Shown here: positions 1 through 64,000 of the stretch, piece after piece
Layout of the letters: the number at the start of each line of letters is the position of its first letter
Numbering within the stretch: position 1 is the stretch's first letter
Translations under genes and position numbers: made by a program
Source of the DNA: Microscilla marina ATCC 23134
GTDB lineage: Bacteria; Bacteroidota; Bacteroidia; Cytophagales; Microscillaceae
Direction of reading: 5' to 3'
Assembly (NCBI RefSeq): GCF_000169175.1
Contig: NZ_AAWS01000006.1
Coordinates: 71,192 to 135,191, forward strand
DNA length: 64,000 nt
Notes under the pieces: generated by a model
The model's input: the letters and a program-made list of their open reading frames with translations, nothing else
What the model was told of the DNA's origin: nothing
Databases searched by the model: none

Positions 1-2098
1 TTGAAACCTGCCCGATACACTGGTATTGGGCACCCGCATCATCATTACATGAAACTGGGGAGCTTCTTCTAATACTCCTGTTGGAAACAACAGCAAAAAG
101 TTTGGAGAGAAACTGCCCCATTTAATTTGCCTAAAGCTCCCCACAATAGTAGGCACCATTAATCCTTGTACATTAAAGGTGATCTTGTCGCCAATAGACA
201 GCTCCATTCGTGTAGCATGCTGCTCGTCTACTGATATATAAATAGGAGCGTTGGCACCAGTTACTTGACCCTGCCAGGTACCCTTTGATACTTTCTCCAG
301 TTCAGTATTGATGGTATCGCGATACGTTACCCGGTATTCGCGGTATAAAGTCCAACGTGGTATTTTTCTTTGTTTATCGTCTAACAAAGCTTTTCTACTT
401 CTACCATTGATTTTGGCAATACGCATAGTAACTACAGGCATTTGCTGTTGTACTTTTAAGTTAAACTTGCGCACAATACCTGCCACTGCGTCTTTGTCTT
501 TGTTTTGAATATCGAACAACACCATATTGGGTTGCCCCTCGATACCAGAACGTGCCACCCGATTGATAAGCAAACCTTGAGTAAAATACAAAGTAGTAAT
601 CAAGGCGGTACCCAAACCTATAGACACCAATAAAATGAGGGTTTGATTGTTGGGGCGATATAAATTGGCCAAGCTTTGGCGCCAAAGATAACTCCAGGAT
701 ACAGGAAAAAACCTGCGTACCAACCACATTACGGTACGTCCTAATCCATTGAGTAACAAAAAAGCCAGAAGCAAGGCAATCGTAAAAGAAATTGCGGGAG
801 TAATACGTTGCAACTGAAAATAGACAAACCCAAAAATAAACAGTACAATCAACAGTATTACCAGCCAACGAAGTGGGTCAAAGCTGGACTTTTTTTCTTC
901 TACCGAAGCCCGTAAAGTTCGCAAAGGAGAGATTTTTCTAATACTCAACAGGGGTAACAAACCAAATAAGACTGCTACTACAACGCCTGTTAGTAAACCT
1001 TGCCATACAGCAGTGAACGAAATACTCATCGTTACATCAACCACCAAAAAATCACTGAATACCTCTGGTAATATCACTTGAACCAACACCCCCAGACAAG
1101 TACCAATAAAAGCTCCGGCAAACCCCATCAATGCAATTTGCAACAAATAAATGGTAAATGCCTGGTTGCCGCTTAAGCCCAAACAACGTAAAACCGCCAC
1201 CGTTTTAAGTTTGCCTTTGATATACACATGTACAGAACTAGCCACCCCTAAACAACCTAAAAGCAAAGCAACAAAAGCCACCAAATTAAAAAACTCTGAT
1301 AAGTTCTCAAATACCCGCCCTACTCTTTGCTTACGGTCAGCAACCGTCTCAAAACGAAGGCTTTCTTGCTGCAGCAAAGGTTTAACACGCGTCTCAAGTT
1401 GCTCTAAATTGACCGAGGGAGGGAGTTTGAAATAATACCGATAATTGATACGACTTCCTTTTTTTATTAAATTGGTTTGAGACAAGTATTTCAAAGGAAA
1501 GTATACAATCGGCACAGCAGTAGTGCTTAGTTCGCTTTGCCCTGGAATCTGAAAGATGCTCCCAGCTACCATAAACGTCAATCTGCCAATGCGTATCGAG
1601 TCACCCACTTTTGCACTGTATTGGGTCATAATAGTGTTGTCTACAATTGCTTGTTGTTGGCTTGAGTAGGTCTGAGCAGCAGACACAGGCAGAGTTTCAA
1701 TTTTACCATAAAATGGGTAGTTGCCTTTAAGTGCTCGCACACGTACCAAGCGACTGCCTTGACTTTTGGGCAGATAAATCATAGATAGAAAAGCAACCTC
1801 TTCTGACACTTCGCCCAGGGCTGCTAACGAGTCAATCAACTGTTTTACCTGCGTTTTTTTATCAATAGATTGTGAACTACTAATGACCAAGTCAGCCCCT
1901 AATAAATCTTTAGACTGGGAGTCAATAGAAGCACGCATGTTGTTGCCAAAAGAGTTGATGGCCACCAAAGCAGCTATACCCAAAATGATGGAAGCAGTAA
2001 ATAGCAACAAACGCGACAGGTTACGTCGGCTGTCGCGCCACGCCATTTGTAAGAGCCACCTGAAGTTATAAGCATTTTTTTTTATTGTTGGTTGATTC
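1..2098 (-). CDS. ABC transporter permease, FtsX/MacB-like (YbbP-type, two FtsX domains); 3' end cut by window edge
   Basis: Absent from the supplied ORF track (no stop inside window). Manual reverse-strand translation from ATG (complement of 2096-2098) is open to position 1: MNQPTIKKNAYNFRWLLQMAWRDSRRNLSRLLLFTASIILGIAALVAINSFG... with several TM stretches, and ...FSPNFLLLFPTGVLEEAPQFHVMMMRVPNTSVSGRFQ at the edge. Listed ORFs 308-508, 461-868, 1151-1435 are out-of-frame shadows. Confidence 0.7.
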
Positions 2099-2401
2099 AT
2101 AGTTATATCAGTGCTTTGACGAAATATAGTCGTTTTGCTGGCATTTATGCAACACTGTATATACAAAAGTGACAATCTTTTGAAAGTTTTAACATCACCT
2201 GCCTGCTTACGATCCAAGGACATGTAACCCACCCAAAGAAAAAGAAAATGGTGAAGCTATTACTTACTTTGAACTATCACAGAAAATAGAAGACATAAAA
2301 AAAGCAGTTATTCAAAACGACTCACCTGTGTTTTGAATAACTGCCCTTATGGCTATATTCAATAATATTTATTGTACTTTTCCCAGTCCGAAAAAGTCTA
2401 C

Positions 2402-3127
2402 TTATTGATTGTATTTATACCCAAACTTTCGGGTAATTTTCTTCTTGCGCATTTTTCGCACCTTAATATCCATTTTTATATCCTTATAAGGACGGTTTGC
2501 CCGATCTTTTTCTTGTTGGGCTATTTTATCTATTACCTCAAAACCTTTCACTACTTCACCAAATACAGTATAATTTTGATCTAGCGGAGGAAAACCACCT
2601 AAGGTGGTATAGGCTTCTCGTTGCTTCGGGGTATATTTTATACCTTTACGAAGTTCAATGGCGTTCAACTCTTTACCTGTTACAGGTCTGCCATGTACTA
2701 TATAAAACTGACAAGCATTAGAAGCCTTTTTAGGATTACCATCACGTGCTGCTGCCAACGCACCTTTTTTGTGTATATGCTCAGACCTGAACTCCGCCTC
2801 AATCTTTGCCATGTCTGAGCCCCCCATTCCTAACATTTTACCCTTGGGAGCATTGCGCGAATCAGGGTCTCCACCTTGAATCATAAACCCTTTGATAATA
2901 CGATGAAATAATAAATCTTTATAAAACTTTTTCTTGACAAGCTTTATAAAATTATTCTTATGTTTTGGGGTATCATCATACAGTACCAGATACATATTGC
3001 CAAACGAAGTGGTAATCTGTACCAAGTAATCTTTAGACGATTTACGGCTTTGCGCCTGGAGCTTCAAACTACCAAAACTCAAAAGTATCAGCAAGACAAC
3101 TTGGATAAAAAAGTACTTTTTTTTCAT
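2402..3127 (-). CDS. cyclophilin-type peptidyl-prolyl cis-trans isomerase, secreted (signal peptide), basic C-terminal tail
   Basis: ORF 2402-3184; likely true start at internal MKKKYFFIQVVLLILLSFGSLKLQAQ signal peptide (ATG ~3127); cyclophilin core HRIIKGFMIQGGDP...GMGG...FYIVHG. Confidence 0.8.
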   Translation of the reverse strand: MKKKYFFIQVVLLILLSFGSLKLQAQSRKSSKDYLVQITTSFGNMYLVLYDDTPKHKNNFIKLVKKKFYKDLLFHRIIKGFMIQGGDPDSRNAPKGKMLGMGGSDMAKIEAEFRSEHIHKKGALAAARDGNPKKASNACQFYIVHGRPVTGKELNAIELRKGIKYTPKQREAYTTLGGFPPLDQNYTVFGEVVKGFEVIDKIAQQEKDRANRPYKDIKMDIKVRKMRKKKITRKFGYKYNQ

Positions 3128-3246
3128 TTTTCTGCTATCGATTAGTTTTTGGGGTAAATTATACAAAATAAAATAAGCAGTCAATACATTCCAAGGTGAA
3201 TCACTCAGAAAATTGACTGCTTATCGTTATATACTATTTTGGTAAC

Positions 3247-4476
3247 TTATACCAATTGCTCTAGGGCTATTTTGAAAGCTGCTTTTGCAATGTTTTTAGT
3301 ACTGGGGTGAGCCGCCTGTACTTTTGCCAAAGCCTCTTTGATGATCTCAGATGTATCGGAAAAAATTCCCTCATCACTGAGTTCTACCTCGCCTGACATC
3401 AAGTAACCAAATACCCTGGCCATACCACAGTTGGCAATAAAATCAGGAATAATAGCCACCTGAGTATCGGCAAAATCGCTGATAGGTCCAAAGAAGATTT
3501 CTTCGTCGGCAAAAGGCACATTGGCACCTGCCGAAACCACTTCCAAATTGGCAGCAATCATTTGCTCTACCTGCGCTTTGGTTACCAAACGAGAAGCTGC
3601 CGCTGGAATAAAGATTTCGGCACCCATGCTCCATACTTTTTGGTTAGCCTCGTCAAAAGGAACCAGTTTATCCGCCACCAGTTTATTGCCATTCTTGTTT
3701 ACAAACAGTGTTTTTATCTCTTCAAAACTAAAGCCATCTGGGTTTAACAAACCACCCACACGATCAATAATGCCTACTATTTTTACTCCCATATTGGCAA
3801 GGTATACGGCAGCAGCAGCACCTACATTACCCCAGCCTTGGATAATGGCACGTTTACCAACAAAATCGCCACCCCAAATATTATAATAGTGTTTTACAGC
3901 TTCTGCTACTCCATAACCTGTAATCATATCAGCCACTACATATTTGTGGGCAGCATTGGAAGGAATATAATTTTGGTTTTCTATGACTTTAGAAACACCC
4001 TGACGTAATTGACCAATTTTTTTAATTTTTTGGGGCTCATTGGCATGGTAGTGCCCATTTACTACGCCTTCTTGTGGGTGCCATAAGCCATATTCTTCAG
4101 TAATGGGAATTACCTCATTTATTTCATCCACATTCAAATCGCCACCAGTACCATAATAATTTTTTAGCAATGGAATTACTGCTTTATACCAGCGTTCCAA
4201 TACACCATGCTTTCGCGGATCGTTAGGATCAAAGTTAATTCCTGATTTTGCTCCTCCTATGGGGGGACCAGAAACCGTAAACTTTACTTCCATTGTTTTA
4301 GCAAGCGACTCAACCTCTCGCTTATTCAACCCCTTTCGCATGCGGGTACCTCCACCAGCAGCGCCATTACGCAATGAATTGATAACCACCCAACCTTCAG
4401 CTTCTGTTTCTGAATCCTGCCACTCAAATACAATTTCCGGGCGTTTATTTTCAAATTTTGCTAAAAGATCCTTCAT
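3247..4476 (-). CDS. Glu/Leu/Phe/Val-family amino-acid dehydrogenase (NAD(P)-dependent)
   Basis: 409 aa; substrate-domain motif GAAGGGTRM, Rossmann motif QGWGNVGAAAAVYLANMGVKIVGIID. Confidence 0.75.
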   Translation of the reverse strand: MKDLLAKFENKRPEIVFEWQDSETEAEGWVVINSLRNGAAGGGTRMRKGLNKREVESLAKTMEVKFTVSGPPIGGAKSGINFDPNDPRKHGVLERWYKAVIPLLKNYYGTGGDLNVDEINEVIPITEEYGLWHPQEGVVNGHYHANEPQKIKKIGQLRQGVSKVIENQNYIPSNAAHKYVVADMITGYGVAEAVKHYYNIWGGDFVGKRAIIQGWGNVGAAAAVYLANMGVKIVGIIDRVGGLLNPDGFSFEEIKTLFVNKNGNKLVADKLVPFDEANQKVWSMGAEIFIPAAASRLVTKAQVEQMIAANLEVVSAGANVPFADEEIFFGPISDFADTQVAIIPDFIANCGMARVFGYLMSGEVELSDEGIFSDTSEIIKEALAKVQAAHPSTKNIAKAAFKIALEQLV

Positions 4477-4828
4477 TTTACTTCTTGTGTTTTTAGAGGT
4501 TAAATTATAAATATGTCAGTAAATATAGAAGGTTTTTTGACCATTACCACTTCTATATATTTTAAAATGTTCTGCTTCTTACATACCCAAAGGAGACAAA
4601 AAAACATTGGACTGCGTAAAGACCACAGATATATGTTATTTTTGCAATCATAAAAAGCAATGTGCAAATTTATAGGAAAACTTTGTAATTATACATGCAT
4701 AAAACGTTGATAATCACACACTTTTTTTATTGGCAAATATTCTTCTTCTAATAAAGCCAATATTCCAAATTATCAATATTTTATTCTTCCTATTTATTTA
4801 TACAACCAAAGCCTTAACAAAAAATCGC

Positions 4829-5575
4829 GTAATGCATCCACTGAACTTGTGTATTGATCTAGGCAATACAACGGGAAAAGCCGCCTTTTTTAGGCAACAA
4901 AAAATGCTTGAGTACCATGAACAATTGTCTGAAAAATCAATTTTACACCTGGTACAAAAAGAGCAACCCCATCATATTATTATCTCTTCGGTAAGAAGTA
5001 ATCTTGACGGTTTGCTTGATCAACTCAAGCAATACAGTGAGGTGATGGTGCTGGATAGTATTTTGCCAGTACCAATGATAAACCATTATGAAACCCCTCA
5101 CACTTTAGGTACTGACCGCATAGCAGGTGTTGTGGGTGCCAGGGTGCTCTACCCGCAGGACAGTTGTTTGGTAATAGATGCAGGCACTTGTATTACTTAT
5201 GATTTCATAGATCAACAAGACAATTATTTTGGTGGAAGTATTTCATTAGGTTTACAAATGCGTTTTAAAGCCCTTCACCATTATACCGATCGTTTACCAC
5301 TGATAGAGGCGTCAACAACACGACCAGCACTGGTAGGTACCAACACTCCAAAAGCGATACTTAGTGGGGTAATAAATGGGTTGGTTGCCGAAATAGAAGG
5401 GGTAATAGCAGGTTATAGTGAAAATTTTGGTAATTTTGCGCCGATTTTATGTGGGGGAGATGCTGCTTTTTTTGAATCAAAAATAAAAGAGTCCATATTT
5501 GTAGCCTCCAATTTGATACTCATCGGGTTGAACAGAATATTAATCTACAATGTTGAAAACAAACTCAAGTCGTAA
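4829..5575 (+). CDS. coaX: type III pantothenate kinase
   Basis: ORF 4730-5575; start moved to MHPLNLCIDLGNTTGKAAFF (ASKHA fold N-motif); GTDRIAGVVGA, VIDAGTCITYD, GGSISLGLQMRFKALHHYTDRLP typical of CoaX. Confidence 0.75.
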   Translation, partial: VMHPLNLCIDLGNTTGKAAFFRQQKMLEYHEQLSEKSILHLVQKEQPHHIIISSVRSNLDGLLDQLKQYSEVMVLDSILPVPMINHYETPHTLGTDRIAGVVGARVLYPQDSCLVIDAGTCITYDFIDQQDNYFGGSISLGLQMRFKALHHYTDRLPLIEASTTRPALVGTNTPKAILSGVINGLVAEIEGVIAGYSENFGNFAPILCGGDAAFFESKIKESIFVASNLILIGLNRILIYNVENKLKS

Positions 5576-6839
5576 ATTTCATAGATTATTTTTGATTCTA
5601 TGTTTAAGCGGACTATTTCATGTTAGTTACGCTCAGAACTTTGGTAACTCTCCATATTCGCAAGTGGGTATTGGCGAAATGCTCGGTTCCACATTTTCTC
5701 ACCAAGCAGGTATGGGAGGGGTAGGCGTTAGCAACAACTCTATAAGCTTGCTCAATATATATAACAACATAAACCCTGCACTACTTGCCCGCAACCGCCT
5801 GACTGTTTTTGAAGCAGGAGTATTGGGACAAATCAAAACATTAAAAAACACCAATGACTCCCAACAAGATGTTGGAGGTAGTTACAACTACCTTGCACTC
5901 TCTTTTCCTATAGGCAAGGTATGGGCAACAGGCATAGGACTTACTCCTTATAGTACCATTAATTATGAGTCAAGATCACGTATTAATATAGCTAATTCCG
6001 ATTTTTCTACTGATTTGACTCAAAAAGGCGAAGGGGGTGTGAACTCTATTTTTATTACTAATAGTGTGGCTATATTCAAAAAACTTTTTATTGGCTTAAA
6101 GGTTAACTGGTTGTTTGGTTCTATCATCAATGAGTCCTCATCTGAGCTATTTTTAGGTTCAAGCCCTCTACGTACTACTGTTACTTATTTTAACCGTACT
6201 CGTGTAAACGATTTATTACTGGAACCAGGCGTGTCGTTCCAACAAAACCTGGGCAAAAACCTGTTTTTAAACCTGGGAGGCACCTTTAGCATGGCTACAA
6301 ACCTTAACGCCAAACGTTTTGTGTCTTTTGACCGTCGCAATGATAATGACATCATCTTAGTTCAAGATACACTTACTAATAACCAGGCAACCAGCATTGA
6401 CATGCCTAACCGTTTGCGCTTCGGCGCAAGTATAGAAAGAGCTTACCGGTGGCAATTAGGCGCAGATGTGATACTCGAAAACTGGTCAGCTTTTAAAGTA
6501 AATAATTCTACTACCAACTTAAGCAATATTTACGGAGTAGCAATAGGAGGTGAGTATACCCCCAACGTAAGCAGCTTAAACAATTATTGGAAGAGGGTGA
6601 CTTACAGGGCTGGATTTAAATATAAACAAAACCCCATCAATCCTGAACAGGTCCAAGATATGTCGATTAGCTTTGGAGTTTCGTTACCTGTACAAAAAAA
6701 CCGATCATTATTAAATCTTTCGGTGGTACTAGGACAACAAGGCCGTATATCTGATGGATTAGTTCAGGAAAGATACGTACGCATCCATTTGGGAGCTACA
6801 CTTAATGATAGATGGTTTGTTAAACCTAAAATTGATTAA
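5550..6839 (+). CDS. hypothetical secreted/outer-membrane protein (signal peptide, beta-rich, ends in aromatic residue region)
   Basis: 429 aa ORF; N-term MLKTNSSRKFHRLFLILCLSGLFHVSYAQ; overlaps coaX end by 26 nt (operon-like). Confidence 0.6.
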   Translation: MLKTNSSRKFHRLFLILCLSGLFHVSYAQNFGNSPYSQVGIGEMLGSTFSHQAGMGGVGVSNNSISLLNIYNNINPALLARNRLTVFEAGVLGQIKTLKNTNDSQQDVGGSYNYLALSFPIGKVWATGIGLTPYSTINYESRSRINIANSDFSTDLTQKGEGGVNSIFITNSVAIFKKLFIGLKVNWLFGSIINESSSELFLGSSPLRTTVTYFNRTRVNDLLLEPGVSFQQNLGKNLFLNLGGTFSMATNLNAKRFVSFDRRNDNDIILVQDTLTNNQATSIDMPNRLRFGASIERAYRWQLGADVILENWSAFKVNNSTTNLSNIYGVAIGGEYTPNVSSLNNYWKRVTYRAGFKYKQNPINPEQVQDMSISFGVSLPVQKNRSLLNLSVVLGQQGRISDGLVQERYVRIHLGATLNDRWFVKPKID

Positions 6840-6852
6840 AATTTAAAACACG

Positions 6853-8172
6853 ATGAAACGTTCACTATTCTTATTTGTATTTATGGCGTTGTTTGTTAGT
6901 CTTACAAACGCCCAAGCACAACCTACCAAAGGCATTAAAGGTGGTAACCCTAATGATTGGCCTTCAGAAGTAAGAGAGAAATTTATAGTATTAGGTGACA
7001 ATGCCAGCCAAAAAAACTACGAGACAGCCTTGCCTGCCCTAGAGTGGTTGTTGGCAAATCACCCACAGTTACACAAAAATGTATACATTAAAGGAATACA
7101 GGTATACCATGGGTTGGCAAAAAAAGCTACTGATAAAGCCAACAAAGTAAAGTATCAGGACAAAGCCATGGATTTGTATGACCAACGCATCAAGTATTTT
7201 GGCAATGAAGCGAAAGTGTTGGCTTATAAAGCTTATTACGCTCCTTATTACTGGACTGGTCGTCGTACAGAAGATTTGTATAAACTATATGCAAAGATTG
7301 TAAAACTAAATGGCAACAAGACAGACGCCAATGTAGTGTCTCATTATATGGGTATTGCTGCTGCCAAGAAAAAAGCCAATCAGCTGACCGAAGATGAGGT
7401 ACTTAACCTACACGAGCAGTTGACTAAGATAGCAGAGGCGAACTCTGGAGCAAAGTGGGACAAAGCCCAGCAAGCACTCAATGCTCACCTGGCAAGTGTT
7501 ATTACTATGAACTGCGACTTTGTATACAAATTTTATGTACCTAAGTACAAAGCAGACCCTGAAAATGTAAAAATGATTGAGCAAGTATTGGCTCGTATGA
7601 TTCAGGCAAGTAAAAACGCTAAAGAAGGCGAAGAACGTTGTACTAAGAAGCCTTTGTTTCTGGAGTTAGCAGAGAAGCTTTTCAAGAAAAAGCCTACTTA
7701 TGGCCGTGCTATGAACCTGGTAAATGCTTATCGTGATGATAAACAAAAATCGAAAGGGTATTTGGAAAAAGCCATTGAACTAGCTGATACTGATCAGAAA
7801 AAAGCAGATGGTTATTTACAATTGGCTGGTATGCAAAGAGGCATGGGCGCTTATGGAGCTGCTCGTAAAAATGCTTATACTGCGGCCAAACTTAACCCAT
7901 CTATTGCAGGCAAAGCTTACAACATGGTAGCTTATATGTATATGGCAAGCGGTAAAAGCTGTAATGGCACCAACCCTAAAAACCCTTGTCACGCCAAGGC
8001 TGTATACATTGCAGCTTATAACATGTTCCAGAAAGCTGGCAACAGTGGCGGCATGGCAAAAGCAAGACAGTATTTCCCAACCAAAGAAGAGGTATTTACC
8101 CACTCTATGTCGGGTAAAGCTGTAAATGTAGGTTGCTGGATCGGAGAAACTGTAACTATTGTAGGTCAATAG
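6853..8172 (+). CDS. hypothetical secreted protein, K/A-rich, possibly TPR-like helical repeats
   Basis: 439 aa ORF with signal peptide MKRSLFLFVFMALFVSLTNAQAQ; no recognisable catalytic motif. Confidence 0.55.
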   Translation: MKRSLFLFVFMALFVSLTNAQAQPTKGIKGGNPNDWPSEVREKFIVLGDNASQKNYETALPALEWLLANHPQLHKNVYIKGIQVYHGLAKKATDKANKVKYQDKAMDLYDQRIKYFGNEAKVLAYKAYYAPYYWTGRRTEDLYKLYAKIVKLNGNKTDANVVSHYMGIAAAKKKANQLTEDEVLNLHEQLTKIAEANSGAKWDKAQQALNAHLASVITMNCDFVYKFYVPKYKADPENVKMIEQVLARMIQASKNAKEGEERCTKKPLFLELAEKLFKKKPTYGRAMNLVNAYRDDKQKSKGYLEKAIELADTDQKKADGYLQLAGMQRGMGAYGAARKNAYTAAKLNPSIAGKAYNMVAYMYMASGKSCNGTNPKNPCHAKAVYIAAYNMFQKAGNSGGMAKARQYFPTKEEVFTHSMSGKAVNVGCWIGETVTIVGQ

Positions 8173-8404
8173 TTGGCCAGGCTCCTATCAACATTATAAA
8201 CAAAAAACGTGGGAATCTCTTTATTTAGGTTCCCACGTTTTTCCATTTAGTGTATGTTTAAAATTAGTAAATACTGTGTTTTAAACTTCCATCTAAGGAT
8301 TTTATAAATTGTTAAAAATCAATGTACTATAAAATCTATATGCTTGTAAACTGAACCTATAGCTTGCTATGGTGAGCTCTACGCAGTTAAGCAGGGGGCA
8401 TTTG

Positions 8405-8575
8405 TCGCTTGAAGCACCGATATGCATTGGTATCTAAAAACTTGAGGCTTGCCTCTGTAAGGACTTCTATCTACCGACTTCATAAACCGCTGATTTTTAG
8501 CGCTCTATAAAATCGGTAATAGGCTTGAAGAGCGACCTCAAGCTTGAAGCTTGTCGCTAAAAGCTTGAGGCTGTA
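8405..8575. repeat. intergenic repeat family C copy (near-palindromic core CACCGATATGCATTGGTATCTAA plus AGCTTGARG sub-repeats and hairpin 8531-8560)
   Basis: 450-bp gap 8173-8623; core and flanking motifs (TTCTATCTACYGAYTT, ATAAAATCG) recur at 62350-62460 in permuted order. Confidence 0.45.
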
Positions 8576-8623
8576 GAGGCTACCTACTAACAATCATCAC
8601 AACAACACTCACTTATATCATTC

Positions 8624-9154
8624 ATGCGATATTCTTTTGTATTCGTCATATTATGCTCTATACTTGGACTAATTGCCTGCGAAACCAAAGACACTACTAG
8701 AAAAGCTTCTCAGTACAAAGGACCTTTGATAGAAATTACCAATGTCAATGCTTTTTACAGCGATTCGGGTAAAGTAAAGGTTAACCTTAGAACTCCTTTG
8801 CAACAAGAATACAAGAATGAAGATCGAGTATTCCCAAAAGGTTTGACAGTAAATTTTTATGATGCCCAATTGCAAAATAATGGCAGGTTGGTGGCAGACT
8901 CTGCTTTTTACTCCAAAAAAGAAAAACTCTGGACAGCTGTAGGCAATGTTGTGGTTACAAATTTGTTGGAAAACAAGTCATTGTTGTCTGATACCTTGCA
9001 TTGGAATACCACCAAAAAAATATTTTATACCTCTGCTCCTATCAAAATAACCAGCCCTAAAGACAAATTGGCTGGCAAAGGCATAGAGGCACAGCAAGAC
9101 TTGAAGCGCTACCAGATAGGACAACCCAAAGGAATTATTACAGTAAAACAATAG
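8624..9154 (+). CDS. LptC-like periplasmic LPS-export protein (lipoprotein-type N-terminus)
   Basis: 176 aa, N-terminal anchor MRYSFVFVILCSILGLIAC, size and beta-rich composition like Bacteroidetes LptC; sits between coaX block and gldE-like gene as in many Bacteroidetes. Confidence 0.5.
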   Translation: MRYSFVFVILCSILGLIACETKDTTRKASQYKGPLIEITNVNAFYSDSGKVKVNLRTPLQQEYKNEDRVFPKGLTVNFYDAQLQNNGRLVADSAFYSKKEKLWTAVGNVVVTNLLENKSLLSDTLHWNTTKKIFYTSAPIKITSPKDKLAGKGIEAQQDLKRYQIGQPKGIITVKQ

Positions 9155-9213
9155 TTTGTTGTATAAAGCACCAAAAAAGAAGTTACTTTATAGTCGAAAA
9201 CACTTATTAAGAA

Positions 9214-9480
9214 ATGAAATTAGTTGATTCTATTCTATTATCTGCATCTGTTGGCTTTTTGGTGATAGGCATCAATCAGGTTTTTGCAGGCCAGGGAAAA
9301 GAAAGTTACTGGATTTTTATGTTTTCAATCATTTGCTTATTTAGCTACCAAGCACGTAAATTAAAACGAAAGGAAAAAGCTGCAGTAGCAGAGCAAACAC
9401 CTAACAAAACCACTGGCACAAAGCCCAAAAAAGACGCGTCCAACTCAAACTATACTAAAAAGAAAAAACGCCGAAAATAA
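9214..9480 (+). CDS. small membrane protein with Lys-rich tail (hypothetical)
   Basis: 88 aa ORF, two hydrophobic segments then KKDASNSNYTKKKKRRK; fills gap between lptC-like and next gene; may be spurious. Confidence 0.3.
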   Translation: MKLVDSILLSASVGFLVIGINQVFAGQGKESYWIFMFSIICLFSYQARKLKRKEKAAVAEQTPNKTTGTKPKKDASNSNYTKKKKRRK

Positions 9481-9483
9481 TCC

Positions 9484-10812
9484 ATGGAATTATACCAAAC
9501 GATTGGTGTTCTTATTTCGCTGGTGCTATCAGCCCTTTTCTCAGGTACCGAAATAGCTTTTGTGTCTGCCGATAAATTGCATATTGAGCTACAAAGCCAA
9601 AAAGGCAAACTTCCTGAACGATTACTGGCGCGTTTTATTGACAAATCTTCTTACTTTATAGCTGCTTTATTAGTGGGTAATACTGTCACACTGGTAGTAT
9701 ATGGCATTTACATGGCCGAAATTTTAGATCCACTGTTGCTTGCCTACTTGCCCCCAAGCATTAATAATGAGTTCAATATATTATTTATCCAAACTATCTT
9801 ATCTACTATTATTGTACTCATTACGGCTGAATTTCTTCCTAAGTCTATCTTTTTGATTAACCCTACCCGCCTGTTGACATTCCTCTCAATCCCTATGTCA
9901 CTGCTTTATTATCTGTTGTTTCCGTTTGTATACCTAATGGTTAATTTTTCAAAGTTTGTCATTATCAACGTTTTCAGGCTTGATTACTCTGAAGACCGGG
10001 CAGTATACAACCTGGTAGACCTTGACAAGTATGTAAGCAATATAGCCCCTAACACCAACGAGGCAAGCGAAAGCCCTGAAATAGACCCCAAAATATTTTC
10101 GGCAGCCCTTGAGTTCCGAGATATAAAAGTAAGGGAGTGTATGGTACCCCGTACCGAGATTGTAGCAGTAGAAGAGAACAATACTTTGATTAAGTTGCGT
10201 AAAGCATTTGAGGACTCAGGGCACTCTAAAATTTTGGTGTACCAAGAAAATATTGATGCAATCATAGGATACTGCCACTCACTTGACTTGTTTAAAAAAC
10301 CAGAAAACATTGCCTCTATCATCACTCCTATTATTAGTGTACCCGAAAGTATGCCTGCCCAGGAGTTGCTGGCACAGTTTATAGCAGAACACAAAAGCAT
10401 CGCACTTATTTTTGATGAATTTGGTGGAACTTCAGGTATTGTGACTATAGAAGATGTAATAGAAGAGATTTTTGGTGAGATACAAGATGAACACGATAAA
10501 GAAGTATGGGTAGAGAAAAAAATTGATGAGAATAACTTTATTTTGAGTGCCCGCCACGAAATAGACTACTTAAACGATAGATATGATTGGGATTTGCCTG
10601 AAGATGAATATGACACATTGGGCGGACTAATACTACATCTTAACGAAGATATACCAAAACCTAACCAGGTTTTACACTACCCTCCTTTTGTTTTCACCAT
10701 CTTAAGTATACAAGATCGTGCACGTATAGACACAGTAAAGGTGTCGTTGCAAAAAAATAAAAGTAAGTCTAAAAAACGAAAAAGCCCCCTAAAAGTTTCC
10801 CGAAATTCCTAA
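9484..10812 (+). CDS. CNNM/DUF21 + CBS pair + CorC_HlyC transporter-associated protein (GldE/hemolysin-family)
   Basis: 442 aa; N-terminal 4-TM DUF21-like region, tandem CBS-like segments (VRECMVPRTEIVAVEE..., ...IEDVIEEIFGEIQDEHD), C-terminal CorC-like domain. Confidence 0.7.
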   Translation: MELYQTIGVLISLVLSALFSGTEIAFVSADKLHIELQSQKGKLPERLLARFIDKSSYFIAALLVGNTVTLVVYGIYMAEILDPLLLAYLPPSINNEFNILFIQTILSTIIVLITAEFLPKSIFLINPTRLLTFLSIPMSLLYYLLFPFVYLMVNFSKFVIINVFRLDYSEDRAVYNLVDLDKYVSNIAPNTNEASESPEIDPKIFSAALEFRDIKVRECMVPRTEIVAVEENNTLIKLRKAFEDSGHSKILVYQENIDAIIGYCHSLDLFKKPENIASIITPIISVPESMPAQELLAQFIAEHKSIALIFDEFGGTSGIVTIEDVIEEIFGEIQDEHDKEVWVEKKIDENNFILSARHEIDYLNDRYDWDLPEDEYDTLGGLILHLNEDIPKPNQVLHYPPFVFTILSIQDRARIDTVKVSLQKNKSKSKKRKSPLKVSRNS

Positions 10813-10940
10813 TATTCCCAATATTTCTATGATTCTATGTCGAGCATTCCACATGAATCCGTATCTTTGCGGAATCCTAAAAAACCTACTGTGAATGACA
10901 CAATATTTTTTGTTTAATTTTTAACGAAGCATATAGGAAG

Positions 10941-13070
10941 ATGGCTATCATTAATTCAATTAGAAGGCGATCTGGGTTGGCTGTGCTAGTGATTGCACTG
11001 GCGATTGCAGCTTTTATTCTTACAGATTTATTTGGTAAAATGTTGCAGGGCGGTGGTCCTGAAAGTATGACTGTGGGGCACATTCAGGGTGAACGTGTTT
11101 CATACCAGGGCTTTAACAACCGTGTAAGTTTTGTAGAAGCTCAGTACCAGAGACAGGGATACCCTATTAATGATCAAACACGAAATAGTATTCGTGAGCA
11201 GGTGTGGGGCGATTTTATATTTGAAAAAGCTTACCAACCACAATTTGAAGAACTAGGCATAACTGTAACTCCACAAGAGATTAAAGAAATATTGCAGGGT
11301 GACTCATTAATGCGTGACTCTCAGTCTCAAGTAATTCAACAACTTACTCGTACTTTTAAAGACTCTACGGGTAAATACAGCCCTCAAATGGCTGGAAGTT
11401 ACTGGACTAACATACCTGCTCCTCAGAGAAATCAACTGAGAGAAGGAATTCGTAAAGATCGCCTGCAAAAAAAATACACTAGTTTACTACAGTTCTCTAC
11501 CTATATTACCAAGGCAGAAGCCAAACGTGACTACACTAACAAAAACACTAAAGGAGACTTTAAGTTTTTGTATGTACCCTATAGTAGTGTAGCTGACTCA
11601 ACTGTAAAAGTAACTGACGCTGAACTGGAAGCTTATATGAGAGATCACGCTGACGAATACAAGTCACAAGAAACACGTTCTCTTGAGTATTATGCACTTT
11701 CAATAGACCCTTCACCAGAAGACAGCACCAAGTTTGCCAACTTGATTCGTCAGACAGCTAAAGACTTCGCAAAGGCTGAAAACGATTCTGCTTTTGCTGT
11801 CATCAATTCTGATGACCCTCCTAACATGAATTTCCAAGACCCAACTAAACTCCCTAAAGAAATATGGGAAACTGTACCTACGCTTACCAAGGGCGCAGTA
11901 GTAGGTCCATTGAATAATAAAAACACTTACACTATCTACAAAATCAGCGATACTAAGGCTGACACAGCAAACTATTACGCCAATGTTTCTAACCTTTTGA
12001 TTAAGGCTGACTCTACAATGAAACAAAGTGAGCAGGATAGCGCACGTAGAAAAGCGGAAGGTATTCTTAAAAAATTACTGGATAATCCTGGTGATTTTGA
12101 AAATCAAGCAAATACCTACAATACAGATGGTACTAAAGGCAAAGGAGGCGCTTTGGGTTGGTCAAACTTAAAGACTTTCGTAAAGCCATTTAGTGAGGCT
12201 ATCAAAGGCACTGACAAAATAGGTGTTATTCCAAAAGTAGTAAAATCAGCGTACGGGTATCACATCATTAAAGTGGTACACCCTAGTACTAATAAGCTGT
12301 ACAAAGTAGCCACTATCAAGAAAACGTTATTACCAGGCAAAAGCACGATTGATGAGGCTTTCAAAACTACTGATAAGCTGGTAAATAACAGTAAAACATT
12401 GGAGGAGTTGAGAGCCAATGCAGCGAAAAATCCTAAATTGATCAAAAATACCGCACCTAAGCTACAACCTTCAGCTACTAACCTGGGAAGCTATCAAGGG
12501 GCTCGTGAAATTATCAGATGGGCGTTCAAAGATGAGACAAAAGTAGGGGAGATATTCAAACCTGTTGAATTGTCTGATCAAAATGTATACATCATAGCTG
12601 CTTTGACTGGGGCTACAGAAAAAGATGAGTTGAGTGTTGAAGCAAATCGTGAGGCTTTGACCAACAAGGTTCGCCAAGAAAAGAAAAAGGCACAAATTTT
12701 AGAAAAACTAAAAGCAGCCAAAGGTGCTAACCTCGAATCTATTGCTAAATCGTACGGCTCGTTGGCTCAGGTAAAAACAATGAACAACGCAAGTTATGAC
12801 AATAGCTCTATCCAGGGAGCGGGTTTTAACCCTCTGGCAGTTGGATATGCCTTTGGTACTACTAAAGGGGCGGTGTCTAAGCCGGTTGGTGACCAAACTG
12901 GCGTATTTATGTTTGAAGTAACCAAGGTTACCCCTGCTGGTGAAATCAAAGATTACTCTAAACAACAAAAAGAATTACTTACTCGTGCGCAAAGCCTTGC
13001 TCGTTTTTATATAGACCAGGCAGTGAGAGAGTTATCAGATATTGAAGATCAACGTTATAAGTTTTATTAA
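10941..13070 (+). CDS. periplasmic chaperone / peptidyl-prolyl isomerase, PpiD/SurA-like with parvulin domain
   Basis: 709 aa; N-terminal TM anchor GLAVLVIALAIAAFILTDLF; parvulin signature ...KSAYGYHIIKVV... Confidence 0.7.
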   Translation: MAIINSIRRRSGLAVLVIALAIAAFILTDLFGKMLQGGGPESMTVGHIQGERVSYQGFNNRVSFVEAQYQRQGYPINDQTRNSIREQVWGDFIFEKAYQPQFEELGITVTPQEIKEILQGDSLMRDSQSQVIQQLTRTFKDSTGKYSPQMAGSYWTNIPAPQRNQLREGIRKDRLQKKYTSLLQFSTYITKAEAKRDYTNKNTKGDFKFLYVPYSSVADSTVKVTDAELEAYMRDHADEYKSQETRSLEYYALSIDPSPEDSTKFANLIRQTAKDFAKAENDSAFAVINSDDPPNMNFQDPTKLPKEIWETVPTLTKGAVVGPLNNKNTYTIYKISDTKADTANYYANVSNLLIKADSTMKQSEQDSARRKAEGILKKLLDNPGDFENQANTYNTDGTKGKGGALGWSNLKTFVKPFSEAIKGTDKIGVIPKVVKSAYGYHIIKVVHPSTNKLYKVATIKKTLLPGKSTIDEAFKTTDKLVNNSKTLEELRANAAKNPKLIKNTAPKLQPSATNLGSYQGAREIIRWAFKDETKVGEIFKPVELSDQNVYIIAALTGATEKDELSVEANREALTNKVRQEKKKAQILEKLKAAKGANLESIAKSYGSLAQVKTMNNASYDNSSIQGAGFNPLAVGYAFGTTKGAVSKPVGDQTGVFMFEVTKVTPAGEIKDYSKQQKELLTRAQSLARFYIDQAVRELSDIEDQRYKFY

Positions 13071-13376
13071 TAGTCTGTAATCAAACAGCTAGGCAAAACT
13101 CATAAAAATCTTCCTACTAGAATGCCATCTGACAATATGTTGGGTGGCATTTTTTGTTAACAACAACCCCACTAAAGGCTATAAGCTTTTTGATTCAATG
13201 GTTTTCTCAAACTTACTCTGTACTTTTGCAGTTCCTGGGAACCTTTTTTTATATAGAAGTATTCTAAATAAAGTTTGTTTTATCAAGAAAATCAATCAAT
13301 ATCTAAAAACAAAAGCCCCTACAGTTGCTTATATAGCTACTGCTTTAAAACAGAGGCACTTAAAAATCAGAATATT

Positions 13377-14621
13377 ATGAACACAAATACAGAAACCAAT
13401 GCTGTCTTTGATATAAATAAAATCAGAGAAGATTTTCCCTTACTTACTCAAATAGTTAATGGAAAACCTTTGGTATACCTCGATAATGCGGCTACCACGC
13501 AAAAACCCAAGGTAGTGTTAGATGCATTGAATAATTACTACCTCACTACCAATGCCAACATTCACCGGGGGGCTCATTACCTTGCCTCTAAGGGTACACA
13601 AGAGTATGAGGCTACCCGCGAAACTGTCCGCCAGTTTCTAAACGCAGCTTCTACAGAAGAAGTGGTATTTGTAAGAGGTGTAACTGAAGCAATTAACTTG
13701 GTGGCGTCTACTTTTGGCAGGCAACAACTTCAGGCAGGCGATGAGGTGATTATTTCTACGATGGAGCATCACTCCAATATTGTTCCCTGGCAGCTATTAT
13801 GCGAAGAAAAAGGGGCTCACTTGAAAATAATTCCTATTACAGATGAGGGCGAGCTTATAATTGATGAGTACGAGAAACTGCTCAATGAAAAAACCAAAAT
13901 TGTATCTATTGTGCATGCTTCTAACTCGTTGGGAACCGTAAACCCTGTGAAGGAAATGATTGCCATGGCGCATAAAGTGGGTGCCAAAGTATTGGTAGAT
14001 GGTGCTCAGGCATCGGTACATTTAAACATTGACGTACAAGATTTGAATGCAGACTTTTATGCATTTTCTGGGCATAAAGTATACGCTCCTACTGGAATAG
14101 GTGCCTTATATGGCAAAAAAGAGTTGCTTGAAGCAATGCCTCCTTATCACGGTGGTGGTGAAATGATCAAAGATGTTACCTTTGAAAAAACCACTTTCAA
14201 TGATTTGCCTCATAAGTTTGAAGCAGGCACTCCTAACATTGCTGATGGCATTGCCTTTAAACAGGCACTTGACTACATAGCTACGATTGGCAAAGCAAAA
14301 ATAGCCCAATACGAAGAGGACTTACTACAATATGCCTCTGCACAATTGCAGGAAATAGAAGGGTTAAAAATCATAGGTACTGCCGCTAACAAAGTGAGTG
14401 TAATATCATTTATAGTAGAGGGGGTACACCACAATGATATTGGTATTTTGCTCGATACCGAGGGCATTGCCATACGTACTGGACACCACTGTACACAACC
14501 TTTGATGAACCGTTTCAATATTTTGGGCACTTCACGGGTATCCTTTGCGATGTATAATACCAAACATGAAGTAGATACCTTAATTAAAGGATTGCACAAA
14601 GCACTAAAAATGCTTCGCTAA
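13377..14621 (+). CDS. sufS: cysteine desulfurase, SufS-type (class V aminotransferase)
   Basis: ORF 13275-14621; start moved to MNTNTETNAVFDINKIREDFPLL; motifs HHSNIVPWQ, PLP-lysine FSGHKVYAPTGIGALYGK, C-terminal RTGHHC. Confidence 0.8.
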   Translation: MNTNTETNAVFDINKIREDFPLLTQIVNGKPLVYLDNAATTQKPKVVLDALNNYYLTTNANIHRGAHYLASKGTQEYEATRETVRQFLNAASTEEVVFVRGVTEAINLVASTFGRQQLQAGDEVIISTMEHHSNIVPWQLLCEEKGAHLKIIPITDEGELIIDEYEKLLNEKTKIVSIVHASNSLGTVNPVKEMIAMAHKVGAKVLVDGAQASVHLNIDVQDLNADFYAFSGHKVYAPTGIGALYGKKELLEAMPPYHGGGEMIKDVTFEKTTFNDLPHKFEAGTPNIADGIAFKQALDYIATIGKAKIAQYEEDLLQYASAQLQEIEGLKIIGTAANKVSVISFIVEGVHHNDIGILLDTEGIAIRTGHHCTQPLMNRFNILGTSRVSFAMYNTKHEVDTLIKGLHKALKMLR

Positions 14622-14696
14622 ACAAAGGTTGGGTAATTTTAATGGGTTTATTGAAACAATAAGAGCACTCTAATTCTTTTAATGATATGTTAAAAA

Positions 14697-14776
14697 ACTG
14701 ACACATATTCTAATTGTAACAACAAAAGTGACAATTATAGCGTAATGACAAGAGAAATATATGTTCAAGTTGTCAT
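14697..14776. promoter_or_regulatory. cluster of TGACA half-sites incl. 7-bp inverted repeat ATGACAA-N18-TTGTCAT upstream of trxA
   Basis: ctgacacatat (14697), gtgacaatt (14728), aatgacaag (14744-52), gttgtcatat (14769-78, reverse) in the AT-rich trxA leader. Confidence 0.25.
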
Positions 14777-14875
14777 ATAAATCACTGAAATGAACCATTT
14801 GTACACTATTTGTGTATTTGTGGTAAATAATTAAATAAGCTAAACAATTTTCATTATCATAAATTTTATATAGTC

Positions 14876-15196
14876 ATGGCAAATACACTTGCAATCACCG
14901 ACGCAAACTTCGATGAAGTTATAAACTCTGATAAACCAGTATTAGTTGATTTCTGGGCTGAGTGGTGTGGCCCTTGTAAAATGTTAAGTCCTATTGTAGA
15001 AGAATTGGCTGGCGAATACGACGGTAAAGCCATCATTGCATCTGTAGATGTGGACAGCAACCCTAATGTTTCGGCTAAATTTGGTATCCGCAGTATTCCC
15101 ACTTTATTGTTTTTCAAAAACGGCGAAATTGTAGACAAGCAGGTAGGTTATGTACCTAAAGCTGCTCTGGCACAAAAACTTGATGGCGTATTGTAA
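14876..15196 (+). CDS. trxA: thioredoxin
   Basis: 106 aa, active site WAEWCGPCK. Confidence 0.9.
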   Translation: MANTLAITDANFDEVINSDKPVLVDFWAEWCGPCKMLSPIVEELAGEYDGKAIIASVDVDSNPNVSAKFGIRSIPTLLFFKNGEIVDKQVGYVPKAALAQKLDGVL

Positions 15197-15229
15197 ACAA
15201 ACAAGGTCTCATTATACATTTATTTAAAA

Positions 15230-15263
15230 CGGATGTTGCCTCTGGGCAGCACCCGTTTTTTTT
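15230..15263 (+). terminator. rho-independent terminator after trxA
   Basis: cggatgttgcc-tctg-ggcagcacccg stem-loop followed by T8. Confidence 0.6.
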
Positions 15264-15596
15264 ACTTTTACGCTGTCTTTTTGGCAGCATCCGTGATATA
15301 CCATACACGAAGCATACAAACAACAATGTAGACCCCATATTTATGTCGTTTTACAAGCTATCAAACCATATTATATAACCATTCCAATAAGCAATTTTCG
15401 CTTACTACCACCACTCAAAGCATTATCGTCGTTGTAGTCCTAACCCCTTACTGACTTTATTAGTCACACAAAGGGAGTTCATCTACTCATATAGCTGAGC
15501 ATATCTTCTGCTCAAAAAAATCATATAGCACGGTTACCACTACCATATCTCATATTTATTCTTAATTTTACATTATGTAATCATAATTATAACGAT

Positions 15597-17027
15597 ATGC
15601 GATTGACATTTTGGGGTGCAGCTCGTCAGGTAACCGGGAGTATGCATTTGCTTGAACTGGATAATGATTTTAAGGTGTTGATAGACTGTGGGCATGATCT
15701 GGAGCGGGAACGCAAACCTCTCACTGATGAGAATGGGTTATATCAGGGTATATTCCCTTTTGAGCCTTCCCAAATCAACGCAGTAGTACTTACTCACGCT
15801 CATATAGACCATTCGGGTTTTTTGCCTAACTTGGTGCGTGAAGGTTTCGAGGGGGTTATTTATTGCACAGACGCTACTTATGACCTGACCAATCTATTGC
15901 TACATGATGCGGCTTCGTTGAACCAACGAAAATTAAAAAAAATTGCTAAAAGTAAAAAGTTTAATCCCGTTCATAAAGAGCAAAAATACGCCAAACGGGA
16001 GCTTTTTTTGGCACCTCATGTACATGAGGCATTAGGACACTTTCGTACTTTGTTGTTTCGACAGCGCAAAAAAATAGGCGATGGCATTTATATAACACTT
16101 ATACCCACCGGACATTTGCTGGGGGCAGCCAATGCCTTGATAGAAGTAGAAGAAAATGACCAAACAAAAAAATTATGCTTTTCAGGTGATTTAGGGCGTT
16201 ACAATTATCCCCTCTTGAGCGACCCTGAACCTACACCAGAGGTAGATTACTTGATATGTGAGTCTACGTATGGCAATCGCTACCATCAATCGGAGGGCAG
16301 CCCTGAAGAGATTGTACTGGATGTAATCAAAAGAGCCTGTGTGGATAAGCCGGGGCGTTTATTGATTCCAGCGTTTAGTGTTGGACGTACTCAGGCGTTA
16401 CTCTTTACCCTCAACAAACTTTGTTCAGAGGGCAAGTTGCCTCCTATTAAGATATACACAGATAGTCCACTGGCAAAAGCCAGCACTCAAGTATACCAAA
16501 AACACTTAAGTTTGCTTAATAAGGAAGCACAGGAGTTTCACAAATCTAATCAAAGCCTTTTTGATTTTGAAAACTTGATTTATCTCGAAACCTCCAAACA
16601 GAGTAAAGCAATCTCTAACTATAACCACCCCTATATGGTGGTATCTTCTTCAGGAATGATTCAGGGGGGACGCATAGAATATCATATCAAACAAAATATT
16701 CAGAACTCACTGGCTACAGTACTATTGATTGGTTATTCAGCAGAGGGTACACTGGGGAACGACTTGCTCAATGGACGTAAATACATTGTGGCTGATCGTC
16801 ACGAACTTGCAGTAAATGCTACCATTGAGCGTACCGATATTTTTAGCGGACACGGTGATTTGAATGATTTGATTAAGTTTGTAAAGTGGCAATCACCCGA
16901 AAAACTAAAGAAACTATTTTTAGTGCATGGTGAATCCTCATCTATGGACGACTTTAAAGAAACCTTGGGCAAAGAGGGATACTCACAAGTAGAGATTCCT
17001 GAAAAAGGGCAAAGTTTTGAACTGTAA
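15597..17027 (+). CDS. MBL-fold metallo-hydrolase with beta-CASP/RNA-specificity domain (RNase J/CPSF-like)
   Basis: 476 aa; HAHIDHSGFLP metallo-beta-lactamase motif, downstream beta-CASP-like region. Confidence 0.75.
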   Translation: MRLTFWGAARQVTGSMHLLELDNDFKVLIDCGHDLERERKPLTDENGLYQGIFPFEPSQINAVVLTHAHIDHSGFLPNLVREGFEGVIYCTDATYDLTNLLLHDAASLNQRKLKKIAKSKKFNPVHKEQKYAKRELFLAPHVHEALGHFRTLLFRQRKKIGDGIYITLIPTGHLLGAANALIEVEENDQTKKLCFSGDLGRYNYPLLSDPEPTPEVDYLICESTYGNRYHQSEGSPEEIVLDVIKRACVDKPGRLLIPAFSVGRTQALLFTLNKLCSEGKLPPIKIYTDSPLAKASTQVYQKHLSLLNKEAQEFHKSNQSLFDFENLIYLETSKQSKAISNYNHPYMVVSSSGMIQGGRIEYHIKQNIQNSLATVLLIGYSAEGTLGNDLLNGRKYIVADRHELAVNATIERTDIFSGHGDLNDLIKFVKWQSPEKLKKLFLVHGESSSMDDFKETLGKEGYSQVEIPEKGQSFEL

Positions 17028-17030
17028 AAC

Positions 17031-18536
17031 TTAAAAGTCGGAAAACAAGTCTTTCATCTTGACCAAAATTTGTTTGGATAAAGAAGAAGTCTCTGAAGCT
17101 CGTAATTCTTTAGAGGCTTTTTCAAATATGCTGGAATTGCGTAACTCTCTTTCAGCAATAATTAAACTAATGGTTTCCAGTACCTCACCTTTTTGGTGCA
17201 ATACTGGTAACAGGTCATCACGGGTAATTTCATATAAAATAGCGTTGGTAGCCGCTTTAGCAGTTGCCGACCTACTAGCACCAGTGAGCAATGACTTTTC
17301 ACCCAGAAATTGTCCTGGTTTTACTAGTCCTACCCTCAACTCATCGCCGTCGCCAAATACATCTACAAACACCTCTAGTAACCCTTCTAACACCACAAAC
17401 ATAGAATCACCTTCATCGCCTGTTCTAATGACTACTTCGCCCTTGGTAAACTCTATGCGTTTGATGCTTGTGCCCAAAACTGCCAGCTCTGACTCACCCA
17501 AGGGTTTGAATAGTTCTACTTTTCGTAATAAGGGGATACAGTCATCGCCTGTGGCAGAGTCTAAGTGGCGGGTCGGCATTTTTTCATGATAAATATCTTG
17601 CTTGGGGTAAGCAATAGAAATACCCGCATGGCGCAGCTGTTCCAATACACTGGCAAGTACCCTACTACGTGCTACAGGAGGCGATACTCCTTTCCAGGAG
17701 TTGATCCAATAATGTATTTCGTACTCTACCCCTATTTCATTGATGTTTTTGACCAACACTTTAGGCTCAGGATTTTCATAAAATCCGTGCTGACTGGACA
17801 CCGATTTAGCTGCCGACTGCAACACTCGTAAAGCTCGCTCTGTTTCTATAGAAAAATCCAAACTGATGAGTACCTCAAAACGGCTTTTATTATCAGGGTA
17901 AGCATAGTTTACAATGGGTTTTACACCAATATTGCTATTAGGTACCCTCACAATATTATTTTGCGGGGTACGTATGCTCGTTGTTCGCCAATTAATCTCT
18001 TCTACACAGCCCTCTAAACCACCTTCGAGCACGATCCATTCGCCTATTTTATAGGTTTGTTCTATGTTGATGGCCAATCCAGTAAAAATATCGGCAATCA
18101 TAGAACGTAAGGCAAAACCTAACACAATCCCTATCACCCCTGATGTTGCCCAAATGCCTGCCACTGATTGATCATACACAAAAGCCATAATGCCTGTAAC
18201 AGCTACCCCCAATACAATGACTGCAACCATATTGTGCAAAAAAGTAGGCACGCGCCCTTCTATGCGACGCGACATCCAGGTATCGAGCACGATTACAGTT
18301 AAAAAACGGGAAAAAAGAAAAGCTGTTGACAGCCATAAACCAGTCAAGAGGATATCATCGGCTATCTCAAGCCATAATTTTGCTTTGGGTAAACCAGCGT
18401 AATGAATGATTTCATTGCGAATAAGCCAGCTTATGACAAAAGAGGCAGTGAGCAATACAGGCAAGACAAACTGGTGTAATTTGCTTGTTTTCAAGGTTTT
18501 GTTCAGTTTAGTTCGTATTAAACGTTGAGTGTACAA
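17031..18536 (-). CDS. mechanosensitive channel (MscS family) fused to C-terminal cyclic-nucleotide-binding domain
   Basis: 501 aa; N-terminal TM helices, MscS beta-domain, C-terminal cNMP-binding-like segment (GEVVIRTGDEGDSMFVVLEGLLEV...). Confidence 0.7.
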   Translation of the reverse strand: MYTQRLIRTKLNKTLKTSKLHQFVLPVLLTASFVISWLIRNEIIHYAGLPKAKLWLEIADDILLTGLWLSTAFLFSRFLTVIVLDTWMSRRIEGRVPTFLHNMVAVIVLGVAVTGIMAFVYDQSVAGIWATSGVIGIVLGFALRSMIADIFTGLAINIEQTYKIGEWIVLEGGLEGCVEEINWRTTSIRTPQNNIVRVPNSNIGVKPIVNYAYPDNKSRFEVLISLDFSIETERALRVLQSAAKSVSSQHGFYENPEPKVLVKNINEIGVEYEIHYWINSWKGVSPPVARSRVLASVLEQLRHAGISIAYPKQDIYHEKMPTRHLDSATGDDCIPLLRKVELFKPLGESELAVLGTSIKRIEFTKGEVVIRTGDEGDSMFVVLEGLLEVFVDVFGDGDELRVGLVKPGQFLGEKSLLTGASRSATAKAATNAILYEITRDDLLPVLHQKGEVLETISLIIAERELRNSSIFEKASKELRASETSSLSKQILVKMKDLFSDF

Positions 18537-18587
18537 TAACTAAGCGATCATTTGGTTGAATAAGTTAATATTTTAAAATAAAAGTAA

Positions 18588-18620
18588 AAAAGCCTCCCTA
18601 ACAATCAGGAGGCTTATATC
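18588..18620 (-). terminator. rho-independent terminator downstream of AsmA-family gene
   Basis: reverse strand: aagcctcc-tgattgttag-ggaggctt followed by T6. Confidence 0.55.
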
Positions 18621-18638
18621 AATGATTCAGTGAGGTGG

Positions 18639-21600
18639 CTATTTCTTTTTATTTATGTTGTCCACCTTTTGATTGGCTTCTTCCAGTACTTTTTTACGCC
18701 TTGTCTCTGCCGCTTCTATAATCTTGTTGGAGAGTTGTAGTTGTTTCTGAAATTCGTGCTCGGCTCTTGAGTAGGCTTTTTGTTTAATTTTGGTTCCTGC
18801 TTTTTCAGCCACTTTTTTAGCTGCAGCTTTTAGCAATGGGTTTTGTACCTCGTTGAGCTTAGCTGCAACAAATTTGTTGTACTCAGCATCTGCTTGCTTT
18901 TTGGCTTCGTCCAGTTTTTTGCGGGCTTCGGCTTTGGCAGCATCTACTTTTTGGCGAGCTTCAGCCATAATTGCATCTGCTCGTTTTTGGGCATCAGCCA
19001 AAACCTCTTTAGCCTTGTCTTTTCCTTCTTCTATTTTGTCATCTACCACTTTTTTTACCTGGTCTTGCACACTACTACCTATCACCTTGATTTTAGGATC
19101 ATTGACAGGTCCTGTAATTCCTAGTTTTACATTTACCCGGTCTGACTTATCAAAATTTACTCCGGCAAGACGGCTAATTGCTGTGGTGGCACTTTGCCCT
19201 ATTTTACCCTTAGGGGCATCTATGTCTACTTTAAAGTTTAAGGTACCATCTACATCATTGCTTCCACGTACATTCAGGTTATAATTGCCTACTTTCAGGT
19301 CAAAGGGTTGGTAAGTCATTTTACCATTTTTAATCTCCGTTTGAATATTCACACCTGCAATATTCAACTCTTTTAGTTCCTGAATACCGGTCACCATGCT
19401 TAAGTTTTTTAGCATTCCAGAACCTTTTACTTGGGTTTGGGTAAGTTTGATAGACCCAAAACCATTGAGGGAGTTATCAAGCAATGGGGTCATGTATTGC
19501 GATAAGCCTCCACTTACTTTCAGGTTGGTAGATAAAAACCCAGTAATGTTTTGTGCCATTGGTATCAGTTTTTTTACTACCGAAAAACTCGAATGAGCTT
19601 TACCAATTGACAAACGGTTAATGTTCATTTTAAAATCATACTTTGGGTGGGTCACATCATACGTGTCATAAGCACCACTCATAGTAAAACCACCTTCCAG
19701 CATATTAAACTTTAGGCCATTGAGCAACACTCTTCCATCCTTTACTATTATTTTACCTTTGATATTCTTAATCTCAAGGTCTTCATACTCTACTTCATCT
19801 ATTTGAGAGTTAAGTACAAAGTCAATATTCTTGGGCACCGTCACCAAGGTTACTTCATCGCTTACTGTAGTAGAACTTCCCTCAGAAGTAGTGGTGGTGG
19901 TAGTTACAGTAGTACTACCTGCCTTTCCAGTTTCCCCTTCAGTACTATCCATCCATTCGTCTACCACAAACCTGCGAGACTTGAACACTACATTTCCTTT
20001 GATTGTGTGCCCTTTAAAAACATAAGGAATATAGTTGGAAATGGTACCAGTCGCATGAATATCACTCTTACCCGCAAACCCGTGAAACTTTTCAAGGGTA
20101 ATCGTTTTTGGGGTAAACTTGGTAATAGCTTCTGTAATTTTAAAGCCTTGTGGCAAATCTTCTTTACTTACAAATGAAAACTTACTAATGTCTATCTCTC
20201 CACTAGTAGGCAACTTATCATACTGTTCTTTGTCTATGTAAGACATTTTGCCTGCCGTAGTAATATCTGCCCTGATGATTCCTGCAAGGCTCATTCCCTC
20301 TAAAGGGTAAATATGTGTTACCTTGGCTAAATCAATGACTCCTTTCATTTGGGCATCATACGTAATGTCGGCAAAGTTTACCACATTTGCCTTTACCGAA
20401 AAAGGTTTGTTGTCCAAGGTCCAGCTTAGGTCTTTCACGTGTACTTCAGAGTCTTTATAGTCGCCCGTAGTATTGGTTACCGATGCATCCAGGGTAAGTT
20501 TATCCAGTGCTTCCGGAAACTCCTTAGACTTAGCATACCCATTGGTTAAGGTCAGCTTGGCGGCAAGGTTGGGCATACTAGAGGCATTGTATACCCCTTT
20601 GGCGGTAGCATTTAAACCAAATAAACCCCTCACAATAATGTCAGGCATAGGAAACATCTTGCTCAAATCTGCCAGGTTGAGTTTTGCCACTACATTGGCA
20701 TCTATTTTAAAATTAGATAACCCCTCTACCCTGGCTTTGGCATCTATTGGGTTTCTGCCCAGGTCGAGGTGAAGCTTTTTAAGGTCTACTACTGTTTTTT
20801 CCAAGTCACTGGTTTTGTTACCGACAGACACATCTATATTGATATTGTTGACTGACGTAGGTAGGTCAGGGTATTGGAAAAGAGCATCAGAAACCTTAAA
20901 GTTAAGCCCAAAGGCAGGGTATTTTTTTTCGTTATAAGTTCCTTTTACAAAACCATCAAAGGCAAACTTACCTTCGGTTTTCATTTTCTGAAACTCTTCC
21001 ATCTCGGTATATACACCAGGCACCAACGATAAAATGTTTTTAAACTCGTTTTCTTTGGCAGCGTATTTAATATCCATATTGATATCATTGCCTACCATTT
21101 GGACAAAGCCATCGAACTTAAACACAAACTCATTGATTTTGATAGCATTTTGTTTGAATGTAAACTTATTCTTCTCCATATCCATATTCAGCGTCAGGTC
21201 AACATCTATGGACTTGTTCTCTACATAGCGTACATTTTCGTAGCCAAAATCAATTTTATCTACAGTAGTTTTAGTTTTGAGATCAAACACCGCTTGGGTA
21301 AAGTTGCCACTTCCTTTGTGGGTAAGTTTGGTAATGCTGGCATACATAGGGGTAGCAGCGTCGGCATACACAATGTCAGCATTTTTAATCTTCCAGCGTT
21401 TGATACCAACATTAAAGTTAGTTTGCGTAGTATCACTCTTGTCCTTTTCAGGTTTTTTCTCGTCTTTCTGGGTTGTGTCAGCCTTCATAATGTCCCAGTT
21501 GGCAGTACCATCTTTCAGTACTTTGGCATATATCTTAGGCGAATCAAGGTAGATTCCTCTCACCTGGATTTTGTCACTAAACAGCACACTCCATACGTCT

Positions 21601-21932
21601 ACCTCTACCTCAAACTCTTTGACTGCAGTAAGGGTATCTCCTTTGAACTTGTCTTTGCCAACCACTCCAAAATCTTCCATCGATACAGTAATATTAGGGA
21701 AGTTGCTAAACATACTCAACCCAAACTTGTCAATATCAAAGTATACATGGGCATTGACCGATTTAGCTATTTCTTCATCGATTTTGGCTTTGATGTCTTT
21801 CTTAAAAATAATAGGAATCAAAATACCGAGCAGGATCAGTACTAAGAAGAATCCACCAAAGATAAAAAACAGCCTTTTTATCCATTTTTTCATCTTGCTT
21901 TGGCTTTTTGGTTTTTCACTTTCCTTGTCCAT
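18639..21932 (-). CDS. AsmA-family outer-membrane biogenesis protein (1097 aa) with poly-Thr linker and K/A/E-rich coiled-coil C-terminus
   Basis: N-terminal anchor MKKWIKRLFFIFGGFFLVLILLGILIPIIF then AsmA-like beta-rich repeats; TTTTTTSEGSSTTVSDE low-complexity; last ~150 aa apolipoprotein-like amphipathic helices. Confidence 0.6.
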   Translation of the reverse strand: MDKESEKPKSQSKMKKWIKRLFFIFGGFFLVLILLGILIPIIFKKDIKAKIDEEIAKSVNAHVYFDIDKFGLSMFSNFPNITVSMEDFGVVGKDKFKGDTLTAVKEFEVEVDVWSVLFSDKIQVRGIYLDSPKIYAKVLKDGTANWDIMKADTTQKDEKKPEKDKSDTTQTNFNVGIKRWKIKNADIVYADAATPMYASITKLTHKGSGNFTQAVFDLKTKTTVDKIDFGYENVRYVENKSIDVDLTLNMDMEKNKFTFKQNAIKINEFVFKFDGFVQMVGNDINMDIKYAAKENEFKNILSLVPGVYTEMEEFQKMKTEGKFAFDGFVKGTYNEKKYPAFGLNFKVSDALFQYPDLPTSVNNINIDVSVGNKTSDLEKTVVDLKKLHLDLGRNPIDAKARVEGLSNFKIDANVVAKLNLADLSKMFPMPDIIVRGLFGLNATAKGVYNASSMPNLAAKLTLTNGYAKSKEFPEALDKLTLDASVTNTTGDYKDSEVHVKDLSWTLDNKPFSVKANVVNFADITYDAQMKGVIDLAKVTHIYPLEGMSLAGIIRADITTAGKMSYIDKEQYDKLPTSGEIDISKFSFVSKEDLPQGFKITEAITKFTPKTITLEKFHGFAGKSDIHATGTISNYIPYVFKGHTIKGNVVFKSRRFVVDEWMDSTEGETGKAGSTTVTTTTTTSEGSSTTVSDEVTLVTVPKNIDFVLNSQIDEVEYEDLEIKNIKGKIIVKDGRVLLNGLKFNMLEGGFTMSGAYDTYDVTHPKYDFKMNINRLSIGKAHSSFSVVKKLIPMAQNITGFLSTNLKVSGGLSQYMTPLLDNSLNGFGSIKLTQTQVKGSGMLKNLSMVTGIQELKELNIAGVNIQTEIKNGKMTYQPFDLKVGNYNLNVRGSNDVDGTLNFKVDIDAPKGKIGQSATTAISRLAGVNFDKSDRVNVKLGITGPVNDPKIKVIGSSVQDQVKKVVDDKIEEGKDKAKEVLADAQKRADAIMAEARQKVDAAKAEARKKLDEAKKQADAEYNKFVAAKLNEVQNPLLKAAAKKVAEKAGTKIKQKAYSRAEHEFQKQLQLSNKIIEAAETRRKKVLEEANQKVDNINKKK

Positions 21933-22133
21933 AACCTTATTTATATTTTGGTTTAGAGGTTTTTATAAAAAAATCCGATCTATACTACTTGCTACAGGTC
22001 TTGAGCAAGATAGCATTATTTGCCGAACGATTTATTAAGTTTTGTATGAATATTATTGATGTGTTGCTACGGGCATCCCCAACAAATTTACTTTTTTTTA
22101 TGGGGATGTTCAGTAGGATTCTAAAAAAATAAT

Positions 22134-23621
22134 CTATTCTGAAGCAAAGCTCATTTTTTGTACAAAAAACACTTTCCGTTTGCCAGTACGTTTATTTTTG
22201 ATCCGTTGATACCCCCAAACCAAGTAAAAACCTCCATACCAACGTCGAGTTTGCAATCCCATATTCTCTTTGATGCTATCGTCTGGGTTAGAAGTTTTCA
22301 GCTTTACAGACTTCACCTCATTGTTGGCTTTGCTTTGAGCAAAAGTTTTGGCGTGTAACTCATCGTTAAAATAATAAGTCAAAGACGAGGAGTCAGCCCC
22401 TACATGAAACATAGATACAGGGTAAATCTGTGGTACCTTTACTCTATTGAGTTTAATTACATTGTCCCATTGCATAAAACCCTTGGCATTAAGCGCTATA
22501 CCAATGCTGCGGCTATATTCCCATTCTCTGGGTAAAGGGTTTTGTGGAAACCTTCTGGGGGTAAAAAAAGCACCACCTGGCACCCTTACACTTTCTATGT
22601 ACATGTCGCCACATAACAAATAGGTGTCTTTTTGCCTGACAATCTTATGCAACAATATTTTGTCTTGTACAGTATACTCTCTTTTGCCCTTTTTTTTGCG
22701 TCGGTTTACCTTGCGTTGAATCCGTTTTTGTTCTCGTTCGCTCAAATGCCCATAAAAGTTTTTTAGGTCATTGAAGCTATAATAACGTTTTGACTTCAAC
22801 TCGTTTTGTGCAGTCAAACGCGCCACAAATAACCCTTGATGGGCTTTTTGCTGTTGAGAGTGTGCATATATACCCACCACCAGCTGTTCATTGCGAGGGA
22901 TGGCTATTACTTGAGCATCTTGCAAATATTTATCTTTTTGATTAGGCAAGTTAATGCTCCTTACTTCTTGTCCTTTTTGGTATGACTTAAGCAAAACAGT
23001 AGGTTCGCCCCGGTGCACACTTACTACAGTGGCATTTACAAAATTGTTGAGCGTATCGAGGTATACAGCCTCTACATAAGCTCTCCCCTTAAAGCTTAAT
23101 GGTAATATTTTCGTTTTTTTAAGGATCAAGTTGGTATGTAACATGGCTGGCTCCCCCTGTAGCATGCCTCCTACATACAAATCGTTTTGAGACGCAGCAA
23201 AATGACTTACTTCTAACCTTTCAAGCAGGAATAGTTCAAACTTCTCTAAAAACCCGGCATTGGCATTTACCTTCACCACTTGATAAGTGCGGCTTTGTGC
23301 TTTACCAAATAGTAAATACAGGGTATTGGTAGAGTAAGCAAAATCAATAAAAGGCAAACTCTTTTTCACTACTCCTTTGATTGTCCACTCTGTTTTTAGG
23401 TGATGGTCATATTTTCTAAATACATATTCTACAAACCCTTTGCCCACATTACTACGGGTTTTGTTAAACACCACCACTCCTTTTTGGCCTATGGGAGCCA
23501 TATATAAGTCGTCAAACCCTATGCGTACTGGGACTTCCAGGCGTTGGTTTTGAGCATATACTGAACAAACCAGTAGTACTGACAACAAAAAACATAAACA
23601 ATAACCAATCAGTTGTTTCAT
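22134..23621 (-). CDS. hypothetical secreted protein (signal peptide)
   Basis: 495 aa, MKQLIGYCLCFLLSVLLVCSVYAQ; no recognised domain; its upstream region contains MITE-B copy 1. Confidence 0.6.
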   Translation of the reverse strand: MKQLIGYCLCFLLSVLLVCSVYAQNQRLEVPVRIGFDDLYMAPIGQKGVVVFNKTRSNVGKGFVEYVFRKYDHHLKTEWTIKGVVKKSLPFIDFAYSTNTLYLLFGKAQSRTYQVVKVNANAGFLEKFELFLLERLEVSHFAASQNDLYVGGMLQGEPAMLHTNLILKKTKILPLSFKGRAYVEAVYLDTLNNFVNATVVSVHRGEPTVLLKSYQKGQEVRSINLPNQKDKYLQDAQVIAIPRNEQLVVGIYAHSQQQKAHQGLFVARLTAQNELKSKRYYSFNDLKNFYGHLSEREQKRIQRKVNRRKKKGKREYTVQDKILLHKIVRQKDTYLLCGDMYIESVRVPGGAFFTPRRFPQNPLPREWEYSRSIGIALNAKGFMQWDNVIKLNRVKVPQIYPVSMFHVGADSSSLTYYFNDELHAKTFAQSKANNEVKSVKLKTSNPDDSIKENMGLQTRRWYGGFYLVWGYQRIKNKRTGKRKVFFVQKMSFASE

Positions 23622-23782
23622 TGGGGTTTAACAATTAGTCAAAACTTAAACATCACATCAAAAATGTGTTTGAATATATAACATCAACACCTGGCTGATG
23701 ATTGGGTTTCTAAAAGTTATTTTCGAGGTAGCGTAAACCCAAACTGCACTCTCAAGCGGCAAGTAAAACTAAATAAAAGCTA

Positions 23783-23958
23783 TTTGATCATTAGTGATCT
23801 TTCATAAATAATTTGAGCCATTAAAGTGTATCTATTGCCCTCATTCTTCTCAAAAAAAAAGCTTCATAGCTTTGGCTATGCACCGTTTTTTTTGAATCGT
23901 CTGAGAACAATATATTTTCTTGAATTGGCACATCTTCTTTTTTCCAGATCACTTACAG
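23783..23958 (-). mobile_element. MITE-like element, family B, copy 1 (TIR TTAGTGATCT...AGATCACTTA; internal A9-hairpin-T8 module)
   Basis: ~99% identical over ~166 bp to reverse complement of 58733-58910; 10-11 bp terminal inverted repeats; no coding capacity (ORF 23826-24104 is spurious). Confidence 0.6.
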
Positions 23959-24061
23959 TATTTCACTGTTTTAAAAAAAAAGGTACTGGCAGCTTGTACA
24001 CCAGTACCCAAAATAACAAAATGATTGACGTTAGTGATAGTTTTTATATCAAAAATATATT

Positions 24062-24553
24062 TTACTTCTCTTTAAAGTCCAGTGCCACCGAATTGACACA
24101 ATAACGTAAACGGGTTGGCTCTGGGCCATCACGAAACACATGCCCCAAGTGACCTCCACAAGCACTACAGTGTACTTCTTCGCGTACCATACCATAGCTA
24201 TAGTCTTTTTTTACATTGACCGATTTTTTGGACAATGGTGCCCAATAACTTGGCCAACCAGTACCAGAGTCAAACTTAGCTTTAGACGAAAACAAAGGGT
24301 TTTTACAAGCAACACAAGTATATATGCCCCCTTTTTTATGGTTCCAGTATTTGCCCGAAAAAGCTTTTTCAGTGCCTTGTTCACGCATTACATGAAAAGC
24401 CAATGGACTTAAAATTTCTTTCCATTCCTGATTGGTTTTAGACACTTGAAAGTTAGTGTTTGCTGGCGAAGTAGTGACGGCATACTTTGGTTTCTGGAGA
24501 CATCCTCCTAATAAAAACATAGCCGTATAAATTATTATAAATAACTTCTTCAT
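24062..24553 (-). CDS. msrB: peptide-methionine (R)-S-oxide reductase MsrB, lipoprotein-type signal
   Basis: 163 aa; CxxC ... GWPSYW ... HCSACGGHLGHVFRDGPEPTRLRYCVNS SelR signature; N-term MKKLFIIIYTAMFLLGGC. Confidence 0.85.
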   Translation of the reverse strand: MKKLFIIIYTAMFLLGGCLQKPKYAVTTSPANTNFQVSKTNQEWKEILSPLAFHVMREQGTEKAFSGKYWNHKKGGIYTCVACKNPLFSSKAKFDSGTGWPSYWAPLSKKSVNVKKDYSYGMVREEVHCSACGGHLGHVFRDGPEPTRLRYCVNSVALDFKEK

Positions 24554-24842
24554 TTATTTTGATGGGTTCTAGATTCTTGGTAACAGGTATATTGTATACA
24601 TTATTATACATGTAACAACATGCTTTTATTCAAAGAACGTACATTAATCTGATAATGGTTGTTAAGCAGGTGTTAATCAAGCCCTAAGCATTTGTTAAAG
24701 CTAATATAGGGGCAAAAAAAGACAGGCATCGGTTGAGCCTGTCTGAGGTGAAAATTGCACTATATAAAGAAACCGTTTGTAGGACAGTATTGTTTATTTG
24801 TTCAAATGGCTTAAAAATTTATCACAATGATTGCCTAAGCTC

Positions 24843-25766
24843 CTAAGCAAGTTGTTTTTCTTGCTCAAGCTCTTTTTGAATTTGTTTGGTTGTTTTGGTT
24901 GATCCATCAGGGCTCCAGCCTGGGGGCGAAAACAAATACATAAACTTATCTTGCCAAGTTTTAGCGTTCTTCACGTCTTGCCATAAATCACGGTATTCGT
25001 GAAAAACGATATTGACTAACTTGTTAGAATTAGGCCCTTTAATTACCCCAAACTCTGCCGGAACATTGTCGTCATACGCCTTGTATGTACCAAATAATCT
25101 ATCCCAAAACATAAAAATGGCTGCATGGTTTTTATCAAGGTATTCAATGTTTCGTGAGTGATGTACTGCATGTAACTTAGGAGTATTCATGAACTCTTCC
25201 ATAACACCCAGCTTAGGGAGTTTAGAAGAATGTAACCAATACTGATAAATGGTACTAACCCCCATTACTGTAACAACCATTACTGGGTGAAAACCTAAAA
25301 TGGGTAACCACAACCAAAACAGTGACTTATAAAATAGGGTAAAAATACCGTTGCGAATGGCATTACCAAAATTGTATTGCTCTGAAGAATGGTGCACCAC
25401 GTGGGCTGCCCACAACACCCTTACAGTATGACTCAGGCGATGATACCAGTAAAAACATAAGTCATCGGCAAGGATTAACAATACCCACACCCACCAGATA
25501 GTCCAGTCAATATATTGGTAACCCAACCACTCAACCCGCAAGTCAGCAAAACCTTTGTATAACATATAAAACACTGCTATAGAAGCGGTTTTAGTAAAGA
25601 TAGCTACAATACCCGAAGTAATTGCTACTTGAAAACTACTCCAAAAGTCTTTGGCATTATAGTGGTCCTTGTCGTGTTTATAAGTAAGCAAGTACTCACT
25701 AATGATTAGCACAAAAAAGAAGGGAACACCATAATAGAGGGGGTTGGTAATCTCTAAATTCATCAT
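24843..25766 (-). CDS. fatty-acid hydroxylase / sterol desaturase superfamily membrane enzyme
   Basis: 307 aa, multi-TM, His boxes HRLSH, HVVHHSSEQYNF, HAVHHSRN. Confidence 0.75.
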   Translation of the reverse strand: MMNLEITNPLYYGVPFFFVLIISEYLLTYKHDKDHYNAKDFWSSFQVAITSGIVAIFTKTASIAVFYMLYKGFADLRVEWLGYQYIDWTIWWVWVLLILADDLCFYWYHRLSHTVRVLWAAHVVHHSSEQYNFGNAIRNGIFTLFYKSLFWLWLPILGFHPVMVVTVMGVSTIYQYWLHSSKLPKLGVMEEFMNTPKLHAVHHSRNIEYLDKNHAAIFMFWDRLFGTYKAYDDNVPAEFGVIKGPNSNKLVNIVFHEYRDLWQDVKNAKTWQDKFMYLFSPPGWSPDGSTKTTKQIQKELEQEKQLA

Positions 25767-26022
25767 ATCTTAAAGAAAATTAATTTATCATCATATTACA
25801 ATTAAAATGATGAGCCCAGATAACTTTTACTACTGACTATCAGTTAATTATGTATTTAAAAAATCCACCTAACCTTTGATATATTAAAATCCAGTGACAA
25901 AGATAAAAGGAGAATCTTCATGCTACAATAAATCAAGGCTCTTTCTTGCTTCATTTACCTATGTTACTTACCCTATAGATACTGAGAAATTCACACAATT
26001 GTGTCAGTATGCAGTTCAATAT

Positions 26023-26697
26023 TTAGCTTTTAACATCTTTAGTCAACGCCTCTTCTACGATTTTAATACCAGATGAGGTTCCAATTCTATCTGCTCCAGC
26101 AATAATCATTTCCTGGGCTTTTTCATACGACCTGATTCCCCCAGAGGCCTTGATGCCTACAGTATCGGGCAAAATATCACGTAATAAACGAATATGTTCT
26201 ACCTTTGCGCCTTCAGGTGCATACCCCGTAGATGTTTTCATAAAATCAACCCCGGCATCTACACACACCTTGCTTGCTTCCCTTATTTCATGGTCATTCA
26301 GGTAAGCAGTTTCAAGAATGACCTTCATCATTGCTTCTTCGGCATGAATGACTTGAGAAAACCAAGCCATCTCCTGTTTAATCCACGCATAAGCGTTGCA
26401 CTTGATTGCAGAGATATTAATTACAATGTCTAACTCATTTACCCCTTCTTTTAAGGCGCTTTCTATCTCTTGCATTTTTACTTCGGCTCGTTGGTAGCCA
26501 AAAGGAAATCCTACCACAGTAACCAGTTGCACAGGGGCTTTGCCTAAATCACGCCTGGCTTTTTTTGCCCAATAAGGAGGTACACATATTCCTATAAAGT
26601 TATGAATAACGGCTTCTTCCACCAATGTTTCTATACTTTCGTAAGTCACGGTAGGTTTAAGGTTGGTATGTTCTATATACTCATTAATGTTTTGCAT
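26023..26697 (-). CDS. deoC: deoxyribose-phosphate aldolase
   Basis: 224 aa; Schiff-base region VGIKASGGIRS, DFMKTSTGY. Confidence 0.8.
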   Translation of the reverse strand: MQNINEYIEHTNLKPTVTYESIETLVEEAVIHNFIGICVPPYWAKKARRDLGKAPVQLVTVVGFPFGYQRAEVKMQEIESALKEGVNELDIVINISAIKCNAYAWIKQEMAWFSQVIHAEEAMMKVILETAYLNDHEIREASKVCVDAGVDFMKTSTGYAPEGAKVEHIRLLRDILPDTVGIKASGGIRSYEKAQEMIIAGADRIGTSSGIKIVEEALTKDVKS

Positions 26698-26926
26698 ATT
26701 TTGGGGAGTTTTTGCTGTATCAAGTACAAAGTTAAACTATTTCGGGTATTCTATCCATACCTGTATAGAGCTATTGTTGTTTAGATTAGCCATAGGCACT
26801 TCTATGATAGAGCTTTGGGTGGTTCTAAACTATTATATAACCCCAAACCACATGTAAGCTCAAATAGCCTCGTAACTATACCCTAATACCAACTTACCAC
26901 TGTGTAAACATAAAAACCGTTGTTTG

Positions 26927-27219
26927 TTAAGGAACATGATCGCCCCGTAAACGGGATTTCGGGCATAGCCCTCAACAATAACCCCGATAAGAAATCGGGA
27001 CTTTGAAGCTGTCCGGTTTAGAACATATTAGCTTCGCAGAGCTTGAACTTCGTTCTGCGGTTATCTTTACTGACTTTCGTTACTTTTAGCCTTTGGCAGA
27101 GCTCGGCGCAGCAGGGCTGCAGCCATCGGTTTTCGCCGTAGCTATGGCTACGACTGCAAAAAGTGCCTCAGTCGAGTATACGCCCTCAATCTCGACACTT
27201 ATTTTGAATATGTTCCTAA
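26927..27219. mobile_element. MITE-like hairpin-rich element, family A, long copy (~293 bp; termini TTAAGGAACATG ... TATGTTCCTAA)
   Basis: Shares both arms (AAGGAACRTGATCGC...CTGTCCGGTTTAGAACA...CTGACTTTCGTTACTTTTA...GCAAAAAGTGCCTCAGTC...CCTCAATCTCGACACTTATTTTGAAYATGTTCCTAA) with 38653-38848; internal variable palindromes (cccgtaaacggg, cgcagagcttgaacttcgttctgcg, gtagctatggctac). Confidence 0.6.
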
Positions 27220-27524
27220 GGCGAAGGTAGGAGGTATACAGCAGTGACTTTTGGCGTGATTGATGCTGTTTTTAACATTTTATTGGAGCAAAAAAAGACT
27301 AACATCAAAATATTCTGTTTCCTAATGAGGAATTACCAAAAAAAGATTTTAAAATGAGGGCTCGTTAGAATTTAAATCAATTTTTAGCGTAATTTAGGAG
27401 TTGGTTGTCTTTATATTGTTGTAAAAAACAAAGCAAGGTTGAGCTGGTTTCTTGGGCAAAAAAATGACTTTCTGAGTTGATTAAAAAATGCCGTAAACCG
27501 TTGGTTAATAATTAATAATTACGA

Positions 27525-29231
27525 ATGTTTGACTATCAGAAAGTGTTTTTAGATCACTTTGATCCAAAAACATTTTTAAATTATCAATGGAATGTAAGAG
27601 TATCCCCTGGTGAGGTGTTGCCTTGGCAAGGGTTTTATACAGGACCTCTGGTTTTAAGAGCTTATGAGATAGAAGACCTATGCGAACTATTATTGGGAGT
27701 AGCTTTGTCTGACCTGGCACAGGTTGTCACCCAAGAGCTTGTTTCGGTTACTCAACCTTCTGATGCCAACACTTTTTTATTTTTACATTCTACTACCCCT
27801 GACCTTAATACTTTTTTAGACGATTTAAACAAGCTTCAACAAGAAGTACCAGGCTTAGACTACACTACTTATAAGGAGGTACAGTCGGTGTATTTTACCC
27901 AACCAGGTGACTTGTGTGTAGGCAGGGTAACTGCCTGGGAAACTGCCATTGAAACCGAAAAAGTGAAAGGTGCCTGTATTACAAACATCGATTACTATTA
28001 CCTTTCACAAGCTTTGATTGTATTGGCAAAACAACATCTTGAAACTCCAATACCTGTCATTGAACAGATAATTGATTTTTTGACAGCCCACCCCAATACA
28101 GTGGCAAGGGTATATGCACTTGAGCAGGAAATGCAAATATTTTTGGTATGGCTTAAGCGAATGGCAGAGCTTGACCAACTCAAAATTGACAGCAACTTAC
28201 CTGAGGTTTCACAACATTGGAACAATAAGAAAGTGCTGTACCCTTCGGTAAAACAAGCGCTGAGCATACCCACAGAAAAAATCAAGCAACAAACTGTAAA
28301 AGAAACATTGGCAAGTGAAGGACAACTTGCTGACGTTTACCAAAAACTCAAGGTAGAAATACCCCGTTTGCCTGGTTACATAATTAATCGAGAAAATTGT
28401 GATGAAGCTCATTTTGCCAAGCAAATACAACAGGCAGCACAGCTACTTCAAAGTCGCTATGGACTTACTACAGGTTGTTTTAAAGCCTGTAACTCAGGCG
28501 ATGGGGCACGCATTACTCCCAATATACCTTTAGCTAATGCTGCGCTACTGACCCAACTGGCAAATGAGGCTTACACCTACGGCGATGACTATTTACTCGA
28601 AGCTCATGTTACGTATTTAGAAACTGTAGTAAATGATTTTACCCTAAAAACTACCCCCTCAGCACATATACGCCAAGGCGAACAAGCTCCTGGTATTACC
28701 CTACAGTTTATGGAAGGCACTTCTTGGAAGGGAAACTTATACCTGGATGCCCAACAAGCCGCCAAATTGAATATATCAGCTGAGCATTATGCCTGCATTA
28801 CTCACACAATGCAGGCGTTGGTCAGTGGGTTTCGGCAACATATTGCTGGTTTAAATATTGCTGGAATCGACTTTGCTATTGGTCGTTTAGGTGGACATTT
28901 TGGCGATGAAATAATGTTGGGAGTACAAGACCCTAACCTCTCATTTAACGGAGCTGAATGTTTGCGTACATTTATGGATAAAAAAAACGTGCTTGCTCAA
29001 GGGCTATATGGAGCAACATTGGTCATACACCCTCATATTGATTTTACCCTGCCCGAATTTCGACAAATAGTGGCCGAATGTTTTCCTGAGGCAACTTCCA
29101 AAATGGAAGTCATTAGTATAGTTCCCGACTGTTGGGGTATGATTGCTACCACTGGCAAAACCCCACAAGAAGCAGTTGATCAACTGGTTGCTCTACGCAA
29201 TGTTTTGGCAACAAAAGATATTATTCACTAA
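27525..29231 (+). CDS. hypothetical protein (568 aa), no confident family assignment; weak ATP-grasp-like C-terminal half
   Basis: long ORF with good coding texture; segments GCFKACNSGDGARI and GIDFAIGRLGG are loosely reminiscent of ATP-grasp nucleotide-binding elements only. Confidence 0.55.
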   Translation: MFDYQKVFLDHFDPKTFLNYQWNVRVSPGEVLPWQGFYTGPLVLRAYEIEDLCELLLGVALSDLAQVVTQELVSVTQPSDANTFLFLHSTTPDLNTFLDDLNKLQQEVPGLDYTTYKEVQSVYFTQPGDLCVGRVTAWETAIETEKVKGACITNIDYYYLSQALIVLAKQHLETPIPVIEQIIDFLTAHPNTVARVYALEQEMQIFLVWLKRMAELDQLKIDSNLPEVSQHWNNKKVLYPSVKQALSIPTEKIKQQTVKETLASEGQLADVYQKLKVEIPRLPGYIINRENCDEAHFAKQIQQAAQLLQSRYGLTTGCFKACNSGDGARITPNIPLANAALLTQLANEAYTYGDDYLLEAHVTYLETVVNDFTLKTTPSAHIRQGEQAPGITLQFMEGTSWKGNLYLDAQQAAKLNISAEHYACITHTMQALVSGFRQHIAGLNIAGIDFAIGRLGGHFGDEIMLGVQDPNLSFNGAECLRTFMDKKNVLAQGLYGATLVIHPHIDFTLPEFRQIVAECFPEATSKMEVISIVPDCWGMIATTGKTPQEAVDQLVALRNVLATKDIIH

Positions 29232-29481
29232 ATCTTTAGGACACACACCATCAAACCTTCCTCATTCTTAACACTTATTCACCTCTTAAAAGCAAAATGC
29301 TTGGGAAGTAGGTCTGCTTAAAAAGCCTGCATACCAACTACAAAACCACCTCACCTATTTCTTCGGTTATCCTGCACCTAATGCTCTCAGGCTGGCAAAT
29401 TCAGCAAAATGGTAGTACCTTCGTGTCAAATACCTAAGCGCTTGTTTAAATCCATATTCTGATCCCCAAAAATAACAGATA

Positions 29482-30057
29482 ATGAAACCGTTTATTCTTA
29501 CCGAATTTATTTTTATACTTTTAAGTATCACTGGTTTTGTTCTAAAAATAGCCTTGGTGTTTTGGGGTACTCCAGTGCTCATTATTGGCTTACTGGGTTT
29601 ATCCCTCATTTATTTTAGGCAAGGCTTGCGCCCTGCTTTACTCAATGATCAGCCTACTGCTGCCAGTGACCGCTTTTTTATTCCTCTTTACAAGTTAGGG
29701 TACCTTTTATTTGCCATCAACACCTTGGGGGTACTGTTCAAAAGTATGCTTTGGGACACTCGTTTTTTAGGCTTTAGTATGTTTATACTCATGGCATACA
29801 CAATATTTATTGCTGCTCAGGTACTCAAAGGAAAATTTTTTTTCAAAAAACTCCTGATCAAATCGATCTTCATTGCTACACTGGCACTTACCTTTTATCA
29901 AACACCTTTGTCTAAGTTGATCCAACTCTATTACCGTGACCAACCTGAGTTTGCCCAAAAGTTTATTGAATACCGAGAAAACCCTCAGAACGAAGTCAAG
30001 AAAAAAAACTATCTTGAAGCACGCAAAAAGATGTTAAACAAAAATGCAAAAAAATAA
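29482..30057 (+). CDS. hypothetical integral membrane protein (4-5 TM)
   Basis: 191 aa, hydrophobic helices; overlaps next gene start by 14 nt. Confidence 0.5.
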   Translation: MKPFILTEFIFILLSITGFVLKIALVFWGTPVLIIGLLGLSLIYFRQGLRPALLNDQPTAASDRFFIPLYKLGYLLFAINTLGVLFKSMLWDTRFLGFSMFILMAYTIFIAAQVLKGKFFFKKLLIKSIFIATLALTFYQTPLSKLIQLYYRDQPEFAQKFIEYRENPQNEVKKKNYLEARKKMLNKNAKK

Positions 30058-31858
30058 CGTCCTCTTTTATCTACATCAAGTATTAGCTTATGCTCTACAT
30101 AGCCTTTTTGCCTCTTGGTATAAGCTAATTACCCTCTTGGCTCTTTTGTGGTTTGGAGCACTGTTGGGGTGTTCTACAAAAACAACCAACCAGTCTCCTG
30201 TAGACTCTACTAAAACATCAGGCAAGGCAGCTTTGCAAGTAGACCAGGAAATGACCCAAAAACTAAAGTATGAAGTAGTATACAAACACCAAGGGGGATT
30301 TGCCAGAGTTTTTTTCAAAGGGAAATATGGATTTATTGACCAACAAAACAAAGAAGTAATTAAGCCATCTTATGATTGGGCAAGCGATTTTGAAGGTGGT
30401 TTGGCTATTGTGAATATAAACAACCAGGAAGGACTCATCGATACCCAAGGAAAAATAGTAGTGCCTATTGAGTTTCGTAGCATAGATATGCCTTCAGAGG
30501 GCTTAGCAAGAATAAGCGTAGAAGTAAAAGACAACAAAGACTCTTTAGCCAAACACTACTTATGGGGGTTTGTAGATACTAAAGGAGAAATTGTAGTATC
30601 GGCAACATACGATTATGCTGAATCTTTCAAACAAGGGCTTGCCAAAGTAGCCCAAACCCGTAAAGACGAACAAGGTTATACCCAGAAGGTTTTTGGGCTG
30701 ATAGACCGGGAAGGGCAAGCTGTTACCTCTCTCAAATATGGATTTATAGGTGATTTTCACGAGGGGTTTACTTTGGTTAGCTTAGACAATGGGCAATATT
30801 GGGGATTTATAGACCGTCAAGGCAAAGAAATTACGCCTATACAATATGATGAGGTACGGGACTTTAAAAATAACCGGGCATTGGTGAAAAAAGATGGCTA
30901 CTGGGGGGCCATAGACTCTACTGGACGCATCAGGGTAAACTTGAAATATCCTACTTTAGAAGACTTTGAAGGGCGATTTGCTCGCTATTTTGTATACAAC
31001 AAATATGGTTTTATAGACCAACAAGGCAATACACTTACTCCAGCAAAATATGACCAAACCCTTGATTTTTTGCAAGGGTTTGTGCAAGTAAAAAAAGACG
31101 GTAAATGGGGAGTAATCAACCAATTTGGAAAAGAAATTACGGCATTGAAGTATGATACAGTGCTTGCCTTTAGCGAACAACGGGCACTTGTGGGACAAAA
31201 TGGCTGGTATGGCTTTATCAACACTCAAGGCAAAGTAGTGGTTCCGTTGGTTTATCCCGAAGCCAGTAGTTTTGACAAAGGCAAAGCAAAGGTTACCTTT
31301 TTTGTGCCTAACGCTCAAGGCAAACAAATACAACACAAAGGTTTTGTAAACAAGCAAGGGCAACTTCTTATACCAGTAAACGAACAGTTGTATATAGTAA
31401 AACAAGGACCAAAGTATGGTGTGATGTATAAAGACACCCTGCGTACTGCCATAGCGTACGATTTTATCGAGGCATTACCAAACAAAACAGCACTTGCTGC
31501 AATCAAAAATAAAAAAACAGGCATATTGAGCCTTACTGGTAAACCACTTACAGCGTTTAAGTACGACCATTATCAACCATTGTCACACAACTTACTATTG
31601 GTTACTGCCAATAATAAATGGGGCATTATCAATCACCAGGGTAAGGAGGTAACCTCCCTCAAATATGACCAAATAATGCCTTTTACCCAAAAACGGGCTA
31701 GAGTAAAAATAGATAGCTTATGGGGATATATTACTCCAAAGGGCAAAGAAATTACACCTATACAGTATGGTTATGCCGAAGACTTTTTTGATGGGAAAGC
31801 ATCGGTAAGTCGTAATAAAAAAGCAAGCGTGATAGACCTAGCTGGAAAGGAACAATAA
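30044..31858 (+). CDS. WG-containing (KWG/Leptospira-type) beta-repeat protein, membrane anchored
   Basis: 604 aa; >12 repeats of YGFID.QGK.VI.P.YD.A.DF.EG.A.V...KWG. Confidence 0.75.
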   Translation: MQKNNVLFYLHQVLAYALHSLFASWYKLITLLALLWFGALLGCSTKTTNQSPVDSTKTSGKAALQVDQEMTQKLKYEVVYKHQGGFARVFFKGKYGFIDQQNKEVIKPSYDWASDFEGGLAIVNINNQEGLIDTQGKIVVPIEFRSIDMPSEGLARISVEVKDNKDSLAKHYLWGFVDTKGEIVVSATYDYAESFKQGLAKVAQTRKDEQGYTQKVFGLIDREGQAVTSLKYGFIGDFHEGFTLVSLDNGQYWGFIDRQGKEITPIQYDEVRDFKNNRALVKKDGYWGAIDSTGRIRVNLKYPTLEDFEGRFARYFVYNKYGFIDQQGNTLTPAKYDQTLDFLQGFVQVKKDGKWGVINQFGKEITALKYDTVLAFSEQRALVGQNGWYGFINTQGKVVVPLVYPEASSFDKGKAKVTFFVPNAQGKQIQHKGFVNKQGQLLIPVNEQLYIVKQGPKYGVMYKDTLRTAIAYDFIEALPNKTALAAIKNKKTGILSLTGKPLTAFKYDHYQPLSHNLLLVTANNKWGIINHQGKEVTSLKYDQIMPFTQKRARVKIDSLWGYITPKGKEITPIQYGYAEDFFDGKASVSRNKKASVIDLAGKEQ

Positions 31859-32084
31859 AATGTAATACAAACAATTTACTCCATAAATACAACATCACAC
31901 TTCACCCTATACAACACACCTAAAGCCGCCTATAAAACATTGTATCCTATCAAAGTACCCAAAGTACTGCCCCATCTATGAACGCAAAATCCAGCTAAAA
32001 ACGAGAAATTATTACGAAAATGTTTCTAAATTGTGTAAACAACAGCACACATATCAGAAAAATACAGCACACGATCAATAAAAC

Positions 32085-34382
32085 ATGAATAATATAGATA
32101 GCAATCGTCAGGTAAACCCACTCACGTCTGAAGAATTTACCGGACTGAAAATTAAGCCTCCCAAAGAAGTAGCTGCTGGCGCAGAAGCAGTCAAATCTGC
32201 TCTTCACCACATTGCCAAAGAATCGGGGATATTTAGAGGAAATCGTATACTACTCAACCTTAATCAAAAGAAAGGGTTTGACTGCCCTGGCTGTGCCTGG
32301 CCTGACCCCAAAGTTCGTTCAGCTGTTGCCGAATACTGCGAAAATGGCGCAAAGGCAGTAGCCGAAGAAACTACTCTAGAGCGGGTAGATCCTGCCTTTT
32401 TTAAAAAATACAGTGTAGGCGAGCTTTCCCAAAAATCTGATTATTGGTTAGGCAAAAGCGGTCGTATTACTCACCCTATGGTGCTCAAAACCAATAGCCA
32501 ACATTATGAACCCATCGCCTGGGAGGAAGCGTTTGCTATGATTGCTCAAGAACTCAATGACTTGAGCTCTCCTGATGAGGCTGTTTTTTATACTTCGGGA
32601 CGCACCAGCAACGAAGCTGCTTTTATGTATCAGTTATTTGTCAGGCAGTTTGGTACCAACAATTTGCCCGACTGCTCTAATATGTGTCACGAATCTAGCG
32701 GGGCTGCATTGAGCGAAACCTTGGGTATAGGCAAAGGCTCGGTTACATTAGAAGACTTTAATCACTCACAGGTAATACTGGTCATAGGACAAAACCCTGG
32801 TACCAACCACCCTCGCATGTTATCGGCATTACAGGAGGCCAAACAAAAAGGAGCTAAAATAATACATGTCAATCCTTTGCCCGAAACTGGGCTTCAGGCA
32901 TTTAAAAACCCTCAAAAAATAAGTGGTTGGATTGGCAAAGCAGATGCCTTAAGTGACATTTTTTTGCAGGTTCGAATCAATGGTGACATGGCTTTGCTGA
33001 AAGGCTTGCTAAAACTCATGGCAAACCAAGAAGCTGTAAACAAAGGTAGTGTGTTTGATCGGGAATTTATCGATCAATACACTGAGGGGTTTGAAGAATT
33101 TTGGGCTGATATTCAATCGGTAGATTTAGAACAATGTATTCGCGAAAGCGGTATTGACCCAACCCAACTTGAGGAAGCTGCCCAACTGTTATGCAACAAT
33201 GACCGCATTATTGTTTGTTGGGCAATGGGGCTTACCCAACACCCCAACTCGGTGGCAATGATTAAACAGGTAGTAAATCTACTACTGGCCAAAGGTAGCA
33301 TAGGGAAGCAAGGAGCAGGTACTTGTCCGGTGCGTGGACATAGCAACGTACAAGGTGATCGTACAATGGGCATTTGGGAAAAACCTCCTCAAGATTTATT
33401 AGACCAATTAGAAAAGCACTTTGGTTTTAAGCCCCCTTCGGCGCATGGATATGATACAGTAGATGCGATCAAAGCAATGTATGAAGGTAAAGGTAAAGTT
33501 TTTTTTGCGATGGGGGGCAACTTTTTATCAGCTACTCCTGACACTGTATATACAGCCCAGGCATTGCAAAACTGTCACCTTACAGTACAAGTATCTACCA
33601 AGCTTAATCGTTCGCACCTGGTTACCGGAAAGCAAGCCCTGATACTGCCTTGTATGGGTAGAACTGAACTAGATGTGCAACAATCAGGAAAACAGTTTGT
33701 CACTGTAGAAAACTCTATGGGGGTAGTACACCAAAGTAGAGGACGTATCAAACCAGCTTCGCCACACTTATTGAGCGAACCTGCCATTATAGCACGGTTG
33801 GCACAAGCCACGTTTGAACAAAGTAAAGTAGATTGGCAAGCAATGATGCATGATTATGATGTAGTACGCGACCATATAGAAGCAACTATTGAAGGATTTG
33901 AGCAATACAATGAACGGGTAAGGCAGCTCAATGGTTTTAACTTGCCCAATGTGGCGCGTGAACGTAAATTTATACAGGGCAAAGCATACTTTACAGTACA
34001 CCCTATACCTAAAAATACCCTTGCCAACGATGAGTTTATTATGATGACTATCCGCAGCCATGACCAGTTTAACACAACTATTTATGGGCTTGACGATCGT
34101 TACAGGGGCATTTACAATGAACGTCGGGTAGTGCTTATGAACCAGGAAGATATGAAAGAAATGGGACTGGTAAGCAAACAACAGGTAAACCTAAAAGGTA
34201 ACTATGAGGGAGAGCAAAGAGTGGCACCAGCGTTTTTGGTAGTACCTTTTGACATTCCTAAAAGATGCATTGCTACTTATTTCCCAGAAGCCAACGTATT
34301 GGTACCAATTAATAGCGTAGCCAAGAAAAGTAATACGCCTACCTCTAAGTATGTAGTGGTGAGTATTGAAAAAAGCATCTAA
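32085..34382 (+). CDS. molybdopterin oxidoreductase, FdhF/YdeP family (formate-dehydrogenase-like alpha subunit)
   Basis: 765 aa; N-terminal Cys cluster GFDCPGCAWPDP, ...SNMCHESSG..., molybdopterin-binding and C-terminal MopB barrel-like regions. Confidence 0.75.
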   Translation: MNNIDSNRQVNPLTSEEFTGLKIKPPKEVAAGAEAVKSALHHIAKESGIFRGNRILLNLNQKKGFDCPGCAWPDPKVRSAVAEYCENGAKAVAEETTLERVDPAFFKKYSVGELSQKSDYWLGKSGRITHPMVLKTNSQHYEPIAWEEAFAMIAQELNDLSSPDEAVFYTSGRTSNEAAFMYQLFVRQFGTNNLPDCSNMCHESSGAALSETLGIGKGSVTLEDFNHSQVILVIGQNPGTNHPRMLSALQEAKQKGAKIIHVNPLPETGLQAFKNPQKISGWIGKADALSDIFLQVRINGDMALLKGLLKLMANQEAVNKGSVFDREFIDQYTEGFEEFWADIQSVDLEQCIRESGIDPTQLEEAAQLLCNNDRIIVCWAMGLTQHPNSVAMIKQVVNLLLAKGSIGKQGAGTCPVRGHSNVQGDRTMGIWEKPPQDLLDQLEKHFGFKPPSAHGYDTVDAIKAMYEGKGKVFFAMGGNFLSATPDTVYTAQALQNCHLTVQVSTKLNRSHLVTGKQALILPCMGRTELDVQQSGKQFVTVENSMGVVHQSRGRIKPASPHLLSEPAIIARLAQATFEQSKVDWQAMMHDYDVVRDHIEATIEGFEQYNERVRQLNGFNLPNVARERKFIQGKAYFTVHPIPKNTLANDEFIMMTIRSHDQFNTTIYGLDDRYRGIYNERRVVLMNQEDMKEMGLVSKQQVNLKGNYEGEQRVAPAFLVVPFDIPKRCIATYFPEANVLVPINSVAKKSNTPTSKYVVVSIEKSI

Positions 34383-34503
34383 AAAAAATCATAAAAAACT
34401 CTGCTAAATATATTAACTTAGCAGAGTTAAATTTACTGTTGATCAATAGCAAAAATATAGCTGAATAGAAATCACTGGAGTAATGCTGTTCAACTGTATT
34501 TTA

Positions 34504-34665
34504 TTAATAGTAGTAATAATAAATAGCACCTCCACTGGTAGTATTATTACCTGCATCTGAAGACCCACCAGGATCTTCTGGGCAAGGGCATTTACCGCCT
34601 GAAGTTAGTGCTAACTGTGACTCTGACAGCTCACAATCTGTGAATGACTCGAATGAATTTTTCAT
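34504..34665 (-). CDS. candidate 53-aa precursor peptide with double-glycine-type leader (bacteriocin/RiPP-like)
   Basis: Not in ORF track (<60 aa). Manual translation: MKNSFESFTDCELSESQLALTSGG|KCPCPEDPGGSSDAGNNTTSGGAIYYYYY; leader fits L-S-x-x-(E/Q)-L-x-x-(I/T)-x-G-G; Cys/Gly/Ser-rich core with penta-Tyr C-terminus; 5' end overlaps putative start of divergent regulator. Confidence 0.35.
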   Translation of the reverse strand: MKNSFESFTDCELSESQLALTSGGKCPCPEDPGGSSDAGNNTTSGGAIYYYYY

Positions 34666-36287
34666 CTTTAAGCAACGAATTAAAAGTGTACAATATAAAT
34701 GGTGTATTTGTATTATTGGGTGTTTTATCAGGGTTCTTTACCTCAGCTAAAGCACAATCTGTAAATACATCTGAAATTTACAAAAAAAATTACGAAAAAG
34801 CTCGAAAACTCAGACACAAATACCCGGATAGTACAAAAATATTCGCCAACCGAGCTTTATTATCTGCCAGCAATAATGATCAAAGGGCTGAGGTATATTG
34901 CTTGCTTGGAAAAATGGCTAAAGCGCAAGAGTGGAACAATACGGCTATTCATTACTATCAACAATCGCTTAAGCTTTATACCAACGAAACAAGTAAAAAC
35001 AAAGTCAGACTGGCAATGATAGCTCCCTATCGTCGTCAGAAGAAGTATAACACTGCTTTAAGGTTAGCTAGGTGGGTAACAAAACATGCAGAAAAAAAAG
35101 GGGAACTGGGCAATCTCAAGAACAGTTATTCGTCGTTGGGGAATGTGTTTTATAACCTAAGCCAGGCAGACACTTTTTCTATCAAATGGATTGACTCTTC
35201 TTTACACTATCATCGCAAATCAATTGAGTTAAGGAAAAAATACTTCCCTCGCACTCAAGCTATGGCGTATTATAATTCTAGTTTTGCTTATGAAGCAATT
35301 TCGCCCGATTCTGCCATACATTATACACAATTAGCACTGCAACAACCTAACCTTGAGACTTACCATAAAGCTTTGTACAACATTCGGTTGGCGCAAATTT
35401 ATTACAAAAAAAAGGCGTTTAAATTTGGTAAATACTACTTGAATAAAGCTCAACAAATACACTATCAAGACCTGAATTTGCAAAACATGTATTGGTTTTA
35501 CAAAGCTATGATTGCTTTGTTTCAGCAAAACATTAGGGAGGTCAAGCAAGGATTCAATAAATATGATTCAGTCATTAGTTTGCTTCGTAACAACGCACAA
35601 AACATGGCTGACCAAAAAGGACTCACAGAAATGATCAGGGAAGATTACCAGGACGCCTGCAATGCTGCCATGCAAATGTACAAACGTACTAAAAATGAGG
35701 TGTATCTGGGGCTAATCAATCAATACAAAATCAAAAAACAGCAAGCAAGTAAAAAATACATTCGTACACATTTGCTTATAGAAAAACAAGACAGCCTACT
35801 ATTGAGTAAAGTATACTCAACCGCCGAACTGAGAATGACAAAACCTACTCTTGAAACCCAACTAAGTAACGAAAATACACAACGATGGATTTTTTGGGGC
35901 ATTATGATCATCCTCATCATGTTGGGCGGTATAGTTTGGTGGTATCAATTGCAGCAAAAACAGGCAATGCCTCCTCCTGCAGAACAACCGCAACTAATGA
36001 TTACCAACCAAAAGTTAAATACCAAACTATTGAGTTCTTTGGCAGAGCAAAACGAGTTTGAAAAAATATTATCATTGCTCAACACCCACCTGGGGAACGA
36101 TACCCTGAAACATTATACTCAAAACCTACCCAATGATGTCACATTGAGTGCACAAGAAAAAGTATACCTTAAACTACTGTCAGAAGGTTTTAGTCAGTGG
36201 GAGATTGGGCAAATGCTTAACAAGAACAAGCGAAGTATTATAGAGTGGGATAAAAAACTTAAGCAAAAGCTGAACAAAGTTCAATAA
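34644..36287 (+). CDS. TPR-repeat sensor with single TM segment and C-terminal LuxR-type HTH
   Basis: 547 aa; N-terminal hydrophobic segment, TPR-like repeats, TM (WIFWGIMIILIMLGGIVWWY), C-terminal LSAQEKVYLKLLSEGFSQWEIGQMLNKNKRSI. Confidence 0.65.
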   Translation: MTRMNFSSLSNELKVYNINGVFVLLGVLSGFFTSAKAQSVNTSEIYKKNYEKARKLRHKYPDSTKIFANRALLSASNNDQRAEVYCLLGKMAKAQEWNNTAIHYYQQSLKLYTNETSKNKVRLAMIAPYRRQKKYNTALRLARWVTKHAEKKGELGNLKNSYSSLGNVFYNLSQADTFSIKWIDSSLHYHRKSIELRKKYFPRTQAMAYYNSSFAYEAISPDSAIHYTQLALQQPNLETYHKALYNIRLAQIYYKKKAFKFGKYYLNKAQQIHYQDLNLQNMYWFYKAMIALFQQNIREVKQGFNKYDSVISLLRNNAQNMADQKGLTEMIREDYQDACNAAMQMYKRTKNEVYLGLINQYKIKKQQASKKYIRTHLLIEKQDSLLLSKVYSTAELRMTKPTLETQLSNENTQRWIFWGIMIILIMLGGIVWWYQLQQKQAMPPPAEQPQLMITNQKLNTKLLSSLAEQNEFEKILSLLNTHLGNDTLKHYTQNLPNDVTLSAQEKVYLKLLSEGFSQWEIGQMLNKNKRSIIEWDKKLKQKLNKVQ

Positions 36288-36826
36288 AATTGATTTTATT
36301 TTTCTTTGTGGAAAAAATAGGTAATTTTGGTTTTAATCCTTGTAAATTACAACCTTGCTCAATTCACCCCTGCTGTGCTTTTATACCTGTTGATTTATTA
36401 TTGCATACAACAGGTAATTAAGCCTTACCTAATATCAAATAGCTTTAAAATAATGATGACGGGTAAGACCAATACTTGCTCTATACAGCTATTTTGTATG
36501 CTGTAAAAAAAAATAATTTATCAACGGTGTATTGTTGCTTGCTGTCAAACTTACTTGCTCGAAGCTACCAAATGTCTAGAGAGCAAGAGACTCACCATAT
36601 AAAAGAAAGATCATCAGCAATAATACAAGAATAAAAAATAGCGTAAAGCACTAAATTACATGTGGCTCATGCCAACAAAAACAAGTGAGATGTTCTACAA
36701 TTTCACTTTTTTTCGTTATTTGGAACAAAAAATATTAAAAATTGCAATATAAGCACTTGATTTTGAAGTAATTATTTAATTTCTTACGAAGAATATTTGC
36801 GATAATTTTTTTTAATAAATTAAAGG

Positions 36827-37036
36827 ATGATTAAAATGAAAAAGTTTGATACCCTAGAGGATGCTTTCCAACATTTTTTGGACAATGTTTACCCTAAACT
36901 AGCACCTGAAAGAAAGATTAAATATAAGGATGCTCGTTATGACTTTCTTAAAAGAAAATCTATCTCTCATAACAAAATAGAGTCTATTTTAGGGGACTAT
37001 GCAACCATTAAAATGGAAATTACATTCGAAGACTAA
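36827..37036 (+). CDS. small hypothetical protein (69 aa)
   Basis: ORF followed by palindrome tgtcaattgaca and a hairpin+T-run (~37094-37133); in AT-rich low-density region. Confidence 0.35.
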   Translation: MIKMKKFDTLEDAFQHFLDNVYPKLAPERKIKYKDARYDFLKRKSISHNKIESILGDYATIKMEITFED

Positions 37037-37563
37037 ACACCTTTGTACAATCTCTACTTATGACATAAAAATATTTGTCAATTGACAGACAAAAAGCCCG
37101 CTTATATATAAGAGTGGGCTTTTCTTTTGCAACCTTCCTTAACCCACCCCAGGCACCACATTCACTTTTTAACTATTCAACCAATTTCCCTTCAGTATTT
37201 TGAAAAAAAACTATCTCCTTTCATTGCATACAGACAAAGCAGTTGAGTATCTGAGGCTTTGCCACAAAAGGTAAATACAAACTTTATTCAAAGTTAAAAC
37301 AGGTGAGACACTGTTATGCTGTAAAAATCAACGGAAAGCAAGCCATTAATACAGAAAAACTTAAGAAAAGAGCAAACAGATAGGTTTAAACAACTGTTAA
37401 AGTATATAATTATAAGTAGCAGCAAGTAATTAACTATAGGCGACAGGCAAGGGTAACTCACTCATAATATGGCTGTTACACCTACTCATTAGGTATATTT
37501 AATTCTACCTCGGTACTTAAATCATTCATAGATATAAAACCAACTCTTATTTTTTTTGATATT

Positions 37564-38034
37564 ATGGCACAACCCAGTACATTTTTGATAGAGGCTTTAC
37601 GCAAAACAGCGGATAAACTTGCCAAAGGGGCTCCCTACCAATGGGGGCACATGGGCAGTTGCAACTGTGGCAATCTGGCGCAAGAAATTACCCAGCTTAG
37701 TAAAGCCAAAATACACGAATATGCTTTGCAAACCCGTTTTGGTGATTGGTCGGAACAAACCTCAGAGTTTTGTCCCACCAGCAACTTGCCTATGGACATA
37801 GTCATCAGCGAGATGCTCAATGCCGGGCTTACCCGTACCGATCTTAAACACCTTGAGAAACTATCGGACAAACAAGTGCTCAAGAGATTGCCTGCCAACA
37901 ACCGCTACCTCATGCACAACAAACGCGACGATGTAGTAAAATACTTGCGTACCTGGGCAGATTTGCTTGAAGAACAGTTGCTCGAAAAAATAAACATCAA
38001 GAATGTAGTAGTGCCTGCTAAAGTGTTGGTATAA
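37564..38034 (+). CDS. hypothetical protein (156 aa)
   Basis: ORF with reasonable coding texture; no motif recognised. Confidence 0.45.
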   Translation: MAQPSTFLIEALRKTADKLAKGAPYQWGHMGSCNCGNLAQEITQLSKAKIHEYALQTRFGDWSEQTSEFCPTSNLPMDIVISEMLNAGLTRTDLKHLEKLSDKQVLKRLPANNRYLMHNKRDDVVKYLRTWADLLEEQLLEKINIKNVVVPAKVLV

Positions 38035-38219
38035 GGTTAGGGAGCAAACAAGAAATAACCTACCCATTTTGTAGCTGCTCTTTTGCCCCAAGACTTTGTT
38101 ACTTTTTGCAGCCATAGCTCTGCTATGACTTTAAAAAGTGCCGCGTCTCAGAATAAAATAGCTAGCAAAAATCCAGTATCCTATTTTTAATTGCTCCCTT
38201 ACTTTGTTGTATGGGTTGA

Positions 38220-38546
38220 TTGACTTACACCACATTTATTATTAAATTTCATTACGAACTAATGAGGATATATATGAAAAAAATATTAAACGGCATCGAT
38301 CAACTCATCAACCACCCCATCTACCAATTAACTGTGAGCATTTCATTAATTGCAGTCAGTATCTATGACATGGTGCATGTGGTTGTCAAAGATTTTATTC
38401 ACTTACGTTTACACAAAGATCATTTCATTATTTTGATAGGTGTACTCATGCTTATCAATGCTCTTAACACGTTGTTTAAGGGCATTAGAGGGATAGAGAA
38501 AGACATAGAAGAGGAAGAAGAACACACTACTACAAGTGCTAAATAA
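38220..38546 (+). CDS. small membrane protein with acidic C-terminal tail (hypothetical)
   Basis: 108 aa, two hydrophobic helices, EEEEEH tail; start may be internal (MKKILNG). Confidence 0.4.
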   Translation: MTYTTFIIKFHYELMRIYMKKILNGIDQLINHPIYQLTVSISLIAVSIYDMVHVVVKDFIHLRLHKDHFIILIGVLMLINALNTLFKGIRGIEKDIEEEEEHTTTSAK

Positions 38547-38652
38547 CGTTAAAATAGATAGAATGTGCTCAATGCTTTGTAACTTTGCATTCTATATCTA
38601 TTTTTTCAGACTTGCCTGTAGCTGCACCCTGTTAGATGCGGGTAATGTTTGA

Positions 38653-38848
38653 TTAAGGAACGTGATCGCAATAACTGTCCGGTTTAGAACACATCCTCTT
38701 TCCTGACTTTCGTTACTTTTATTGTCCGTGGTACCATCCCACGGTCTGGCTCAACATCCCCCGGATGTTGCCTTGCCCGCAAAAAGTGCCTCAGTCAGCC
38801 TTGAGTTTATGACCTCAATCTCGACACTTATTTTGAACATGTTCCTAA
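38653..38848. mobile_element. MITE-like element, family A, short copy (~196 bp)
   Basis: Termini TTAAGGAACGTG ... CATGTTCCTAA; arms collinear with 26927-27219; internal palindromes ccgtggtaccatcccacgg and catcccccggatg; ends 12 nt before methyltransferase start. Confidence 0.6.
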
Positions 38849-38860
38849 ACATTATTTACT

Positions 38861-39631
38861 ATGTTTAAGACTACCGAAATAACATCTAACGAGATAGTTT
38901 CTGACAATCCTGTTCACCAAAGATTGACTTTTGCCTACGAAGAGGCTATCAAATATGTAAGTGGCAATTTGCTGGAAATAGGCTGTGGCTTTGGTCGTGG
39001 GCTGGAAACTTTGCAAAAAGTATGTGACCAGTATACTGCTATAGACAAAAATGATAAGTTGATAGCCTGGCTATCAGAACAATACAAAGATTTTACTTTT
39101 CTTTCGCAAAACATCCCTCCTTTTACTGGGCTACAAGACAATACTTATGATTTTGTGGTTTCTTTTCAAGTAATCGAGCACATCAAAGACGATCATTTGT
39201 ATTTGAAGGAAATCAACCGGGTGCTGAAGCCAGGTGGCAAGGCTTTGATCACTACTCCTAATATTAAATATTCGCTTACGCGTAACCCTTGGCATATTCG
39301 TGAATATACTGCACAAGAGCTTGCCACGCTGATGGGGAAGTATTTTAGTCAGGTAGATACCCACGGAGTAAAAGGCAATGAAAAGGTGATGGGTTATTAT
39401 AACCAAAATAAAAAATCGGTAGAAAAGATTACTCGTTGGGATGTTTTTAACCTACAGTATCGTTTGCCACGCCAGGTACTACAGGTACCTTACGATATTT
39501 TGAATAGAATGAACCGTAAGAAGTTGCAGAAGCAGGATAATTCGCTGGTAGCACAAATCAATTTTGATGACTATTACCTAAGCGATCGCCCCGACGAGAG
39601 TTTAGATTTGTTTTATATAGCTACTAAATAG
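38861..39631 (+). CDS. class I SAM-dependent methyltransferase (small-molecule type)
   Basis: 256 aa; motif I LLEIGCGFGRG, motif post-I DFVVSF, LKPGGKALITTPN. Confidence 0.75.
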   Translation: MFKTTEITSNEIVSDNPVHQRLTFAYEEAIKYVSGNLLEIGCGFGRGLETLQKVCDQYTAIDKNDKLIAWLSEQYKDFTFLSQNIPPFTGLQDNTYDFVVSFQVIEHIKDDHLYLKEINRVLKPGGKALITTPNIKYSLTRNPWHIREYTAQELATLMGKYFSQVDTHGVKGNEKVMGYYNQNKKSVEKITRWDVFNLQYRLPRQVLQVPYDILNRMNRKKLQKQDNSLVAQINFDDYYLSDRPDESLDLFYIATK

Positions 39632-39748
39632 TCGGGAGTTTTTAGTTGGAAGTCGGTAGTACTGACGCAACTATAAGATCTTTACTAAAGAAATACATAT
39701 ATAAAAACCAAAGCTTCAGGCACCTCACCTGAAGCTTTTTTCATGTCT

Positions 39749-40003
39749 TTACTTTTGCAACCATTCCAACATTGCCCAATCGTTGCGAATGAGCTGGAGG
39801 TGGTCTTCTAAGAGTACCCAATGATTTTCGGCTTCGCGTGCATTTATACAATGGTTTTCACGAAGAAGCTCGAGAGAGTCTTGCCCCAATGCTATCAGGT
39901 TTTCAAGGCGACGTTGAAGACTATAGCGAATATTTTCGACAAAAAGAGCGGTTTCAACGTTCAATTGGGTTTGATTATTCAAGGGAGCATGTTTACTTTG
40001 CAT
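39749..40003 (-). CDS. small hypothetical protein (84 aa)
   Basis: ORF only; helical/acidic composition. Confidence 0.3.
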   Translation of the reverse strand: MQSKHAPLNNQTQLNVETALFVENIRYSLQRRLENLIALGQDSLELLRENHCINAREAENHWVLLEDHLQLIRNDWAMLEWLQK

Positions 40004-40124
40004 TGTTCAAGTTATTTTGATTTGAATACAAGCCTTTGGGGGATTCTCACGTCACTACCCAAAGGCTACTTTTTTACCTCAAAAGCATTGCAAAGATAGT
40101 AAAAAAAGAAATAAATTTCACGTC

Positions 40125-40325
40125 TTATTTTTCCTTTTTAAATTCTTTGTATCCATACTTTTCAAGCACAGGCATTAACTTGTCTAAAGTTTTTTGAGTT
40201 AAAGGGCGTCCCCCCATCAAAATAGCATGCAAATAGCTGTTTCCTAACCCTGCTTCTTTATTCACCGCATTAATGCTCAATGCCGAGTACTCTTCAAAAA
40301 ATGCTTTTAGTTCTTCTATGGTCAT
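40125..40325 (-). CDS. small hypothetical protein (66 aa), possible HTH-like
   Basis: ORF 40125-40472 shortened to MTIEELKAFFEEY...; the upstream part of the listed ORF contains a hairpin+T-run (40425-40462), arguing against the long form. Confidence 0.35.
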   Translation of the reverse strand: MTIEELKAFFEEYSALSINAVNKEAGLGNSYLHAILMGGRPLTQKTLDKLMPVLEKYGYKEFKKEK

Positions 40326-40777
40326 GTTTTTATAGGTAAATGGTGAGACTGCAAAGGTAAGGAAAAATGAGAGGCAAGGGAAGTTGATTTGGTACAGGTC
40401 TGAAGAGGTGAGAAATAAGCCTAAAGTAAAAAACGAGACCCTAATAGAATCTCGTTTTTTTTTCCTAACCACAAAGCTTATTAAATATCTTTGGTTATCA
40501 TAATATTCAAACCAAAGACCAAAAATATTTTTTTTACTTTAAAATAAAAACATAAAACACTGTAAATCAAGTCAATAAAATTCAAATATTTTCCATTTCC
40601 AGGAAATGCACCTTTCTAAATATTGCTTTTTAATACGAAATAACGTAACGTAAACGATATTTCGTTAGGCATCATCTGTTTTCACAAAAAATGAACAGGT
40701 AATCTGCATAATTCATCTCGATTTAAGCCATTTTATTTAATTTGCCCCTTCATAAAGTATAAATCAATCTGAAAAAC

Positions 40778-42682
40778 ATGAAAAACAAACTACTTCATTT
40801 ACTGAGTATCGCAGGGCTGTTGTTGGTGTTGGTAAGCTGTGGAGATAGCAATGATAATAAAGAGAATGGTGACTCTACCAAAACCCAAGATACCTCTCGA
40901 GCTACTTCAACTACTAAAAATATGGAACTAAAAAGCGTAGATGTACACACTTTTGCCAAAGCTAAAGAAGCAGTAATGACTGACTTGGCATTGGACATTA
41001 AGGTTGATTTTGACAACAAAATCATTGCTGGTAAAGCTATTATTACCTTAGACAATAAAGCTAAAACAGATGAGCTATACCTAGATACCAAGGAACTAGG
41101 CATTAATAAAGTAACCATTGGCGATGATGAAAAAGAAGCCAAGTTTACATTAGAAAGCACTATAGAACACTTAGGCAATGCGTTGGTGATAGATATTAGC
41201 CCTGATACTAAAAAAGTAACCGTATATTATCAAACTAACCCACAAGCTGAAGCATTGCAATGGTTGAGCCCCCAACAAACTGCGGGCAAAAAACACCCTT
41301 TCTTATTTACTCAGTCACAGGCTATTTTGGCGCGTAGTTGGGTACCTTGTCAAGACAGTCCCGGTATTCGATTTACTTACTCGGCTAAGATCACCGTGCC
41401 TAAAGGCTTGATGGCATTGATGAGCGCAGAAAACCCTGTAGAAAAAAATGCTGAGGGAGTGTATAATTTTAAAATGCCTCAGCCTATTCCGGCTTATTTG
41501 CTTGCTTTATCGGTGGGCGATTTGGCTTTTGGTAAAATAGGCGAGCGTACAGGGGTATATGCCGAACCAGCCATGCTGGACAAGTGTACTTATGAATTTG
41601 CCAATATGGAAAAAATGCTTGAGGCGGCTGAAGGCATTTATGGCAAGTATGAATGGGGACGCTACGATGTAATTGTGTTGCCCCCAAGTTTTCCTTTTGG
41701 AGGAATGGAAAACCCACGTTTGACTTTTGCTACACCTACTATTTTGGCGGGTGACCGTTCGCTTACTTCATTGATAGCCCACGAACTGGCACACTCATGG
41801 TCGGGAAACCTAGTGACCAATAAAACCTGGAACGACTTCTGGCTAAACGAAGGCTTTACGGTATTTTTTGAACGAAAAATTATGGAAGCACTTCGGGGAG
41901 AGTCTTACGCTGAAATGCTTGCCAAGTTAGGACTCCAAGATTTGCAGGAAACAGTCAAAGAGCTGGAAAAAGAGGATACTAAACTTAAGCTTGCCCTCAA
42001 AGGACGCAACCCAGACGACGGCATGAACGACATTGCATACGAAAAAGGCTATTTCTTTTTGAGACTCATTGCTGAAACTGTGGGCAAAGAGAAGTTTGAC
42101 GAGTTTTTGAAAAACTACTTTGCCCAATATAAATTCCAATCTATGGACACCGAAGGTTTTCTTGTTCATTTGAAGCAAGCATTGCCGGAGGCAACCAAGC
42201 TCAACTTAGACGAATGGGTATATCAGCCTGGTTTACCTGCCAACTGCCCTAAAGTAAAGGCTACTCGTTTTGAAAATATTGACAAGGCGTATGCTGCCTG
42301 GGAAGGCGGTAAAAATCCAGCAAAACTTGATACCAAAGAATGGAGTACCCACGAATGGTTACACTTTTTGCGTAAGCTACCTACTAAGGTAGAGTTGGCA
42401 AAACTTAAGGAACTGGATGCTGCATTTAAATTGACCCAATCGGGCAACTCTGAGATAGCCGCCGAGTGGTTGAGTCGGGCAGTGCCCAGTGGATACAACG
42501 AAGCGTACCCAGCTCTTGAGAAATTTTTGATAAATGTAGGTCGTCGTAAGTTTTTGGTGCCTTTGTACAAATCAATGATTACGACTGAAGAAGGCAAAGC
42601 ATTGGCAAAGCAAATATATGCCAAGGCACGCCCCAACTATCACTCGGTGAGTTACAATACTATTGATAAATTGCTTAAATAA
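40778..42682 (+). CDS. M1-family zinc aminopeptidase (leukotriene-A4-hydrolase/aminopeptidase-N-like), lipoprotein
   Basis: 634 aa; lipobox LLLVLVSCGDS; zinc motif HELAHSWSGNLVT + WLNEGFT(x)F; GAMEN-like GGMENP. Confidence 0.85.
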   Translation: MKNKLLHLLSIAGLLLVLVSCGDSNDNKENGDSTKTQDTSRATSTTKNMELKSVDVHTFAKAKEAVMTDLALDIKVDFDNKIIAGKAIITLDNKAKTDELYLDTKELGINKVTIGDDEKEAKFTLESTIEHLGNALVIDISPDTKKVTVYYQTNPQAEALQWLSPQQTAGKKHPFLFTQSQAILARSWVPCQDSPGIRFTYSAKITVPKGLMALMSAENPVEKNAEGVYNFKMPQPIPAYLLALSVGDLAFGKIGERTGVYAEPAMLDKCTYEFANMEKMLEAAEGIYGKYEWGRYDVIVLPPSFPFGGMENPRLTFATPTILAGDRSLTSLIAHELAHSWSGNLVTNKTWNDFWLNEGFTVFFERKIMEALRGESYAEMLAKLGLQDLQETVKELEKEDTKLKLALKGRNPDDGMNDIAYEKGYFFLRLIAETVGKEKFDEFLKNYFAQYKFQSMDTEGFLVHLKQALPEATKLNLDEWVYQPGLPANCPKVKATRFENIDKAYAAWEGGKNPAKLDTKEWSTHEWLHFLRKLPTKVELAKLKELDAAFKLTQSGNSEIAAEWLSRAVPSGYNEAYPALEKFLINVGRRKFLVPLYKSMITTEEGKALAKQIYAKARPNYHSVSYNTIDKLLK

Positions 42683-42704
42683 AGTTTTAATGCTGAGTTT
42701 TATG

Positions 42705-42740
42705 AAACTGCCTTGTTAGTACAAGGCAGTTTATTGGATT
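42705..42740 (+). terminator. rho-independent terminator after M1 peptidase
   Basis: aaactgccttg-ttagta-caaggcagttt then T-rich. Confidence 0.6.
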
Positions 42741-42806
42741 TGTCAGGTAGATCTTAACTAAGTTGGAGAACCAAACGTTTGACCAGAAAACGGTTACCAA
42801 CTAAAT

Positions 42807-43190
42807 ATGATGACGATGACAAAACAACTATTTTTTCTCTTACTGGTAGGCATGTTCTTTAGTACTATCAGCGCCCAGGCTCAATGGCGTAACAAATACA
42901 AGTGCCACAACTTTTATGGTAATGGTATTACAGAATACATTATTTCTAAGTCTGACAAAAATAACTCTAAAGTAGCTGAGTATTGGTATTATACCTCACG
43001 CAACGCCAAGCGTATCAAACTGGTGGTATTGAGTACAAAAGAAGTAATCAGTGGTATGGAAGGCACAACAATAGTCAAGGTGAGGTTTCCTAATGGTAAA
43101 ACTATATACACACTAGAGTTTGTTCCTGGTGGTTTGTATTGCTTGGCTCCTAATGGCAAAAAACAAGCATATACATATATACCAAATTAA
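42807..43190 (+). CDS. small secreted hypothetical protein (127 aa)
   Basis: signal peptide MMTMTKQLFFLLLVGMFFSTISAQA. Confidence 0.5.
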   Translation: MMTMTKQLFFLLLVGMFFSTISAQAQWRNKYKCHNFYGNGITEYIISKSDKNNSKVAEYWYYTSRNAKRIKLVVLSTKEVISGMEGTTIVKVRFPNGKTIYTLEFVPGGLYCLAPNGKKQAYTYIPN

Positions 43191-43200
43191 CCTATGACTT

Positions 43201-43238
43201 AAAAAAAGGCTTTCTGACGTATCAGAAAGCCTTTTTTT
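43201..43238. terminator. bidirectional terminator between convergent genes
   Basis: aaaaaaaggctttctga-cgt-atcagaaagccttttttt (A7-stem-loop-T7). Confidence 0.65.
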
Positions 43239-43273
43239 AACTTATGGACATTTTGACCTTGTATTGTTGTTTG

Positions 43274-44140
43274 TTATTTTTTTCTCAAATCGGCAAGGTG
43301 AGTAAACAAGTTTTTCTCGGCTTCGCTCAAGTCGGTAGGCAAAGCTACCCTAAGAGTAATGTATAAGTCGCCAAAATCACCTTCTTGTTTATATATAGGA
43401 AACCCCTTGCCCCTCAGACGCATCTTAGTGCCGTTGGCAGTTTCGGGCTTGATTTTAATTTTCACGTTTCCTCCCAGTGTTTCAACCTCTATATTTCCCC
43501 CCAACAATGCAGTGTATAAATCTACTGGCACATCGGCATATAAATCGGCACCTTTGCGTTCAAATACCGGATCGGGATGAATCCGAAAAGTTATATACAA
43601 GTCCCCCTTTTCGCCGCCAAAAGCGCCAGGCGCTCCTTGTCCTTTCAGACGAATTTTTTGACCATCATCTATGCCCGCCGGAATAGTAACGCGTAAACTT
43701 TTGCCGTTTATATCTAAAGTACGTTTGTGGGTTTGGTACACATCGCGCAGGTTGAGCTCGAGTTCAGCCACCATATTTTCGCCACGGGTACTGCGGGTAC
43801 GTCTGCCCCCGCCAAAACCACCACCACCGCCAAATAAATCATTAAAAAAGTCGGAGAAATATTGTGAATCGAAGCCCTCACTATCATAAGTAAACGGGTC
43901 TCCCCCAGCTCCAGCATTTTTCCAATTACTGCCATACTGGTCGTACTTGCTGCGTTTTTCGGCGTTGCTTAACACTTCATAGGCTTCGTTTACTTCTTTA
44001 AACTTACGTTCTGCCTCCTTATTACCTTGGTTTACATCAGGGTGATATTTGCGTGCTTGGTTGCGGTAAGCTTTTTTTATCTCTGCTTCGCTGGCATTTT
44101 TGCTTACCCCCAACACCTGATAGTAATCTATATAACTCAT
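43274..44140 (-). CDS. DnaJ-domain co-chaperone, CbpA-like (J domain + Gly/Phe-rich + DnaJ C-terminal, no Zn finger)
   Basis: 288 aa; [39 protein letters not shown] linker. Confidence 0.8.
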
Positions 44141-44592
44141 ATTGGTATCTTCTGTAATTTGGTCTATAGTCTTTGATTATATTGCTTATTCAAAAGTAAA
44201 CAATATGCAATATAACCTTGTTTGACATTGATTAGTGACAAGTCGAGCTAATTTAATCATTGATATAATAAAATTGCAACTATCTAAACGTTTGCATCTT
44301 ATTATATTACAAAAACAATGTGTCATTCGCCAAATTTTGTAGTAAAACCAACAAATAAACCATTGGCAGTCAATATTTCGAGTGTAGAAATACTCATCCT
44401 AAGCTTCATTTATACTACATATTGAAACATCATTGGCAAAATAATAGTTTGATAAACAAGCATTTAGCAGATTGCTCACACTTACCAAAAGAAATAAGGT
44501 CAAATTTCAGAAATGACGCCAGATATGCGTAAATTAACCATTATAAAGGTCTAAACTATACGATATTTCACAAAAGGCATCACTAAAATCGA

Positions 44593-47500
44593 TTGATTAA
44601 CTCAATGAATATTAAAACAGCTATTTACATTCTATTACTGTTTATTACTTCATCATCAGGCTTTGCACAACTACAACATTCACCTCATATCAAGCAATAT
44701 ACTACCGACAATGGATTGCCTCATAACATTGGGTTTGATGTAATCCAAGACAGCAAAAATTATATTTGGCTTGGTACCGATGATGGGTTGGTACGTTTTA
44801 ATGGTAAGCGCTTTAAGACTTATCGAAGCGCTGATGGCTTACTGAGCAATTATATCATCAACCTGACAGAAAGCAAAGAGGGTAAACTATGGATTGGCTC
44901 GTGGAAAGGTGGGCTCAACTATTTATACAACGACTCTATTTTTACCCCTAAACTTGATTACCCACTTTTTCGAGTATCTTATGTAGGTGTTCAGGGTGAT
45001 AAACTGTGGCTATCTGACCGTAGGTCTACACTATACCCTTATACTTATAAAAACAATGAATGGAAGTTTGGCCATCGTAAAAAATCCACTTTCCTGTACC
45101 AAACCAAGGATTCTTTCCCTAGATACAGCCATTATATACCTCCGTCTGAATACTCAAAATCAGGTTATACACGAAAACTAGATTATACCCAAGCCTATCT
45201 TACTACCACCAAAGCTATGTTATTATTTGGTTCACTTCCAGGAGTATGGCAATACCATAATGACACAACTTTCAGTCGTTTTTACCCTAATATAATCAAA
45301 AATGATACAGTATACGACATTTCTCAAGACGCTAACCAAACTTATTGGGTAAGCTGTAAAGGTAAAATTTTAAAAATAGATGCGGCAAAAAATGTAGAGG
45401 TGATTCAAAAGGGATTACCCAATCAAAATATTACCAATGTAGAGGTGACTTCTTCAGGTAAAATCTATTTTATTACAAACTATATCAATCTCAACAACCG
45501 GGGATTTTATAGCTATGACCCTACCACAGCCACTACGGTTGACCTTAAATCCAAACTTGGATTAAAGGTATTGCCAGTAGCAGTAAAAGTAGATCACGAA
45601 GATAATGTGTGGCTTATTACCAATGGTGAAGGAGTGTACTGTATGTTATCTCATCCTTTTACCAATTATGACAAACAAGATGGACTTACAAATATTTTTG
45701 TAAATACAATTAATGAAGATAAAGAGGGAAACATTTATGTAGGTACTATCAATGGGGTATTTGTTTATAAAAACAATGTTTTTTCAAGAAAGTATTTACT
45801 TGGGAAAAATGCTTCAGAGGAAGTAAACAGCATAATAAAAGATAAAAACCAATCATTATTGATTAGCATTTTACAAAATATTAAGCAAGGTTCACAAAGT
45901 CACCTATTCAGGAATACAACGAAAAAAGTTGAAAAACTCAATATCCAGTCGTTTAGTAAAAGCCCATACCTTGATAGTCAAAATAAAATTTGGACATTTC
46001 AAGATAATACTATTGTTTTTTGTGATTATTCTGAGACCAACTCTTTTTATACCAAGAGCTGCAAACTTGGTAAAGACCTAATGATCCATCAAGTATTAGA
46101 GTACCAAGGCAAACATTGGTTAGCTACTAATAAAGGGCTTCTTGCCTTTAAGCATACCATTTTAAGCAATAATAGTCTGGAGATTACCCTTACAGATACT
46201 CTTAATATAGCTGATGGTTTGAGCAGTAATTTTATAAACCAAGTAGCCATAGGTAAAAAAGGAGCACTATGGATAGGCACCAAAGAAGGAATATGTAAGT
46301 GGGTCAATGGAACCATAGCGTGTTTTGGCACTTCAGACGGGCTGGTATCTAACAACTGCAACCAGGTACTGGTAGATCATCAAGGTATTATATGGGTGGG
46401 TACTTCTAAAGGCTTGTCTCGTTTTGATGGCAAGCAATTTATCAACTATACCCATAAAAATGGACTCATTGCTTCTGATATTAACTGTTTGTTTTTAAGC
46501 AATAAAAAACAACTTTGGATAGGTACAAGTAAAGGAGTATCCAGGTTAGACCTTAGTAAACCCTTTAAGAAGGCGGCACCGCCCAAACTATACATAGAAG
46601 ATATTCAGGTCAACGGCATTGATCAGAGATTAAATACTCCCCTTCAGGTTAAATATCACTCTTCCCTTAAGTTGTACTTCTCAGCATTGACTTATACCTA
46701 CAACGAAGGGGTTCGCTATCAGTACCGACTCAAGGGAGATAAGTGGCAAGAAACCAGCCTAGCTTTTGTAGAGTACAGCACCCTTACCAAAGGAACCTAT
46801 ACGTTTGAAGTAAGAGCCAAGAAGTTTAACAGTGTCTGGTCTGCATCTACTAAAATAGTATTTGAGGTAATCCCTCCTTTTTGGGATACCTGGTGGTTCA
46901 AAGTATTGGTAGGTTTAGGCTTTGTTCTACTGGTATACGGCATTGTCAAGTGGCGGTCGCAACAACTGATAAAAGATAAACTTAAGCTAGAACAAGTAGT
47001 AGTACAACGAACTTTTGAGCTTGCCCAACAAAAAGAAGAAATTGCTTCACAAGCAGAAAAGCTTAAAGAAATGGATCAAATAAAATCTCATTTTTTCTCT
47101 AATGTTTCGCACGAACTTCGTACGCCACTTACTCTCATTATTGGTCCTGCCGAACAAATACTTCATTCGGCTGAAAGCACTACCACCCAATCTCACTCAA
47201 AGTCTATATTAAGCAATGCCCAACGCCTTTTAAAGCTGATTAACCAACTGTTAGACTTCTCTAAACTAGAAAGCGGCAAACTGATTTTACAACTTAAAAC
47301 AGGTAAATTTCACGTTTTTTTGAAAAACATTATCTATTCTTTCGAGTTGCTTGCCAATCAAAAAAACATTGGTCTTAAGTTGCTATTGCATCAAGAGGAG
47401 ATAATGGGTGAGTTTGACCATGACAAGCTTGAAAAAGTGTTTTTTAATTTATTGTCCAACGCACTGAAATTTACTCCCGAAAATGGCTTGGTTACAATAG

Positions 47501-48621
47501 AAGTAAAACAAAAAGAGGAGATGGTACAAATCAAGGTATCGGATACAGGGATTGGTATCCCTCCTCAGTCACTGCCTTTTATATTTGACAGGTTTTATCA
47601 GGTAGATGGATCACAAACCAGAACACACGAAGGTACTGGTATTGGGTTGTCACTGGTAAAAGAACTGTTGGAACTACACGGAGGCAATATAAAAGCAAGC
47701 AGTGAAGTGGATAAAGGCACCACATTTTTTATTCAACTCCCCATTGTTTGTCACTCTTCAAAAGCAATGGCTCCTACAAAAGAAACAGCTCTCACGCTGA
47801 CCGACCCAGTAGATATAAATACACAAGAAGATCAAACACCACCTCCTTTGCCAGTTGAGGCAAGTCATACCGTATTGGTGGTAGAAGATAACCATGAACT
47901 CCGACAGTTTATAAGGACAGAACTAGCCGTTACTTATCAGGTAATAGAAGCAGCAGATGGCGTAGAAGGTATTGAAAAAGCTAGCAACCAACTGCCCGAC
48001 TTGATTATAAGTGACCTGATGATGCCAAAAGCTGATGGGTTGGAGTTATTAAGAACACTTAGAAATAACCCACAAACTTGCCACATACCTATCATTATTT
48101 TATCGGCAAAGGCATCTTTTGAGAGTAAAATTACTGGATTAGAAACTGGTGGAGACGACTATCTCACAAAACCGTTTAGTCCTAGAGAGCTTGTGCTTAG
48201 AATAAAAAATACACTGGAAAGAAGGGAAAAACTAAAAGAGGCATTTATGCAGCAAATGGCCAAGCCAGAGCTTGTAGTAGAACCCTCTCAGGTAACGGCT
48301 ACTTCTATGGATGAAGTTTTTTTGACAAAAGCGCTTGATACAGTAGAAGAACACCTCAATAATACAGGGTTTGATGTTTCAGCATTTAGCAAAGAAATGG
48401 GCATGAGTCAATCGGGCTTGTTCAAAAAACTCAAGGCTATTACTAATTTATCTACCACTGAGTTTATTCGTACTATTAGGCTTAAGCGAGCGGCTTCGTT
48501 GATTAAACAAAAAAGTGGCCGTATCGAAGAAATTGCGTTTCAGGTAGGTTTTAATGATGTATCTTATTTTAACCGTTGTTTCAAAAAACAATTTGGAGTA
48601 ACCCCAAAAAAATACCAGTAA
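44593..48621 (+). CDS. hybrid two-component system protein: periplasmic beta-propeller/Y_Y_Y sensor - TM - HisKA/HATPase - receiver - AraC HTH (copy 1)
   Basis: 1342 aa; H-box SHELRTPLT, G-box DTGIGIP, receiver VLVVEDNHELRQF...DLMMP, AraC helix-turn-helix at C-terminus. Confidence 0.85.
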   Translation: MINSMNIKTAIYILLLFITSSSGFAQLQHSPHIKQYTTDNGLPHNIGFDVIQDSKNYIWLGTDDGLVRFNGKRFKTYRSADGLLSNYIINLTESKEGKLWIGSWKGGLNYLYNDSIFTPKLDYPLFRVSYVGVQGDKLWLSDRRSTLYPYTYKNNEWKFGHRKKSTFLYQTKDSFPRYSHYIPPSEYSKSGYTRKLDYTQAYLTTTKAMLLFGSLPGVWQYHNDTTFSRFYPNIIKNDTVYDISQDANQTYWVSCKGKILKIDAAKNVEVIQKGLPNQNITNVEVTSSGKIYFITNYINLNNRGFYSYDPTTATTVDLKSKLGLKVLPVAVKVDHEDNVWLITNGEGVYCMLSHPFTNYDKQDGLTNIFVNTINEDKEGNIYVGTINGVFVYKNNVFSRKYLLGKNASEEVNSIIKDKNQSLLISILQNIKQGSQSHLFRNTTKKVEKLNIQSFSKSPYLDSQNKIWTFQDNTIVFCDYSETNSFYTKSCKLGKDLMIHQVLEYQGKHWLATNKGLLAFKHTILSNNSLEITLTDTLNIADGLSSNFINQVAIGKKGALWIGTKEGICKWVNGTIACFGTSDGLVSNNCNQVLVDHQGIIWVGTSKGLSRFDGKQFINYTHKNGLIASDINCLFLSNKKQLWIGTSKGVSRLDLSKPFKKAAPPKLYIEDIQVNGIDQRLNTPLQVKYHSSLKLYFSALTYTYNEGVRYQYRLKGDKWQETSLAFVEYSTLTKGTYTFEVRAKKFNSVWSASTKIVFEVIPPFWDTWWFKVLVGLGFVLLVYGIVKWRSQQLIKDKLKLEQVVVQRTFELAQQKEEIASQAEKLKEMDQIKSHFFSNVSHELRTPLTLIIGPAEQILHSAESTTTQSHSKSILSNAQRLLKLINQLLDFSKLESGKLILQLKTGKFHVFLKNIIYSFELLANQKNIGLKLLLHQEEIMGEFDHDKLEKVFFNLLSNALKFTPENGLVTIEVKQKEEMVQIKVSDTGIGIPPQSLPFIFDRFYQVDGSQTRTHEGTGIGLSLVKELLELHGGNIKASSEVDKGTTFFIQLPIVCHSSKAMAPTKETALTLTDPVDINTQEDQTPPPLPVEASHTVLVVEDNHELRQFIRTELAVTYQVIEAADGVEGIEKASNQLPDLIISDLMMPKADGLELLRTLRNNPQTCHIPIIILSAKASFESKITGLETGGDDYLTKPFSPRELVLRIKNTLERREKLKEAFMQQMAKPELVVEPSQVTATSMDEVFLTKALDTVEEHLNNTGFDVSAFSKEMGMSQSGLFKKLKAITNLSTTEFIRTIRLKRAASLIKQKSGRIEEIAFQVGFNDVSYFNRCFKKQFGVTPKKYQ

Positions 48622-49062
48622 CTTTGATGAGTTATTGGCAAATACCCCTCACAATCAACCGACAAACAACATTTTAATACAAATTACAGATATGTCTGGT
48701 TTTTTTCAACATACGTCCAAGTATCCCTACCAGGTTTTACCTTCCTTTGCATCATCAAATAATACAAATAACTGGTCGGTTATCAAACTACAAATTGCAA
48801 GTATGGAGCTTGTCTTGTCTTTTTAAGTGTAAGCAAAAACAGTGATTTTTATCTCCTGTTGGTAACCCACTCTTAAAAGTCAAGATAAGTGATGATATAA
48901 GATAAAGCATATTACAAAAGCAGTGATGATTTATCTTCAATAAGTGACTCAAATTTTGAAAGATAAAGGCAAGTTGAAAGGCTTGCCTTTTACTTACTTG
49001 TTGGTTTGTAACGAAGTCCGGCTAACCACTTATTTTACTTAAAACTTAACCAGTATTCATCA

Positions 49063-49407
49063 GTGAATTTAGACGCTATTACCCAAGGTCATTTGGTAAA
49101 AAGAGCCATACTTGACCAAATCATTACTCAGGCTCGTTCTCAAGTACAAGCCACTAACAGCATTTACAATCAATTTAAAAACCTGCTGGACCCTATGGAA
49201 ACCTGGCGGCATGGGCATTATCGTAACCTTGCTTGTATGCTTGATATGTCCATCAATACTCTTAAGTACTATGTACAAGAAGGAGATCACCTCAAACAAA
49301 ACAACAGAAAAAAAATATTGCAATTTTTAGGGTACTCTCCAAACAACTGGGACACACTCGAACAAGAAGCCATATTTAAGTTACTGGCAAAAAAGCTGAG
49401 TGTATAA
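49063..49407 (+). CDS. small hypothetical protein with possible HTH (114 aa)
   Basis: segment YRNLACMLDMSINTLKYYVQEG resembles an HTH. Confidence 0.35.
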   Translation: MNLDAITQGHLVKRAILDQIITQARSQVQATNSIYNQFKNLLDPMETWRHGHYRNLACMLDMSINTLKYYVQEGDHLKQNNRKKILQFLGYSPNNWDTLEQEAIFKLLAKKLSV

Positions 49408-49689
49408 GACACGAACCTAAATTTCAACTCCAAATATTCTTTGCCAAAAAAGTTAAGAAAAAAAATCACAAACTGTTGATTATCAAAGTTTTTATTTTTT
49501 AAATCTTGGTATAAAACCATTGCTTGACCTCCTACTTTTGCAATGTCAAATATAAAGACATTGTACAGTGAATCTCTTGGGAAAACGGGTAAAACGGTGC
49601 TAAACACTTAATTATTTTTTAGCACTATTTATCTATGTAAACAATGAGGGTCAATCATTTCAAACAAAACCAGATTTAATATTTCACTT

Positions 49690-51060
49690 ATGAAACGACA
49701 GTTATCACTCCTCTTAGCAATGGCATGCTTTTGCATAGCTGGTTATGCTCAAACTAATGGTAGTTTTGAAAACCTTACAGGAACCAACCACGGTTTTGCT
49801 TTTTCAGCAGGGCAAGTAGTTGGCTGGAAACAATCGCATGGAACACCCAGCATTGCAGGTGGAGCGCCTGGTCAGGGAAACCGTTCCGCTTGGATGTGGT
49901 CTTACTCTGGCAGAGGCGAGGGTATTGTTCAACCGTATAGTTTCGCGGCAGGGCGTACTTATACCGTAAGCTTTTGGGTAAGAACCAATAATCCTGATGG
50001 ACAGTTTTATATAAAAGCTGCCAATGGTGTACCCAATGGAACCTCTAGTAGCATACCATCGGTCAGTAGTCAAAAAACGATCTACAGCGCAGGATTGGTT
50101 TTTCCAAACTGGACCAAAAGAACCGTTACATTTACAGCTACCAGCAACTACTCTCAGCTGTGGATTTACCCCCAGCTTAATAGTTATCCAAGCAATGGAC
50201 AAGCAGAGTTGATGATGGACGGGATCAGTATTTCTACGTGCACTCCTGTTTCTGTATATGTACCTAACTATAGCTTTGAGAGTTTGACAGGTACTAACCA
50301 TGGTTTTGCTTTTTCGGCTGGGCAAGTAACTGGCTGGAAACAATCGCACGGTACGCCGAGTATTGGTGGAGGAGCTACCGGACAAGGAAGTCGTTCGGCG
50401 TGGATGTGGTCTTACTCTGGCAGAGGCGAAGGCATTGTGACGAATGTGGGGCTTCAAAGTGGTAAAACTTATAAGATCAGGTTCTGGGTAAGAACCAATA
50501 ATCCTGATGGACAGTTTTATATAAAAATTGCCAACAATGTGCCTAGCGGAACATCTACCTCATCTACTATACCATCGGTAAGTAGCCAACAAACCTTATA
50601 TACTTCTGGCTTGAACTTCTCAAACTGGACAGAGAAAACAATTATTTTTAGGGCTAATAACAACTACTCTCAGTTATGGATTTACCCTCAACTTAACAGT
50701 TACCCAAGCAATGGGCAAGCAGAGTTGATGGTAGATGGAATCAGAATTGAGACTGTTTGCCACAAAAAACCTGTGATATGGCCATTGCCTATCAAAGATA
50801 TTAAAGAACTAAAAGTAGCTGTCTATCCTAACCCTACTACTGAACGTATTTCGGTCACTTTACCTACCGAGACAGAGGAAGCTACCATCACGCTTTATGA
50901 CTTGGTCAGTGGTAGAAAAGTAGGCACATTTAAGGCTACTCAAATAGACAACGAATGGAGCATACCTGAGCACATCAAAGGTGGGTTGTACCAAATGGTA
51001 ATCACTGATGCTAAAAACAATGCTACCAAATCTATGAGGTTAGTAGTAAACCGTAAATAA
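49690..51060 (+). CDS. secreted protein with two tandem ~163-aa beta-sandwich-like (CBM/lectin-like) domains and T9SS C-terminal sorting domain
   Basis: 456 aa; signal peptide; duplicated units NGSFENLTGTNHGFAFSAGQV.GWKQSHGTPSI...; C-terminus KVAVYPNPTTERISVTL...LYDLVSGRKV...GLYQMVITD typical Por/T9SS CTD. Confidence 0.75.
   Translation: MKRQLSLLLAMACFCIAGYAQTNGSFENLTGTNHGFAFSAGQVVGWKQSHGTPSIAGGAPGQGNRSAWMWSYSGRGEGIVQPYSFAAGRTYTVSFWVRTNNPDGQFYIKAANGVPNGTSSSIPSVSSQKTIYSAGLVFPNWTKRTVTFTATSNYSQLWIYPQLNSYPSNGQAELMMDGISISTCTPVSVYVPNYSFESLTGTNHGFAFSAGQVTGWKQSHGTPSIGGGATGQGSRSAWMWSYSGRGEGIVTNVGLQSGKTYKIRFWVRTNNPDGQFYIKIANNVPSGTSTSSTIPSVSSQQTLYTSGLNFSNWTEKTIIFRANNNYSQLWIYPQLNSYPSNGQAELMVDGIRIETVCHKKPVIWPLPIKDIKELKVAVYPNPTTERISVTLPTETEEATITLYDLVSGRKVGTFKATQIDNEWSIPEHIKGGLYQMVITDAKNNATKSMRLVVNRK
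49756..50760 (+). repeat. in-frame tandem duplication (2 x ~490 bp) inside the T9SS protein gene
   Basis: unit 1 ~49756-50241, unit 2 ~50266-50760; long stretches identical at nucleotide level (e.g. tggatgtggtcttactctggcagaggcga; aaccaataatcctgatggacagttttatataaaa). Confidence 0.8.
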
Positions 51061-51094
51061 GTAGCATTTACTTACCTATAATATTAATATTTAA

Positions 51095-51125
51095 CCCCTT
51101 GTTGTGAACAACAGGGGGCTTTTTA
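51095..51125 (+). terminator. rho-independent terminator after T9SS protein gene
   Basis: ccccttgttg-tgaa-caacaggggg then CTTTTT. Confidence 0.65.
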
Positions 51126-51140
51126 TATCTCATTTTACAA

Positions 51141-51656
51141 TTGATTATGAAATTTGTGATTAAATATTTGCCCATTTTATTCTGTACATTATTCATTTTT
51201 ACGGCTTGTAATAAAGAAGCAACCCAACCCGATAACAATGACTTGCCACAAACCAAAAGTAAACAAACGTTAGATTGTAATATTACTTATTTGACAAGTA
51301 CTTTTAAGGAAATGACCGTAGGCAACACTGTTACAGCCAGCATTAGAGGGGGCAGAGTGGATACTAAAGTCAAAACTTTTAGTTATAATATAAGCAATGC
51401 TACCAATGCCAACAGAACTTACTTAAAAATAAGTGGTTTTGATGATGGTTGCTCTTGTTACTCTCCTTCTGACGATGCCAACGGTTGCAAAAGGTTGGTT
51501 ATAAAAGATAAGTATGGCAACGTAGTACTCAATACACTTTGTCAGCCAGTAGATAAATTTGTAAAAATTTCAGGTACTCAATTTTCGGTCATCCTCAATG
51601 TGCCTTGTTGGATTGGTGGGAGCTCAGAAGTAAACATTGAAGCAATGGATTGGTAG
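51141..51656 (+). CDS. small Cys-rich lipoprotein, paralog family member A
   Basis: 171 aa; lipobox FIFTACN; shares GCSC...RLVIKD..GN..LNT.CQP..KFV...G..FSV pattern with 56915-57367 and 57457-57963. Confidence 0.65.
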   Translation: MIMKFVIKYLPILFCTLFIFTACNKEATQPDNNDLPQTKSKQTLDCNITYLTSTFKEMTVGNTVTASIRGGRVDTKVKTFSYNISNATNANRTYLKISGFDDGCSCYSPSDDANGCKRLVIKDKYGNVVLNTLCQPVDKFVKISGTQFSVILNVPCWIGGSSEVNIEAMDW

Positions 51657-51683
51657 TTTTAAATATTACTTTACACGCTATTA

Positions 51684-51730
51684 AAACCACGCCTTACTTA
51701 TACAAGCAGGGCGTGGTTTCAGCTATTTTA
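51684..51730 (+). terminator. rho-independent terminator after lipoprotein A
   Basis: aaaccacgcc-(loop)-ggcgtggttt then T-rich. Confidence 0.55.
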
Positions 51731-51949
51731 ACGGTTGAGTTGCTTACCTATTGAACTCAAAAAATGACAGGACATGTGCCTTTTCCTTGTTATTATCCTA
51801 TGCAAATAGCAAAATATCACAAAACACTTCGCTTTTACAGCAACCCTATAAGTCAACAATACGTTTTTCTAAAACAAAATCTCATTACTTGTCCTCTTCA
51901 TGGGTAAGGTTAATCCTTAAAAATCAGTTTTCACCTAATTTCATTCCTT

Positions 51950-52354
51950 ATGATTATTTATGAAAGTCAGTTCATACAAATAGAATTTTTCAAACAAAGT
52001 AATTCATCACTGGTCACCTGGTCATCTAAGTCTATAGATATGGATGAAAGCATCTATAAAACAGAGATGATGAACTACCTTCAGGCGACATTGAAAGCTA
52101 AACCAGATCGAAGTATTATTGATACTCGCCTGCTTAACTTCCCCATTTCTCCTGAGCTCCAAGCTTGGACTAATGAGGCATTCTTCCCTCCGTTATTAAG
52201 CATTGGCTTGACAAAAGCTGCATTTTTAGTCAGTACAGAGTTTGTCACCCAGCTTTCGATAGAACAAACCGTAGAAGATGCTGAAGATAATCCATTCACT
52301 ACCCGGTATTTTGATAATTTAGAAGAAGCTAAAAGTTGGCTCTTAGCCTTGTAA
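51950..52354 (+). CDS. hypothetical protein (134 aa)
   Basis: ORF with coding texture; no motif recognised. Confidence 0.4.
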   Translation: MIIYESQFIQIEFFKQSNSSLVTWSSKSIDMDESIYKTEMMNYLQATLKAKPDRSIIDTRLLNFPISPELQAWTNEAFFPPLLSIGLTKAAFLVSTEFVTQLSIEQTVEDAEDNPFTTRYFDNLEEAKSWLLAL

Positions 52355-52719
52355 CTTCCAAAACAGGCAAATAATGCTGGTGTAGCATTATTTGCCTGTT
52401 TTCATTCATTAAATATACAGTACTGTCCACTGCTGTTTAGCCAGCCATCAAGTCTAACACCTTAACCACTAAATATCTAACTTATTAACCTCAAAAAAAA
52501 CGAATCAAGTTCGGCTTGACACATCTAATACCAAAACTTCCAGTAAACAACCGCTTTAAACGAGCTCTAAAAGAATTTTAAAGCTGAAACAGCAAAAGTT
52601 CAAGAAAAACCACTAGTGTTATTTATTGGGCAACAATAGATATACCTGCCTTGTTGTATGTAGTTATTTTGAATAACTTTATCTATCAAGCAAAACTACT
52701 ACTATTTACTACTTCTTTG

Positions 52720-55700
52720 ATGAGAATTACTGTAACTATAGCTTTACTATCAACCCTTTTACTAAACGGCTGTGGGGTGTTTGCCCAGCCCCAGTTCAAC
52801 GTAAAACACTATACAACTGACAACGGGTTGCCCCATAACATAGGCTATGGGCTACTGCAAGACCGTAAGGGGTATATTTGGATTGGTACTGATGATGGCT
52901 TGGCACGATTTGATGGAAAGAGTTTTAAAGTCTATCGTACTGATGATGGCTTATTGAGCAATTATATCATCGATATAGTAGAAGATCGCCAAGGAGTACT
53001 GTGGTTGGGTAGTTGGAAAGGTGGGGTTAACTGTATAAAGGACGATTCAGTATTTACACCGACGCTTAACAAACCTCTGTTTAGGGTAGCCTATATTGCC
53101 AAGGATAAAAATCAACTATTTTTATCAGATTTAGGTAATACAGTACGTCATTACACCCTCAATAAAAACCAATGGCTCAATCGTCCTTCTGGCTTAGTTT
53201 ACCTTACTCACGACACTACTCTTACCTATGCGCAGAAGAAACAAACTAAAAAACTGATCAATGTACTCAATGTGCAAATACACTTGGCAAGTGATGGTAC
53301 ACCTTTATTTTTTGGCAAATTCCCTGGAGTTTGGCAATACCAAAACGACCAAATTTTTACTCCTTTTTGCAGCAACATTATTCGCAATGATTCTATTACT
53401 CACCTTTCGCAAGATACCCAAGGAAGGTACTGGTTGGGGACTCAAGGCAAAATACTGATAATTGATGCCCAAAAGCAATTGGATAAAACATACCATCATT
53501 TGCCCAATGAAAGTATTTATAGCATAAAAGTAGCCTCTTCGGGCGTGATTTACTTTCTCACTAACTATCACAAATTTAGTCATCGAGGGTTTTATAGCTA
53601 CAACCCAACCACTCAAGAACTAACTGATTTAAAAAAAGCCCTCAAGCTCAAAACAACCCCTGTTGCCATAGAAATAGACAAAGAAGATAATGTATGGCTC
53701 ACTACCAACGGCGATGGAGTGTATTGTATTAGTCCTTCATTGTTTCAACACTACGATCAAAAAGATGGCTTACCCAATGTCTTTATCAGAAATGTAAAAG
53801 AAGATAATGCTGGTAACATATACGTAGGTACTATTGATGGTTTGGTGCGCTACCAAAACGGGAAATTTGTCAATCAACAAGTACTTGACCATTCCTCTCG
53901 CTATCAAGTACTTAGAATGTTTTTAGATCGCCGCCACAATGTTTTGACATCAGTAGCTCCTTCAGAGTTGAATACTTCCAATAACATATTTTTGTATAAA
54001 GTAGCACACAAGACATCAACAAAACTCTACAATGCTTCTTTTTATAACCCATCATATGTAGACCAACAAAACCGCCTCTGGAGCTTTACTAACAAAAGTA
54101 TTTTTTGGTATCCTTACCCAAAAAAATCACCGTTCAAAGTCCCTTATTATTATTTTAAAAAAGGGCTGATAGTCTCACAAATATTTGAGCATGAGGGGCA
54201 ACACTGGCTTGCCTCTAACCAAGGTCTACTGGCTTTTGATACGCATAAGCGTCCAAATTTACGTTTTTTAGATACCCTCAACACTCGCCAGGGCTTGATT
54301 AGTAATGATGTAAATGTGGTAAAAAAAGCGCCTGATGGGGCATTATGGATAGGTACCAAAACAGGGTTGTGTCGCCTTAAAAATGGACAAATCACTTGTT
54401 TTACTCAAGCAAAAGATGGATTGATACATAATAACTGTACCCAACTAGAGTTTGACCGATATAACCGTTTATGGATAGGCACTCTTCAGGGTTTATCGTG
54501 TTTTGATGGACAAAGCTTTATCAATTATAGCCATAAAACAGGACTCATTGCCTCTGACATTAACTGCTTGTTTGCTGATAGTAAACAAAAACTTTGGGTA
54601 GGTACAAGCAAAGGCATATCGGTGTTAGACATTCGTGCATCGCTCAAAAGAATTCCCCTTGCCAAGGTATACATAGACCAGCTTCTACTGAATGATGTGC
54701 CACAAGAGATTCATTCTACACTAAGGGTTAATTATCCCTCTAACCTCAAAATCTATTTTAATGCATTGAGCTATACTTACCCCAAGGGCATAAGGTACCA
54801 ATACCGTTTGAATAAGGGCAAGTGGAAAAACGTCCCCCAGCAAGTAATAGAGTACAACGCTTTTGAACAGGGGAATTATATTATTGAGATAAGGGCTAAA
54901 AAATTTAACAGTGGATGGTCACTGCCTAAGAACATTTTGCTCATTGTACGCCCCCCTATGTGGCTTACCTGGTGGGCAATCAGCTTGTACATTATAGTGG
55001 GGTTATTTATGATGTGGGGGGTGATCAGGTGGCGGTCAGCCACATTGGTAAAAGAAAAACTAAAGCTAGAACAGGTGGTCGTTCAACGAACTTATGAGCT
55101 TGCCCAGCAAAAAGAAGAAATTGCTTCACAAGCCGAAAAACTCAAAGTATTGAACCAGGTACAGTCCAACTTTTTTTCTGGCATTTCGCACGAGTTAAGG
55201 ACCCCACTCACGCTTATTGTAGAACCTGCCGAAAAGCTACTACAATATAACCAAGAAGAGCCTGGGAAAAGGTATACACAAACGATACTTGGCAATGCCC
55301 AACGATTGCTCAGACTTATCAATCAATTGATGGATTTCTCGAAATTGGAAAGTGGTAAAATGACTTTGCAGCTTAGTAACAACAGTTTATACCAGTTGTT
55401 GGTAGAGGTAATAGCATCGTTTGAACTGCTTGCCCAGCAAAAAAACATTGAGCTTAAGCTTACTGCATCAAATCAGGCTTTACACTATAAGTTTGATCAC
55501 GACAAGGTCGAGAAAGTAGTTTTTAATTTAATTAGCAATGCCCTAAAGTTTACCCCAACACAAGGAAACATAGAGGTTCATTTGTGGCAAAGCCCTGATG
55601 AGGTAAAGATCACTGTTACTGATACAGGCATTGGCATTGCTCCTGCAGATTTGCCTTTTGTATTTGATCGTTTTTATCAGGTAGATGGCTCTACTACCAA

Positions 55701-56721
55701 AAACTACCCAGGAACAGGCATTGGGCTTGCCTTGGTAAAAGAGCTGGTAGAGCTACACGAAGGCAGCATTGAAGTAACCAGCCAGGAAAACAAGGGAAGT
55801 ACATTTGTGGTGAAGTTCCCCTTTACCTCAGTCAGTGCTAGTGAGGGCATCTCAGTAGTTATTGATACTCCACTGTATGGTACACCAGTAGCCTCTACCC
55901 CACTAGCAAATGCTTCTCCTGAGCCAGGTAGCCAGCCAGGTACTATCAACCTGCCTACAGTATTAGTCACAGAAGATAATTCTGAGTTACGGCAATTTAT
56001 TGCCTCTGAGCTCATCGGTACTTATCGAGTAATAGAAGCCACCAACGGGGCAGAAGGCATTGAGCGGGCAATCAAGCAGTTGCCCGACTTGATTATCACC
56101 GACATTATGATGCCTCAAACAGATGGTTTTGAGCTGGTAAATACACTCAGGAACAACCCTGCAACAAGCCATATTCCTATCATTATTTTATCGGCTAAAG
56201 CCTCTCCCGAAAGCAAGCTCAAAGGGTTAGAAATCGGGAGTGATGACTACCTTACCAAACCATTTAGCTCAAAAGAACTCTTGCTAAAAGTAAGAAACAT
56301 TATAGGCAGAAAAGAAAAACTATGGCAGGTTTTTCAACAAAGCCTGACTAAACCCAACCTACCTATTGAACCTTCGCAGGTAACTGCCACCTCTATGGAT
56401 GAGGCATTGCTACAAAAAGCACTTGAAATAGTAGAAGTTCACCTTAACAATACCGCCTTTGATGTTACACTTTTTTGTCAGGAAATGGGCATGAGTCGCT
56501 CTAGTTTGCACCAAAAACTCAAGGCTTTGACCAATATGTCTACTACCGAGTTTATCAGAAGCATTCGGCTAAAAAGAGCGGCTTCATTGATTCAACAACA
56601 AAGTGGACGGATAGAAGAGATTGCATTTCAGACAGGCTTCAATGATGTATCTTATTTTAACCGTTGTTTTAAAAAACAATTTGGGATGACGCCAAAAAAA
56701 TACCAACAACCAAATACATAA
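52720..56721 (+). CDS. hybrid two-component system protein (Y_Y_Y sensor-HisKA/HATPase-REC-AraC), copy 2
   Basis: ORF 52651-56721; start moved to MRITVTIALLSTLLLNGCGVFAQ; paralog of 44593-48621 with nucleotide-level near-identity in HisKA region. Confidence 0.85.
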   Translation: MRITVTIALLSTLLLNGCGVFAQPQFNVKHYTTDNGLPHNIGYGLLQDRKGYIWIGTDDGLARFDGKSFKVYRTDDGLLSNYIIDIVEDRQGVLWLGSWKGGVNCIKDDSVFTPTLNKPLFRVAYIAKDKNQLFLSDLGNTVRHYTLNKNQWLNRPSGLVYLTHDTTLTYAQKKQTKKLINVLNVQIHLASDGTPLFFGKFPGVWQYQNDQIFTPFCSNIIRNDSITHLSQDTQGRYWLGTQGKILIIDAQKQLDKTYHHLPNESIYSIKVASSGVIYFLTNYHKFSHRGFYSYNPTTQELTDLKKALKLKTTPVAIEIDKEDNVWLTTNGDGVYCISPSLFQHYDQKDGLPNVFIRNVKEDNAGNIYVGTIDGLVRYQNGKFVNQQVLDHSSRYQVLRMFLDRRHNVLTSVAPSELNTSNNIFLYKVAHKTSTKLYNASFYNPSYVDQQNRLWSFTNKSIFWYPYPKKSPFKVPYYYFKKGLIVSQIFEHEGQHWLASNQGLLAFDTHKRPNLRFLDTLNTRQGLISNDVNVVKKAPDGALWIGTKTGLCRLKNGQITCFTQAKDGLIHNNCTQLEFDRYNRLWIGTLQGLSCFDGQSFINYSHKTGLIASDINCLFADSKQKLWVGTSKGISVLDIRASLKRIPLAKVYIDQLLLNDVPQEIHSTLRVNYPSNLKIYFNALSYTYPKGIRYQYRLNKGKWKNVPQQVIEYNAFEQGNYIIEIRAKKFNSGWSLPKNILLIVRPPMWLTWWAISLYIIVGLFMMWGVIRWRSATLVKEKLKLEQVVVQRTYELAQQKEEIASQAEKLKVLNQVQSNFFSGISHELRTPLTLIVEPAEKLLQYNQEEPGKRYTQTILGNAQRLLRLINQLMDFSKLESGKMTLQLSNNSLYQLLVEVIASFELLAQQKNIELKLTASNQALHYKFDHDKVEKVVFNLISNALKFTPTQGNIEVHLWQSPDEVKITVTDTGIGIAPADLPFVFDRFYQVDGSTTKNYPGTGIGLALVKELVELHEGSIEVTSQENKGSTFVVKFPFTSVSASEGISVVIDTPLYGTPVASTPLANASPEPGSQPGTINLPTVLVTEDNSELRQFIASELIGTYRVIEATNGAEGIERAIKQLPDLIITDIMMPQTDGFELVNTLRNNPATSHIPIIILSAKASPESKLKGLEIGSDDYLTKPFSSKELLLKVRNIIGRKEKLWQVFQQSLTKPNLPIEPSQVTATSMDEALLQKALEIVEVHLNNTAFDVTLFCQEMGMSRSSLHQKLKALTNMSTTEFIRSIRLKRAASLIQQQSGRIEEIAFQTGFNDVSYFNRCFKKQFGMTPKKYQQPNT

Positions 56722-56914
56722 CATACTCAATTACAGTAATTTAAAAACACTTACACATATCTTCAATTTTTCTATACATACGTCCAAGTCTCCCCATTTT
56801 TTTTCCTCTTCCTTTGCATCGCTAACCTACTGAGGCTACAATCATAACTTATGGAGCTTCAGGTATTAGTGTTGAATTATTTAACATTTATTAACAAACA
56901 AAACATAATTCATT

Positions 56915-57367
56915 ATGCAATCTGTATTTAAATACCTTTTAGTTTTTGTATGCGCTGCTTTTATATGTGTATCATGTAATAGCACTGAAGAAGTAAACCC
57001 TGCTACTCAAAATACACCTGAAGCTATCAGTAGTCGTGTGACAGATGATATACTACAAGCTGGTGACGTTGTAACCCCAGGCATTAACAATGGAACCATT
57101 ACTTATAGCTATCAAGTAGAGGGTAACTCTAACACCAGTAGAACCTGGATCAAGGTAAGCGATTTTGCGGAAGGCTGTTCTTGCAGTAGTGACTGCCCAA
57201 GATTAATCATTAAAGATATAAATAATAATACCATACTGGATACTAACTGCCAGCCACTTACTAAGTATGTACGAGTACCTGGCAACTATTTTTCTGTAAC
57301 CATATATGATCCAAGTTGGATGACAAGCAACGGCTCTGATGTTAACATTCAGATTCAGAGCTGGTAG
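56915..57367 (+). CDS. small Cys-rich lipoprotein, paralog family member B
   Basis: 150 aa; MQSVFKYLLVFVCAAFICVSCNSTEE; tandem paralog of next gene. Confidence 0.65.
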   Translation: MQSVFKYLLVFVCAAFICVSCNSTEEVNPATQNTPEAISSRVTDDILQAGDVVTPGINNGTITYSYQVEGNSNTSRTWIKVSDFAEGCSCSSDCPRLIIKDINNNTILDTNCQPLTKYVRVPGNYFSVTIYDPSWMTSNGSDVNIQIQSW

Positions 57368-57456
57368 TGATATACCACCCAAAACCTCATAGGACTTGTT
57401 TCTTACGAGGTTTTTCATCATATCTATTGGTTCTAACAAGCAAAACGTAACTCATT

Positions 57457-57963
57457 ATGCAATCTATGTTCAAATACCTTTTAGTTTTTGTATGTGCAGC
57501 TTTTATATGTGTATCATGCAATACTACCGAAGAGGTCAAGCCGGAGGCTCAAACATCTACTATTAGTAAAATAAATCAACGTTCTACCTGTAGATTAATT
57601 CCTTCAAGTATGCTTCCACAAAACATAACCACAGGTCAAATTGTCACGCCATCTGTTACAGGTAACGGTTCTAATACAATACTCAAAACATTTACTTACA
57701 CAGTAACTAACCCACGTAATGCTTCCAGAGTATGGCTACATGTAAAAGATTTTGTTGATTGGTGTGGCGCTATAGATAACAACGATAGTTCTCCCTATAC
57801 TACCCTGGTGATTAAAGATGCTAATGGCAACGAGTTGTATAACCAAAGTTGTGAAGTAGCCAGGTATGTAAAAGTACCAGGTAATAAATTTACTGTCACC
57901 CTGAAAGTACATTGTGCACTCACTATCACCCCAGAAGCCAATATTGAAGTAACCAATTTGTAA
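57457..57963 (+). CDS. small Cys-rich lipoprotein, paralog family member C
   Basis: 168 aa; MQSMFKYLLVFVCAAFICVSCNTTEE; 5' end and ~20 bp upstream ~90% identical to member B. Confidence 0.65.
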   Translation: MQSMFKYLLVFVCAAFICVSCNTTEEVKPEAQTSTISKINQRSTCRLIPSSMLPQNITTGQIVTPSVTGNGSNTILKTFTYTVTNPRNASRVWLHVKDFVDWCGAIDNNDSSPYTTLVIKDANGNELYNQSCEVARYVKVPGNKFTVTLKVHCALTITPEANIEVTNL

Positions 57964-58021
57964 TCAAATTAAGTAAAGGGTTATATACAATGACCTAATA
58001 CTATCTAAAACCTAACTATAT

Positions 58022-58058
58022 CAGCGATGCTTCTCCTCTGAAAGCATCGCTTTTTTTT
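58022..58058 (+). terminator. rho-independent terminator after lipoprotein C
   Basis: agcgatgctt-ctcctctgaa-agcatcgct then T8. Confidence 0.65.
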
Positions 58059-58075
58059 GTAATAAATACAATTCT

Positions 58076-58627
58076 ATGAGTTATCAAATATATTACATGT
58101 ACACAGCCCCTTATACTACAGGTGTTGTCACATTATTATCATTTATTTTTATCATCGTTATATTACTCGATCTGGCAAAGGTATCTGCTGCTTTATTCTC
58201 TGATTTTGAAAAATATAAAGCCAGAAAAGCTATGATAAAACCAATGGTAAAACACAAAAGTAAAATATTGAGCTGGGGTGGCACACTATTAATAGGAGCC
58301 TTGGCTTTTACTCATTATTTCTTATCCGAAACAGAAACAAACCTCAAGGCAGGAGGTGTTATGTTTGGGGTAGCACTTGGGGTGGGAGTTTTATTTTTGA
58401 TTGCAGGCTTAATCCATGCTTATCTTCAACCCAAAATAGAAAGTAAGAAAGGGTTAGTCATTTATTTTATTGTTTTGTCATTATTGTGTGGAGTCGTTTT
58501 GTACGCTACCTATGTTTTTAGCATAGTGCAACACCCCGAATTGATGGAAAAATGGCAGGAGTTACAATCAATAAATATACAAAACCCACTTTTTGTGGGG
58601 GTACATAAAACTGCTTATTTTTCTTAG
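58076..58627 (+). CDS. hypothetical integral membrane protein (183 aa)
   Basis: multiple hydrophobic helices. Confidence 0.5.
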   Translation: MSYQIYYMYTAPYTTGVVTLLSFIFIIVILLDLAKVSAALFSDFEKYKARKAMIKPMVKHKSKILSWGGTLLIGALAFTHYFLSETETNLKAGGVMFGVALGVGVLFLIAGLIHAYLQPKIESKKGLVIYFIVLSLLCGVVLYATYVFSIVQHPELMEKWQELQSINIQNPLFVGVHKTAYFS

Positions 58628-58732
58628 AAATCAGTACCCATTGTAAAATAAGAAGATTCAAATTAATACTAAACCAGCGTATTTTACAGGATAACTTGTC
58701 AATTATCCTAAAAATAGAAATAACATTATCCG

Positions 58733-58910
58733 TTAAGTGATCTGGAAAAAATAAGATGTGCCAATTCAAGAAAATATATTGTTCTCAGACGATTCAAAAA
58801 AAACGGTGCATAGCCAAAGCTATGGAGCTTTTTTTTTGAGAAGAATGAGGGCAATAGATACACTTTAATGGCTCAAATTATTTATGAAAGATCACTAAAG
58901 TTGATCAAAC
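58733..58910 (+). mobile_element. MITE-like element, family B, copy 2 (inverted relative to copy 1)
   Basis: reverse complement matches 23783-23958 with ~2 substitutions and one 3-nt indel; termini AGATCACTTAA / TTAGTGATC; ends ~45-85 nt before next gene start. Confidence 0.6.
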
Positions 58911-58952
58911 TGTTGCTAACAACATGTCATAAAATAAGTATCCAACTAAACG

Positions 58953-60098
58953 GTGTTTAAGCACAGCCTTAAAAACCCGATAATTAATTGTTATATGAAG
59001 AAAAAGGCGAAAGTAGAAGCTAAATATATATTTCCTCTAATTTGTTTACTTGTAGCCATCTGTGTAGGTATTATTTACTTATTTGTAACGGGTATTATCG
59101 ATAGTAATCCTGATACTTCTTATGGAGTATTAATTCGAACATCCTCTGGTTTAAAGCACCAAGTCGAGCTCTATAGTACATTTTTCTGGATAACCACCTT
59201 GATTGGCTATACTATATACATAGTAGCCAAAGGAATTAAACAAAAGGTGAAATTCACTTTTAAAGAACTTAAAACTTATACTCAAGAAGTACTGATGGGT
59301 TTTGTAGGTGCTTGGTTCTTTACTCTTCTAATGTTGGTCAGTGCATTTAGTAGCTACAACCAAAGCTTTAAGGAAGTAATAAAAACAGAAACAATTTATA
59401 TAACAGCAATAAAAAGTCGAGTAAAACACCATGGGGGCAACAGAGGTAGTTCGGCTAAAACATATTATTATATTTCTACCAACTCCAAAAATAAGGCGTT
59501 TAAAAAAATTACTACCTCTAGTCTTTTTTATGGTTCGCTTCGAGAAGGGGTTCCTCTCGTAGTAAACTCATATCGTGGAAGGCTAAATTATTCATTTTCG
59601 GAGGTCAAAATTCCCAAAAGATACATTAACAAGGACTTGATTAATTTGAGGGGAAAGGCACTCCAAGGTTTTCTTAATCAAAAGGCTATCCCAGTTTATG
59701 TACTTTGGTTTGCGCTTATGGCAATACTTTGGCTCTTCATTTTTCTCTTGATAGCTTCACCAAGCTATAAGGAAAAAGCAAAGTTAACCTATAAAATCTT
59801 GTTAGTATTAGGGCTATTTCCACTCCCATTCGAGCTATACTTTTACTTTTTTAGCTACAATACATTTACTGCCACTATCATACTCGCAGCATTTTGGATG
59901 TCGATGGTATTATCTGCATTGCCAGGATCTATACTAGTGAAACAGATACTTCCTTTGATCATAAAGTTTCAAGCAAAAAAAAGAGGGGTATTGATATACT
60001 ATATTTCAGTCTGTATTATTTTTTTAAGCCTATTGGCAGGGTTATTCATTTATCTCATCTACTTTATTGCCAAGCTCCGAAATATAGAGTTGTTTTAA
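58953..60098 (+). CDS. hypothetical polytopic membrane protein (381 aa)
   Basis: many TM helices; possible internal start MKKKAKVEAKY (58995). Confidence 0.5.
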   Translation: MFKHSLKNPIINCYMKKKAKVEAKYIFPLICLLVAICVGIIYLFVTGIIDSNPDTSYGVLIRTSSGLKHQVELYSTFFWITTLIGYTIYIVAKGIKQKVKFTFKELKTYTQEVLMGFVGAWFFTLLMLVSAFSSYNQSFKEVIKTETIYITAIKSRVKHHGGNRGSSAKTYYYISTNSKNKAFKKITTSSLFYGSLREGVPLVVNSYRGRLNYSFSEVKIPKRYINKDLINLRGKALQGFLNQKAIPVYVLWFALMAILWLFIFLLIASPSYKEKAKLTYKILLVLGLFPLPFELYFYFFSYNTFTATIILAAFWMSMVLSALPGSILVKQILPLIIKFQAKKRGVLIYYISVCIIFLSLLAGLFIYLIYFIAKLRNIELF

Positions 60099-60133
60099 CT
60101 GTTCAAAATAGACTGTATGTTTACAAATGAATA

Positions 60134-60163
60134 ACCCCCACAAAAATCGCTTTTTGTGGGGGT
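60134..60163. terminator. perfect 12-bp palindromic hairpin (bidirectional terminator-like)
   Basis: cccccacaaaaa-tcgc-tttttgtggggg. Confidence 0.45.
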
Positions 60164-60196
60164 TAAAAAACTATGGACTACTGACTACCAACTAAT

Positions 60197-60232
60197 CTAC
60201 ATGCTTCGTCTATACTGCCCACCTACTTCTTA
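60197..60232 (-). pseudogene. orphan 3'-terminal fragment of a methylmalonyl-CoA-mutase-type gene (encodes ...[10 protein letters not shown]-stop between two stops)
   Basis: ~78% nt identity to 62493-62529, the true 3' end of the mutase gene ([10 protein letters not shown]-stop); differences mostly synonymous. Confidence 0.45.
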
Positions 60233-60244
60233 GAATACCTTTTA

Positions 60245-62185
60245 TCAAAACTGAATATTACACTTAGGTAGCCATTTCTTTATTTTTTCTTTTTCAGTTG
60301 CTGATATAGGGTTTTTTCTTAAGTTTAAATCTTTCAGATTTTTCAGCTGTCCAATATGCTCAGGTAAACTCTTTAAATTATTATATGAGAGGTTCAGTTG
60401 CTTTAATTTTTTGAGTTTTCCAATGCTTTGAGGTAATGTAGTAAGTTTATTAGAACTTAAATCTAACCGGAGTATGCTTTCAAGTTGTCCAATATTTTGA
60501 GTTAGTACAGTTAATTTATTATTCCCCAATATTAAAGCTTGCAAGTTTTTGAGTTTTCCAATGCTCTCAGGCACAATAGAGATTTGGTTATATAATAAAT
60601 TCAATTTTTTCAAGTTTTTAAGTTTCTGAATACTTGTAGGTAAAGTATCCAAGCGATTGACTAATAAATATAATTCTTCCAGGCTTGTAATTTGTGTAAT
60701 ACTTGCAAATGATTTAGGTGTCTGATTAGCAGTTGCTAAATATAATTTTTTCAAGTTTTTGAGTTTTCCAATGCTGTTAGGCAAAGTTACAAGTGGGTTA
60801 GCACCTATATTCAATTCTTCTAATTTTTTCAACTGCCCCAAGCTTTCAGGTAAAGTAGAGAGCCTATTTCTTCTTAAATCCAGATATTGTAATTCCTGAA
60901 GCTGTCCTATGCTTTCTGGTAACCTATCCAATTTATTACGAACCAACGTCAGGTATTGTAATTCAGGAAGTTGCCCTATATTTTCTGGTAATGTGGTTAG
61001 GTTATTACTTGCTAAATATAATTTTTTTAAAGATTTTAACTGACCTAATATAGTCAGCATAGTTTGAAAATAATTTCCTTCTAAATTTAGTTCTTCCAGC
61101 TTCTTGAGTTGTCCAAAACTCTTGGGTAACCTGGTTAATTTATTTGAACTTAGACTTAACCAACGTAAGCTTTTAAGTCGTCCAATACTGTTAGGTAAAG
61201 TTGTAAGCCGATTTCTCCTTAAATTTAATACTTTCAACTGTTTAAGTTTGCCAATATCATCTAATAAACTAGTCAATGTATTGACTTCTAAAAAAAGCTG
61301 CTGCAAGTTTTTAAGTTGCCCTATGCTTGTAGGTAAGGTTGTTAGCTGGTTTGCTCCTAAATCTAGTTTTTTCAAGCTTTTGAGTTGCCCTATGCTTATA
61401 GGTAAAATTGTTAGCTGATTTCCTTGTAAATCTAGTTTTTCCAGGCTTTTGAGCTGCCCTATGCTTGTAGGTAATTTGGTAAGATAATTCTCTCTTAGAT
61501 TTAATATTGTTAGATTTTTGAGTTGTCCAATATTATTAGGCAAAGCTACCAAGCCACTACTTTTTAAGTTTAATACTTTCAAGTTGTGAAGTTGTGAAAA
61601 GTTTTCTGGTAAAGTAGTTAGCAGATGGTCGTTCATATGTAATATTCTCAAGCTTTCTGGTAATTGGATATTGGCAGGCAAGATAATTCGTGAACTTCCA
61701 TTTAAGTTTAATACCTTCAGTTTTTTAAGCTGTGTAATATTTTCAGGTAATTTCTTTAAGCTAAGATTAGATGTTAAGTTCAACTTTTGCAAATTTTTGA
61801 GCTGTTCTATATTATCAGGTAATTTCTTTAAGCTAAGATTATCTGTTAAATTCAACTCTTCTAAATTTTGAAGCTTTGTAACACTCGCAGGCAAAGTTGT
61901 GAATTTATTACGTGTTAAATTCAACTCTTCTAAATTTTGAAGTTTCGCAAAACTCGCAGGCAAAGTTGTGAGTTGATTATATTCTAAGTTTAATTTTTTT
62001 AAATTTTTTAGCTCTCCAATATTTGCAGGCAAAGTTGTGAGTTGATTATGTTCTAAGTTTAATTTATAAACTTGTTCAGGAGTTTTCAGAGCTTCAGTCA
62101 AAGACATATAAACTTTATTTTCCTGTGCCTGAATGGTCACTGTAGTCAACAGTAAAAATAGAGTGAAATAGAGTAGTAATTTCAT
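60245..62185 (-). CDS. leucine-rich-repeat protein (646 aa), signal peptide, ~25 tandem 23-aa LRRs
   Basis: repeating L..L..L.L..N.LTTLP.SIGQLK.L..L; N-terminal MKLLLYFTLFLLLTTVTIQAQ. Confidence 0.8.
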   Translation of the reverse strand: MKLLLYFTLFLLLTTVTIQAQENKVYMSLTEALKTPEQVYKLNLEHNQLTTLPANIGELKNLKKLNLEYNQLTTLPASFAKLQNLEELNLTRNKFTTLPASVTKLQNLEELNLTDNLSLKKLPDNIEQLKNLQKLNLTSNLSLKKLPENITQLKKLKVLNLNGSSRIILPANIQLPESLRILHMNDHLLTTLPENFSQLHNLKVLNLKSSGLVALPNNIGQLKNLTILNLRENYLTKLPTSIGQLKSLEKLDLQGNQLTILPISIGQLKSLKKLDLGANQLTTLPTSIGQLKNLQQLFLEVNTLTSLLDDIGKLKQLKVLNLRRNRLTTLPNSIGRLKSLRWLSLSSNKLTRLPKSFGQLKKLEELNLEGNYFQTMLTILGQLKSLKKLYLASNNLTTLPENIGQLPELQYLTLVRNKLDRLPESIGQLQELQYLDLRRNRLSTLPESLGQLKKLEELNIGANPLVTLPNSIGKLKNLKKLYLATANQTPKSFASITQITSLEELYLLVNRLDTLPTSIQKLKNLKKLNLLYNQISIVPESIGKLKNLQALILGNNKLTVLTQNIGQLESILRLDLSSNKLTTLPQSIGKLKKLKQLNLSYNNLKSLPEHIGQLKNLKDLNLRKNPISATEKEKIKKWLPKCNIQF

Positions 62186-62339
62186 TAGATGTTTAAGATA
62201 AAAACTTTGTTAAACAAAAACCCCACAAAATCACTTCTGCAGGGTTATTAAATATCACTTTTAAAAAGCACTAACTAACAAGTTTATAAGTCAGCGCTTT
62301 ATGAACAAATTCTTTTTTGTAGAACAGAACCTGTGCCAC

Positions 62340-62480
62340 TAAAAACCGATGCCTTCTATCTACTGATTTATAAAACATTAAAGATCAATGTTTTATAAAT
62401 CGACAAGTTGCTTATAGAACAGCGTCAAACTTGCATCACCGATATACATCGGTATCTAAGGACTTGCCCCCTGTCGGGGC
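62340..62480. repeat. intergenic repeat family C copy
   Basis: core tcaccgatatacatcggtatctaaggacttg (62435-62465) and ttctatctactgatttataaaac (62354-62378) match motifs at 8414-8500. Confidence 0.4.
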
Positions 62481-62492
62481 TATAGACTAGTC

Positions 62493-64000
62493 CTACATAT
62501 TTCTACGGTACTGCCCACCTACTTCATACAAAGCATCAGACATTTGCCCCAATGAGCAAACCTTAGCGGCTTCCATCAAAGCATCAAACATATTCCCGTT
62601 TTCTATGGCAGTTTGCTGCAACTCTTTCAAACGTTGTTTACCAATTTCCTCGTTACGTTGGTGAAACGCATCGCGGGTGGTAATGGCAAACTCTTTTTCT
62701 TCGGTAGTAGAACGAATCACTTCATCAGGTACAATGGTAGGCGAACCATTTGGATCAAGGAAAGTGTTTACCCCAATCAATGGCAGTTCACCAGTATGCT
62801 TTTTCATTTCATAATGCATAGACTCTTCCTGGATCTTGGCACGTTGGTACATACGCTCCATTGCGCCCAGCACCCCACCACGCTCCGAGATAGACTTAAA
62901 CTCGGTCAGCACGGCTTGTTCTACCAAGTCAGTGAGTTCCTCAATAATAAATGCTCCTTGCAACGGATTTTCATTTTTGGCAAGTCCCAACTCGTGGTTA
63001 ATGATCAACTGAATAGCCATTGCTCGACGCACCGATTCTTCAGTAGGGGTAGTAATCGCCTCGTCGTAAGCATTGGTATGCAAAGAGTTACAGTTGTCAT
63101 AAATGGCATACAATGCCTGAAGGGTCGTACGAATATCGTTGAAACCAATCTCTTGGGCATGCAAAGAACGTCCTGAGGTTTGAATATGATACTTGAGCTT
63201 TTGTGAACGCTCGTTTCCACCATACTTGTGCTTGATGGCTTTTGCCCAGATTCTTCGAGCCACTCGCCCAATCACCGAATATTCAGGGTCAATTCCGTTT
63301 GAGAAGAAGTAAGAAAAGTTAGGGGCAAAATCATCGATATGCATTCCTCGTGAGAGGTAATATTCTACGAAAGTAAAGCCGTTAGACAAGGTAAGCGCAA
63401 GCTGGGTAATGGGGTTGGCGCCTGCCTCGGCAATATGATAACCAGAAATAGACACTGAGTAGAAGTTGCGTATCTTATGGTCAATAAAATACTGCTGAAT
63501 ATCACCCATCATACGCAAGGCAAACTCAGTAGAGAAAATACAAGTATTTTGTGCCTGATCTTCTTTGAGTATATCAGCTTGTACTGTTCCACGTACTTTC
63601 GATATAGCACTGGCTTTTATTTGCGCATATACATCAGCGGGCAATACCTGGTCGCCCGAAACCCCCAATAACATCAATCCTAAGCCATCGTTTCCTTCGG
63701 GCAAATCACCGTTGTAGCGAGGACGCTCTACACCTTTGTCGGCATAGATTTTCTCAATTTTAGCTTCTACTTCAGCTTCCAGCCCATTTTCTTTAATGTA
63801 CATTTCACATTGTTGGTCAACGGCAGCGTTCATAAAGAAACCTAACAACATAGGCGCAGGGCCATTGATGGTCATCGACACCGAAGTTTTAGGATTACAC
63901 AGGTCAAAACCAGAATATAGTTTTTTGGCATCGTCCAAAGTAGCCACACTCACCCCAGAATTACCAATCTTACCATAAATATCAGGACGGTGGTCGGGAT
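62493..64000 (-). CDS. methylmalonyl-CoA mutase family protein (catalytic N-terminal-domain type); 5' end beyond window
   Basis: ORF runs to window end; motifs [18 protein letters not shown]-terminus ...[10 protein letters not shown]. Confidence 0.8.

Follow-up and report, generated by a model that had tools for sequence, protein, structure and literature searches.

The window analysed here, a 64,000-nucleotide stretch of the Microscilla marina ATCC 23134 genome, contains two inverted copies of a short repeat, a miniature inverted-repeat element (MITE), here denoted copy A and copy B. A repeat search of the window placed the arms at 23791-23955 (+ strand) and 58734-58898 (- strand), 165 nt long, 99% complementary and 34,778 nt apart. 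The copies and their surroundings are as follows.

22134-23621, - strand: hypothetical protein of 495 aa, no Pfam match, encoded downstream of copy A; start codon 170 nt from the MITE
23783-23790, + strand: flanking TTTGATCA, outside the element, missing from the 5 other copies
23791-23955, + strand: copy A with its TTA repeats, 'F' orientation on the + strand (GTGATCTTTCATAAAT... first)
23791-23793 and 23953-23955: TTA target-site duplication of copy A
23794-23952: copy A, element proper, 159 bp
23794-23819, + strand: left terminal inverted repeat (TIR) of copy A, 7 bp perfect (GTGATCT); 26 nt, 18 positions matching the other arm
23852-23893, no strand: central module of copy A, with A9 (23852-23860), hairpin CATAGC-TTTG-GCTATG (23865-23880) and T8 (23886-23893)
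23927-23952, - strand: right TIR of copy A (GTGATCTGGAAAAAAGAAGATGTGCC on the - strand)
23981-24009, - strand: intrinsic terminator of msrB, outside the MITE; stem of 11 pairs (terminator scan) or 12 (fold), then T9; conserved
24062-24553, - strand: MsrB gene (SelR domain), upstream of copy A
58076-58627, + strand: hypothetical protein of 183 aa, encoded upstream of copy B; stop codon 106 nt before the MITE
58734-58898, - strand: copy B with its flanking TTA (TAA on the + strand), 'F' orientation on the - strand
58737-58895: copy B, element proper
58737-58762, + strand: right-type TIR of copy B
58796-58837, no strand: central A-run/hairpin/T-run module of copy B, hairpin at 58809-58824
58870-58895, - strand: left-type TIR of copy B
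58899-58910: flanking TTGATCAAA, similar to TTTGATCA, outside the element, 3 nt from copy B
58995-60098, + strand: putative membrane protein of 367 aa, encoded downstream of copy B (annotated start; a 381-aa GTG ORF runs from 58953)

Pairwise alignment of the two copies showed 2 substitutions and no internal indel (98.8% identity); identical stretches of 72 nt and 73 nt run without interruption. Within the window, two probes, one of 29 nt from the terminus and a degenerate one of 26 nt for the TIR, matched only copies A and B, against no match in 100 shuffles. Repeat search, alignment and shuffles thus bear out the two near-identical inverted copies with 2 substitutions of the original prediction. 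Its 3-nt indel and its start at 23783 both fall in the flanking TTTGATCA motif, outside the repeat; the corresponding motif beside copy B is ancestral, being conserved in relatives that lack the element. The TIRs, predicted to be 10-11 bp, proved to be 7 bp when perfect pairing is counted (GTGATCT/AGATCAC), with direct TTA repeats on both sides. Beyond these 7 bp the arms continue as an imperfect palindrome, identical at 18 of 26 positions at the tips and at ~68% over 162 nt.

Further copies and empty insertion sites

Five further copies, 90-98% identical, were found at unrelated loci of an uncultured Microscilla sp., bringing the family to 7 copies in two genomes; these numbers are lower bounds, at least 2 in M. 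marina and at least 5 in Microscilla sp., and so low a copy number is a point against the MITE reading. The flanks of the seven are mutually unrelated, similarity begins and ends at the TTA-bounded edges, and all seven share the sharp boundaries TTA-GTGATCT...AGATCAC-TTA. The first 31 nt including TTA (23791-23821 in copy A) are invariant among them. Two independent Logan unitigs of M. marina stop 28-29 nt within the MITE, as expected for a dispersed repeat.

The spacer between agmatinase and speD provides an orthologous empty site. In M. marina (L014) it holds a single TTA and reads TTTCA-TTA-ACAATCC, whereas in Microscilla sp. (L004) it reads TTTCA-TTA-(E1)-TTA-(F2)-TTA-GCAATCC, where E1 is the family of the window MITE and F2 a related family described below. 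The flanks align right up to the TTA on both sides and are ~88% identical over 600 nt each side. This empty site demonstrates mobility and defines the MITE: it is 159 bp long, has perfect TIRs of 7 bp, and is flanked by a target-site duplication (TSD) of 3 bp, TTA. The MITE inserts at TTA/TAA, duplicating 3 bp, and sometimes exactly at a stop codon, which is restored by the duplication or by the first base of the MITE: the flanking TAA in L002 is the stop codon of the upstream ORF, and agmatinase ends with TAA where the site is empty and, in the filled allele of L004, with TAG, made of flank and the G of the MITE.

The two window sites are also empty in relatives. At the spacer between msrB and the 495-aa gene the MITE is absent in four relatives, in which synteny and the msrB terminator are conserved; at the site of copy B it is absent in two, Microscilla sp. 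(L021) and L020, and the similarity of L021 to the window restarts at 58895, the MITE boundary. The absence at both sites indicates separate, lineage-specific insertions; the TTA duplication that each copy has on both its sides likewise marks each as a separate insertion. Both copies entered intergenic spacers that already existed, in each case beyond the end of a gene, and since M. marina and the sister Microscilla species diverged the MITE has reached different sites in the two. The MITE copies are 97.6-98.2% identical between species compared with 87-91% for orthologous DNA at the same loci, an excess that requires either horizontal transfer or a MITE recently active in both lineages. Together, the seven sharp-edged copies, the base-precise empty site and the empty window sites uphold the view of a discrete MITE, as opposed to a duplicated promoter or part of a larger duplication. 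We are confident that the window copies are independent insertions of a small, non-coding, TTA-duplicating MITE, a new family of an ordinary kind, and that their bracketing of 34.8 kb is incidental.

F2 resembles E1 in length and aligns with it end to end (nhmmer E = 3.6e-9). It has different termini, carries the same A-run/hairpin/T-run centre, is flanked by TTA/TAA in both orientations, and forms tandem arrays with single shared TTAs; E1 adjoins F2 in L003 as well as in L004. E1 probably belongs to a larger Microscilla superfamily with common size, target and central module and different termini.

The 34.8-kb segment between the copies

The left end of the interior (msrB, FA hydroxylase, DeoC and genes for 190-aa and 605-aa proteins) is syntenic with relatives across junction A, and the right end (hybrid kinase, small ORFs) across junction B. 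Relatives without the MITE share the order MsrB, 495-aa gene, AsmA at junction A and hybrid kinase, small ORFs, 366-aa gene, MM-CoA mutase at junction B, which shows that the sequenced arrangement is ancestral. Housekeeping-type genes lie in the interior (msrB, DnaJ-family protein, molybdopterin oxidoreductase, M1 peptidase, methyltransferase), and no mobility gene (transposase, integrase) was found in its 34.8 kb. Conserved gene order at the junctions, the lack of mobility genes and the core genes at the left end indicate that the segment is no mobile or accessory unit, although it had been called an accessory region. The picture of inverted terminal copies of one element bracketing a gene set would suit a composite transposon or mobile island, with the MITEs as ends of a 35-kb acquired or movable block. 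Synteny of both interior ends with the exterior in MITE-less relatives already contradicts this reading, to which we give practically no credence; the housekeeping-type interior, free of transposase and integrase, and the separate TTA duplications around each copy argue the same way.

The pair might instead serve as a recombination switch that flips the segment. Tracts of 72-73 nt are in principle long enough for RecA-dependent recombination, the repeats span 165 nt at 98.8% identity, and since both copies are intergenic, inversion would break no gene. However, gene order at both junctions is that of the MITE-less relatives, so the sequenced form is the ancestral one, no recombinase or invertase gene was found in or near the segment, and the window copies are independent insertions like the five elsewhere. 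A dedicated switch is thus very unlikely; judged from the repeats themselves, copies A and B are a possible substrate for occasional homologous inversion of the 34.8 kb.

Folding and the central module

The body of the MITE is an AT-rich, non-coding, almost fully palindromic DNA transposon remnant; folded over its full length, the element forms a single long hairpin (z = -4.6 and -5.6). For both window copies, the strand co-directional with the neighbouring genes folds better than the other (-49.7 vs -40.8 kcal/mol) because of G-U pairs. The strong fold, this strand bias and the conservation of the copies between species, above that of the orthologous DNA compared, could be read as marks of a family of small structured RNA genes. 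Yet the MITE matches no Rfam family, no compensatory change occurs at any of the 56 predicted pairs, and neither promoter nor terminator frames the unit. Moreover, TTA duplication and empty sites attest insertion by transposition, and two of the seven copies are reversed relative to local transcription. We hold an RNA gene, as opposed to selfish DNA, to be highly improbable.

Wherever the neighbours of a copy are known, the genes on its two sides run in the same direction. That both window copies lie between such genes, and face the downstream gene in the same way, had been noted and stands for the window; it does not extend to a family rule, as the orientation relative to local transcription is 5:2.

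The predicted A9, hairpin CATAGC-TTTG-GCTATG and T8 are present as described. The module is terminator-like on both strands, with a 6-bp stem that ends 4-5 nt short of the T-run. The MITE might have been domesticated as a regulatory cassette, kept because its centre is an intrinsic terminator or insulator working in both directions (a role proposed for SPRITE) or because it has an outward promoter (as in Correia and BrickBuilt); it would then stop transcription of the gene upstream and control how the membrane or secreted-protein gene downstream is expressed. In keeping with this, both strands of both copies carry the terminator-like pattern (3-5 sites vs 0.4-0.6 expected), the fold of the module is more stable than those of shuffles (z = -3.4 to -3.8), the centre recurs in F2 despite its different termini, all known neighbours are co-directional, and MITEs with a terminator-like motif or promoter are documented (PMC10969869). 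The stem, however, is short and distant from the T-run, and pairing of the A:U tracts gives most of the folding energy. The strong msrB terminator, retained in the four MITE-less relatives, sits between msrB and copy A, 25 nt before the latter, and makes the module there redundant. In the oldest copy (L004) the hairpin is destroyed (z ~ -0.5). Orientation is not fixed, compensatory changes are absent from the 56 pairs, and relatives do without the MITE at both window sites. The bidirectional terminator of the original prediction therefore holds as a consensus match only, and is weakened by its short stem, its redundancy at copy A and its decay in L004; we regard a maintained regulatory role as rather unlikely. 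The effect of the MITE on its host is probably near neutral, and the transcribed hairpin or the weak centre would at most modestly attenuate read-through.

Target site, mobilisation and related elements

A 3-bp T-N-A duplication is a hallmark of the IS1031 group ('TNA', ISfinder) and of eukaryotic 'Tourist' MITEs. Judged by the length and sequence of the TSD only, the TIR/TSD signature fits IS5-family or PIF/Harbinger-type transposases, and a cut-and-paste DDE transposase of this type probably moves the MITE in trans. Canonical Harbinger elements have 3-bp TSDs and are kin to the IS5 family (PMC12730594). No autonomous partner with matching termini appeared in 185,579 representative genomes (MITE copies only), in metagenome, viral or plasmid collections, or in ~214 kb of Microscilla DNA; M. 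marina's own genome was searched within the window.

One observation counts against a symmetric DDE mechanism, which does not predict it: TTA flanks the MITE in a fixed orientation in all seven copies, never as TAA (~1/64 by chance). Strand-specific insertion 3' of TTA by a Y1/HUH enzyme, which would make the MITE a palindromic element of the PATE (IS200/IS605-derived) or REPIN kind, would be expected to give this orientation and agrees with the single long hairpin. The right end itself would then finish in TTA, with no true duplication, and TTA counts in empty and filled sites alone cannot separate a TSD from an element-borne TTA. Against such an origin, perfect inverted repeats at the tips abut TTA on both sides, separate sub-terminal hairpins and a REP-like GTAG motif are lacking, and F2 in one and the same orientation occurs with TTA as well as TAA flanks, in accord with a symmetric TWA duplication. 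We consider Y1/HUH mobilisation very improbable and favour the DDE type.

Like Tourist-like MITEs of the PIF-Harbinger group and the IS5 family (IS1031 group), E1 is short and non-coding, with TIRs and a 3-bp T-N-A (TTA/TAA) TSD; unlike Tourist/PIF-Harbinger elements, its host is a Bacteroidota bacterium and not a eukaryote. Its termini (GTGATCT...) match no IS compared.

Correia elements of Neisseria duplicate TA and have 26-bp TIRs. E1 shares with them its intergenic location, the ~100-200 bp size class and the hairpin formed when transcribed, but differs in TIR sequence and TSD (TTA, not TA), shows no sequence similarity, and is present in at least 2 and at least 5 copies against >100 per genome, so that 'Correia-type', as the element had been described, is an analogy only. 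A Correia element can contain a promoter, is a substrate of RNase III and is itself able to invert (PMC10969869). SPRITE of Streptococcus pneumoniae is a small repeat around a Rho-independent-terminator-like motif, and BOX, RUP and SPRITE cluster and insert into each other (PMC10969869). E1 abutting F2 (L003, L004) and the tandem arrays of F2 recall this behaviour, in another phylum, with another sequence and with a predicted terminator-like centre that is weak.

Like the MITEs of Porphyromonas gingivalis, E1 is a MITE of Bacteroidota; unlike them, it has no known matching IS. The P. gingivalis elements (BrickBuilt, MITE239, MITE293, MITE700) are exclusively intergenic and number 10-20 copies, and their TIRs match those of IS5-family ISPg elements (PMC4596501). 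Of 15 positions compared with the IS5-family TIR GAGACCTTTGCAAAA listed there, 10 agree in the E1 termini, which is only a lead. BrickBuilt has internal 23-nt tandem repeats and variable TSDs, whereas the body of E1 is uniform, palindromic and 159 bp long, and its TTA duplication does not vary.

Extent, copies and architecture of E1

A repeat search of the 64-kb window returned one inverted pair of 165 nt, 99% complementary and 34,778 nt apart. Pairwise alignment of the two members showed 2 substitutions and no indels inside the repeat, with similarity ending abruptly on either side, and terminal probes matched only these two copies in the window, with no matches in 100 shuffles. The near-identical inverted repeat of the original prediction is genuine. 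We denote the element E1 and read it with the GTGATCT arm first:

23791-23955, plus strand: E1 copy A
58734-58898, minus strand: E1 copy B

The predicted boundary was too wide. Eight nucleotides at 23783-23790 (TTTGATCA) and a "3-nt indel" had been counted as part of the element and belong to the flank; TTTGATCA is missing in five further copies and at copy B is kept in relatives without the element, ruling it out as part of E1. We also noticed TTGATCAAA just outside the same end of both window copies (23783-23790; 58899-58910), 0 and 3 nt away from it. Beside copy B it is ancestral flank, conserved in two relatives (loci L020 and L021). Its presence at both copies is either chance or a sign that E1 prefers targets resembling its own GATC-containing tip.

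A degenerate 26-nt pattern of both termini, searched in 185,579 representative genomes, matched five E1 loci, all of them from a single assembly, CANLRP01 ("uncultured Microscilla sp."). The searched set apparently lacks M. marina, as the two copies in the window did not appear among the matches, and the M. marina copy count covers the window only. Identity of these five to the window copies is 90-98%, and TTA flanks all seven. No other DNA similarity or synteny connects the window with the five Microscilla sp. loci, indicating that these are different loci. Alignment of the seven copies with 45 nt of flank on each side gave sharp common edges (TTA/GTGATCT ... AGATCAC/TTA) between unrelated flanks. 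E1 is thus dispersed over non-homologous places, with seven copies at seven loci in two genomes, three of these sites being empty in a related genome. Two Logan unitigs from an M. marina read set break off 28-29 nt into copies A and B, as a k=31 graph does at a dispersed repeat; E1 explains assembly breaks in Microscilla short-read assemblies.

E1 measures 159 bp plus a 3-bp target-site duplication (TSD), and all copies fall within 157-159 bp and hold no ORF of note. The terminal inverted repeat (TIR) GTGATCT/AGATCAC is perfect in 7/7 copies, and at the GTGATCT end the first 31 nt (TTA counted) are invariant throughout. At the tips the two arms agree in 18 of 26 positions, and over 162 nt their complementarity is ~68%; between them lies a centre of A9, a 6-bp hairpin and T8. 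The G+C content of E1 is 31.5%, vs 38.3% for the window. Being palindromic end to end, E1 is predicted to fold into a single long imperfect hairpin on either strand (-40.8 and -49.7 kcal/mol; z = -4.6 and -5.6). It matched no Rfam family, with only sub-threshold chance matches for the whole window at the gathering threshold and for the element at E<=1. Among the seven copies, 56 predicted pairs showed no compensatory change; since the copies are so similar (mean column identity 97%), covariation would not separate selection at the RNA level from palindromy of the DNA.

Bacteroidetes promoters carry a -7 motif, TAnnTTTG. The central hairpin contains a match to it, TAGCTTTG (23868-23875, plus strand; 58814-58821, minus strand), but in neither window copy is a -33 TTTG evident at a suitable spacing.

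Empty sites and target-site duplication

The E1 copy at the Microscilla sp. locus L004 adjoins the stop codon of an agmatinase gene whose M. marina counterpart (locus L014) encodes a protein 94% identical and equal in length. Flanks of the two loci are homologous up to the TTA on both sides and ~88% identical over 600 nt each side. The empty M. marina allele reads ...AGTTATAAGTTTCA-TTA-ACAATCCTACAG..., with a single TTA. The filled allele reads ...AGTTATAAGTTTCA-TTA-(GTGATCT...AGATCAC)-TTA-(GGAATGGTGAG...GAACAATTCC)-TTA-GCAATCCTACAA..., with E1 followed by a second, related element that we denote F2. One TTA in the empty allele, against three around two elements in the filled one, indicates that E1 and F2 are transposed DNA that duplicated a 3-bp TTA, and that E1 proper is 159 bp. 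With its base-precise empty site and 3-bp duplication, the transposition signature is unusually clean.

The sites of both window copies are empty in relatives as well. At copy A, the spacer between MsrB and the gene for a 495-aa protein lacks E1 in four relatives that keep the gene order DeoC, fatty acid hydroxylase, MsrB, 495-aa gene, AsmA; the comparison gives absence and not a base-precise empty site, the relatives' neighbouring protein being only 64-77% identical. The 495-aa protein has a 100% identical match in M. marina, on a 295-kb NCBI contig; an exact-protein query with MsrB matched no contig. At copy B, neither Microscilla sp. (L021) nor a further relative (L020) has E1 in the spacer that precedes the 366/367-aa gene, and similarity of L021 to the window restarts at 58895, the edge of E1. 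These element-free orthologous sites indicate that all examined insertions are lineage-specific. Together, the comparisons show that E1 was active after the two species diverged, inserting at TTA/TAA by a cut-and-paste type of transposition with a 3-bp duplication.

Two of the seven copies lie exactly on a stop codon. At L002 the TAA beside the element serves as the stop codon; the agmatinase gene ends in TAA in the empty allele but in TAG where E1 has inserted. Gene 3' ends are thus shown to be tolerated or preferred by E1.

Copies from M. marina and Microscilla sp. are 97.6-98.2% identical to each other, and orthologous, mostly coding DNA of the same two genomes is 87-91% identical (L004/L014; L021/window), with one fast-evolving gene at 75%. 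As no examined insertion site is shared, the E1 family seems to have been active recently in both lineages, with either a conserved master copy or horizontal transfer as its source. The repeat may serve to mark recent transposon activity or exchange between Microscilla species.

The 34.8-kb segment and the central hairpin

The DNA between copies A and B had been described as an accessory region that the two repeats might invert. We found no transposase, integrase or invertase gene in it, and in relatives both of its ends continue into the exterior in the same order, indicating that the sequenced arrangement is ancestral and that the segment did not arrive as one unit. Synteny and gene content rule out a mobile island. 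A composite transposon, in which foreign DNA travels with its flanking elements and only the outer ends bear a TSD, is also ruled out: relatives keep the gene order from interior to exterior across both junctions, and each copy has its own TTA on both sides. Because copies A and B share uninterrupted identity tracts of 72 and 73 nt, rare RecA-mediated inversion between them would be conceivable; neither an inversion switch nor a mobile island is supported. The more exciting readings of the 35-kb region are thereby removed, and no new mechanistic question is opened.

Two differences in gene content were noticed. A leucine-rich repeat (LRR) gene of 646 aa with 69-nt repeat units (60245-62185, minus strand) lies in a stretch (60236-62486) in which a 109-nt repeat family occurs 15 times, mostly at a spacing of 69 nt. 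L020 and L021 lack the gene at the syntenic position, and MM-CoA mutase there comes directly after the 366-aa gene; the stretch is either a 2.25-kb insertion specific to M. marina or a loss in the others. Two paralogous hybrid sensor kinase/response regulator/AraC genes (44593-48753 and 52651-56820; 1342 and 1356 aa) share blocks of 76-78% nucleotide identity ~8.1 kb apart, with a similar 88-nt block downstream of each; L020 and L021 have only one such gene at the syntenic place.

The centre of E1 had been proposed to act as a bidirectional intrinsic terminator. Such terminators have a stable G+C-rich stem with a U-tract directly behind it. A pattern scan did flag a terminator-like hairpin on both strands of both copies. 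Against the proposal, the stem is only 6 bp long, 3 of its pairs being G-C, and 4-5 nt separate it from the T-run; most of the folding energy of the centre comes from A:U tract pairing, and in the oldest copy the hairpin is degraded. Just before copy A, msrB has a strong terminator of its own, conserved in four Microscillaceae relatives without E1:

23981-24009, minus strand: msrB intrinsic terminator, stem of 11-12 pairs followed by T9 (U9 in RNA)

Nor does a common orientation relative to the downstream gene, as predicted from the two window copies, hold for the family: with respect to local transcription five copies point one way and two the other, which rules out such a rule.

The spacer between msrB and the 495-aa gene varies among relatives from 101 to ~770 bp. 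In one (L008, 3369-3944) an additional DUF3575 gene, which M. marina lacks, lies in the spacer before the 495-aa homolog. Another (L010, ~3700-3960) has there a copy resembling the "family A" repeats of the window (27050-27222 and 38650-38850), whose 46-nt cores (27174-27219 and 38803-38848) are 91% identical; these repeats end in ...TTCCTAAGG. The spacer looks like a repeated landing site.

The related family F2, the probable transposase and the class of E1

F2 adjoins E1 at two Microscilla sp. loci (L003 and L004). Its copies have the termini GGAAYGGTG.../...CACCATTCC, a length of ~158-185 bp, TTA or TAA flanks, and the same A-run/hairpin/T-run centre as E1:

L003, 1661-2250: F2 array
L004, 5729-5893: F2 copy
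L021, 4034-4198: F2 copy
window, 38052-38189: diverged F2 relative (nhmmer E = 1e-11)

The L003 array consists of three tandem units sharing single TTAs, with a 33-bp internally deleted mini-copy. F2 and E1 align end to end, and an E1 profile detects F2 at E = 3.6e-9. For a given orientation F2 is flanked by both TTA and TAA, as expected of a symmetric TWA duplication. E1 and F2 probably belong to one wider superfamily. A more far-reaching reading, which we regard as improbable, is that this is a Bacteroidota superfamily of "Tourist-like" TTA-targeting MITEs whose A-run/hairpin/T-run centre would be a selected, portable bidirectional terminator/insulator cassette, captured and spread by different termini and hence by different transposases, with recent, possibly horizontal, movement between Microscilla species and preferred landing on TAA stops and 3' gene ends, where insertion is harmless.

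A 3-bp TTA duplication in bacteria suggests a transposase of the IS5 family, whose members are the prokaryotic relatives of PIF/Harbinger. The IS1031 group duplicates "TNA". Such a TNA duplication, a feature of this IS5-family group and of PIF/Harbinger, appears as TTA in 7/7 copies of E1 and as both TTA and TAA in F2. E1 would thus probably be mobilised in trans by an IS5-family/PIF-Harbinger-type DDE transposase. The Harbinger elements, relatives of the IS5 family, generate TSDs of 3 bp (PMC12730594), and IS5-family-derived MITEs occur in another Bacteroidota genus (PMC4596501). The sole TIR comparison made, with a published IS5-family TIR (PMC4596501), found 10 of 15 positions alike and gives a lead. 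Searches for the parent insertion sequence returned only MITE copies with the 26-nt degenerate TIR pattern in representative-genome contigs, no match to that pattern in metagenome and viral contigs, two matches to a 20-nt terminal pattern in metagenomes (seed only, hence chance), and none by blastn of plasmids. A regular-expression scan of ~214 kb of Microscilla-related loci for termini paired at a distance of 0.1-4 kb (0.6-4 kb in the case of F2) likewise gave only MITEs.

The assignment of E1 to the prokaryotic MITEs is well supported: it is small (the class spans ~50-1000 bp) and non-coding, has TIRs, a TSD seen in filled vs empty sites, and dispersed polymorphic copies, and thus every testable feature of the class save an identified autonomous partner. 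A full-text literature search returned no paper linking Microscilla with MITEs, and among the taxa listed in a 2024 review on prokaryotic MITEs (PMC10969869) the only genus from the Bacteroidota is Porphyromonas. E1 is a previously undescribed MITE family, and as such a well-supported but ordinary finding.

Correia elements combine a TA duplication with a specific 26-bp TIR. E1, in contrast, duplicates TTA and has a TIR starting from GTGATCT; it is somewhat Correia-like in its working and not a member. REP/REPIN and IS200/IS605-derived PATE elements make no TSD, carry a sub-terminal hairpin at each end and a 5' tetranucleotide (GTAG in REP), and insert strand-specifically. E1 differs in having TTA on both sides, true inverted-repeat tips, no local terminal hairpins and no GTAG. 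The sole feature pointing to that type is an orientation bias: TTA is not palindromic, yet in fixed element orientation all seven copies are flanked by TTA and never TAA, for which the chance is ~1/64. With a core that resembles a terminator and insertions that nest or cluster, E1 recalls the SPRITE, BOX and RUP elements of pneumococcus (PMC10969869).

What the first reader, a model, noticed from the sequence alone, without database searches (positions are those of the whole stretch)
26927..38848. Second MITE-like family: hairpin-rich element with AGGAACATG termini in two intergenic sites (293-bp and 196-bp variants)
The two copies (26927-27219 and 38653-38848) share collinear conserved arms. 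The shared blocks are TTAAGGAACRTGATCGC, CTGTCCGGTTTAGAACA, CTGACTTTCGTTACTTTTA, GCAAAAAGTGCCTCAGTC and CCTCAATCTCGACACTTATTTTGAAYATGTTCCTAA, and they end in imperfect terminal inverted repeats. The interior is a variable module of GC-rich perfect palindromes that differs between copies, for example cccgtaaacggg, cgcagagc..gttctgcg and gtagctatggctac in one copy against ccgtggtac..cccacgg and catcccccggatg in the other. This modular layout (conserved arms, swappable hairpins) recalls REP/BIME or Correia-like elements. It could also be a structured small RNA gene family. The longer copy fills most of the 830-bp gap after deoC. The shorter copy ends 12 nt before the SAM-methyltransferase start codon, so it could supply that gene's promoter or 5'UTR.
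Basis: seen in the sequence. Interest (0 to 1): 0.6.

Follow-up and report, generated by a model that had tools for sequence, protein, structure and literature searches.

The report
Recently inserted miniature transposon (MITE) family
The two look-alike intergenic sequences are copies of a small non-coding "jumping" DNA element (a MITE) that inserted recently into a Microscilla genome. This is a well-known kind of bacterial repeat, so the finding is real but ordinary.

Summary
Two collinear copies lie on the + strand (cores 26931-27216, 286 nt; 38657-38845, 189 nt). They share five exact blocks found nowhere else in the window. The MITE reading is confirmed by filled-versus-empty sites. In the syntenic contig of a ~95%-identical genome (uncultured Microscilla sp., GCA_947493425.1) both sites are empty. 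Two more distant relatives also lack copy B. The breakpoints fall exactly at the inverted termini GGAACRTG...CAYRTTCC. The single TAA of the empty site is duplicated on both sides of the insert. A third full copy elsewhere in the Microscilla sp. genome is flanked by TTA/TTA, so the target duplication is 3 bp (TWA). That duplication and the GGAA-type tip point to mobilisation in trans by an IS5-family-like (PIF/Harbinger-like) DDE transposase. The partner transposase was not found. There is no Rfam match, no compensatory base change, and equal fold stability on both strands, so nothing supports an RNA gene. REP/BIME and Correia membership fail on defining features. One feature stays unexplained: copies differ by whole GC-rich hairpin-sized indels while the shared blocks are nearly identical. 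Verdict: a new member of a known kind, low to moderate interest.

The parts
26928..26930 (.). Left target-site duplication (TAA) of copy A
   Evidence: The empty site in L030 reads GGTTGTTAAGCCAAAGG with a single TAA. The window has TAA on both sides of the insert.
26931..27216 (+). Copy A core (286 nt), the long variant of the MITE
   Evidence: It carries all five shared blocks. A profile match covers 26931-27216 with E = 1.4e-83. It is absent from the orthologous site in L030.
27217..27219 (.). Right target-site duplication (TAA) of copy A
26931..26943 (+). 5' terminal inverted repeat tip / block 1 (GGAACATGATCGC) of copy A
26944..27008 (+). Three-hairpin module (65 nt where copy B has only AATAA). 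It is shared with the L014 copy and sits inside what is the 27-nt inverted repeat in copy B.
27009..27025 (+). Block 2 (CTGTCCGGTTTAGAACA), copy A
27026..27069 (+). Variable segment with a copy-A-only hairpin (CGCAGAGC..GTTCTGCG). Copy B and L014 have 11 nt here.
27070..27088 (+). Block 3 (CTGACTTTCGTTACTTTTA), copy A
   Evidence: In L014 this block is split by a 27-nt hairpin insert.
27089..27155 (+). Central variable region of copy A (67 nt, GC-rich hairpins, not alignable with copy B)
27156..27173 (+). Block 4 (GCAAAAAGTGCCTCAGTC), copy A
27184..27216 (+). Block 5 / 3' terminal inverted repeat (CCTCAATCTCGACACTTATTTTGAATATGTTCC), copy A
38654..38656 (.). Left target-site duplication (TAA) of copy B
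   Evidence: The empty sites in L026, L027 and L029 read TGATTAAACATT with one TAA. The BLAST blocks end at 38656 and restart at 38846, with a 3-nt overlap in L030.
38657..38845 (+). Copy B core (189 nt), the short variant. It has a 27-nt imperfect terminal inverted repeat and folds as one long rod.
38846..38848 (.). Right target-site duplication (TAA) of copy B
38861..39631 (+). SAM-dependent methyltransferase gene. Copy B sits 12 nt upstream of its ATG. The gene is intact.
26023..26697 (-). deoC. Copy A lies 230 nt upstream of its start codon.
27525..29231 (+). 568-aa conserved hypothetical gene. Copy A lies 306 nt upstream and on the same strand.

Best explanation
The two sequences are copies of a non-autonomous DNA transposon (a MITE) of a Microscilla genome (Bacteroidota, Cytophagales). 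Each copy is a 189-286 nt non-coding element bounded by the inverted termini GGAACRTG...CAYRTTCC and flanked by a duplicated 3-bp target (TAA here, TTA in another copy). Shown: both window copies are precise insertions relative to close relatives, so the family has transposed since these lineages split at ~95% nucleotide identity. Inferred: a DDE transposase encoded elsewhere in the genome binds the two termini, makes a 3-nt staggered cut at a TWA target and integrates the element, and gap repair gives the duplication. The TWA 3-bp duplication and the GGAA-type tip point to an IS5-family-like (PIF/Harbinger-like) enzyme. The strong rod-like fold is a consequence of the inverted-repeat architecture, not evidence of an RNA gene. 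The copies differ mainly by gain or loss of GC-rich hairpin-sized segments. One such block lies only 13 nt from the tip and has been carried to at least two loci, so transposition tolerates it.
For: (1) The five blocks occur only in the two copies; chance expectation is 0-0.2. (2) Filled versus empty for copy B: window TGAT-TAA-[GGAACGTG...CATGTTCC]-TAA-ACATTAT against TGATTAAACATTAT in L026 (methyltransferase 98% aa identical), L027 (93%) and L029 (85%). (3) Filled versus empty for copy A: window GTTTGT-TAA-[...]-TAA-GGCGAAGG against GGTTGTTAAGCCAAAGG in L030. (4) Window and L030 are 94.8% identical over 20.6 kb, and the alignment blocks break exactly at the element ends. (5) A third full copy at an unrelated locus of GCA_947493425.1 (L014) is flanked by TTA/TTA, and a 3' half copy (L002) has TAA on its right. 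(6) Copy B has a 27-nt inverted repeat at 78%, and all copies share a perfect 8-nt tip. (7) There is no coding capacity: ORFs are at most 48 aa, and a profile of their translations found no protein in 5.8 billion. (8) The tip GGAACGTG matches the E. coli IS5 ends GGAAGGTG at 7 of 8 positions. Canonical PIF/Harbinger elements, relatives of the IS5 family, make 3-bp duplications (PMC12730594). IS5-family-derived MITEs are already described in Bacteroidota (P. gingivalis, PMC4596501). (9) Other TIR-bounded indels, three with TAA/TTA flanks, separate the same two genomes within 21 kb, so such elements have been active in this lineage. (10) Contigs assembled from the window's own sequencing run end inside both copies, as expected for repeated DNA.
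Against: No autonomous element with matching termini was found in the window or in about 150 kb of related loci, so the mobilising enzyme is inferred only from the duplication and the tip. Known copy number is small: 3 full copies and 1 partial in two genomes. Only two loci of the species-representative genome carry the exact 18-mer, and two metagenome scans and one viral scan found nothing. E. coli IS5 itself makes 4-bp duplications (my own knowledge), so the tip match does not place the element in a specific IS5 subgroup. The near-identity of the blocks combined with whole-segment replacement between them is not explained by simple neutral decay of a MITE.
Confidence: 0.87

Rival explanations
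1. The element is a structured non-coding RNA gene family: a conserved core helix with variable peripheral hairpins, transcribed from the + strand.
For: The folds are strong and better than shuffled controls: copy B -60 kcal/mol, z = -5.1; copy A -98 kcal/mol, z = -3.9. All four copies lie on the same strand as the next downstream gene. Three of four single-sided changes in block-to-block pairs keep a pair through G-U on the + strand.
Against: No Rfam family matched at gathering or permissive thresholds. The reverse strand folds equally well (-65 kcal/mol, z = -4.9), as expected of a DNA inverted repeat. Of 33 block-to-block pairs, none shows a compensatory change and one is broken. In L014 the stem of one interior hairpin has decayed. 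No promoter- or terminator-like signal was found inside either copy. Precise insertion with a target duplication explains the spread of copies without invoking an RNA function.
Confidence: 0.04
2. The element is REP/BIME-like: clusters of extragenic palindromes spread by a RAYT (Y1 HUH) transposase.
For: It is intergenic and rich in GC hairpins, and its layout is modular.
Against: The unit that moved is the whole 189-286 nt element, bounded by inverted termini and a 3-bp duplication. REPs leave no such duplication (my own knowledge). The individual hairpins occur nowhere outside the element in the window or related loci. No hairpin-sized indels outside MITEs were found in 21 kb of aligned synteny.
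Confidence: 0.02
3. The sequences are ancestral intergenic DNA that was deleted in the relatives, not inserted in the window's lineage.
For: Palindromic DNA is prone to deletion.
Against: The copy B site is empty in three genomes of graded divergence (98, 93 and 85% methyltransferase identity). This would need three identical precise deletions that each restore a single TAA. The same element occurs at unrelated loci in the relative (L014, L002).
Confidence: 0.03
4. This is an add-on that does not exclude the MITE reading. Copy B has been co-opted as the promoter or 5' leader of the methyltransferase gene. Its 3' inverted repeat carries TTATTTTG, a one-mismatch match to the Bacteroidota -7 box TAnnTTTG, 25 nt before the ATG.
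For: The insertion lies directly downstream of the native -7-like box AATGTTTG (38644-38651) and 12 nt upstream of the ATG, so it separates the gene from its probable promoter. The gene is nevertheless intact. The same TTATTTTG box faces a downstream gene in all four copies. P. gingivalis MITEs have shown promoter activity (PMC4596501).
Against: Both boxes are imperfect, and neither has a -33 TTG at the right spacing. In the other copies the distance to the downstream gene is 40-300 nt. The insertion may simply be too recent for the gene to have decayed. There are no expression data.
Confidence: 0.2

Closest known systems
Bacterial MITEs defined by filled/empty sites, e.g. Nezha of Anabaena/Nostoc (Delihas 2011 review, PMC3184786)
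   Same: Both are short, non-coding and intergenic. Both have terminal inverted repeats, flanking direct repeats and a very stable predicted fold. In both, recent mobility is shown by filled versus empty orthologous sites in close relatives.
   Different: The host phylum differs (Bacteroidota, Microscilla) and the sequences are unrelated. For Nezha an IS with matching termini is known (ISNpu3). Here none was found.
IS5-family-derived MITEs of Porphyromonas gingivalis (BrickBuilt, MITEPgRS/464, MITE239/293, MITE700; PMC4596501)
   Same: They are Bacteroidota MITEs that are exclusively intergenic, show internal modular variation (a trapped repeat array in BrickBuilt), and have possible promoter effects on neighbouring genes.
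   Different: The P. gingivalis termini (GAGACC.., ACGTCA..) differ from GGAACRTG, and their duplications are irregular. The variable interior here consists of GC-rich hairpins, not tandem repeats.
Tourist-type MITEs / PIF-Harbinger elements of eukaryotes and the related prokaryotic IS5 family (PMC12730594; subgroup details from my own knowledge of ISfinder)
   Same: Both make a 3-bp TWA (TAA/TTA) target duplication. The termini start with GG, and 7 of 8 tip bases match the E. coli IS5 ends.
   Different: Membership cannot be established without the transposase. E. coli IS5 itself duplicates 4 bp.
Correia/NEMIS elements of Neisseria; ERIC and BOX elements
   Same: They are small intergenic inverted-repeat elements with length variants caused by internal insertions or deletions.
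   Different: Correia duplicates TA, whereas this element duplicates 3 bp. There is no sequence similarity. ERIC and BOX lack clear target duplications (my own knowledge).

Membership tests
MITE (non-autonomous DNA transposon) | Short (about 50-1000 bp) with no transposase coding capacity | tested here: met
   The cores are 189-286 nt. ORFs are at most 48 aa, and a profile of their translations found no protein homologue.
MITE (non-autonomous DNA transposon) | Terminal inverted repeats | tested here: met
   The 8-nt tip GGAACRTG/CAYRTTCC is present in all full copies. Copy B has 27 nt at 78% complementarity.
MITE (non-autonomous DNA transposon) | Target-site duplication flanking the termini | tested here: met
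   Copies A and B have TAA/TAA, and the empty sites hold a single TAA. The L014 copy has TTA/TTA.
MITE (non-autonomous DNA transposon) | Several dispersed copies at unrelated loci | tested here: met
   There are two copies in the window, plus one full and one half copy on other contigs of GCA_947493425.1. The total per genome is unknown.
MITE (non-autonomous DNA transposon) | Presence/absence polymorphism at orthologous sites | tested here: met
   The copy A site is empty in L030. The copy B site is empty in L026, L027 and L029.
MITE (non-autonomous DNA transposon) | An autonomous IS with matching termini in the same or a related genome | not testable with these tools
   No GGAACRTG-type termini around a transposase gene were found in the window or in about 150 kb of related loci.
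IS5 family / PIF-Harbinger-type derivative | Sequence-specific 3-bp (TNA/TWA) target duplication | tested here: met
   TAA was seen at three copies and TTA at one. That this is typical of the family comes from PMC12730594 and my own knowledge.
IS5 family / PIF-Harbinger-type derivative | Termini resembling those of family members | tested here: inconclusive
   GGAACGTG against IS5 GGAAGGTG is a 7 of 8 match. This is too short to be decisive.
IS5 family / PIF-Harbinger-type derivative | Mobilisation by a DDE transposase of that family | not testable with these tools
   No partner was identified.
REP/BIME | A 20-40 nt palindromic unit dispersed on its own, without target duplication | tested here: not met
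   The whole 189-286 nt element moved with a 3-bp duplication. The hairpin modules are absent outside the element.
REP/BIME | An associated RAYT transposase | not tested
   No search for a RAYT gene was made.
Correia/NEMIS | TA target duplication | tested here: not met
   A TA duplication does not fit the junctions. Only a 3-bp TAA or TTA does.
Any Rfam RNA family | Covariance-model match at or near the gathering score | tested here: not met
   There were no hits at gathering thresholds across the window, and only chance-level hits (E >= 0.59) around copy A.
Structured RNA (unnamed) | Compensatory base changes that support the helices | tested here: inconclusive
   With 3-4 sequences, 33 block-to-block pairs gave 4 variable pairs, 0 compensatory changes and 1 broken pair.

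The most novel reading that the evidence does not exclude
The GC-rich hairpin segments are themselves units that are gained, lost or exchanged inside the MITE. These are the 27-33 nt modules, two of which share the same length and the frame CCCnG..CGGGACTnnGAnn. This would be a second tier of nested mini-insertions or a hairpin-specific recombination process, comparable to small dispersed repeats nested in cyanobacterial MITEs or GC clusters in yeast mitochondria. The MITE ends would still work with such cargo 13 nt from the tip. In addition, the element's 3' end may supply a -7-type promoter box to downstream genes.
Probability: 0.12. Interest if true: 0.5.

Novelty: new member of a known kind. 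Interest (0 to 1): 0.25.

Why it matters
It adds an undescribed, recently active MITE family to a poorly studied marine gliding bacterium. It also shows that small non-autonomous transposons account for most large intergenic differences between two ~95%-identical Microscilla genomes: five TIR-bounded insertions in 21 kb. For annotation, it explains why short-read contigs break at these sites, and it marks a methyltransferase whose promoter region has been split by an insertion. It does not change any general concept. The only open point of wider interest is how copies keep near-identical arms while swapping whole hairpin segments.

Tried and rejected
1. Rfam at gathering thresholds on the whole window, and at permissive thresholds around copy A, gave nothing meaningful.
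2. A genome-collection scan with the 18-mer GCAAAAAGTGCCTCAGTC gave 23 loci. Only two, both from uncultured Microscilla sp. GCA_947493425.1, carry the element. The other 21 have the 18-mer alone, which is about the chance expectation.
3. Two metagenome scans (CTCGACACTTATTTTGAAYATG, and AAAAGTGCCTCAGTC..CTCGACAC with a gap) and one viral scan found nothing.
4. I tried to find more copies through spurious ORFs. A profile of the + strand ORF translations found no hit in 5.8 billion proteins. An exact look-up of a 33-aa - strand ORF was not on record.
5. BLAST searches of both copies against plasmids found no match.
6. BLASTN with word size 7, and an nhmmer profile of the three full copies, were run against the window and all fetched loci. 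They found no further copies.
7. A search for termini of a parent IS in all held sequence found none.
8. A sigma-70 promoter and terminator scan found nothing inside the copies. The tool does not model Bacteroidota promoters. My own TAnnTTTG scan gave only one-mismatch boxes without a -33 partner.
9. My recollection that Chunjie was an IS5-type MITE with a 3-bp duplication was wrong. It has 9-bp direct repeats (PMC3184786), so I dropped it as a comparator.
10. The Siguier et al. IS review could not be retrieved. The IS5-subgroup duplication lengths therefore rest on my own knowledge.

Full report
**Observation**

They are collinear and both lie on the + strand. Each of the five blocks occurs exactly twice in the 64-kb window, even when three mismatches are allowed. 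The blocks are TTAAGGAACRTGATCGC, CTGTCCGGTTTAGAACA, CTGACTTTCGTTACTTTTA, GCAAAAAGTGCCTCAGTC and CCTCAATCTCGACACTTATTTTGAAYATGTTCCTAA. Dinucleotide-preserving shuffles give 0-0.2 matches. The listed palindromes are present. The elements are 48-51% G+C in a window of 38% G+C.

**Identity of the genome**

- A scan of 185,579 species-representative genomes with the 18-mer of block 4 returned 23 loci.
- Only two carry other parts of the element. Both come from "uncultured Microscilla sp." GCA_947493425.1; the rest are chance 18-mer hits.
- The methyltransferase next to copy B and the 568-aa protein next to copy A have their best homologues (98% and 92% identity) on one contig of that assembly.
- That contig is syntenic with window ~17.3-39.7 kb at 94.8% nucleotide identity over 20.6 kb.
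- The window is therefore from a Microscilla (Bacteroidota, Cytophagales, Microscillaceae) close to that assembly.

**Decisive test: filled versus empty sites**

Copy B:
- The window reads TGAT-TAA-[GGAACGTG ... CATGTTCC]-TAA-ACATTAT.
- The orthologous site reads TGATTAAACATTAT in the Microscilla sp. contig (L026).
- Two more distant relatives have near-identical empty sites with a single TAA or TAG: L027 (93% methyltransferase identity) and L029 (85%).

Copy A:
- The window reads GTTTGT-TAA-[GGAACATG ... TATGTTCC]-TAA-GGCGAAGG.
- The Microscilla sp. contig (L030) reads GGTTGTTAAGCCAAAGG.

BLAST blocks between the two genomes end at 38656 and restart at 38846, with a 3-nt overlap in the partner. 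A global alignment lists both elements as clean window-only segments.

Both copies are therefore precise insertions. They are bounded by the inverted tips GGAACRTG/CAYRTTCC and flanked by a duplicated 3-bp target. Three independent empty genomes for copy B make deletion in the relatives very unlikely.

**Further copies**

- In GCA_947493425.1 a full copy lies at an unrelated locus (L014 3434-3709, - strand) between a TPR-protein gene and a signal-peptide gene. It is flanked by TTA on both sides.
- A 3' half copy (L002) ends in ...GTTCC-TAA.
- The duplication is thus 3 bp with sequence TWA.
- A profile of the three full copies found nothing more in the window or in about 150 kb of related loci.
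- Metagenome, viral, plasmid and spurious-ORF searches found nothing.
- The family seems confined to a narrow Microscilla clade, and its copy number per genome is unknown.
- Contigs assembled from the window's own sequencing run stop inside both copies, at window 26959 and 38822. This fits repeated DNA, but I treat it only as a hint.

**Anatomy**

- Copy B (189 nt) is the plainest form. It has a 27-nt imperfect terminal inverted repeat (78% complementary).
- Blocks 1-3 on the left arm pair with blocks 5-4 on the right arm, giving one long rod.
- The fold is -60 kcal/mol (z = -5.1) on the + strand and -65 kcal/mol (z = -4.9) on the - strand. Equal stability on both strands is what a DNA palindrome gives.

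Copy A (286 nt) and the L014 copy (276 nt) differ from copy B mostly by whole GC-rich hairpin-sized segments:
- Segments of 33 nt and 27 nt lie directly after GATCGC, only 13 nt from the tip. Both are shared by copy A and L014.
- A ~33-nt hairpin is present only in copy A.
- A 27-nt hairpin that splits block 3 is present only in L014.
- The central region is unalignable between A and B/L014.

The shared blocks differ at only five positions across four copies. The hairpin modules occur nowhere outside the element. No hairpin-sized indels occur outside MITEs in the 21-kb alignment. The high ratio of indels to substitutions is the one feature I cannot explain.

**Mechanism**

Shown: precise insertion, a 3-bp TWA duplication, inverted termini, no coding capacity (ORFs at most 48 aa), and mobility since a ~5% nucleotide divergence.

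Inferred: mobilisation in trans by a DDE transposase that binds both termini and makes a 3-nt staggered cut at TWA. The most likely enzyme family is IS5-like, for these reasons:
- Canonical PIF/Harbinger elements, the eukaryotic relatives of the IS5 family, make 3-bp duplications (PMC12730594).
- The tip GGAACGTG matches the E. coli IS5 ends GGAAGGTG at 7 of 8 positions.
- IS5-family ISs are abundant in Cytophagales-related bacteria (PMC3196728).
- IS5-derived MITEs are known in Bacteroidota (PMC4596501).

No partner IS was found in the sequence available, so this step stays an inference. I put it at about 0.5; the MITE reading itself I put at about 0.87.

**Rivals**

- *RNA gene.* There is no Rfam match. 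Of 33 block-to-block pairs, none shows a compensatory change and one is broken. One interior hairpin stem has decayed in L014. Both strands fold equally well. No promoter- or terminator-like signals lie inside the copies. With 3-4 sequences covariation is uninformative, but nothing calls for this reading.
- *REP/BIME and Correia.* Defining features fail: a 3-bp duplication is present, and the hairpins are not dispersed on their own.
- *Ancestral DNA deleted in relatives.* This is contradicted by three empty outgroups and by copies at unrelated loci.

**Possible consequence for neighbouring genes**

- Copy B landed right after a -7-like box (AATGTTTG, 38644-38651) and 12 nt before the methyltransferase ATG.
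- It therefore either becomes a 190-nt structured leader or replaces the promoter.
- Its 3' end carries TTATTTTG, a one-mismatch match to the Bacteroidota TAnnTTTG box, 25 nt before the ATG. The same box faces a downstream gene in all four copies.
- Neither box has a properly spaced -33 TTG, and there are no expression data. I rate promoter donation at about 0.2.

**Comparison and novelty**

The element meets every testable MITE criterion, as listed in reviews (PMC3184786, PMC4596501, PMC10969869). It works like Nezha-type or Tourist-type MITEs. No paper in the held library links Microscilla with MITEs. It is a new member of a known kind. Interest is low to moderate (0.25).

The most novel reading still open is that the hairpin segments are themselves exchangeable or inserted units nested in the MITE. 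I give this about 0.12. It needs the full copy set from a complete genome.

Noticed in passing
window 23794-23946: A third MITE-like insertion. The core is about 147 nt (23797-23943) with termini GTGATCT.../...AGATCAC, flanked by TTA/TTA. The orthologous site in L030 (~6474) is empty and reads gatcaTTAcagtat. It has the same 3-bp TWA duplication as the family studied.
   Followed up: partly
L030 9677-9970 (empty site in window ~27500-27505, gccgTAAaccg): A different hairpin-rich MITE ('family 2', ~291 nt) is present in Microscilla sp. GCA_947493425.1 but absent from the window. Its termini are GAGTATGTTTAAA and its duplication is TAA. Its tip resembles the 3' terminus of the studied family (GAGTATGTTTAAAAA against GGAACATGTTCAAAA). 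It also holds an inner block CTGACTTCGTTAATTTTT like block 3, which suggests related families served by related transposases.
   Followed up: partly
L030 ~19790-20115 (window ~37128): An element of about 320 nt with a perfect 16-bp inverted terminal repeat (ACTTGTTTAAGGTTTT) is present in the Microscilla sp. contig and absent from the window. The flanks have diverged too far to read the duplication.
   Followed up: no
window 29374 / L030 11865-12031; window 37237-37307 and 37413-37517: Further intergenic indels of 167, 71 and 105 nt separate the two ~95%-identical genomes. They were not examined for termini. Nearly all large differences in the 21-kb synteny are intergenic insertions.
   Followed up: no
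window ~38549-38606: The stretch GTTAAAATAGATAGAATGTGCTCAATGCTTTGTAACTTTGCATTCTATATCTATTTTTT lies downstream of ORF 38220-38546. It is almost invariant across four genomes whose coding regions differ by up to 15% at the protein level. By eye it holds an imperfect hairpin (AGATAGAATG..CATTCTATATCT) followed by a T-run. It could be a terminator or some other conserved non-coding signal. The terminator scan did not call it.
   Followed up: partly
window 27525-29231: A 568-aa protein has no Pfam domain but has full-length homologues (35-49% identity) scattered across Bacteroidota, Acidobacteriota, Streptomyces, Mycobacterium and Vibrio. Some sources label these 'ATP-grasp domain-containing'. In relatives it sits next to formyltransferase, DAO-type oxidase and methyltransferase genes that are missing here.
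   Followed up: no
window 60300-62100: A long array of 69-nt periodic repeats (15 or more copies at ~60-70% identity) looks like a leucine-rich-repeat-type coding repeat.
   Followed up: no
window 44700-48750 and 52800-56820: A diverged tandem duplication spaced ~8.08 kb apart (70-78% identity) includes histidine-kinase-like coding sequence.
   Followed up: no

What the first reader, a model, noticed from the sequence alone, without database searches (positions are those of the whole stretch)
34504..34665. Unannotated 53-aa ORF with a double-glycine leader and a Cys/Gly-rich, penta-tyrosine-tailed core, divergent from a TPR-LuxR regulator
Minus-strand translation gives MKNSFESFTDCELSESQLALTSGG / KCPCPEDPGGSSDAGNNTTSGGAIYYYYY. 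The last 12 leader residues, LSESQLALTSGG, fit the double-glycine leader pattern (L-S-x-x-E/Q-L-x-x-I/T-x-G-G) of class II bacteriocins and many Bacteroidetes RiPP precursors. The core is small, rich in Cys, Pro and Gly, and ends in an unusual YYYYY. The ORF fills an otherwise empty 260-bp gap. It sits head-to-head with a membrane-anchored TPR + LuxR-HTH regulator (34644-36287), which could be a peptide-responsive sensor. It is directly downstream of a YdeP/FdhF-type oxidoreductase. No C39-peptidase ABC exporter or modification enzyme lies in the window, and the 5' ends of the two divergent genes overlap by ~20 nt, so this remains tentative.
Basis: partly seen in the sequence, partly recalled or inferred. 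Interest (0 to 1): 0.6.

Follow-up and report, generated by a model that had tools for sequence, protein, structure and literature searches.

The report
Conserved double-glycine peptide paired with regulator
The 53-codon reading frame is a real, conserved gene of the marine bacterium Microscilla marina; it encodes a small acidic peptide with an export-and-cleavage leader and always sits head-to-head with one membrane-bound regulator, so it looks more like a signalling pair than an antibiotic, though its function is untested.

Summary
The ORF at 34504-34665 (-) exists as described. RefSeq already lists it as a hypothetical protein of Microscilla marina. It is a real gene. Fifteen homologues (42-63 aa) were found in Microscillaceae genomes and marine metagenomes, all in frame. 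Codons 1-29 give pN/pS 0.28, against more than 1.3 in four of the five other frames. A minus-strand terminator follows the gene, and one lineage keeps its stem through compensatory changes.

The leader fits the double-glycine consensus: L-12, Q/E-8, L-7, hydrophobic -4, G-1. Homologues hit GG-leader models only below their cut-offs. After the cleavage site, only C-P-C-P is invariant. The rest of the core is anionic (net -2 to -8), low-complexity and hypervariable. The poly-Tyr tail occurs in the Microscilla subclade only.

In 14 of 14 loci the gene lies 17-21 nt from the GTG start of an equally clade-restricted regulator: signal peptide, TPR superhelix, one transmembrane helix, weak LuxR-type HTH. 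The reported 5' overlap is a longest-ORF artefact. No C39/ABC exporter, rSAM or immunity gene lies in the window or the sequenced flanks (up to 10 kb a side) of any locus.

Best reading: an exported signal peptide sensed by that regulator. A RiPP or bacteriocin with remote enzymes is the main rival.

The parts
34504..34665 (-). Precursor peptide gene, 53 aa plus stop (RefSeq WP_157558373.1)
   Evidence: Translation. Exact match in NCBI. Fifteen in-frame homologues. pN/pS 0.28 in this frame.
34594..34665 (-). Leader, residues 1-24 (MKNSFESFTDCELSESQLALTSGG), with the predicted double-glycine cleavage site after G24
   Evidence: F8, E12, L13, L18 and G24 are invariant and G23 nearly so. Sub-threshold TIGR01847 matches in three homologues place that model's last position at G24. 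Consensus L(-12)x3E(-8)L(-7) and hydrophobic -4 as given in PMC6363468.
34579..34590 (-). C-P-C-P motif (residues 26-29), the only invariant part of the predicted mature peptide
   Evidence: Invariant in alignment A4 and in the five further homologues.
34507..34578 (-). Variable acidic low-complexity core, ending in five Tyr codons (34507-34521)
   Evidence: Length and sequence are hypervariable and always in frame. Net charge -2.3 here and -2 to -8 across the family. Tyr count varies from 5 to 7, and the tail is absent in the AO1-C/UBA11690 subclade.
34397..34428 (-). Intrinsic terminator of the peptide transcript: 13-bp stem followed by a T-run on the minus strand. It lies between the peptide gene and the convergent YdeP gene.
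   Evidence: Terminator scan. The stem is conserved in all 12 loci with complete sequence across it, and L006 keeps it through a compensatory change (ACTCTGCCA/TGGCAGAGT).
34686..34702 (.). Conserved DNA block CCATTTATATTGTACAC (minus strand). It covers regulator codons 1-6 and lies -21 to -37 from the peptide ATG. It is a candidate core promoter (TATATT) or operator and part of an imperfect palindrome at 34679-34700.
   Evidence: Identical in 10 of 13 loci, synonymous sites included; the other three differ by one substitution or one inserted codon. Other synonymous sites are near saturation. Palindrome found. Its function is inferred, not shown.
34686..36287 (+). Divergent regulator, 533 aa from the conserved GTG: signal peptide (residues 1-24, AKA/Q), periplasmic TPR superhelix (~29-335), long helix, transmembrane helix (~401-421), and a cytoplasmic LuxR/FixJ-like HTH (~485-530).
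   Evidence: Start codon. Hydropathy. AF2 model. Foldseek hits to TPR proteins. C-terminal profile hits PdeL, SdiA, RcsB and ComA HTH domains at E 0.01-1. GerE is sub-threshold in every orthologue scanned.
32085..34382 (+). FdhF/YdeP-family molybdopterin oxidoreductase, convergent neighbour. This is context only; a functional link is not established.
   Evidence: TIGR01701 at 935 bits. Present in the same position in every locus long enough to show it. The surrounding genes are equally syntenic.

Best explanation
The ORF is a genuine small gene for a double-glycine-leader precursor peptide. It founds a family restricted to Microscillaceae, with at least 15 members. The family forms an obligate two-gene module with a divergently transcribed one-component regulator. 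That regulator's TPR domain is predicted to face the periplasm, and its LuxR-like HTH is predicted to face the cytoplasm.

Proposed mechanism, all steps inferred:
1. The monocistronic transcript starts about 20 nt upstream of the ATG, from a promoter inside the regulator's first codons, and ends at its own terminator.
2. An unlinked C39-peptidase ABC exporter recognises the 24-residue leader, cleaves after G24 and exports the peptide.
3. The product is an anionic, disordered peptide of about 3 kDa with an N-terminal x-C-P-C-P. That motif could form a disulfide or bind a metal.
4. This peptide is the ligand of the regulator's TPR groove. Binding changes HTH activity at the shared 20-nt control region. 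The pair would act as an autoinducing or periplasmic-state signalling circuit, not as an antibiotic.

Shown: gene reality, leader consensus, family distribution, strict pairing, the regulator's fold and predicted topology, and the absence of linked biosynthetic genes.
For: Gene reality:
- Homologues share 44-94% identity and all stay in frame despite many indels.
- pN/pS is 0.28 in the annotated frame. Four other frames give 1.3-2.5, and the wobble-sharing antisense frame gives 0.43.
- Against the 95%-identical MAG there are 4 synonymous changes, 3 non-synonymous changes and one in-frame Tyr codon.
- A conserved terminator follows the gene, with a compensatory stem change in L006.

Leader:
- L13, L18 and G24 are invariant; position 17 is Q or E; position -4 is T, V, I or L. 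This matches the ComA/LahT recognition rule.
- Six of 10 members hit TIGR04149, 4 hit NF038167 and 3 hit TIGR01847. The TIGR01847 matches end at G24.

Pairing:
- The peptide gene lies 17-21 nt from the regulator's GTG in 14 of 14 loci, with regulator identity down to 45-50%.
- Both families are tiny and share the same distribution: 12 regulator clusters among 5.8 billion proteins, and 4 species genomes.

Receptor plausibility:
- The regulator has a signal peptide plus a single transmembrane helix.
- The model shows a TPR superhelix whose structural neighbours bind extended peptides, such as LGN and the Rap pheromone receptors.
- The C-terminus resembles LuxR-type HTH domains.

Not bacteriocin-like:
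- Cores carry net charge -2 to -8 and hold 0-3 hydrophobic residues in 11 of the 12 tabulated (7 in P0003).
- No ABC, C39, rSAM or immunity gene lies in the window or the sequenced flanks (up to 10 kb a side) of any locus (and the gene tables).

Core divergence: the core changes much faster than the leader or the regulator, as pheromone specificity regions do.
Against: - There is no expression, cleavage or binding data.
- No C39 transporter was identified, and the rest of the genome could not be searched.
- No curated GG-leader model reaches its cut-off, and the window's own peptide hits none.
- Two homologues have A-G instead of G-G at the cleavage site.
- Hypervariability of the core may only mean lack of constraint.
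- Pairing with a regulator is equally expected if the regulator merely controls the peptide gene.
- The HTH assignment is weak (E 0.002-0.01 in Pfam, below cut-off).
- A 3-kDa peptide secreted across both membranes would need a route back to a periplasmic sensor.
Confidence: 0.4

Rival explanations
1. It is a precursor of a RiPP or bacteriocin. The tailoring enzymes (for example an rSAM/SPASM maturase acting on the two Cys) and the C39 exporter would be encoded elsewhere in the genome. The adjacent regulator would only switch the gene on and off and would not sense the peptide.
For: - The best model matches are to TIGR04149 (rSAM-modified RiPP family, up to 22 bits) and to NF038167 (CTB-family bacteriocin).
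- The pattern of conserved leader, invariant Cys motif and hypervariable core is typical of RiPP precursors.
- Dispersed precursors served by one remote enzyme are known, for example the prochlorosins (general knowledge; PMC10783134, listed).
Against: - All scores are below cut-off.
- No maturase, immunity or transporter gene lies in the sequenced flanks (up to 10 kb a side) of any of 14 loci, nor in the 64-kb window.
- There is one copy per genome and no paralogue in the window.
- The cores are strongly anionic and non-amphipathic.
- Apart from C-P-C-P no residue that could be modified is conserved.
Confidence: 0.25
2. It is a periplasmic redox- or metal-responsive peptide. The C-P-C motif, known as a redox-active or Cu(I)/Zn-binding motif in Mia40 and P1B-ATPases, would report thiol-oxidation or metal status. 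The acidic tail would add cation binding. The TPR regulator would read that state, possibly in connection with the neighbouring YdeP oxidoreductase.
For: - C-P-C-P is the only invariant core element.
- The tails are rich in Asp, Glu and Asn.
- YdeP is convergent and shares the terminator region in all loci.
- Redox genes (thioredoxin, AhpC/Redoxin, MsrB) lie nearby in several loci.
Against: - The role of the motif rests on analogy from general knowledge only.
- YdeP synteny is no stronger than that of all the surrounding genes in this clade.
- No metal-transport or metal-resistance gene is in the module.
Confidence: 0.1
3. It is a small cytoplasmic protein that is never exported. It could be an anti-regulator binding the cytoplasmic HTH domain. 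The conserved N-terminus would then be a helix with a different role that only resembles a GG leader.
For: No exporter is linked. No GG-leader model cut-off is reached. The tight divergent arrangement fits a regulator/modulator pair.
Against: Conservation falls exactly on the C39 recognition positions, and the TIGR01847 matches end at G24. The segment after G24 is disordered, acidic and hypervariable, which is unlike a folded binding partner.
Confidence: 0.1
4. It is a spurious ORF. The region would be conserved only as the promoter or 5' region of the regulator.
For: The regulator's promoter must lie within or beyond this ORF, because the two start codons are only 20 nt apart.
Against: - Substitutions concentrate at third codon positions of this frame (pN/pS 0.28 against more than 1.3 in four other frames).
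- All indels are in frame across 15 homologues of 42-63 aa.
- Start, stop and terminator are conserved.
Confidence: 0.02

Closest known systems
Double-glycine-leader pheromones and class II bacteriocins of Gram-positive bacteria (ComC/CSP with ComAB and ComDE; plantaricin A type)
   Same: A short precursor with an L(-12)x3[E/Q](-8)L(-7)..[hydrophobic](-4).GG leader. The predicted route is cleavage and export by a C39-peptidase ABC transporter. The gene sits next to its presumed sensor/regulator. The mature region is hypervariable.
   Different: The partner is not a histidine kinase plus response regulator. It is a single protein: TPR, transmembrane helix, LuxR-like HTH. No transporter is linked. 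The mature peptide is strongly anionic. The host is a Gram-negative bacterium of the phylum Bacteroidota.
RRNPP peptide-receptor quorum sensing (Rap, NprR, PlcR, PrgX, Rgg)
   Same: A TPR-repeat receptor is encoded next to a small peptide gene. Rap proteins appear among the structural neighbours of the regulator model.
   Different: RRNPP receptors are cytoplasmic, with an N-terminal HTH or none. Their peptides use Sec export and are re-imported by Opp. Here the TPR is predicted to be periplasmic, the HTH is C-terminal and LuxR-like, and the peptide has a GG leader. No sequence homology was detected.
TIGR04149 (GG_sam_targ_CFB) rSAM-modified RiPP precursors and the bacteroidetocins of Bacteroidota
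   Same: They occur in the same phylum and have a GG leader of similar sequence. TIGR04149 is the best-scoring curated model for 6 of 10 family members.
   Different: Scores stay below cut-off (22 bits or less against 25). No rSAM/SPASM maturase or PCAT is adjacent, whereas such clusters normally carry one (PMC10352776). The core composition is different.
GG-leader signalling peptides exported by PCATs in Gram-negative bacteria (for example the HetC-dependent peptide export in Nostoc, PMC10986499)
   Same: They are a precedent for peptidase-ABC export of a non-antibiotic signalling peptide in a bacterium with two membranes.
   Different: The peptide, receptor and biology are unrelated. There the transporter is identified; here it is not.
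Widespread Bacteroidota regulators with the architecture signal peptide, TPR, transmembrane helix, LuxR-like HTH (for example L021 1269-2888)
   Same: The domain order is the same, with 25% identity over the TPR region.
   Different: Those distant relatives lie in tandem and have no divergent peptide gene. The Microscillaceae branch is the only one seen here with a dedicated peptide partner.

Membership tests
Double-glycine (GG) leader peptides, substrates of C39-peptidase ABC transporters | N-terminal leader of about 15-30 residues ending in Gly-Gly, Gly-Ala or Gly-Ser | tested here: met
   The 24-residue leader ends in G23-G24. G24 is invariant. G23 is present in 13 of 15 homologues; two have A-G.
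Double-glycine (GG) leader peptides, substrates of C39-peptidase ABC transporters | Recognition consensus Leu(-12)-x3-Glu(-8)-Leu(-7), with a hydrophobic residue at -4 | tested here: met
   L13 (-12) and L18 (-7) are invariant. Position -8 is Q or E in all members. Position -4 is T, V, I or L. The rule is taken from PMC6363468. Gln replaces Glu in most members.
Double-glycine (GG) leader peptides, substrates of C39-peptidase ABC transporters | Score at or above the curated cut-off of a leader model (TIGR01847, 15.7 bits) | tested here: not met
   The window's peptide gives no hit at E up to 10. The best homologue scores 14.6 bits, with model positions 2-15 aligned to residues 11-24.
Double-glycine (GG) leader peptides, substrates of C39-peptidase ABC transporters | Cognate C39-peptidase ABC transporter encoded nearby | tested here: not met
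   None in the 64-kb window. None in the sequenced flanks (up to 10 kb a side) of the related loci (for the loci held at that point; gene tables).
Double-glycine (GG) leader peptides, substrates of C39-peptidase ABC transporters | C39-peptidase ABC transporter anywhere in the genome, and cleavage after GG | not testable with these tools
TIGR04149 rSAM-modified RiPP precursors | Model score of at least 25 bits | tested here: not met
   The best score is 22.0 bits, from the homologue in L014. The window's peptide gives no hit.
TIGR04149 rSAM-modified RiPP precursors | Adjacent radical-SAM/SPASM maturase | tested here: not met
   No Radical_SAM hit in the window ORFs scanned or in the precomputed Pfam tables of the loci.
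Class II (unmodified) bacteriocins | Cationic, amphiphilic or hydrophobic mature peptide with a linked immunity gene | tested here: not met
   Predicted mature peptides carry net charge -2 to -8. Eleven of the 12 tabulated hold 0-3 hydrophobic residues; P0003 holds 7. No small membrane-protein gene is in the module.
RRNPP peptide receptors | Cytoplasmic TPR receptor homologous to Rap/NprR/PlcR, with a Sec-exported, Opp-imported peptide | tested here: not met
   The fold is TPR and Rap proteins are structural neighbours. However, the protein has a signal peptide and one transmembrane helix and a C-terminal LuxR-like HTH, and the peptide has no Sec signal.
LuxR/FixJ (GerE, PF00196) HTH regulators | GerE domain at or above the gathering score (23.5 bits) | tested here: inconclusive
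   Every orthologue scanned scores 15.8-18.1 bits, at the same C-terminal position. The profile search against PDB returns PdeL, SdiA, RcsB and ComA HTH domains at E 0.01-1. The fourth helix appears to be missing.
Tetratricopeptide-repeat proteins | TPR superhelix fold | tested here: met
   In the AF2 model, residues 30-360 have block-mean pLDDT of 59-96, mostly above 80. The top Foldseek hits are TPR domains (LGN, consensus TPR, OGT) with probability 1.00. One sequence-level TPR lies at residues 66-103.

The most novel reading that the evidence does not exclude
The module is a peptide autoinducer system of a kind not described before, and the first in Bacteroidota. A GG-leader, PCAT-exported anionic CPCP peptide would be read directly in the periplasm by a TPR domain. 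That domain is fused through a single membrane helix to a LuxR-type DNA-binding domain. This would be a one-protein, transmembrane counterpart of the RRNPP and ComDE circuits. Lineage-specific core sequences would act as pherotypes.
Probability: 0.25. Interest if true: 0.7.

Novelty: new variant of a known kind. Interest (0 to 1): 0.45.

Why it matters
Peptide-based cell-cell signalling is well known in Firmicutes. It is almost undocumented in Bacteroidota, where GG-leader peptides are usually assumed to be bacteriocins or RiPPs.

This family offers a compact test case of two genes with no biosynthetic baggage. The receptor architecture (periplasmic TPR, transmembrane helix, LuxR-like HTH) is widespread in the phylum, and the literature searches made here found no characterised member. 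If the peptide proves to be the ligand, it would give that regulator class its first signal. It would also show a new way to wire a peptide signal to transcription.

If it is not the ligand, the finding still adds a validated small gene and a new GG-leader family that current curated models miss.

Tried and rejected
- NCBIfam and Pfam scans of the window's own peptide found nothing, even at E up to 10.
- phmmer against 1.84 billion representatives gave two true homologues and two spurious hits to Ala/Gly/Thr-rich repeat proteins (P0004, P0006). I rejected the latter as compositional.
- The metagenome DNA scan with the peptide profile found nothing. The rescan with the regulator added one more pair and two distant relatives without a peptide gene.
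- Rfam and tRNA scans of the window were empty, so the region shows no known RNA element.
- I looked for a second GG-leader ORF in the window and found none.
- I looked for ABC or C39 signatures in the window and the 15 loci held at that point and found none. One LSGGQ string in L015 lies in a frame full of stop codons.
- Literature searches found no description of this family or module. They covered M. marina with double-glycine/C39/RiPP, TIGR04149, TPR+LuxR+Bacteroidetes, and a poly-Tyr precursor.
- I considered the 22-bp imperfect palindrome at 34679-34700 as a lux-box-like operator. Only its right half is conserved across lineages, so it stays a candidate only.
- I considered the Tyr tail as the functional signature. 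I rejected it as family-defining because 8 of 15 members lack it.
- I considered a functional link to YdeP. It cannot be separated from the general synteny of this clade.

Full report
**Observation**

Among 1620 start-to-stop ORFs of 25-130 aa in the window, counting every in-frame start, it is the only one with a complete L-x3-[EQ]-L-x2-[VILT]-x-G-G leader.

The exact protein is already in RefSeq as WP_157558373.1, hypothetical protein of Microscilla marina. The organism belongs to Bacteroidota, Cytophagales, Microscillaceae. "Unannotated" is therefore not correct for the current public annotation.

**It is a real gene**

A MAG of an uncultured Microscilla, about 95% identical in DNA, carries the same ORF. 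The differences are 4 synonymous changes, 3 non-synonymous changes and one extra in-frame Tyr codon.

An exhaustive phmmer search and a profile search found further members in marine and coral metagenomes. Scanning upstream of regulator homologues found more. In all there are 15 homologous sequences of 42-63 aa. Every one is open in the same frame despite many indels.

Over the ungapped first 29 codons of seven lineages:
- pS is about 0.55, near saturation, and pN is 0.15, so pN/pS is 0.28 in the annotated frame.
- Four of the other five frames give 1.3-2.5.
- The antisense frame that shares wobble positions gives 0.43.

A 13-bp-stem hairpin with a T-run on the minus strand lies 75 nt after the stop, at 34428-34397. 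Its stem is kept in all 12 lineages with complete sequence across it. L006 keeps it through a compensatory pair of changes. The spurious-ORF reading is effectively excluded.

**Anatomy of the peptide**

Invariant positions in the 10-member alignment are M1, F8, T9, E12, L13, L18, G24 and C26-P27-C28-P29. G23 is nearly invariant. Of these, T9 varies in two of the five further homologues (S in L017, K in L019).

Counted back from G24, this gives L at -12, Q/E at -8, L at -7, T/V/I/L at -4, G (A in two members) at -2, and G at -1. [quoted passage not shown]

The window's own sequence hits no curated model. Its relatives do, though always below cut-off:
- TIGR04149: 6 of 10 members, best 22.0 bits against a cut-off of 25.
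- NF038167: 4 of 10 members.
- TIGR01847: 3 of 10 members, best 14.6 bits against 15.7. Model positions 2-15 of 15 align to residues 11-24, so the model's terminal Gly-Gly falls on G23-G24.

The leader is therefore GG-type, but the family is not covered by existing models.

Beyond C-P-C-P the predicted mature peptide has these properties:
- It is low-complexity (Asp, Glu, Asn, Pro, Gly, Ser, Thr) and variable in length.
- It is always anionic, with net charge -2 to -8.
- Eleven of the 12 cores tabulated hold 0-3 hydrophobic residues; P0003 holds 7.
- It diverges far faster than the leader or the neighbouring regulator. For L013 against L016 the regulator is 86% identical, the leader 67% and the core 31%.

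The poly-Tyr tail has 5-7 Tyr, sometimes with a final Trp, and is encoded by TAT/TAC runs. It occurs only in the Microscilla subclade. The AO1-C, UBA11690 and Cytophagaceae-MAG subclade ends in acidic residues or Gly. The tail is therefore not the family signature.

**The partner**

In every locus where the sequence is available (14 of 14), the peptide gene lies head-to-head with one regulator gene. The two start codons are 17-21 nt apart. This holds even where the regulators share only 45-50% identity.

The regulator's conserved start is GTG, which gives the N-terminus VYNING. In 5 of 13 loci no upstream in-frame start exists.

The regulator family is as narrow as the peptide family. There are 12 clusters among 5.8 billion proteins and four species genomes: uncultured Microscilla, Marine bacterium AO1-C, a Cytophagaceae MAG and Microscillaceae UBA11690.

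Its architecture is as follows:
- A signal-peptide-like N-terminus ending in AKA/Q, and a single strong transmembrane segment at residues 401-421.
- An AF2 model (mean pLDDT 73.5; most blocks of the repeat region score 80-96) showing a helical-repeat superhelix at residues 29-335.
- PDB neighbours of that superhelix are TPR domains that bind extended peptides: LGN, consensus TPRs and OGT. Rap and RapH pheromone receptors rank lower in the list.
- A C-terminal segment of about 90 residues that matches GerE below threshold in every orthologue scanned.
- As a profile, that segment retrieves almost only LuxR/FixJ HTH domains (PdeL, SdiA, RcsB, ComA) at E 0.01-1.

Distant relatives (25% identity) with the same domain order exist in other metagenomes. 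They lie in tandem and have no divergent peptide gene.

**Control region**

The block CCATTTATATTGTACAC (34686-34702) covers the regulator's first six codons and lies 21-37 nt upstream of the peptide ATG. It is identical in 10 of 13 loci, synonymous sites included. The other three differ by one substitution or one inserted codon, while synonymous sites elsewhere are near saturation.

It contains a TATATT hexamer placed suitably for a 5' UTR of about 20 nt. It also forms part of an imperfect palindrome at 34679-34700, but only the right half of that palindrome is conserved. A role as promoter or operator is an inference.

**What is absent**

Pfam scans of nearly all non-nested window ORFs of at least 110 aa found no C39 peptidase, ABC transporter, rSAM, lanthipeptide or other tailoring enzyme, and no immunity-like gene. 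The same holds for a Walker-A/LSGGQ scan of the window and the loci held at that point and for the precomputed Pfam tables of the loci.

YdeP (TIGR01701, 935 bits) is convergent in all loci. So are the WG-repeat gene and other neighbours, so this is clade-wide synteny and not specific linkage.

**Interpretation**

The data establish a conserved two-gene module: a GG-leader peptide plus a TPR, transmembrane, LuxR-like regulator. The most economical mechanism has three steps. An unlinked PCAT cleaves and exports the peptide. The anionic CPCP peptide binds the periplasmic TPR groove. The HTH then acts on the shared 20-nt control region. I give this 0.4.

The rivals are:
- A RiPP or bacteriocin with remote enzymes, with the regulator as a mere switch (0.25). 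The TIGR04149 similarity and the leader/core conservation pattern support it. The anionic core and the lack of any linked enzyme in 14 loci argue against it.
- A redox- or metal-responsive CPC peptide (0.1). This overlaps with the main model.
- A non-exported modulator of the regulator (0.1).
- A spurious ORF (0.02).

**Comparison and novelty**

The module works like the ComC/ComDE or RRNPP peptide circuits but is a member of neither. It fails the cut-offs of TIGR01847 and TIGR04149. It lacks the gene-cluster context of the bacteroidetocins and of Bacteroidales RiPP clusters, where GG precursors normally sit beside a PCAT (PMC10352776).

Literature searches found no description of the family or of this pairing. 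I class it as a new variant of a known kind. It is of moderate interest. Interest would rise substantially if the peptide is shown to be the regulator's ligand.

Noticed in passing
window 44593-48621 (+), 49690-51060 (+), 52651-56721 (+): Two large hybrid two-component sensors (Reg_prop/Y_Y_Y propeller, HisKA, HATPase_c, receiver, AraC HTH) lie either side of a stretch that holds a secreted carbohydrate-binding protein with a T9SS C-terminal sorting domain. The arrangement looks like a polysaccharide-utilisation regulatory unit.
   Followed up: no
window 34397-34428; L006 and other loci: The terminator stem ACTCTGCTAA/TTAGCAGAG between the peptide gene and YdeP is conserved almost to the base in lineages whose synonymous sites are saturated. 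L006 shows a compensatory variant. In the AO1-C subclade a second hairpin (CCTCT..AGAGG plus a T-run) sits directly after the peptide stop codon.
   Followed up: partly
window 36827-37036 (+): A 69-aa ORF lies about 0.5 kb downstream of the regulator. An ORF of 66-69 aa is called at the same relative position in L001, L002, L006 and L016. It has no Pfam hit. Whether it belongs to the module is unknown.
   Followed up: no
window 29482-30057 (+) and 30044-31858 (+): A 191-aa hydrophobic ORF overlaps by 14 nt a 604-aa protein made of 12 WG_beta_rep repeats. The pair is conserved upstream of YdeP in all longer loci.
   Followed up: no
L006 10308-13705: In one relative, genes with CTD12, MC8 and DUF2326 domains are inserted between YdeP and the WG-repeat gene. 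This looks like a small defence or conflict island that the window lacks.
   Followed up: no
window 60245-62185 (-): A 646-aa protein built almost entirely of leucine-rich repeats.
   Followed up: no
window 34507-34521 and homologues: The number of terminal Tyr codons varies from 5 to 7 between close relatives, through TAT/TAC repeats. This fits replication slippage in a triplet run.
   Followed up: partly
L021 33-1214 and 1269-2888: Two tandem paralogues of a TPR, transmembrane, LuxR-like regulator occur in an unrelated metagenome contig, next to a transposase-like ORF. This shows that the receptor architecture occurs outside the Microscillaceae clade, without a peptide partner.
   Followed up: partly
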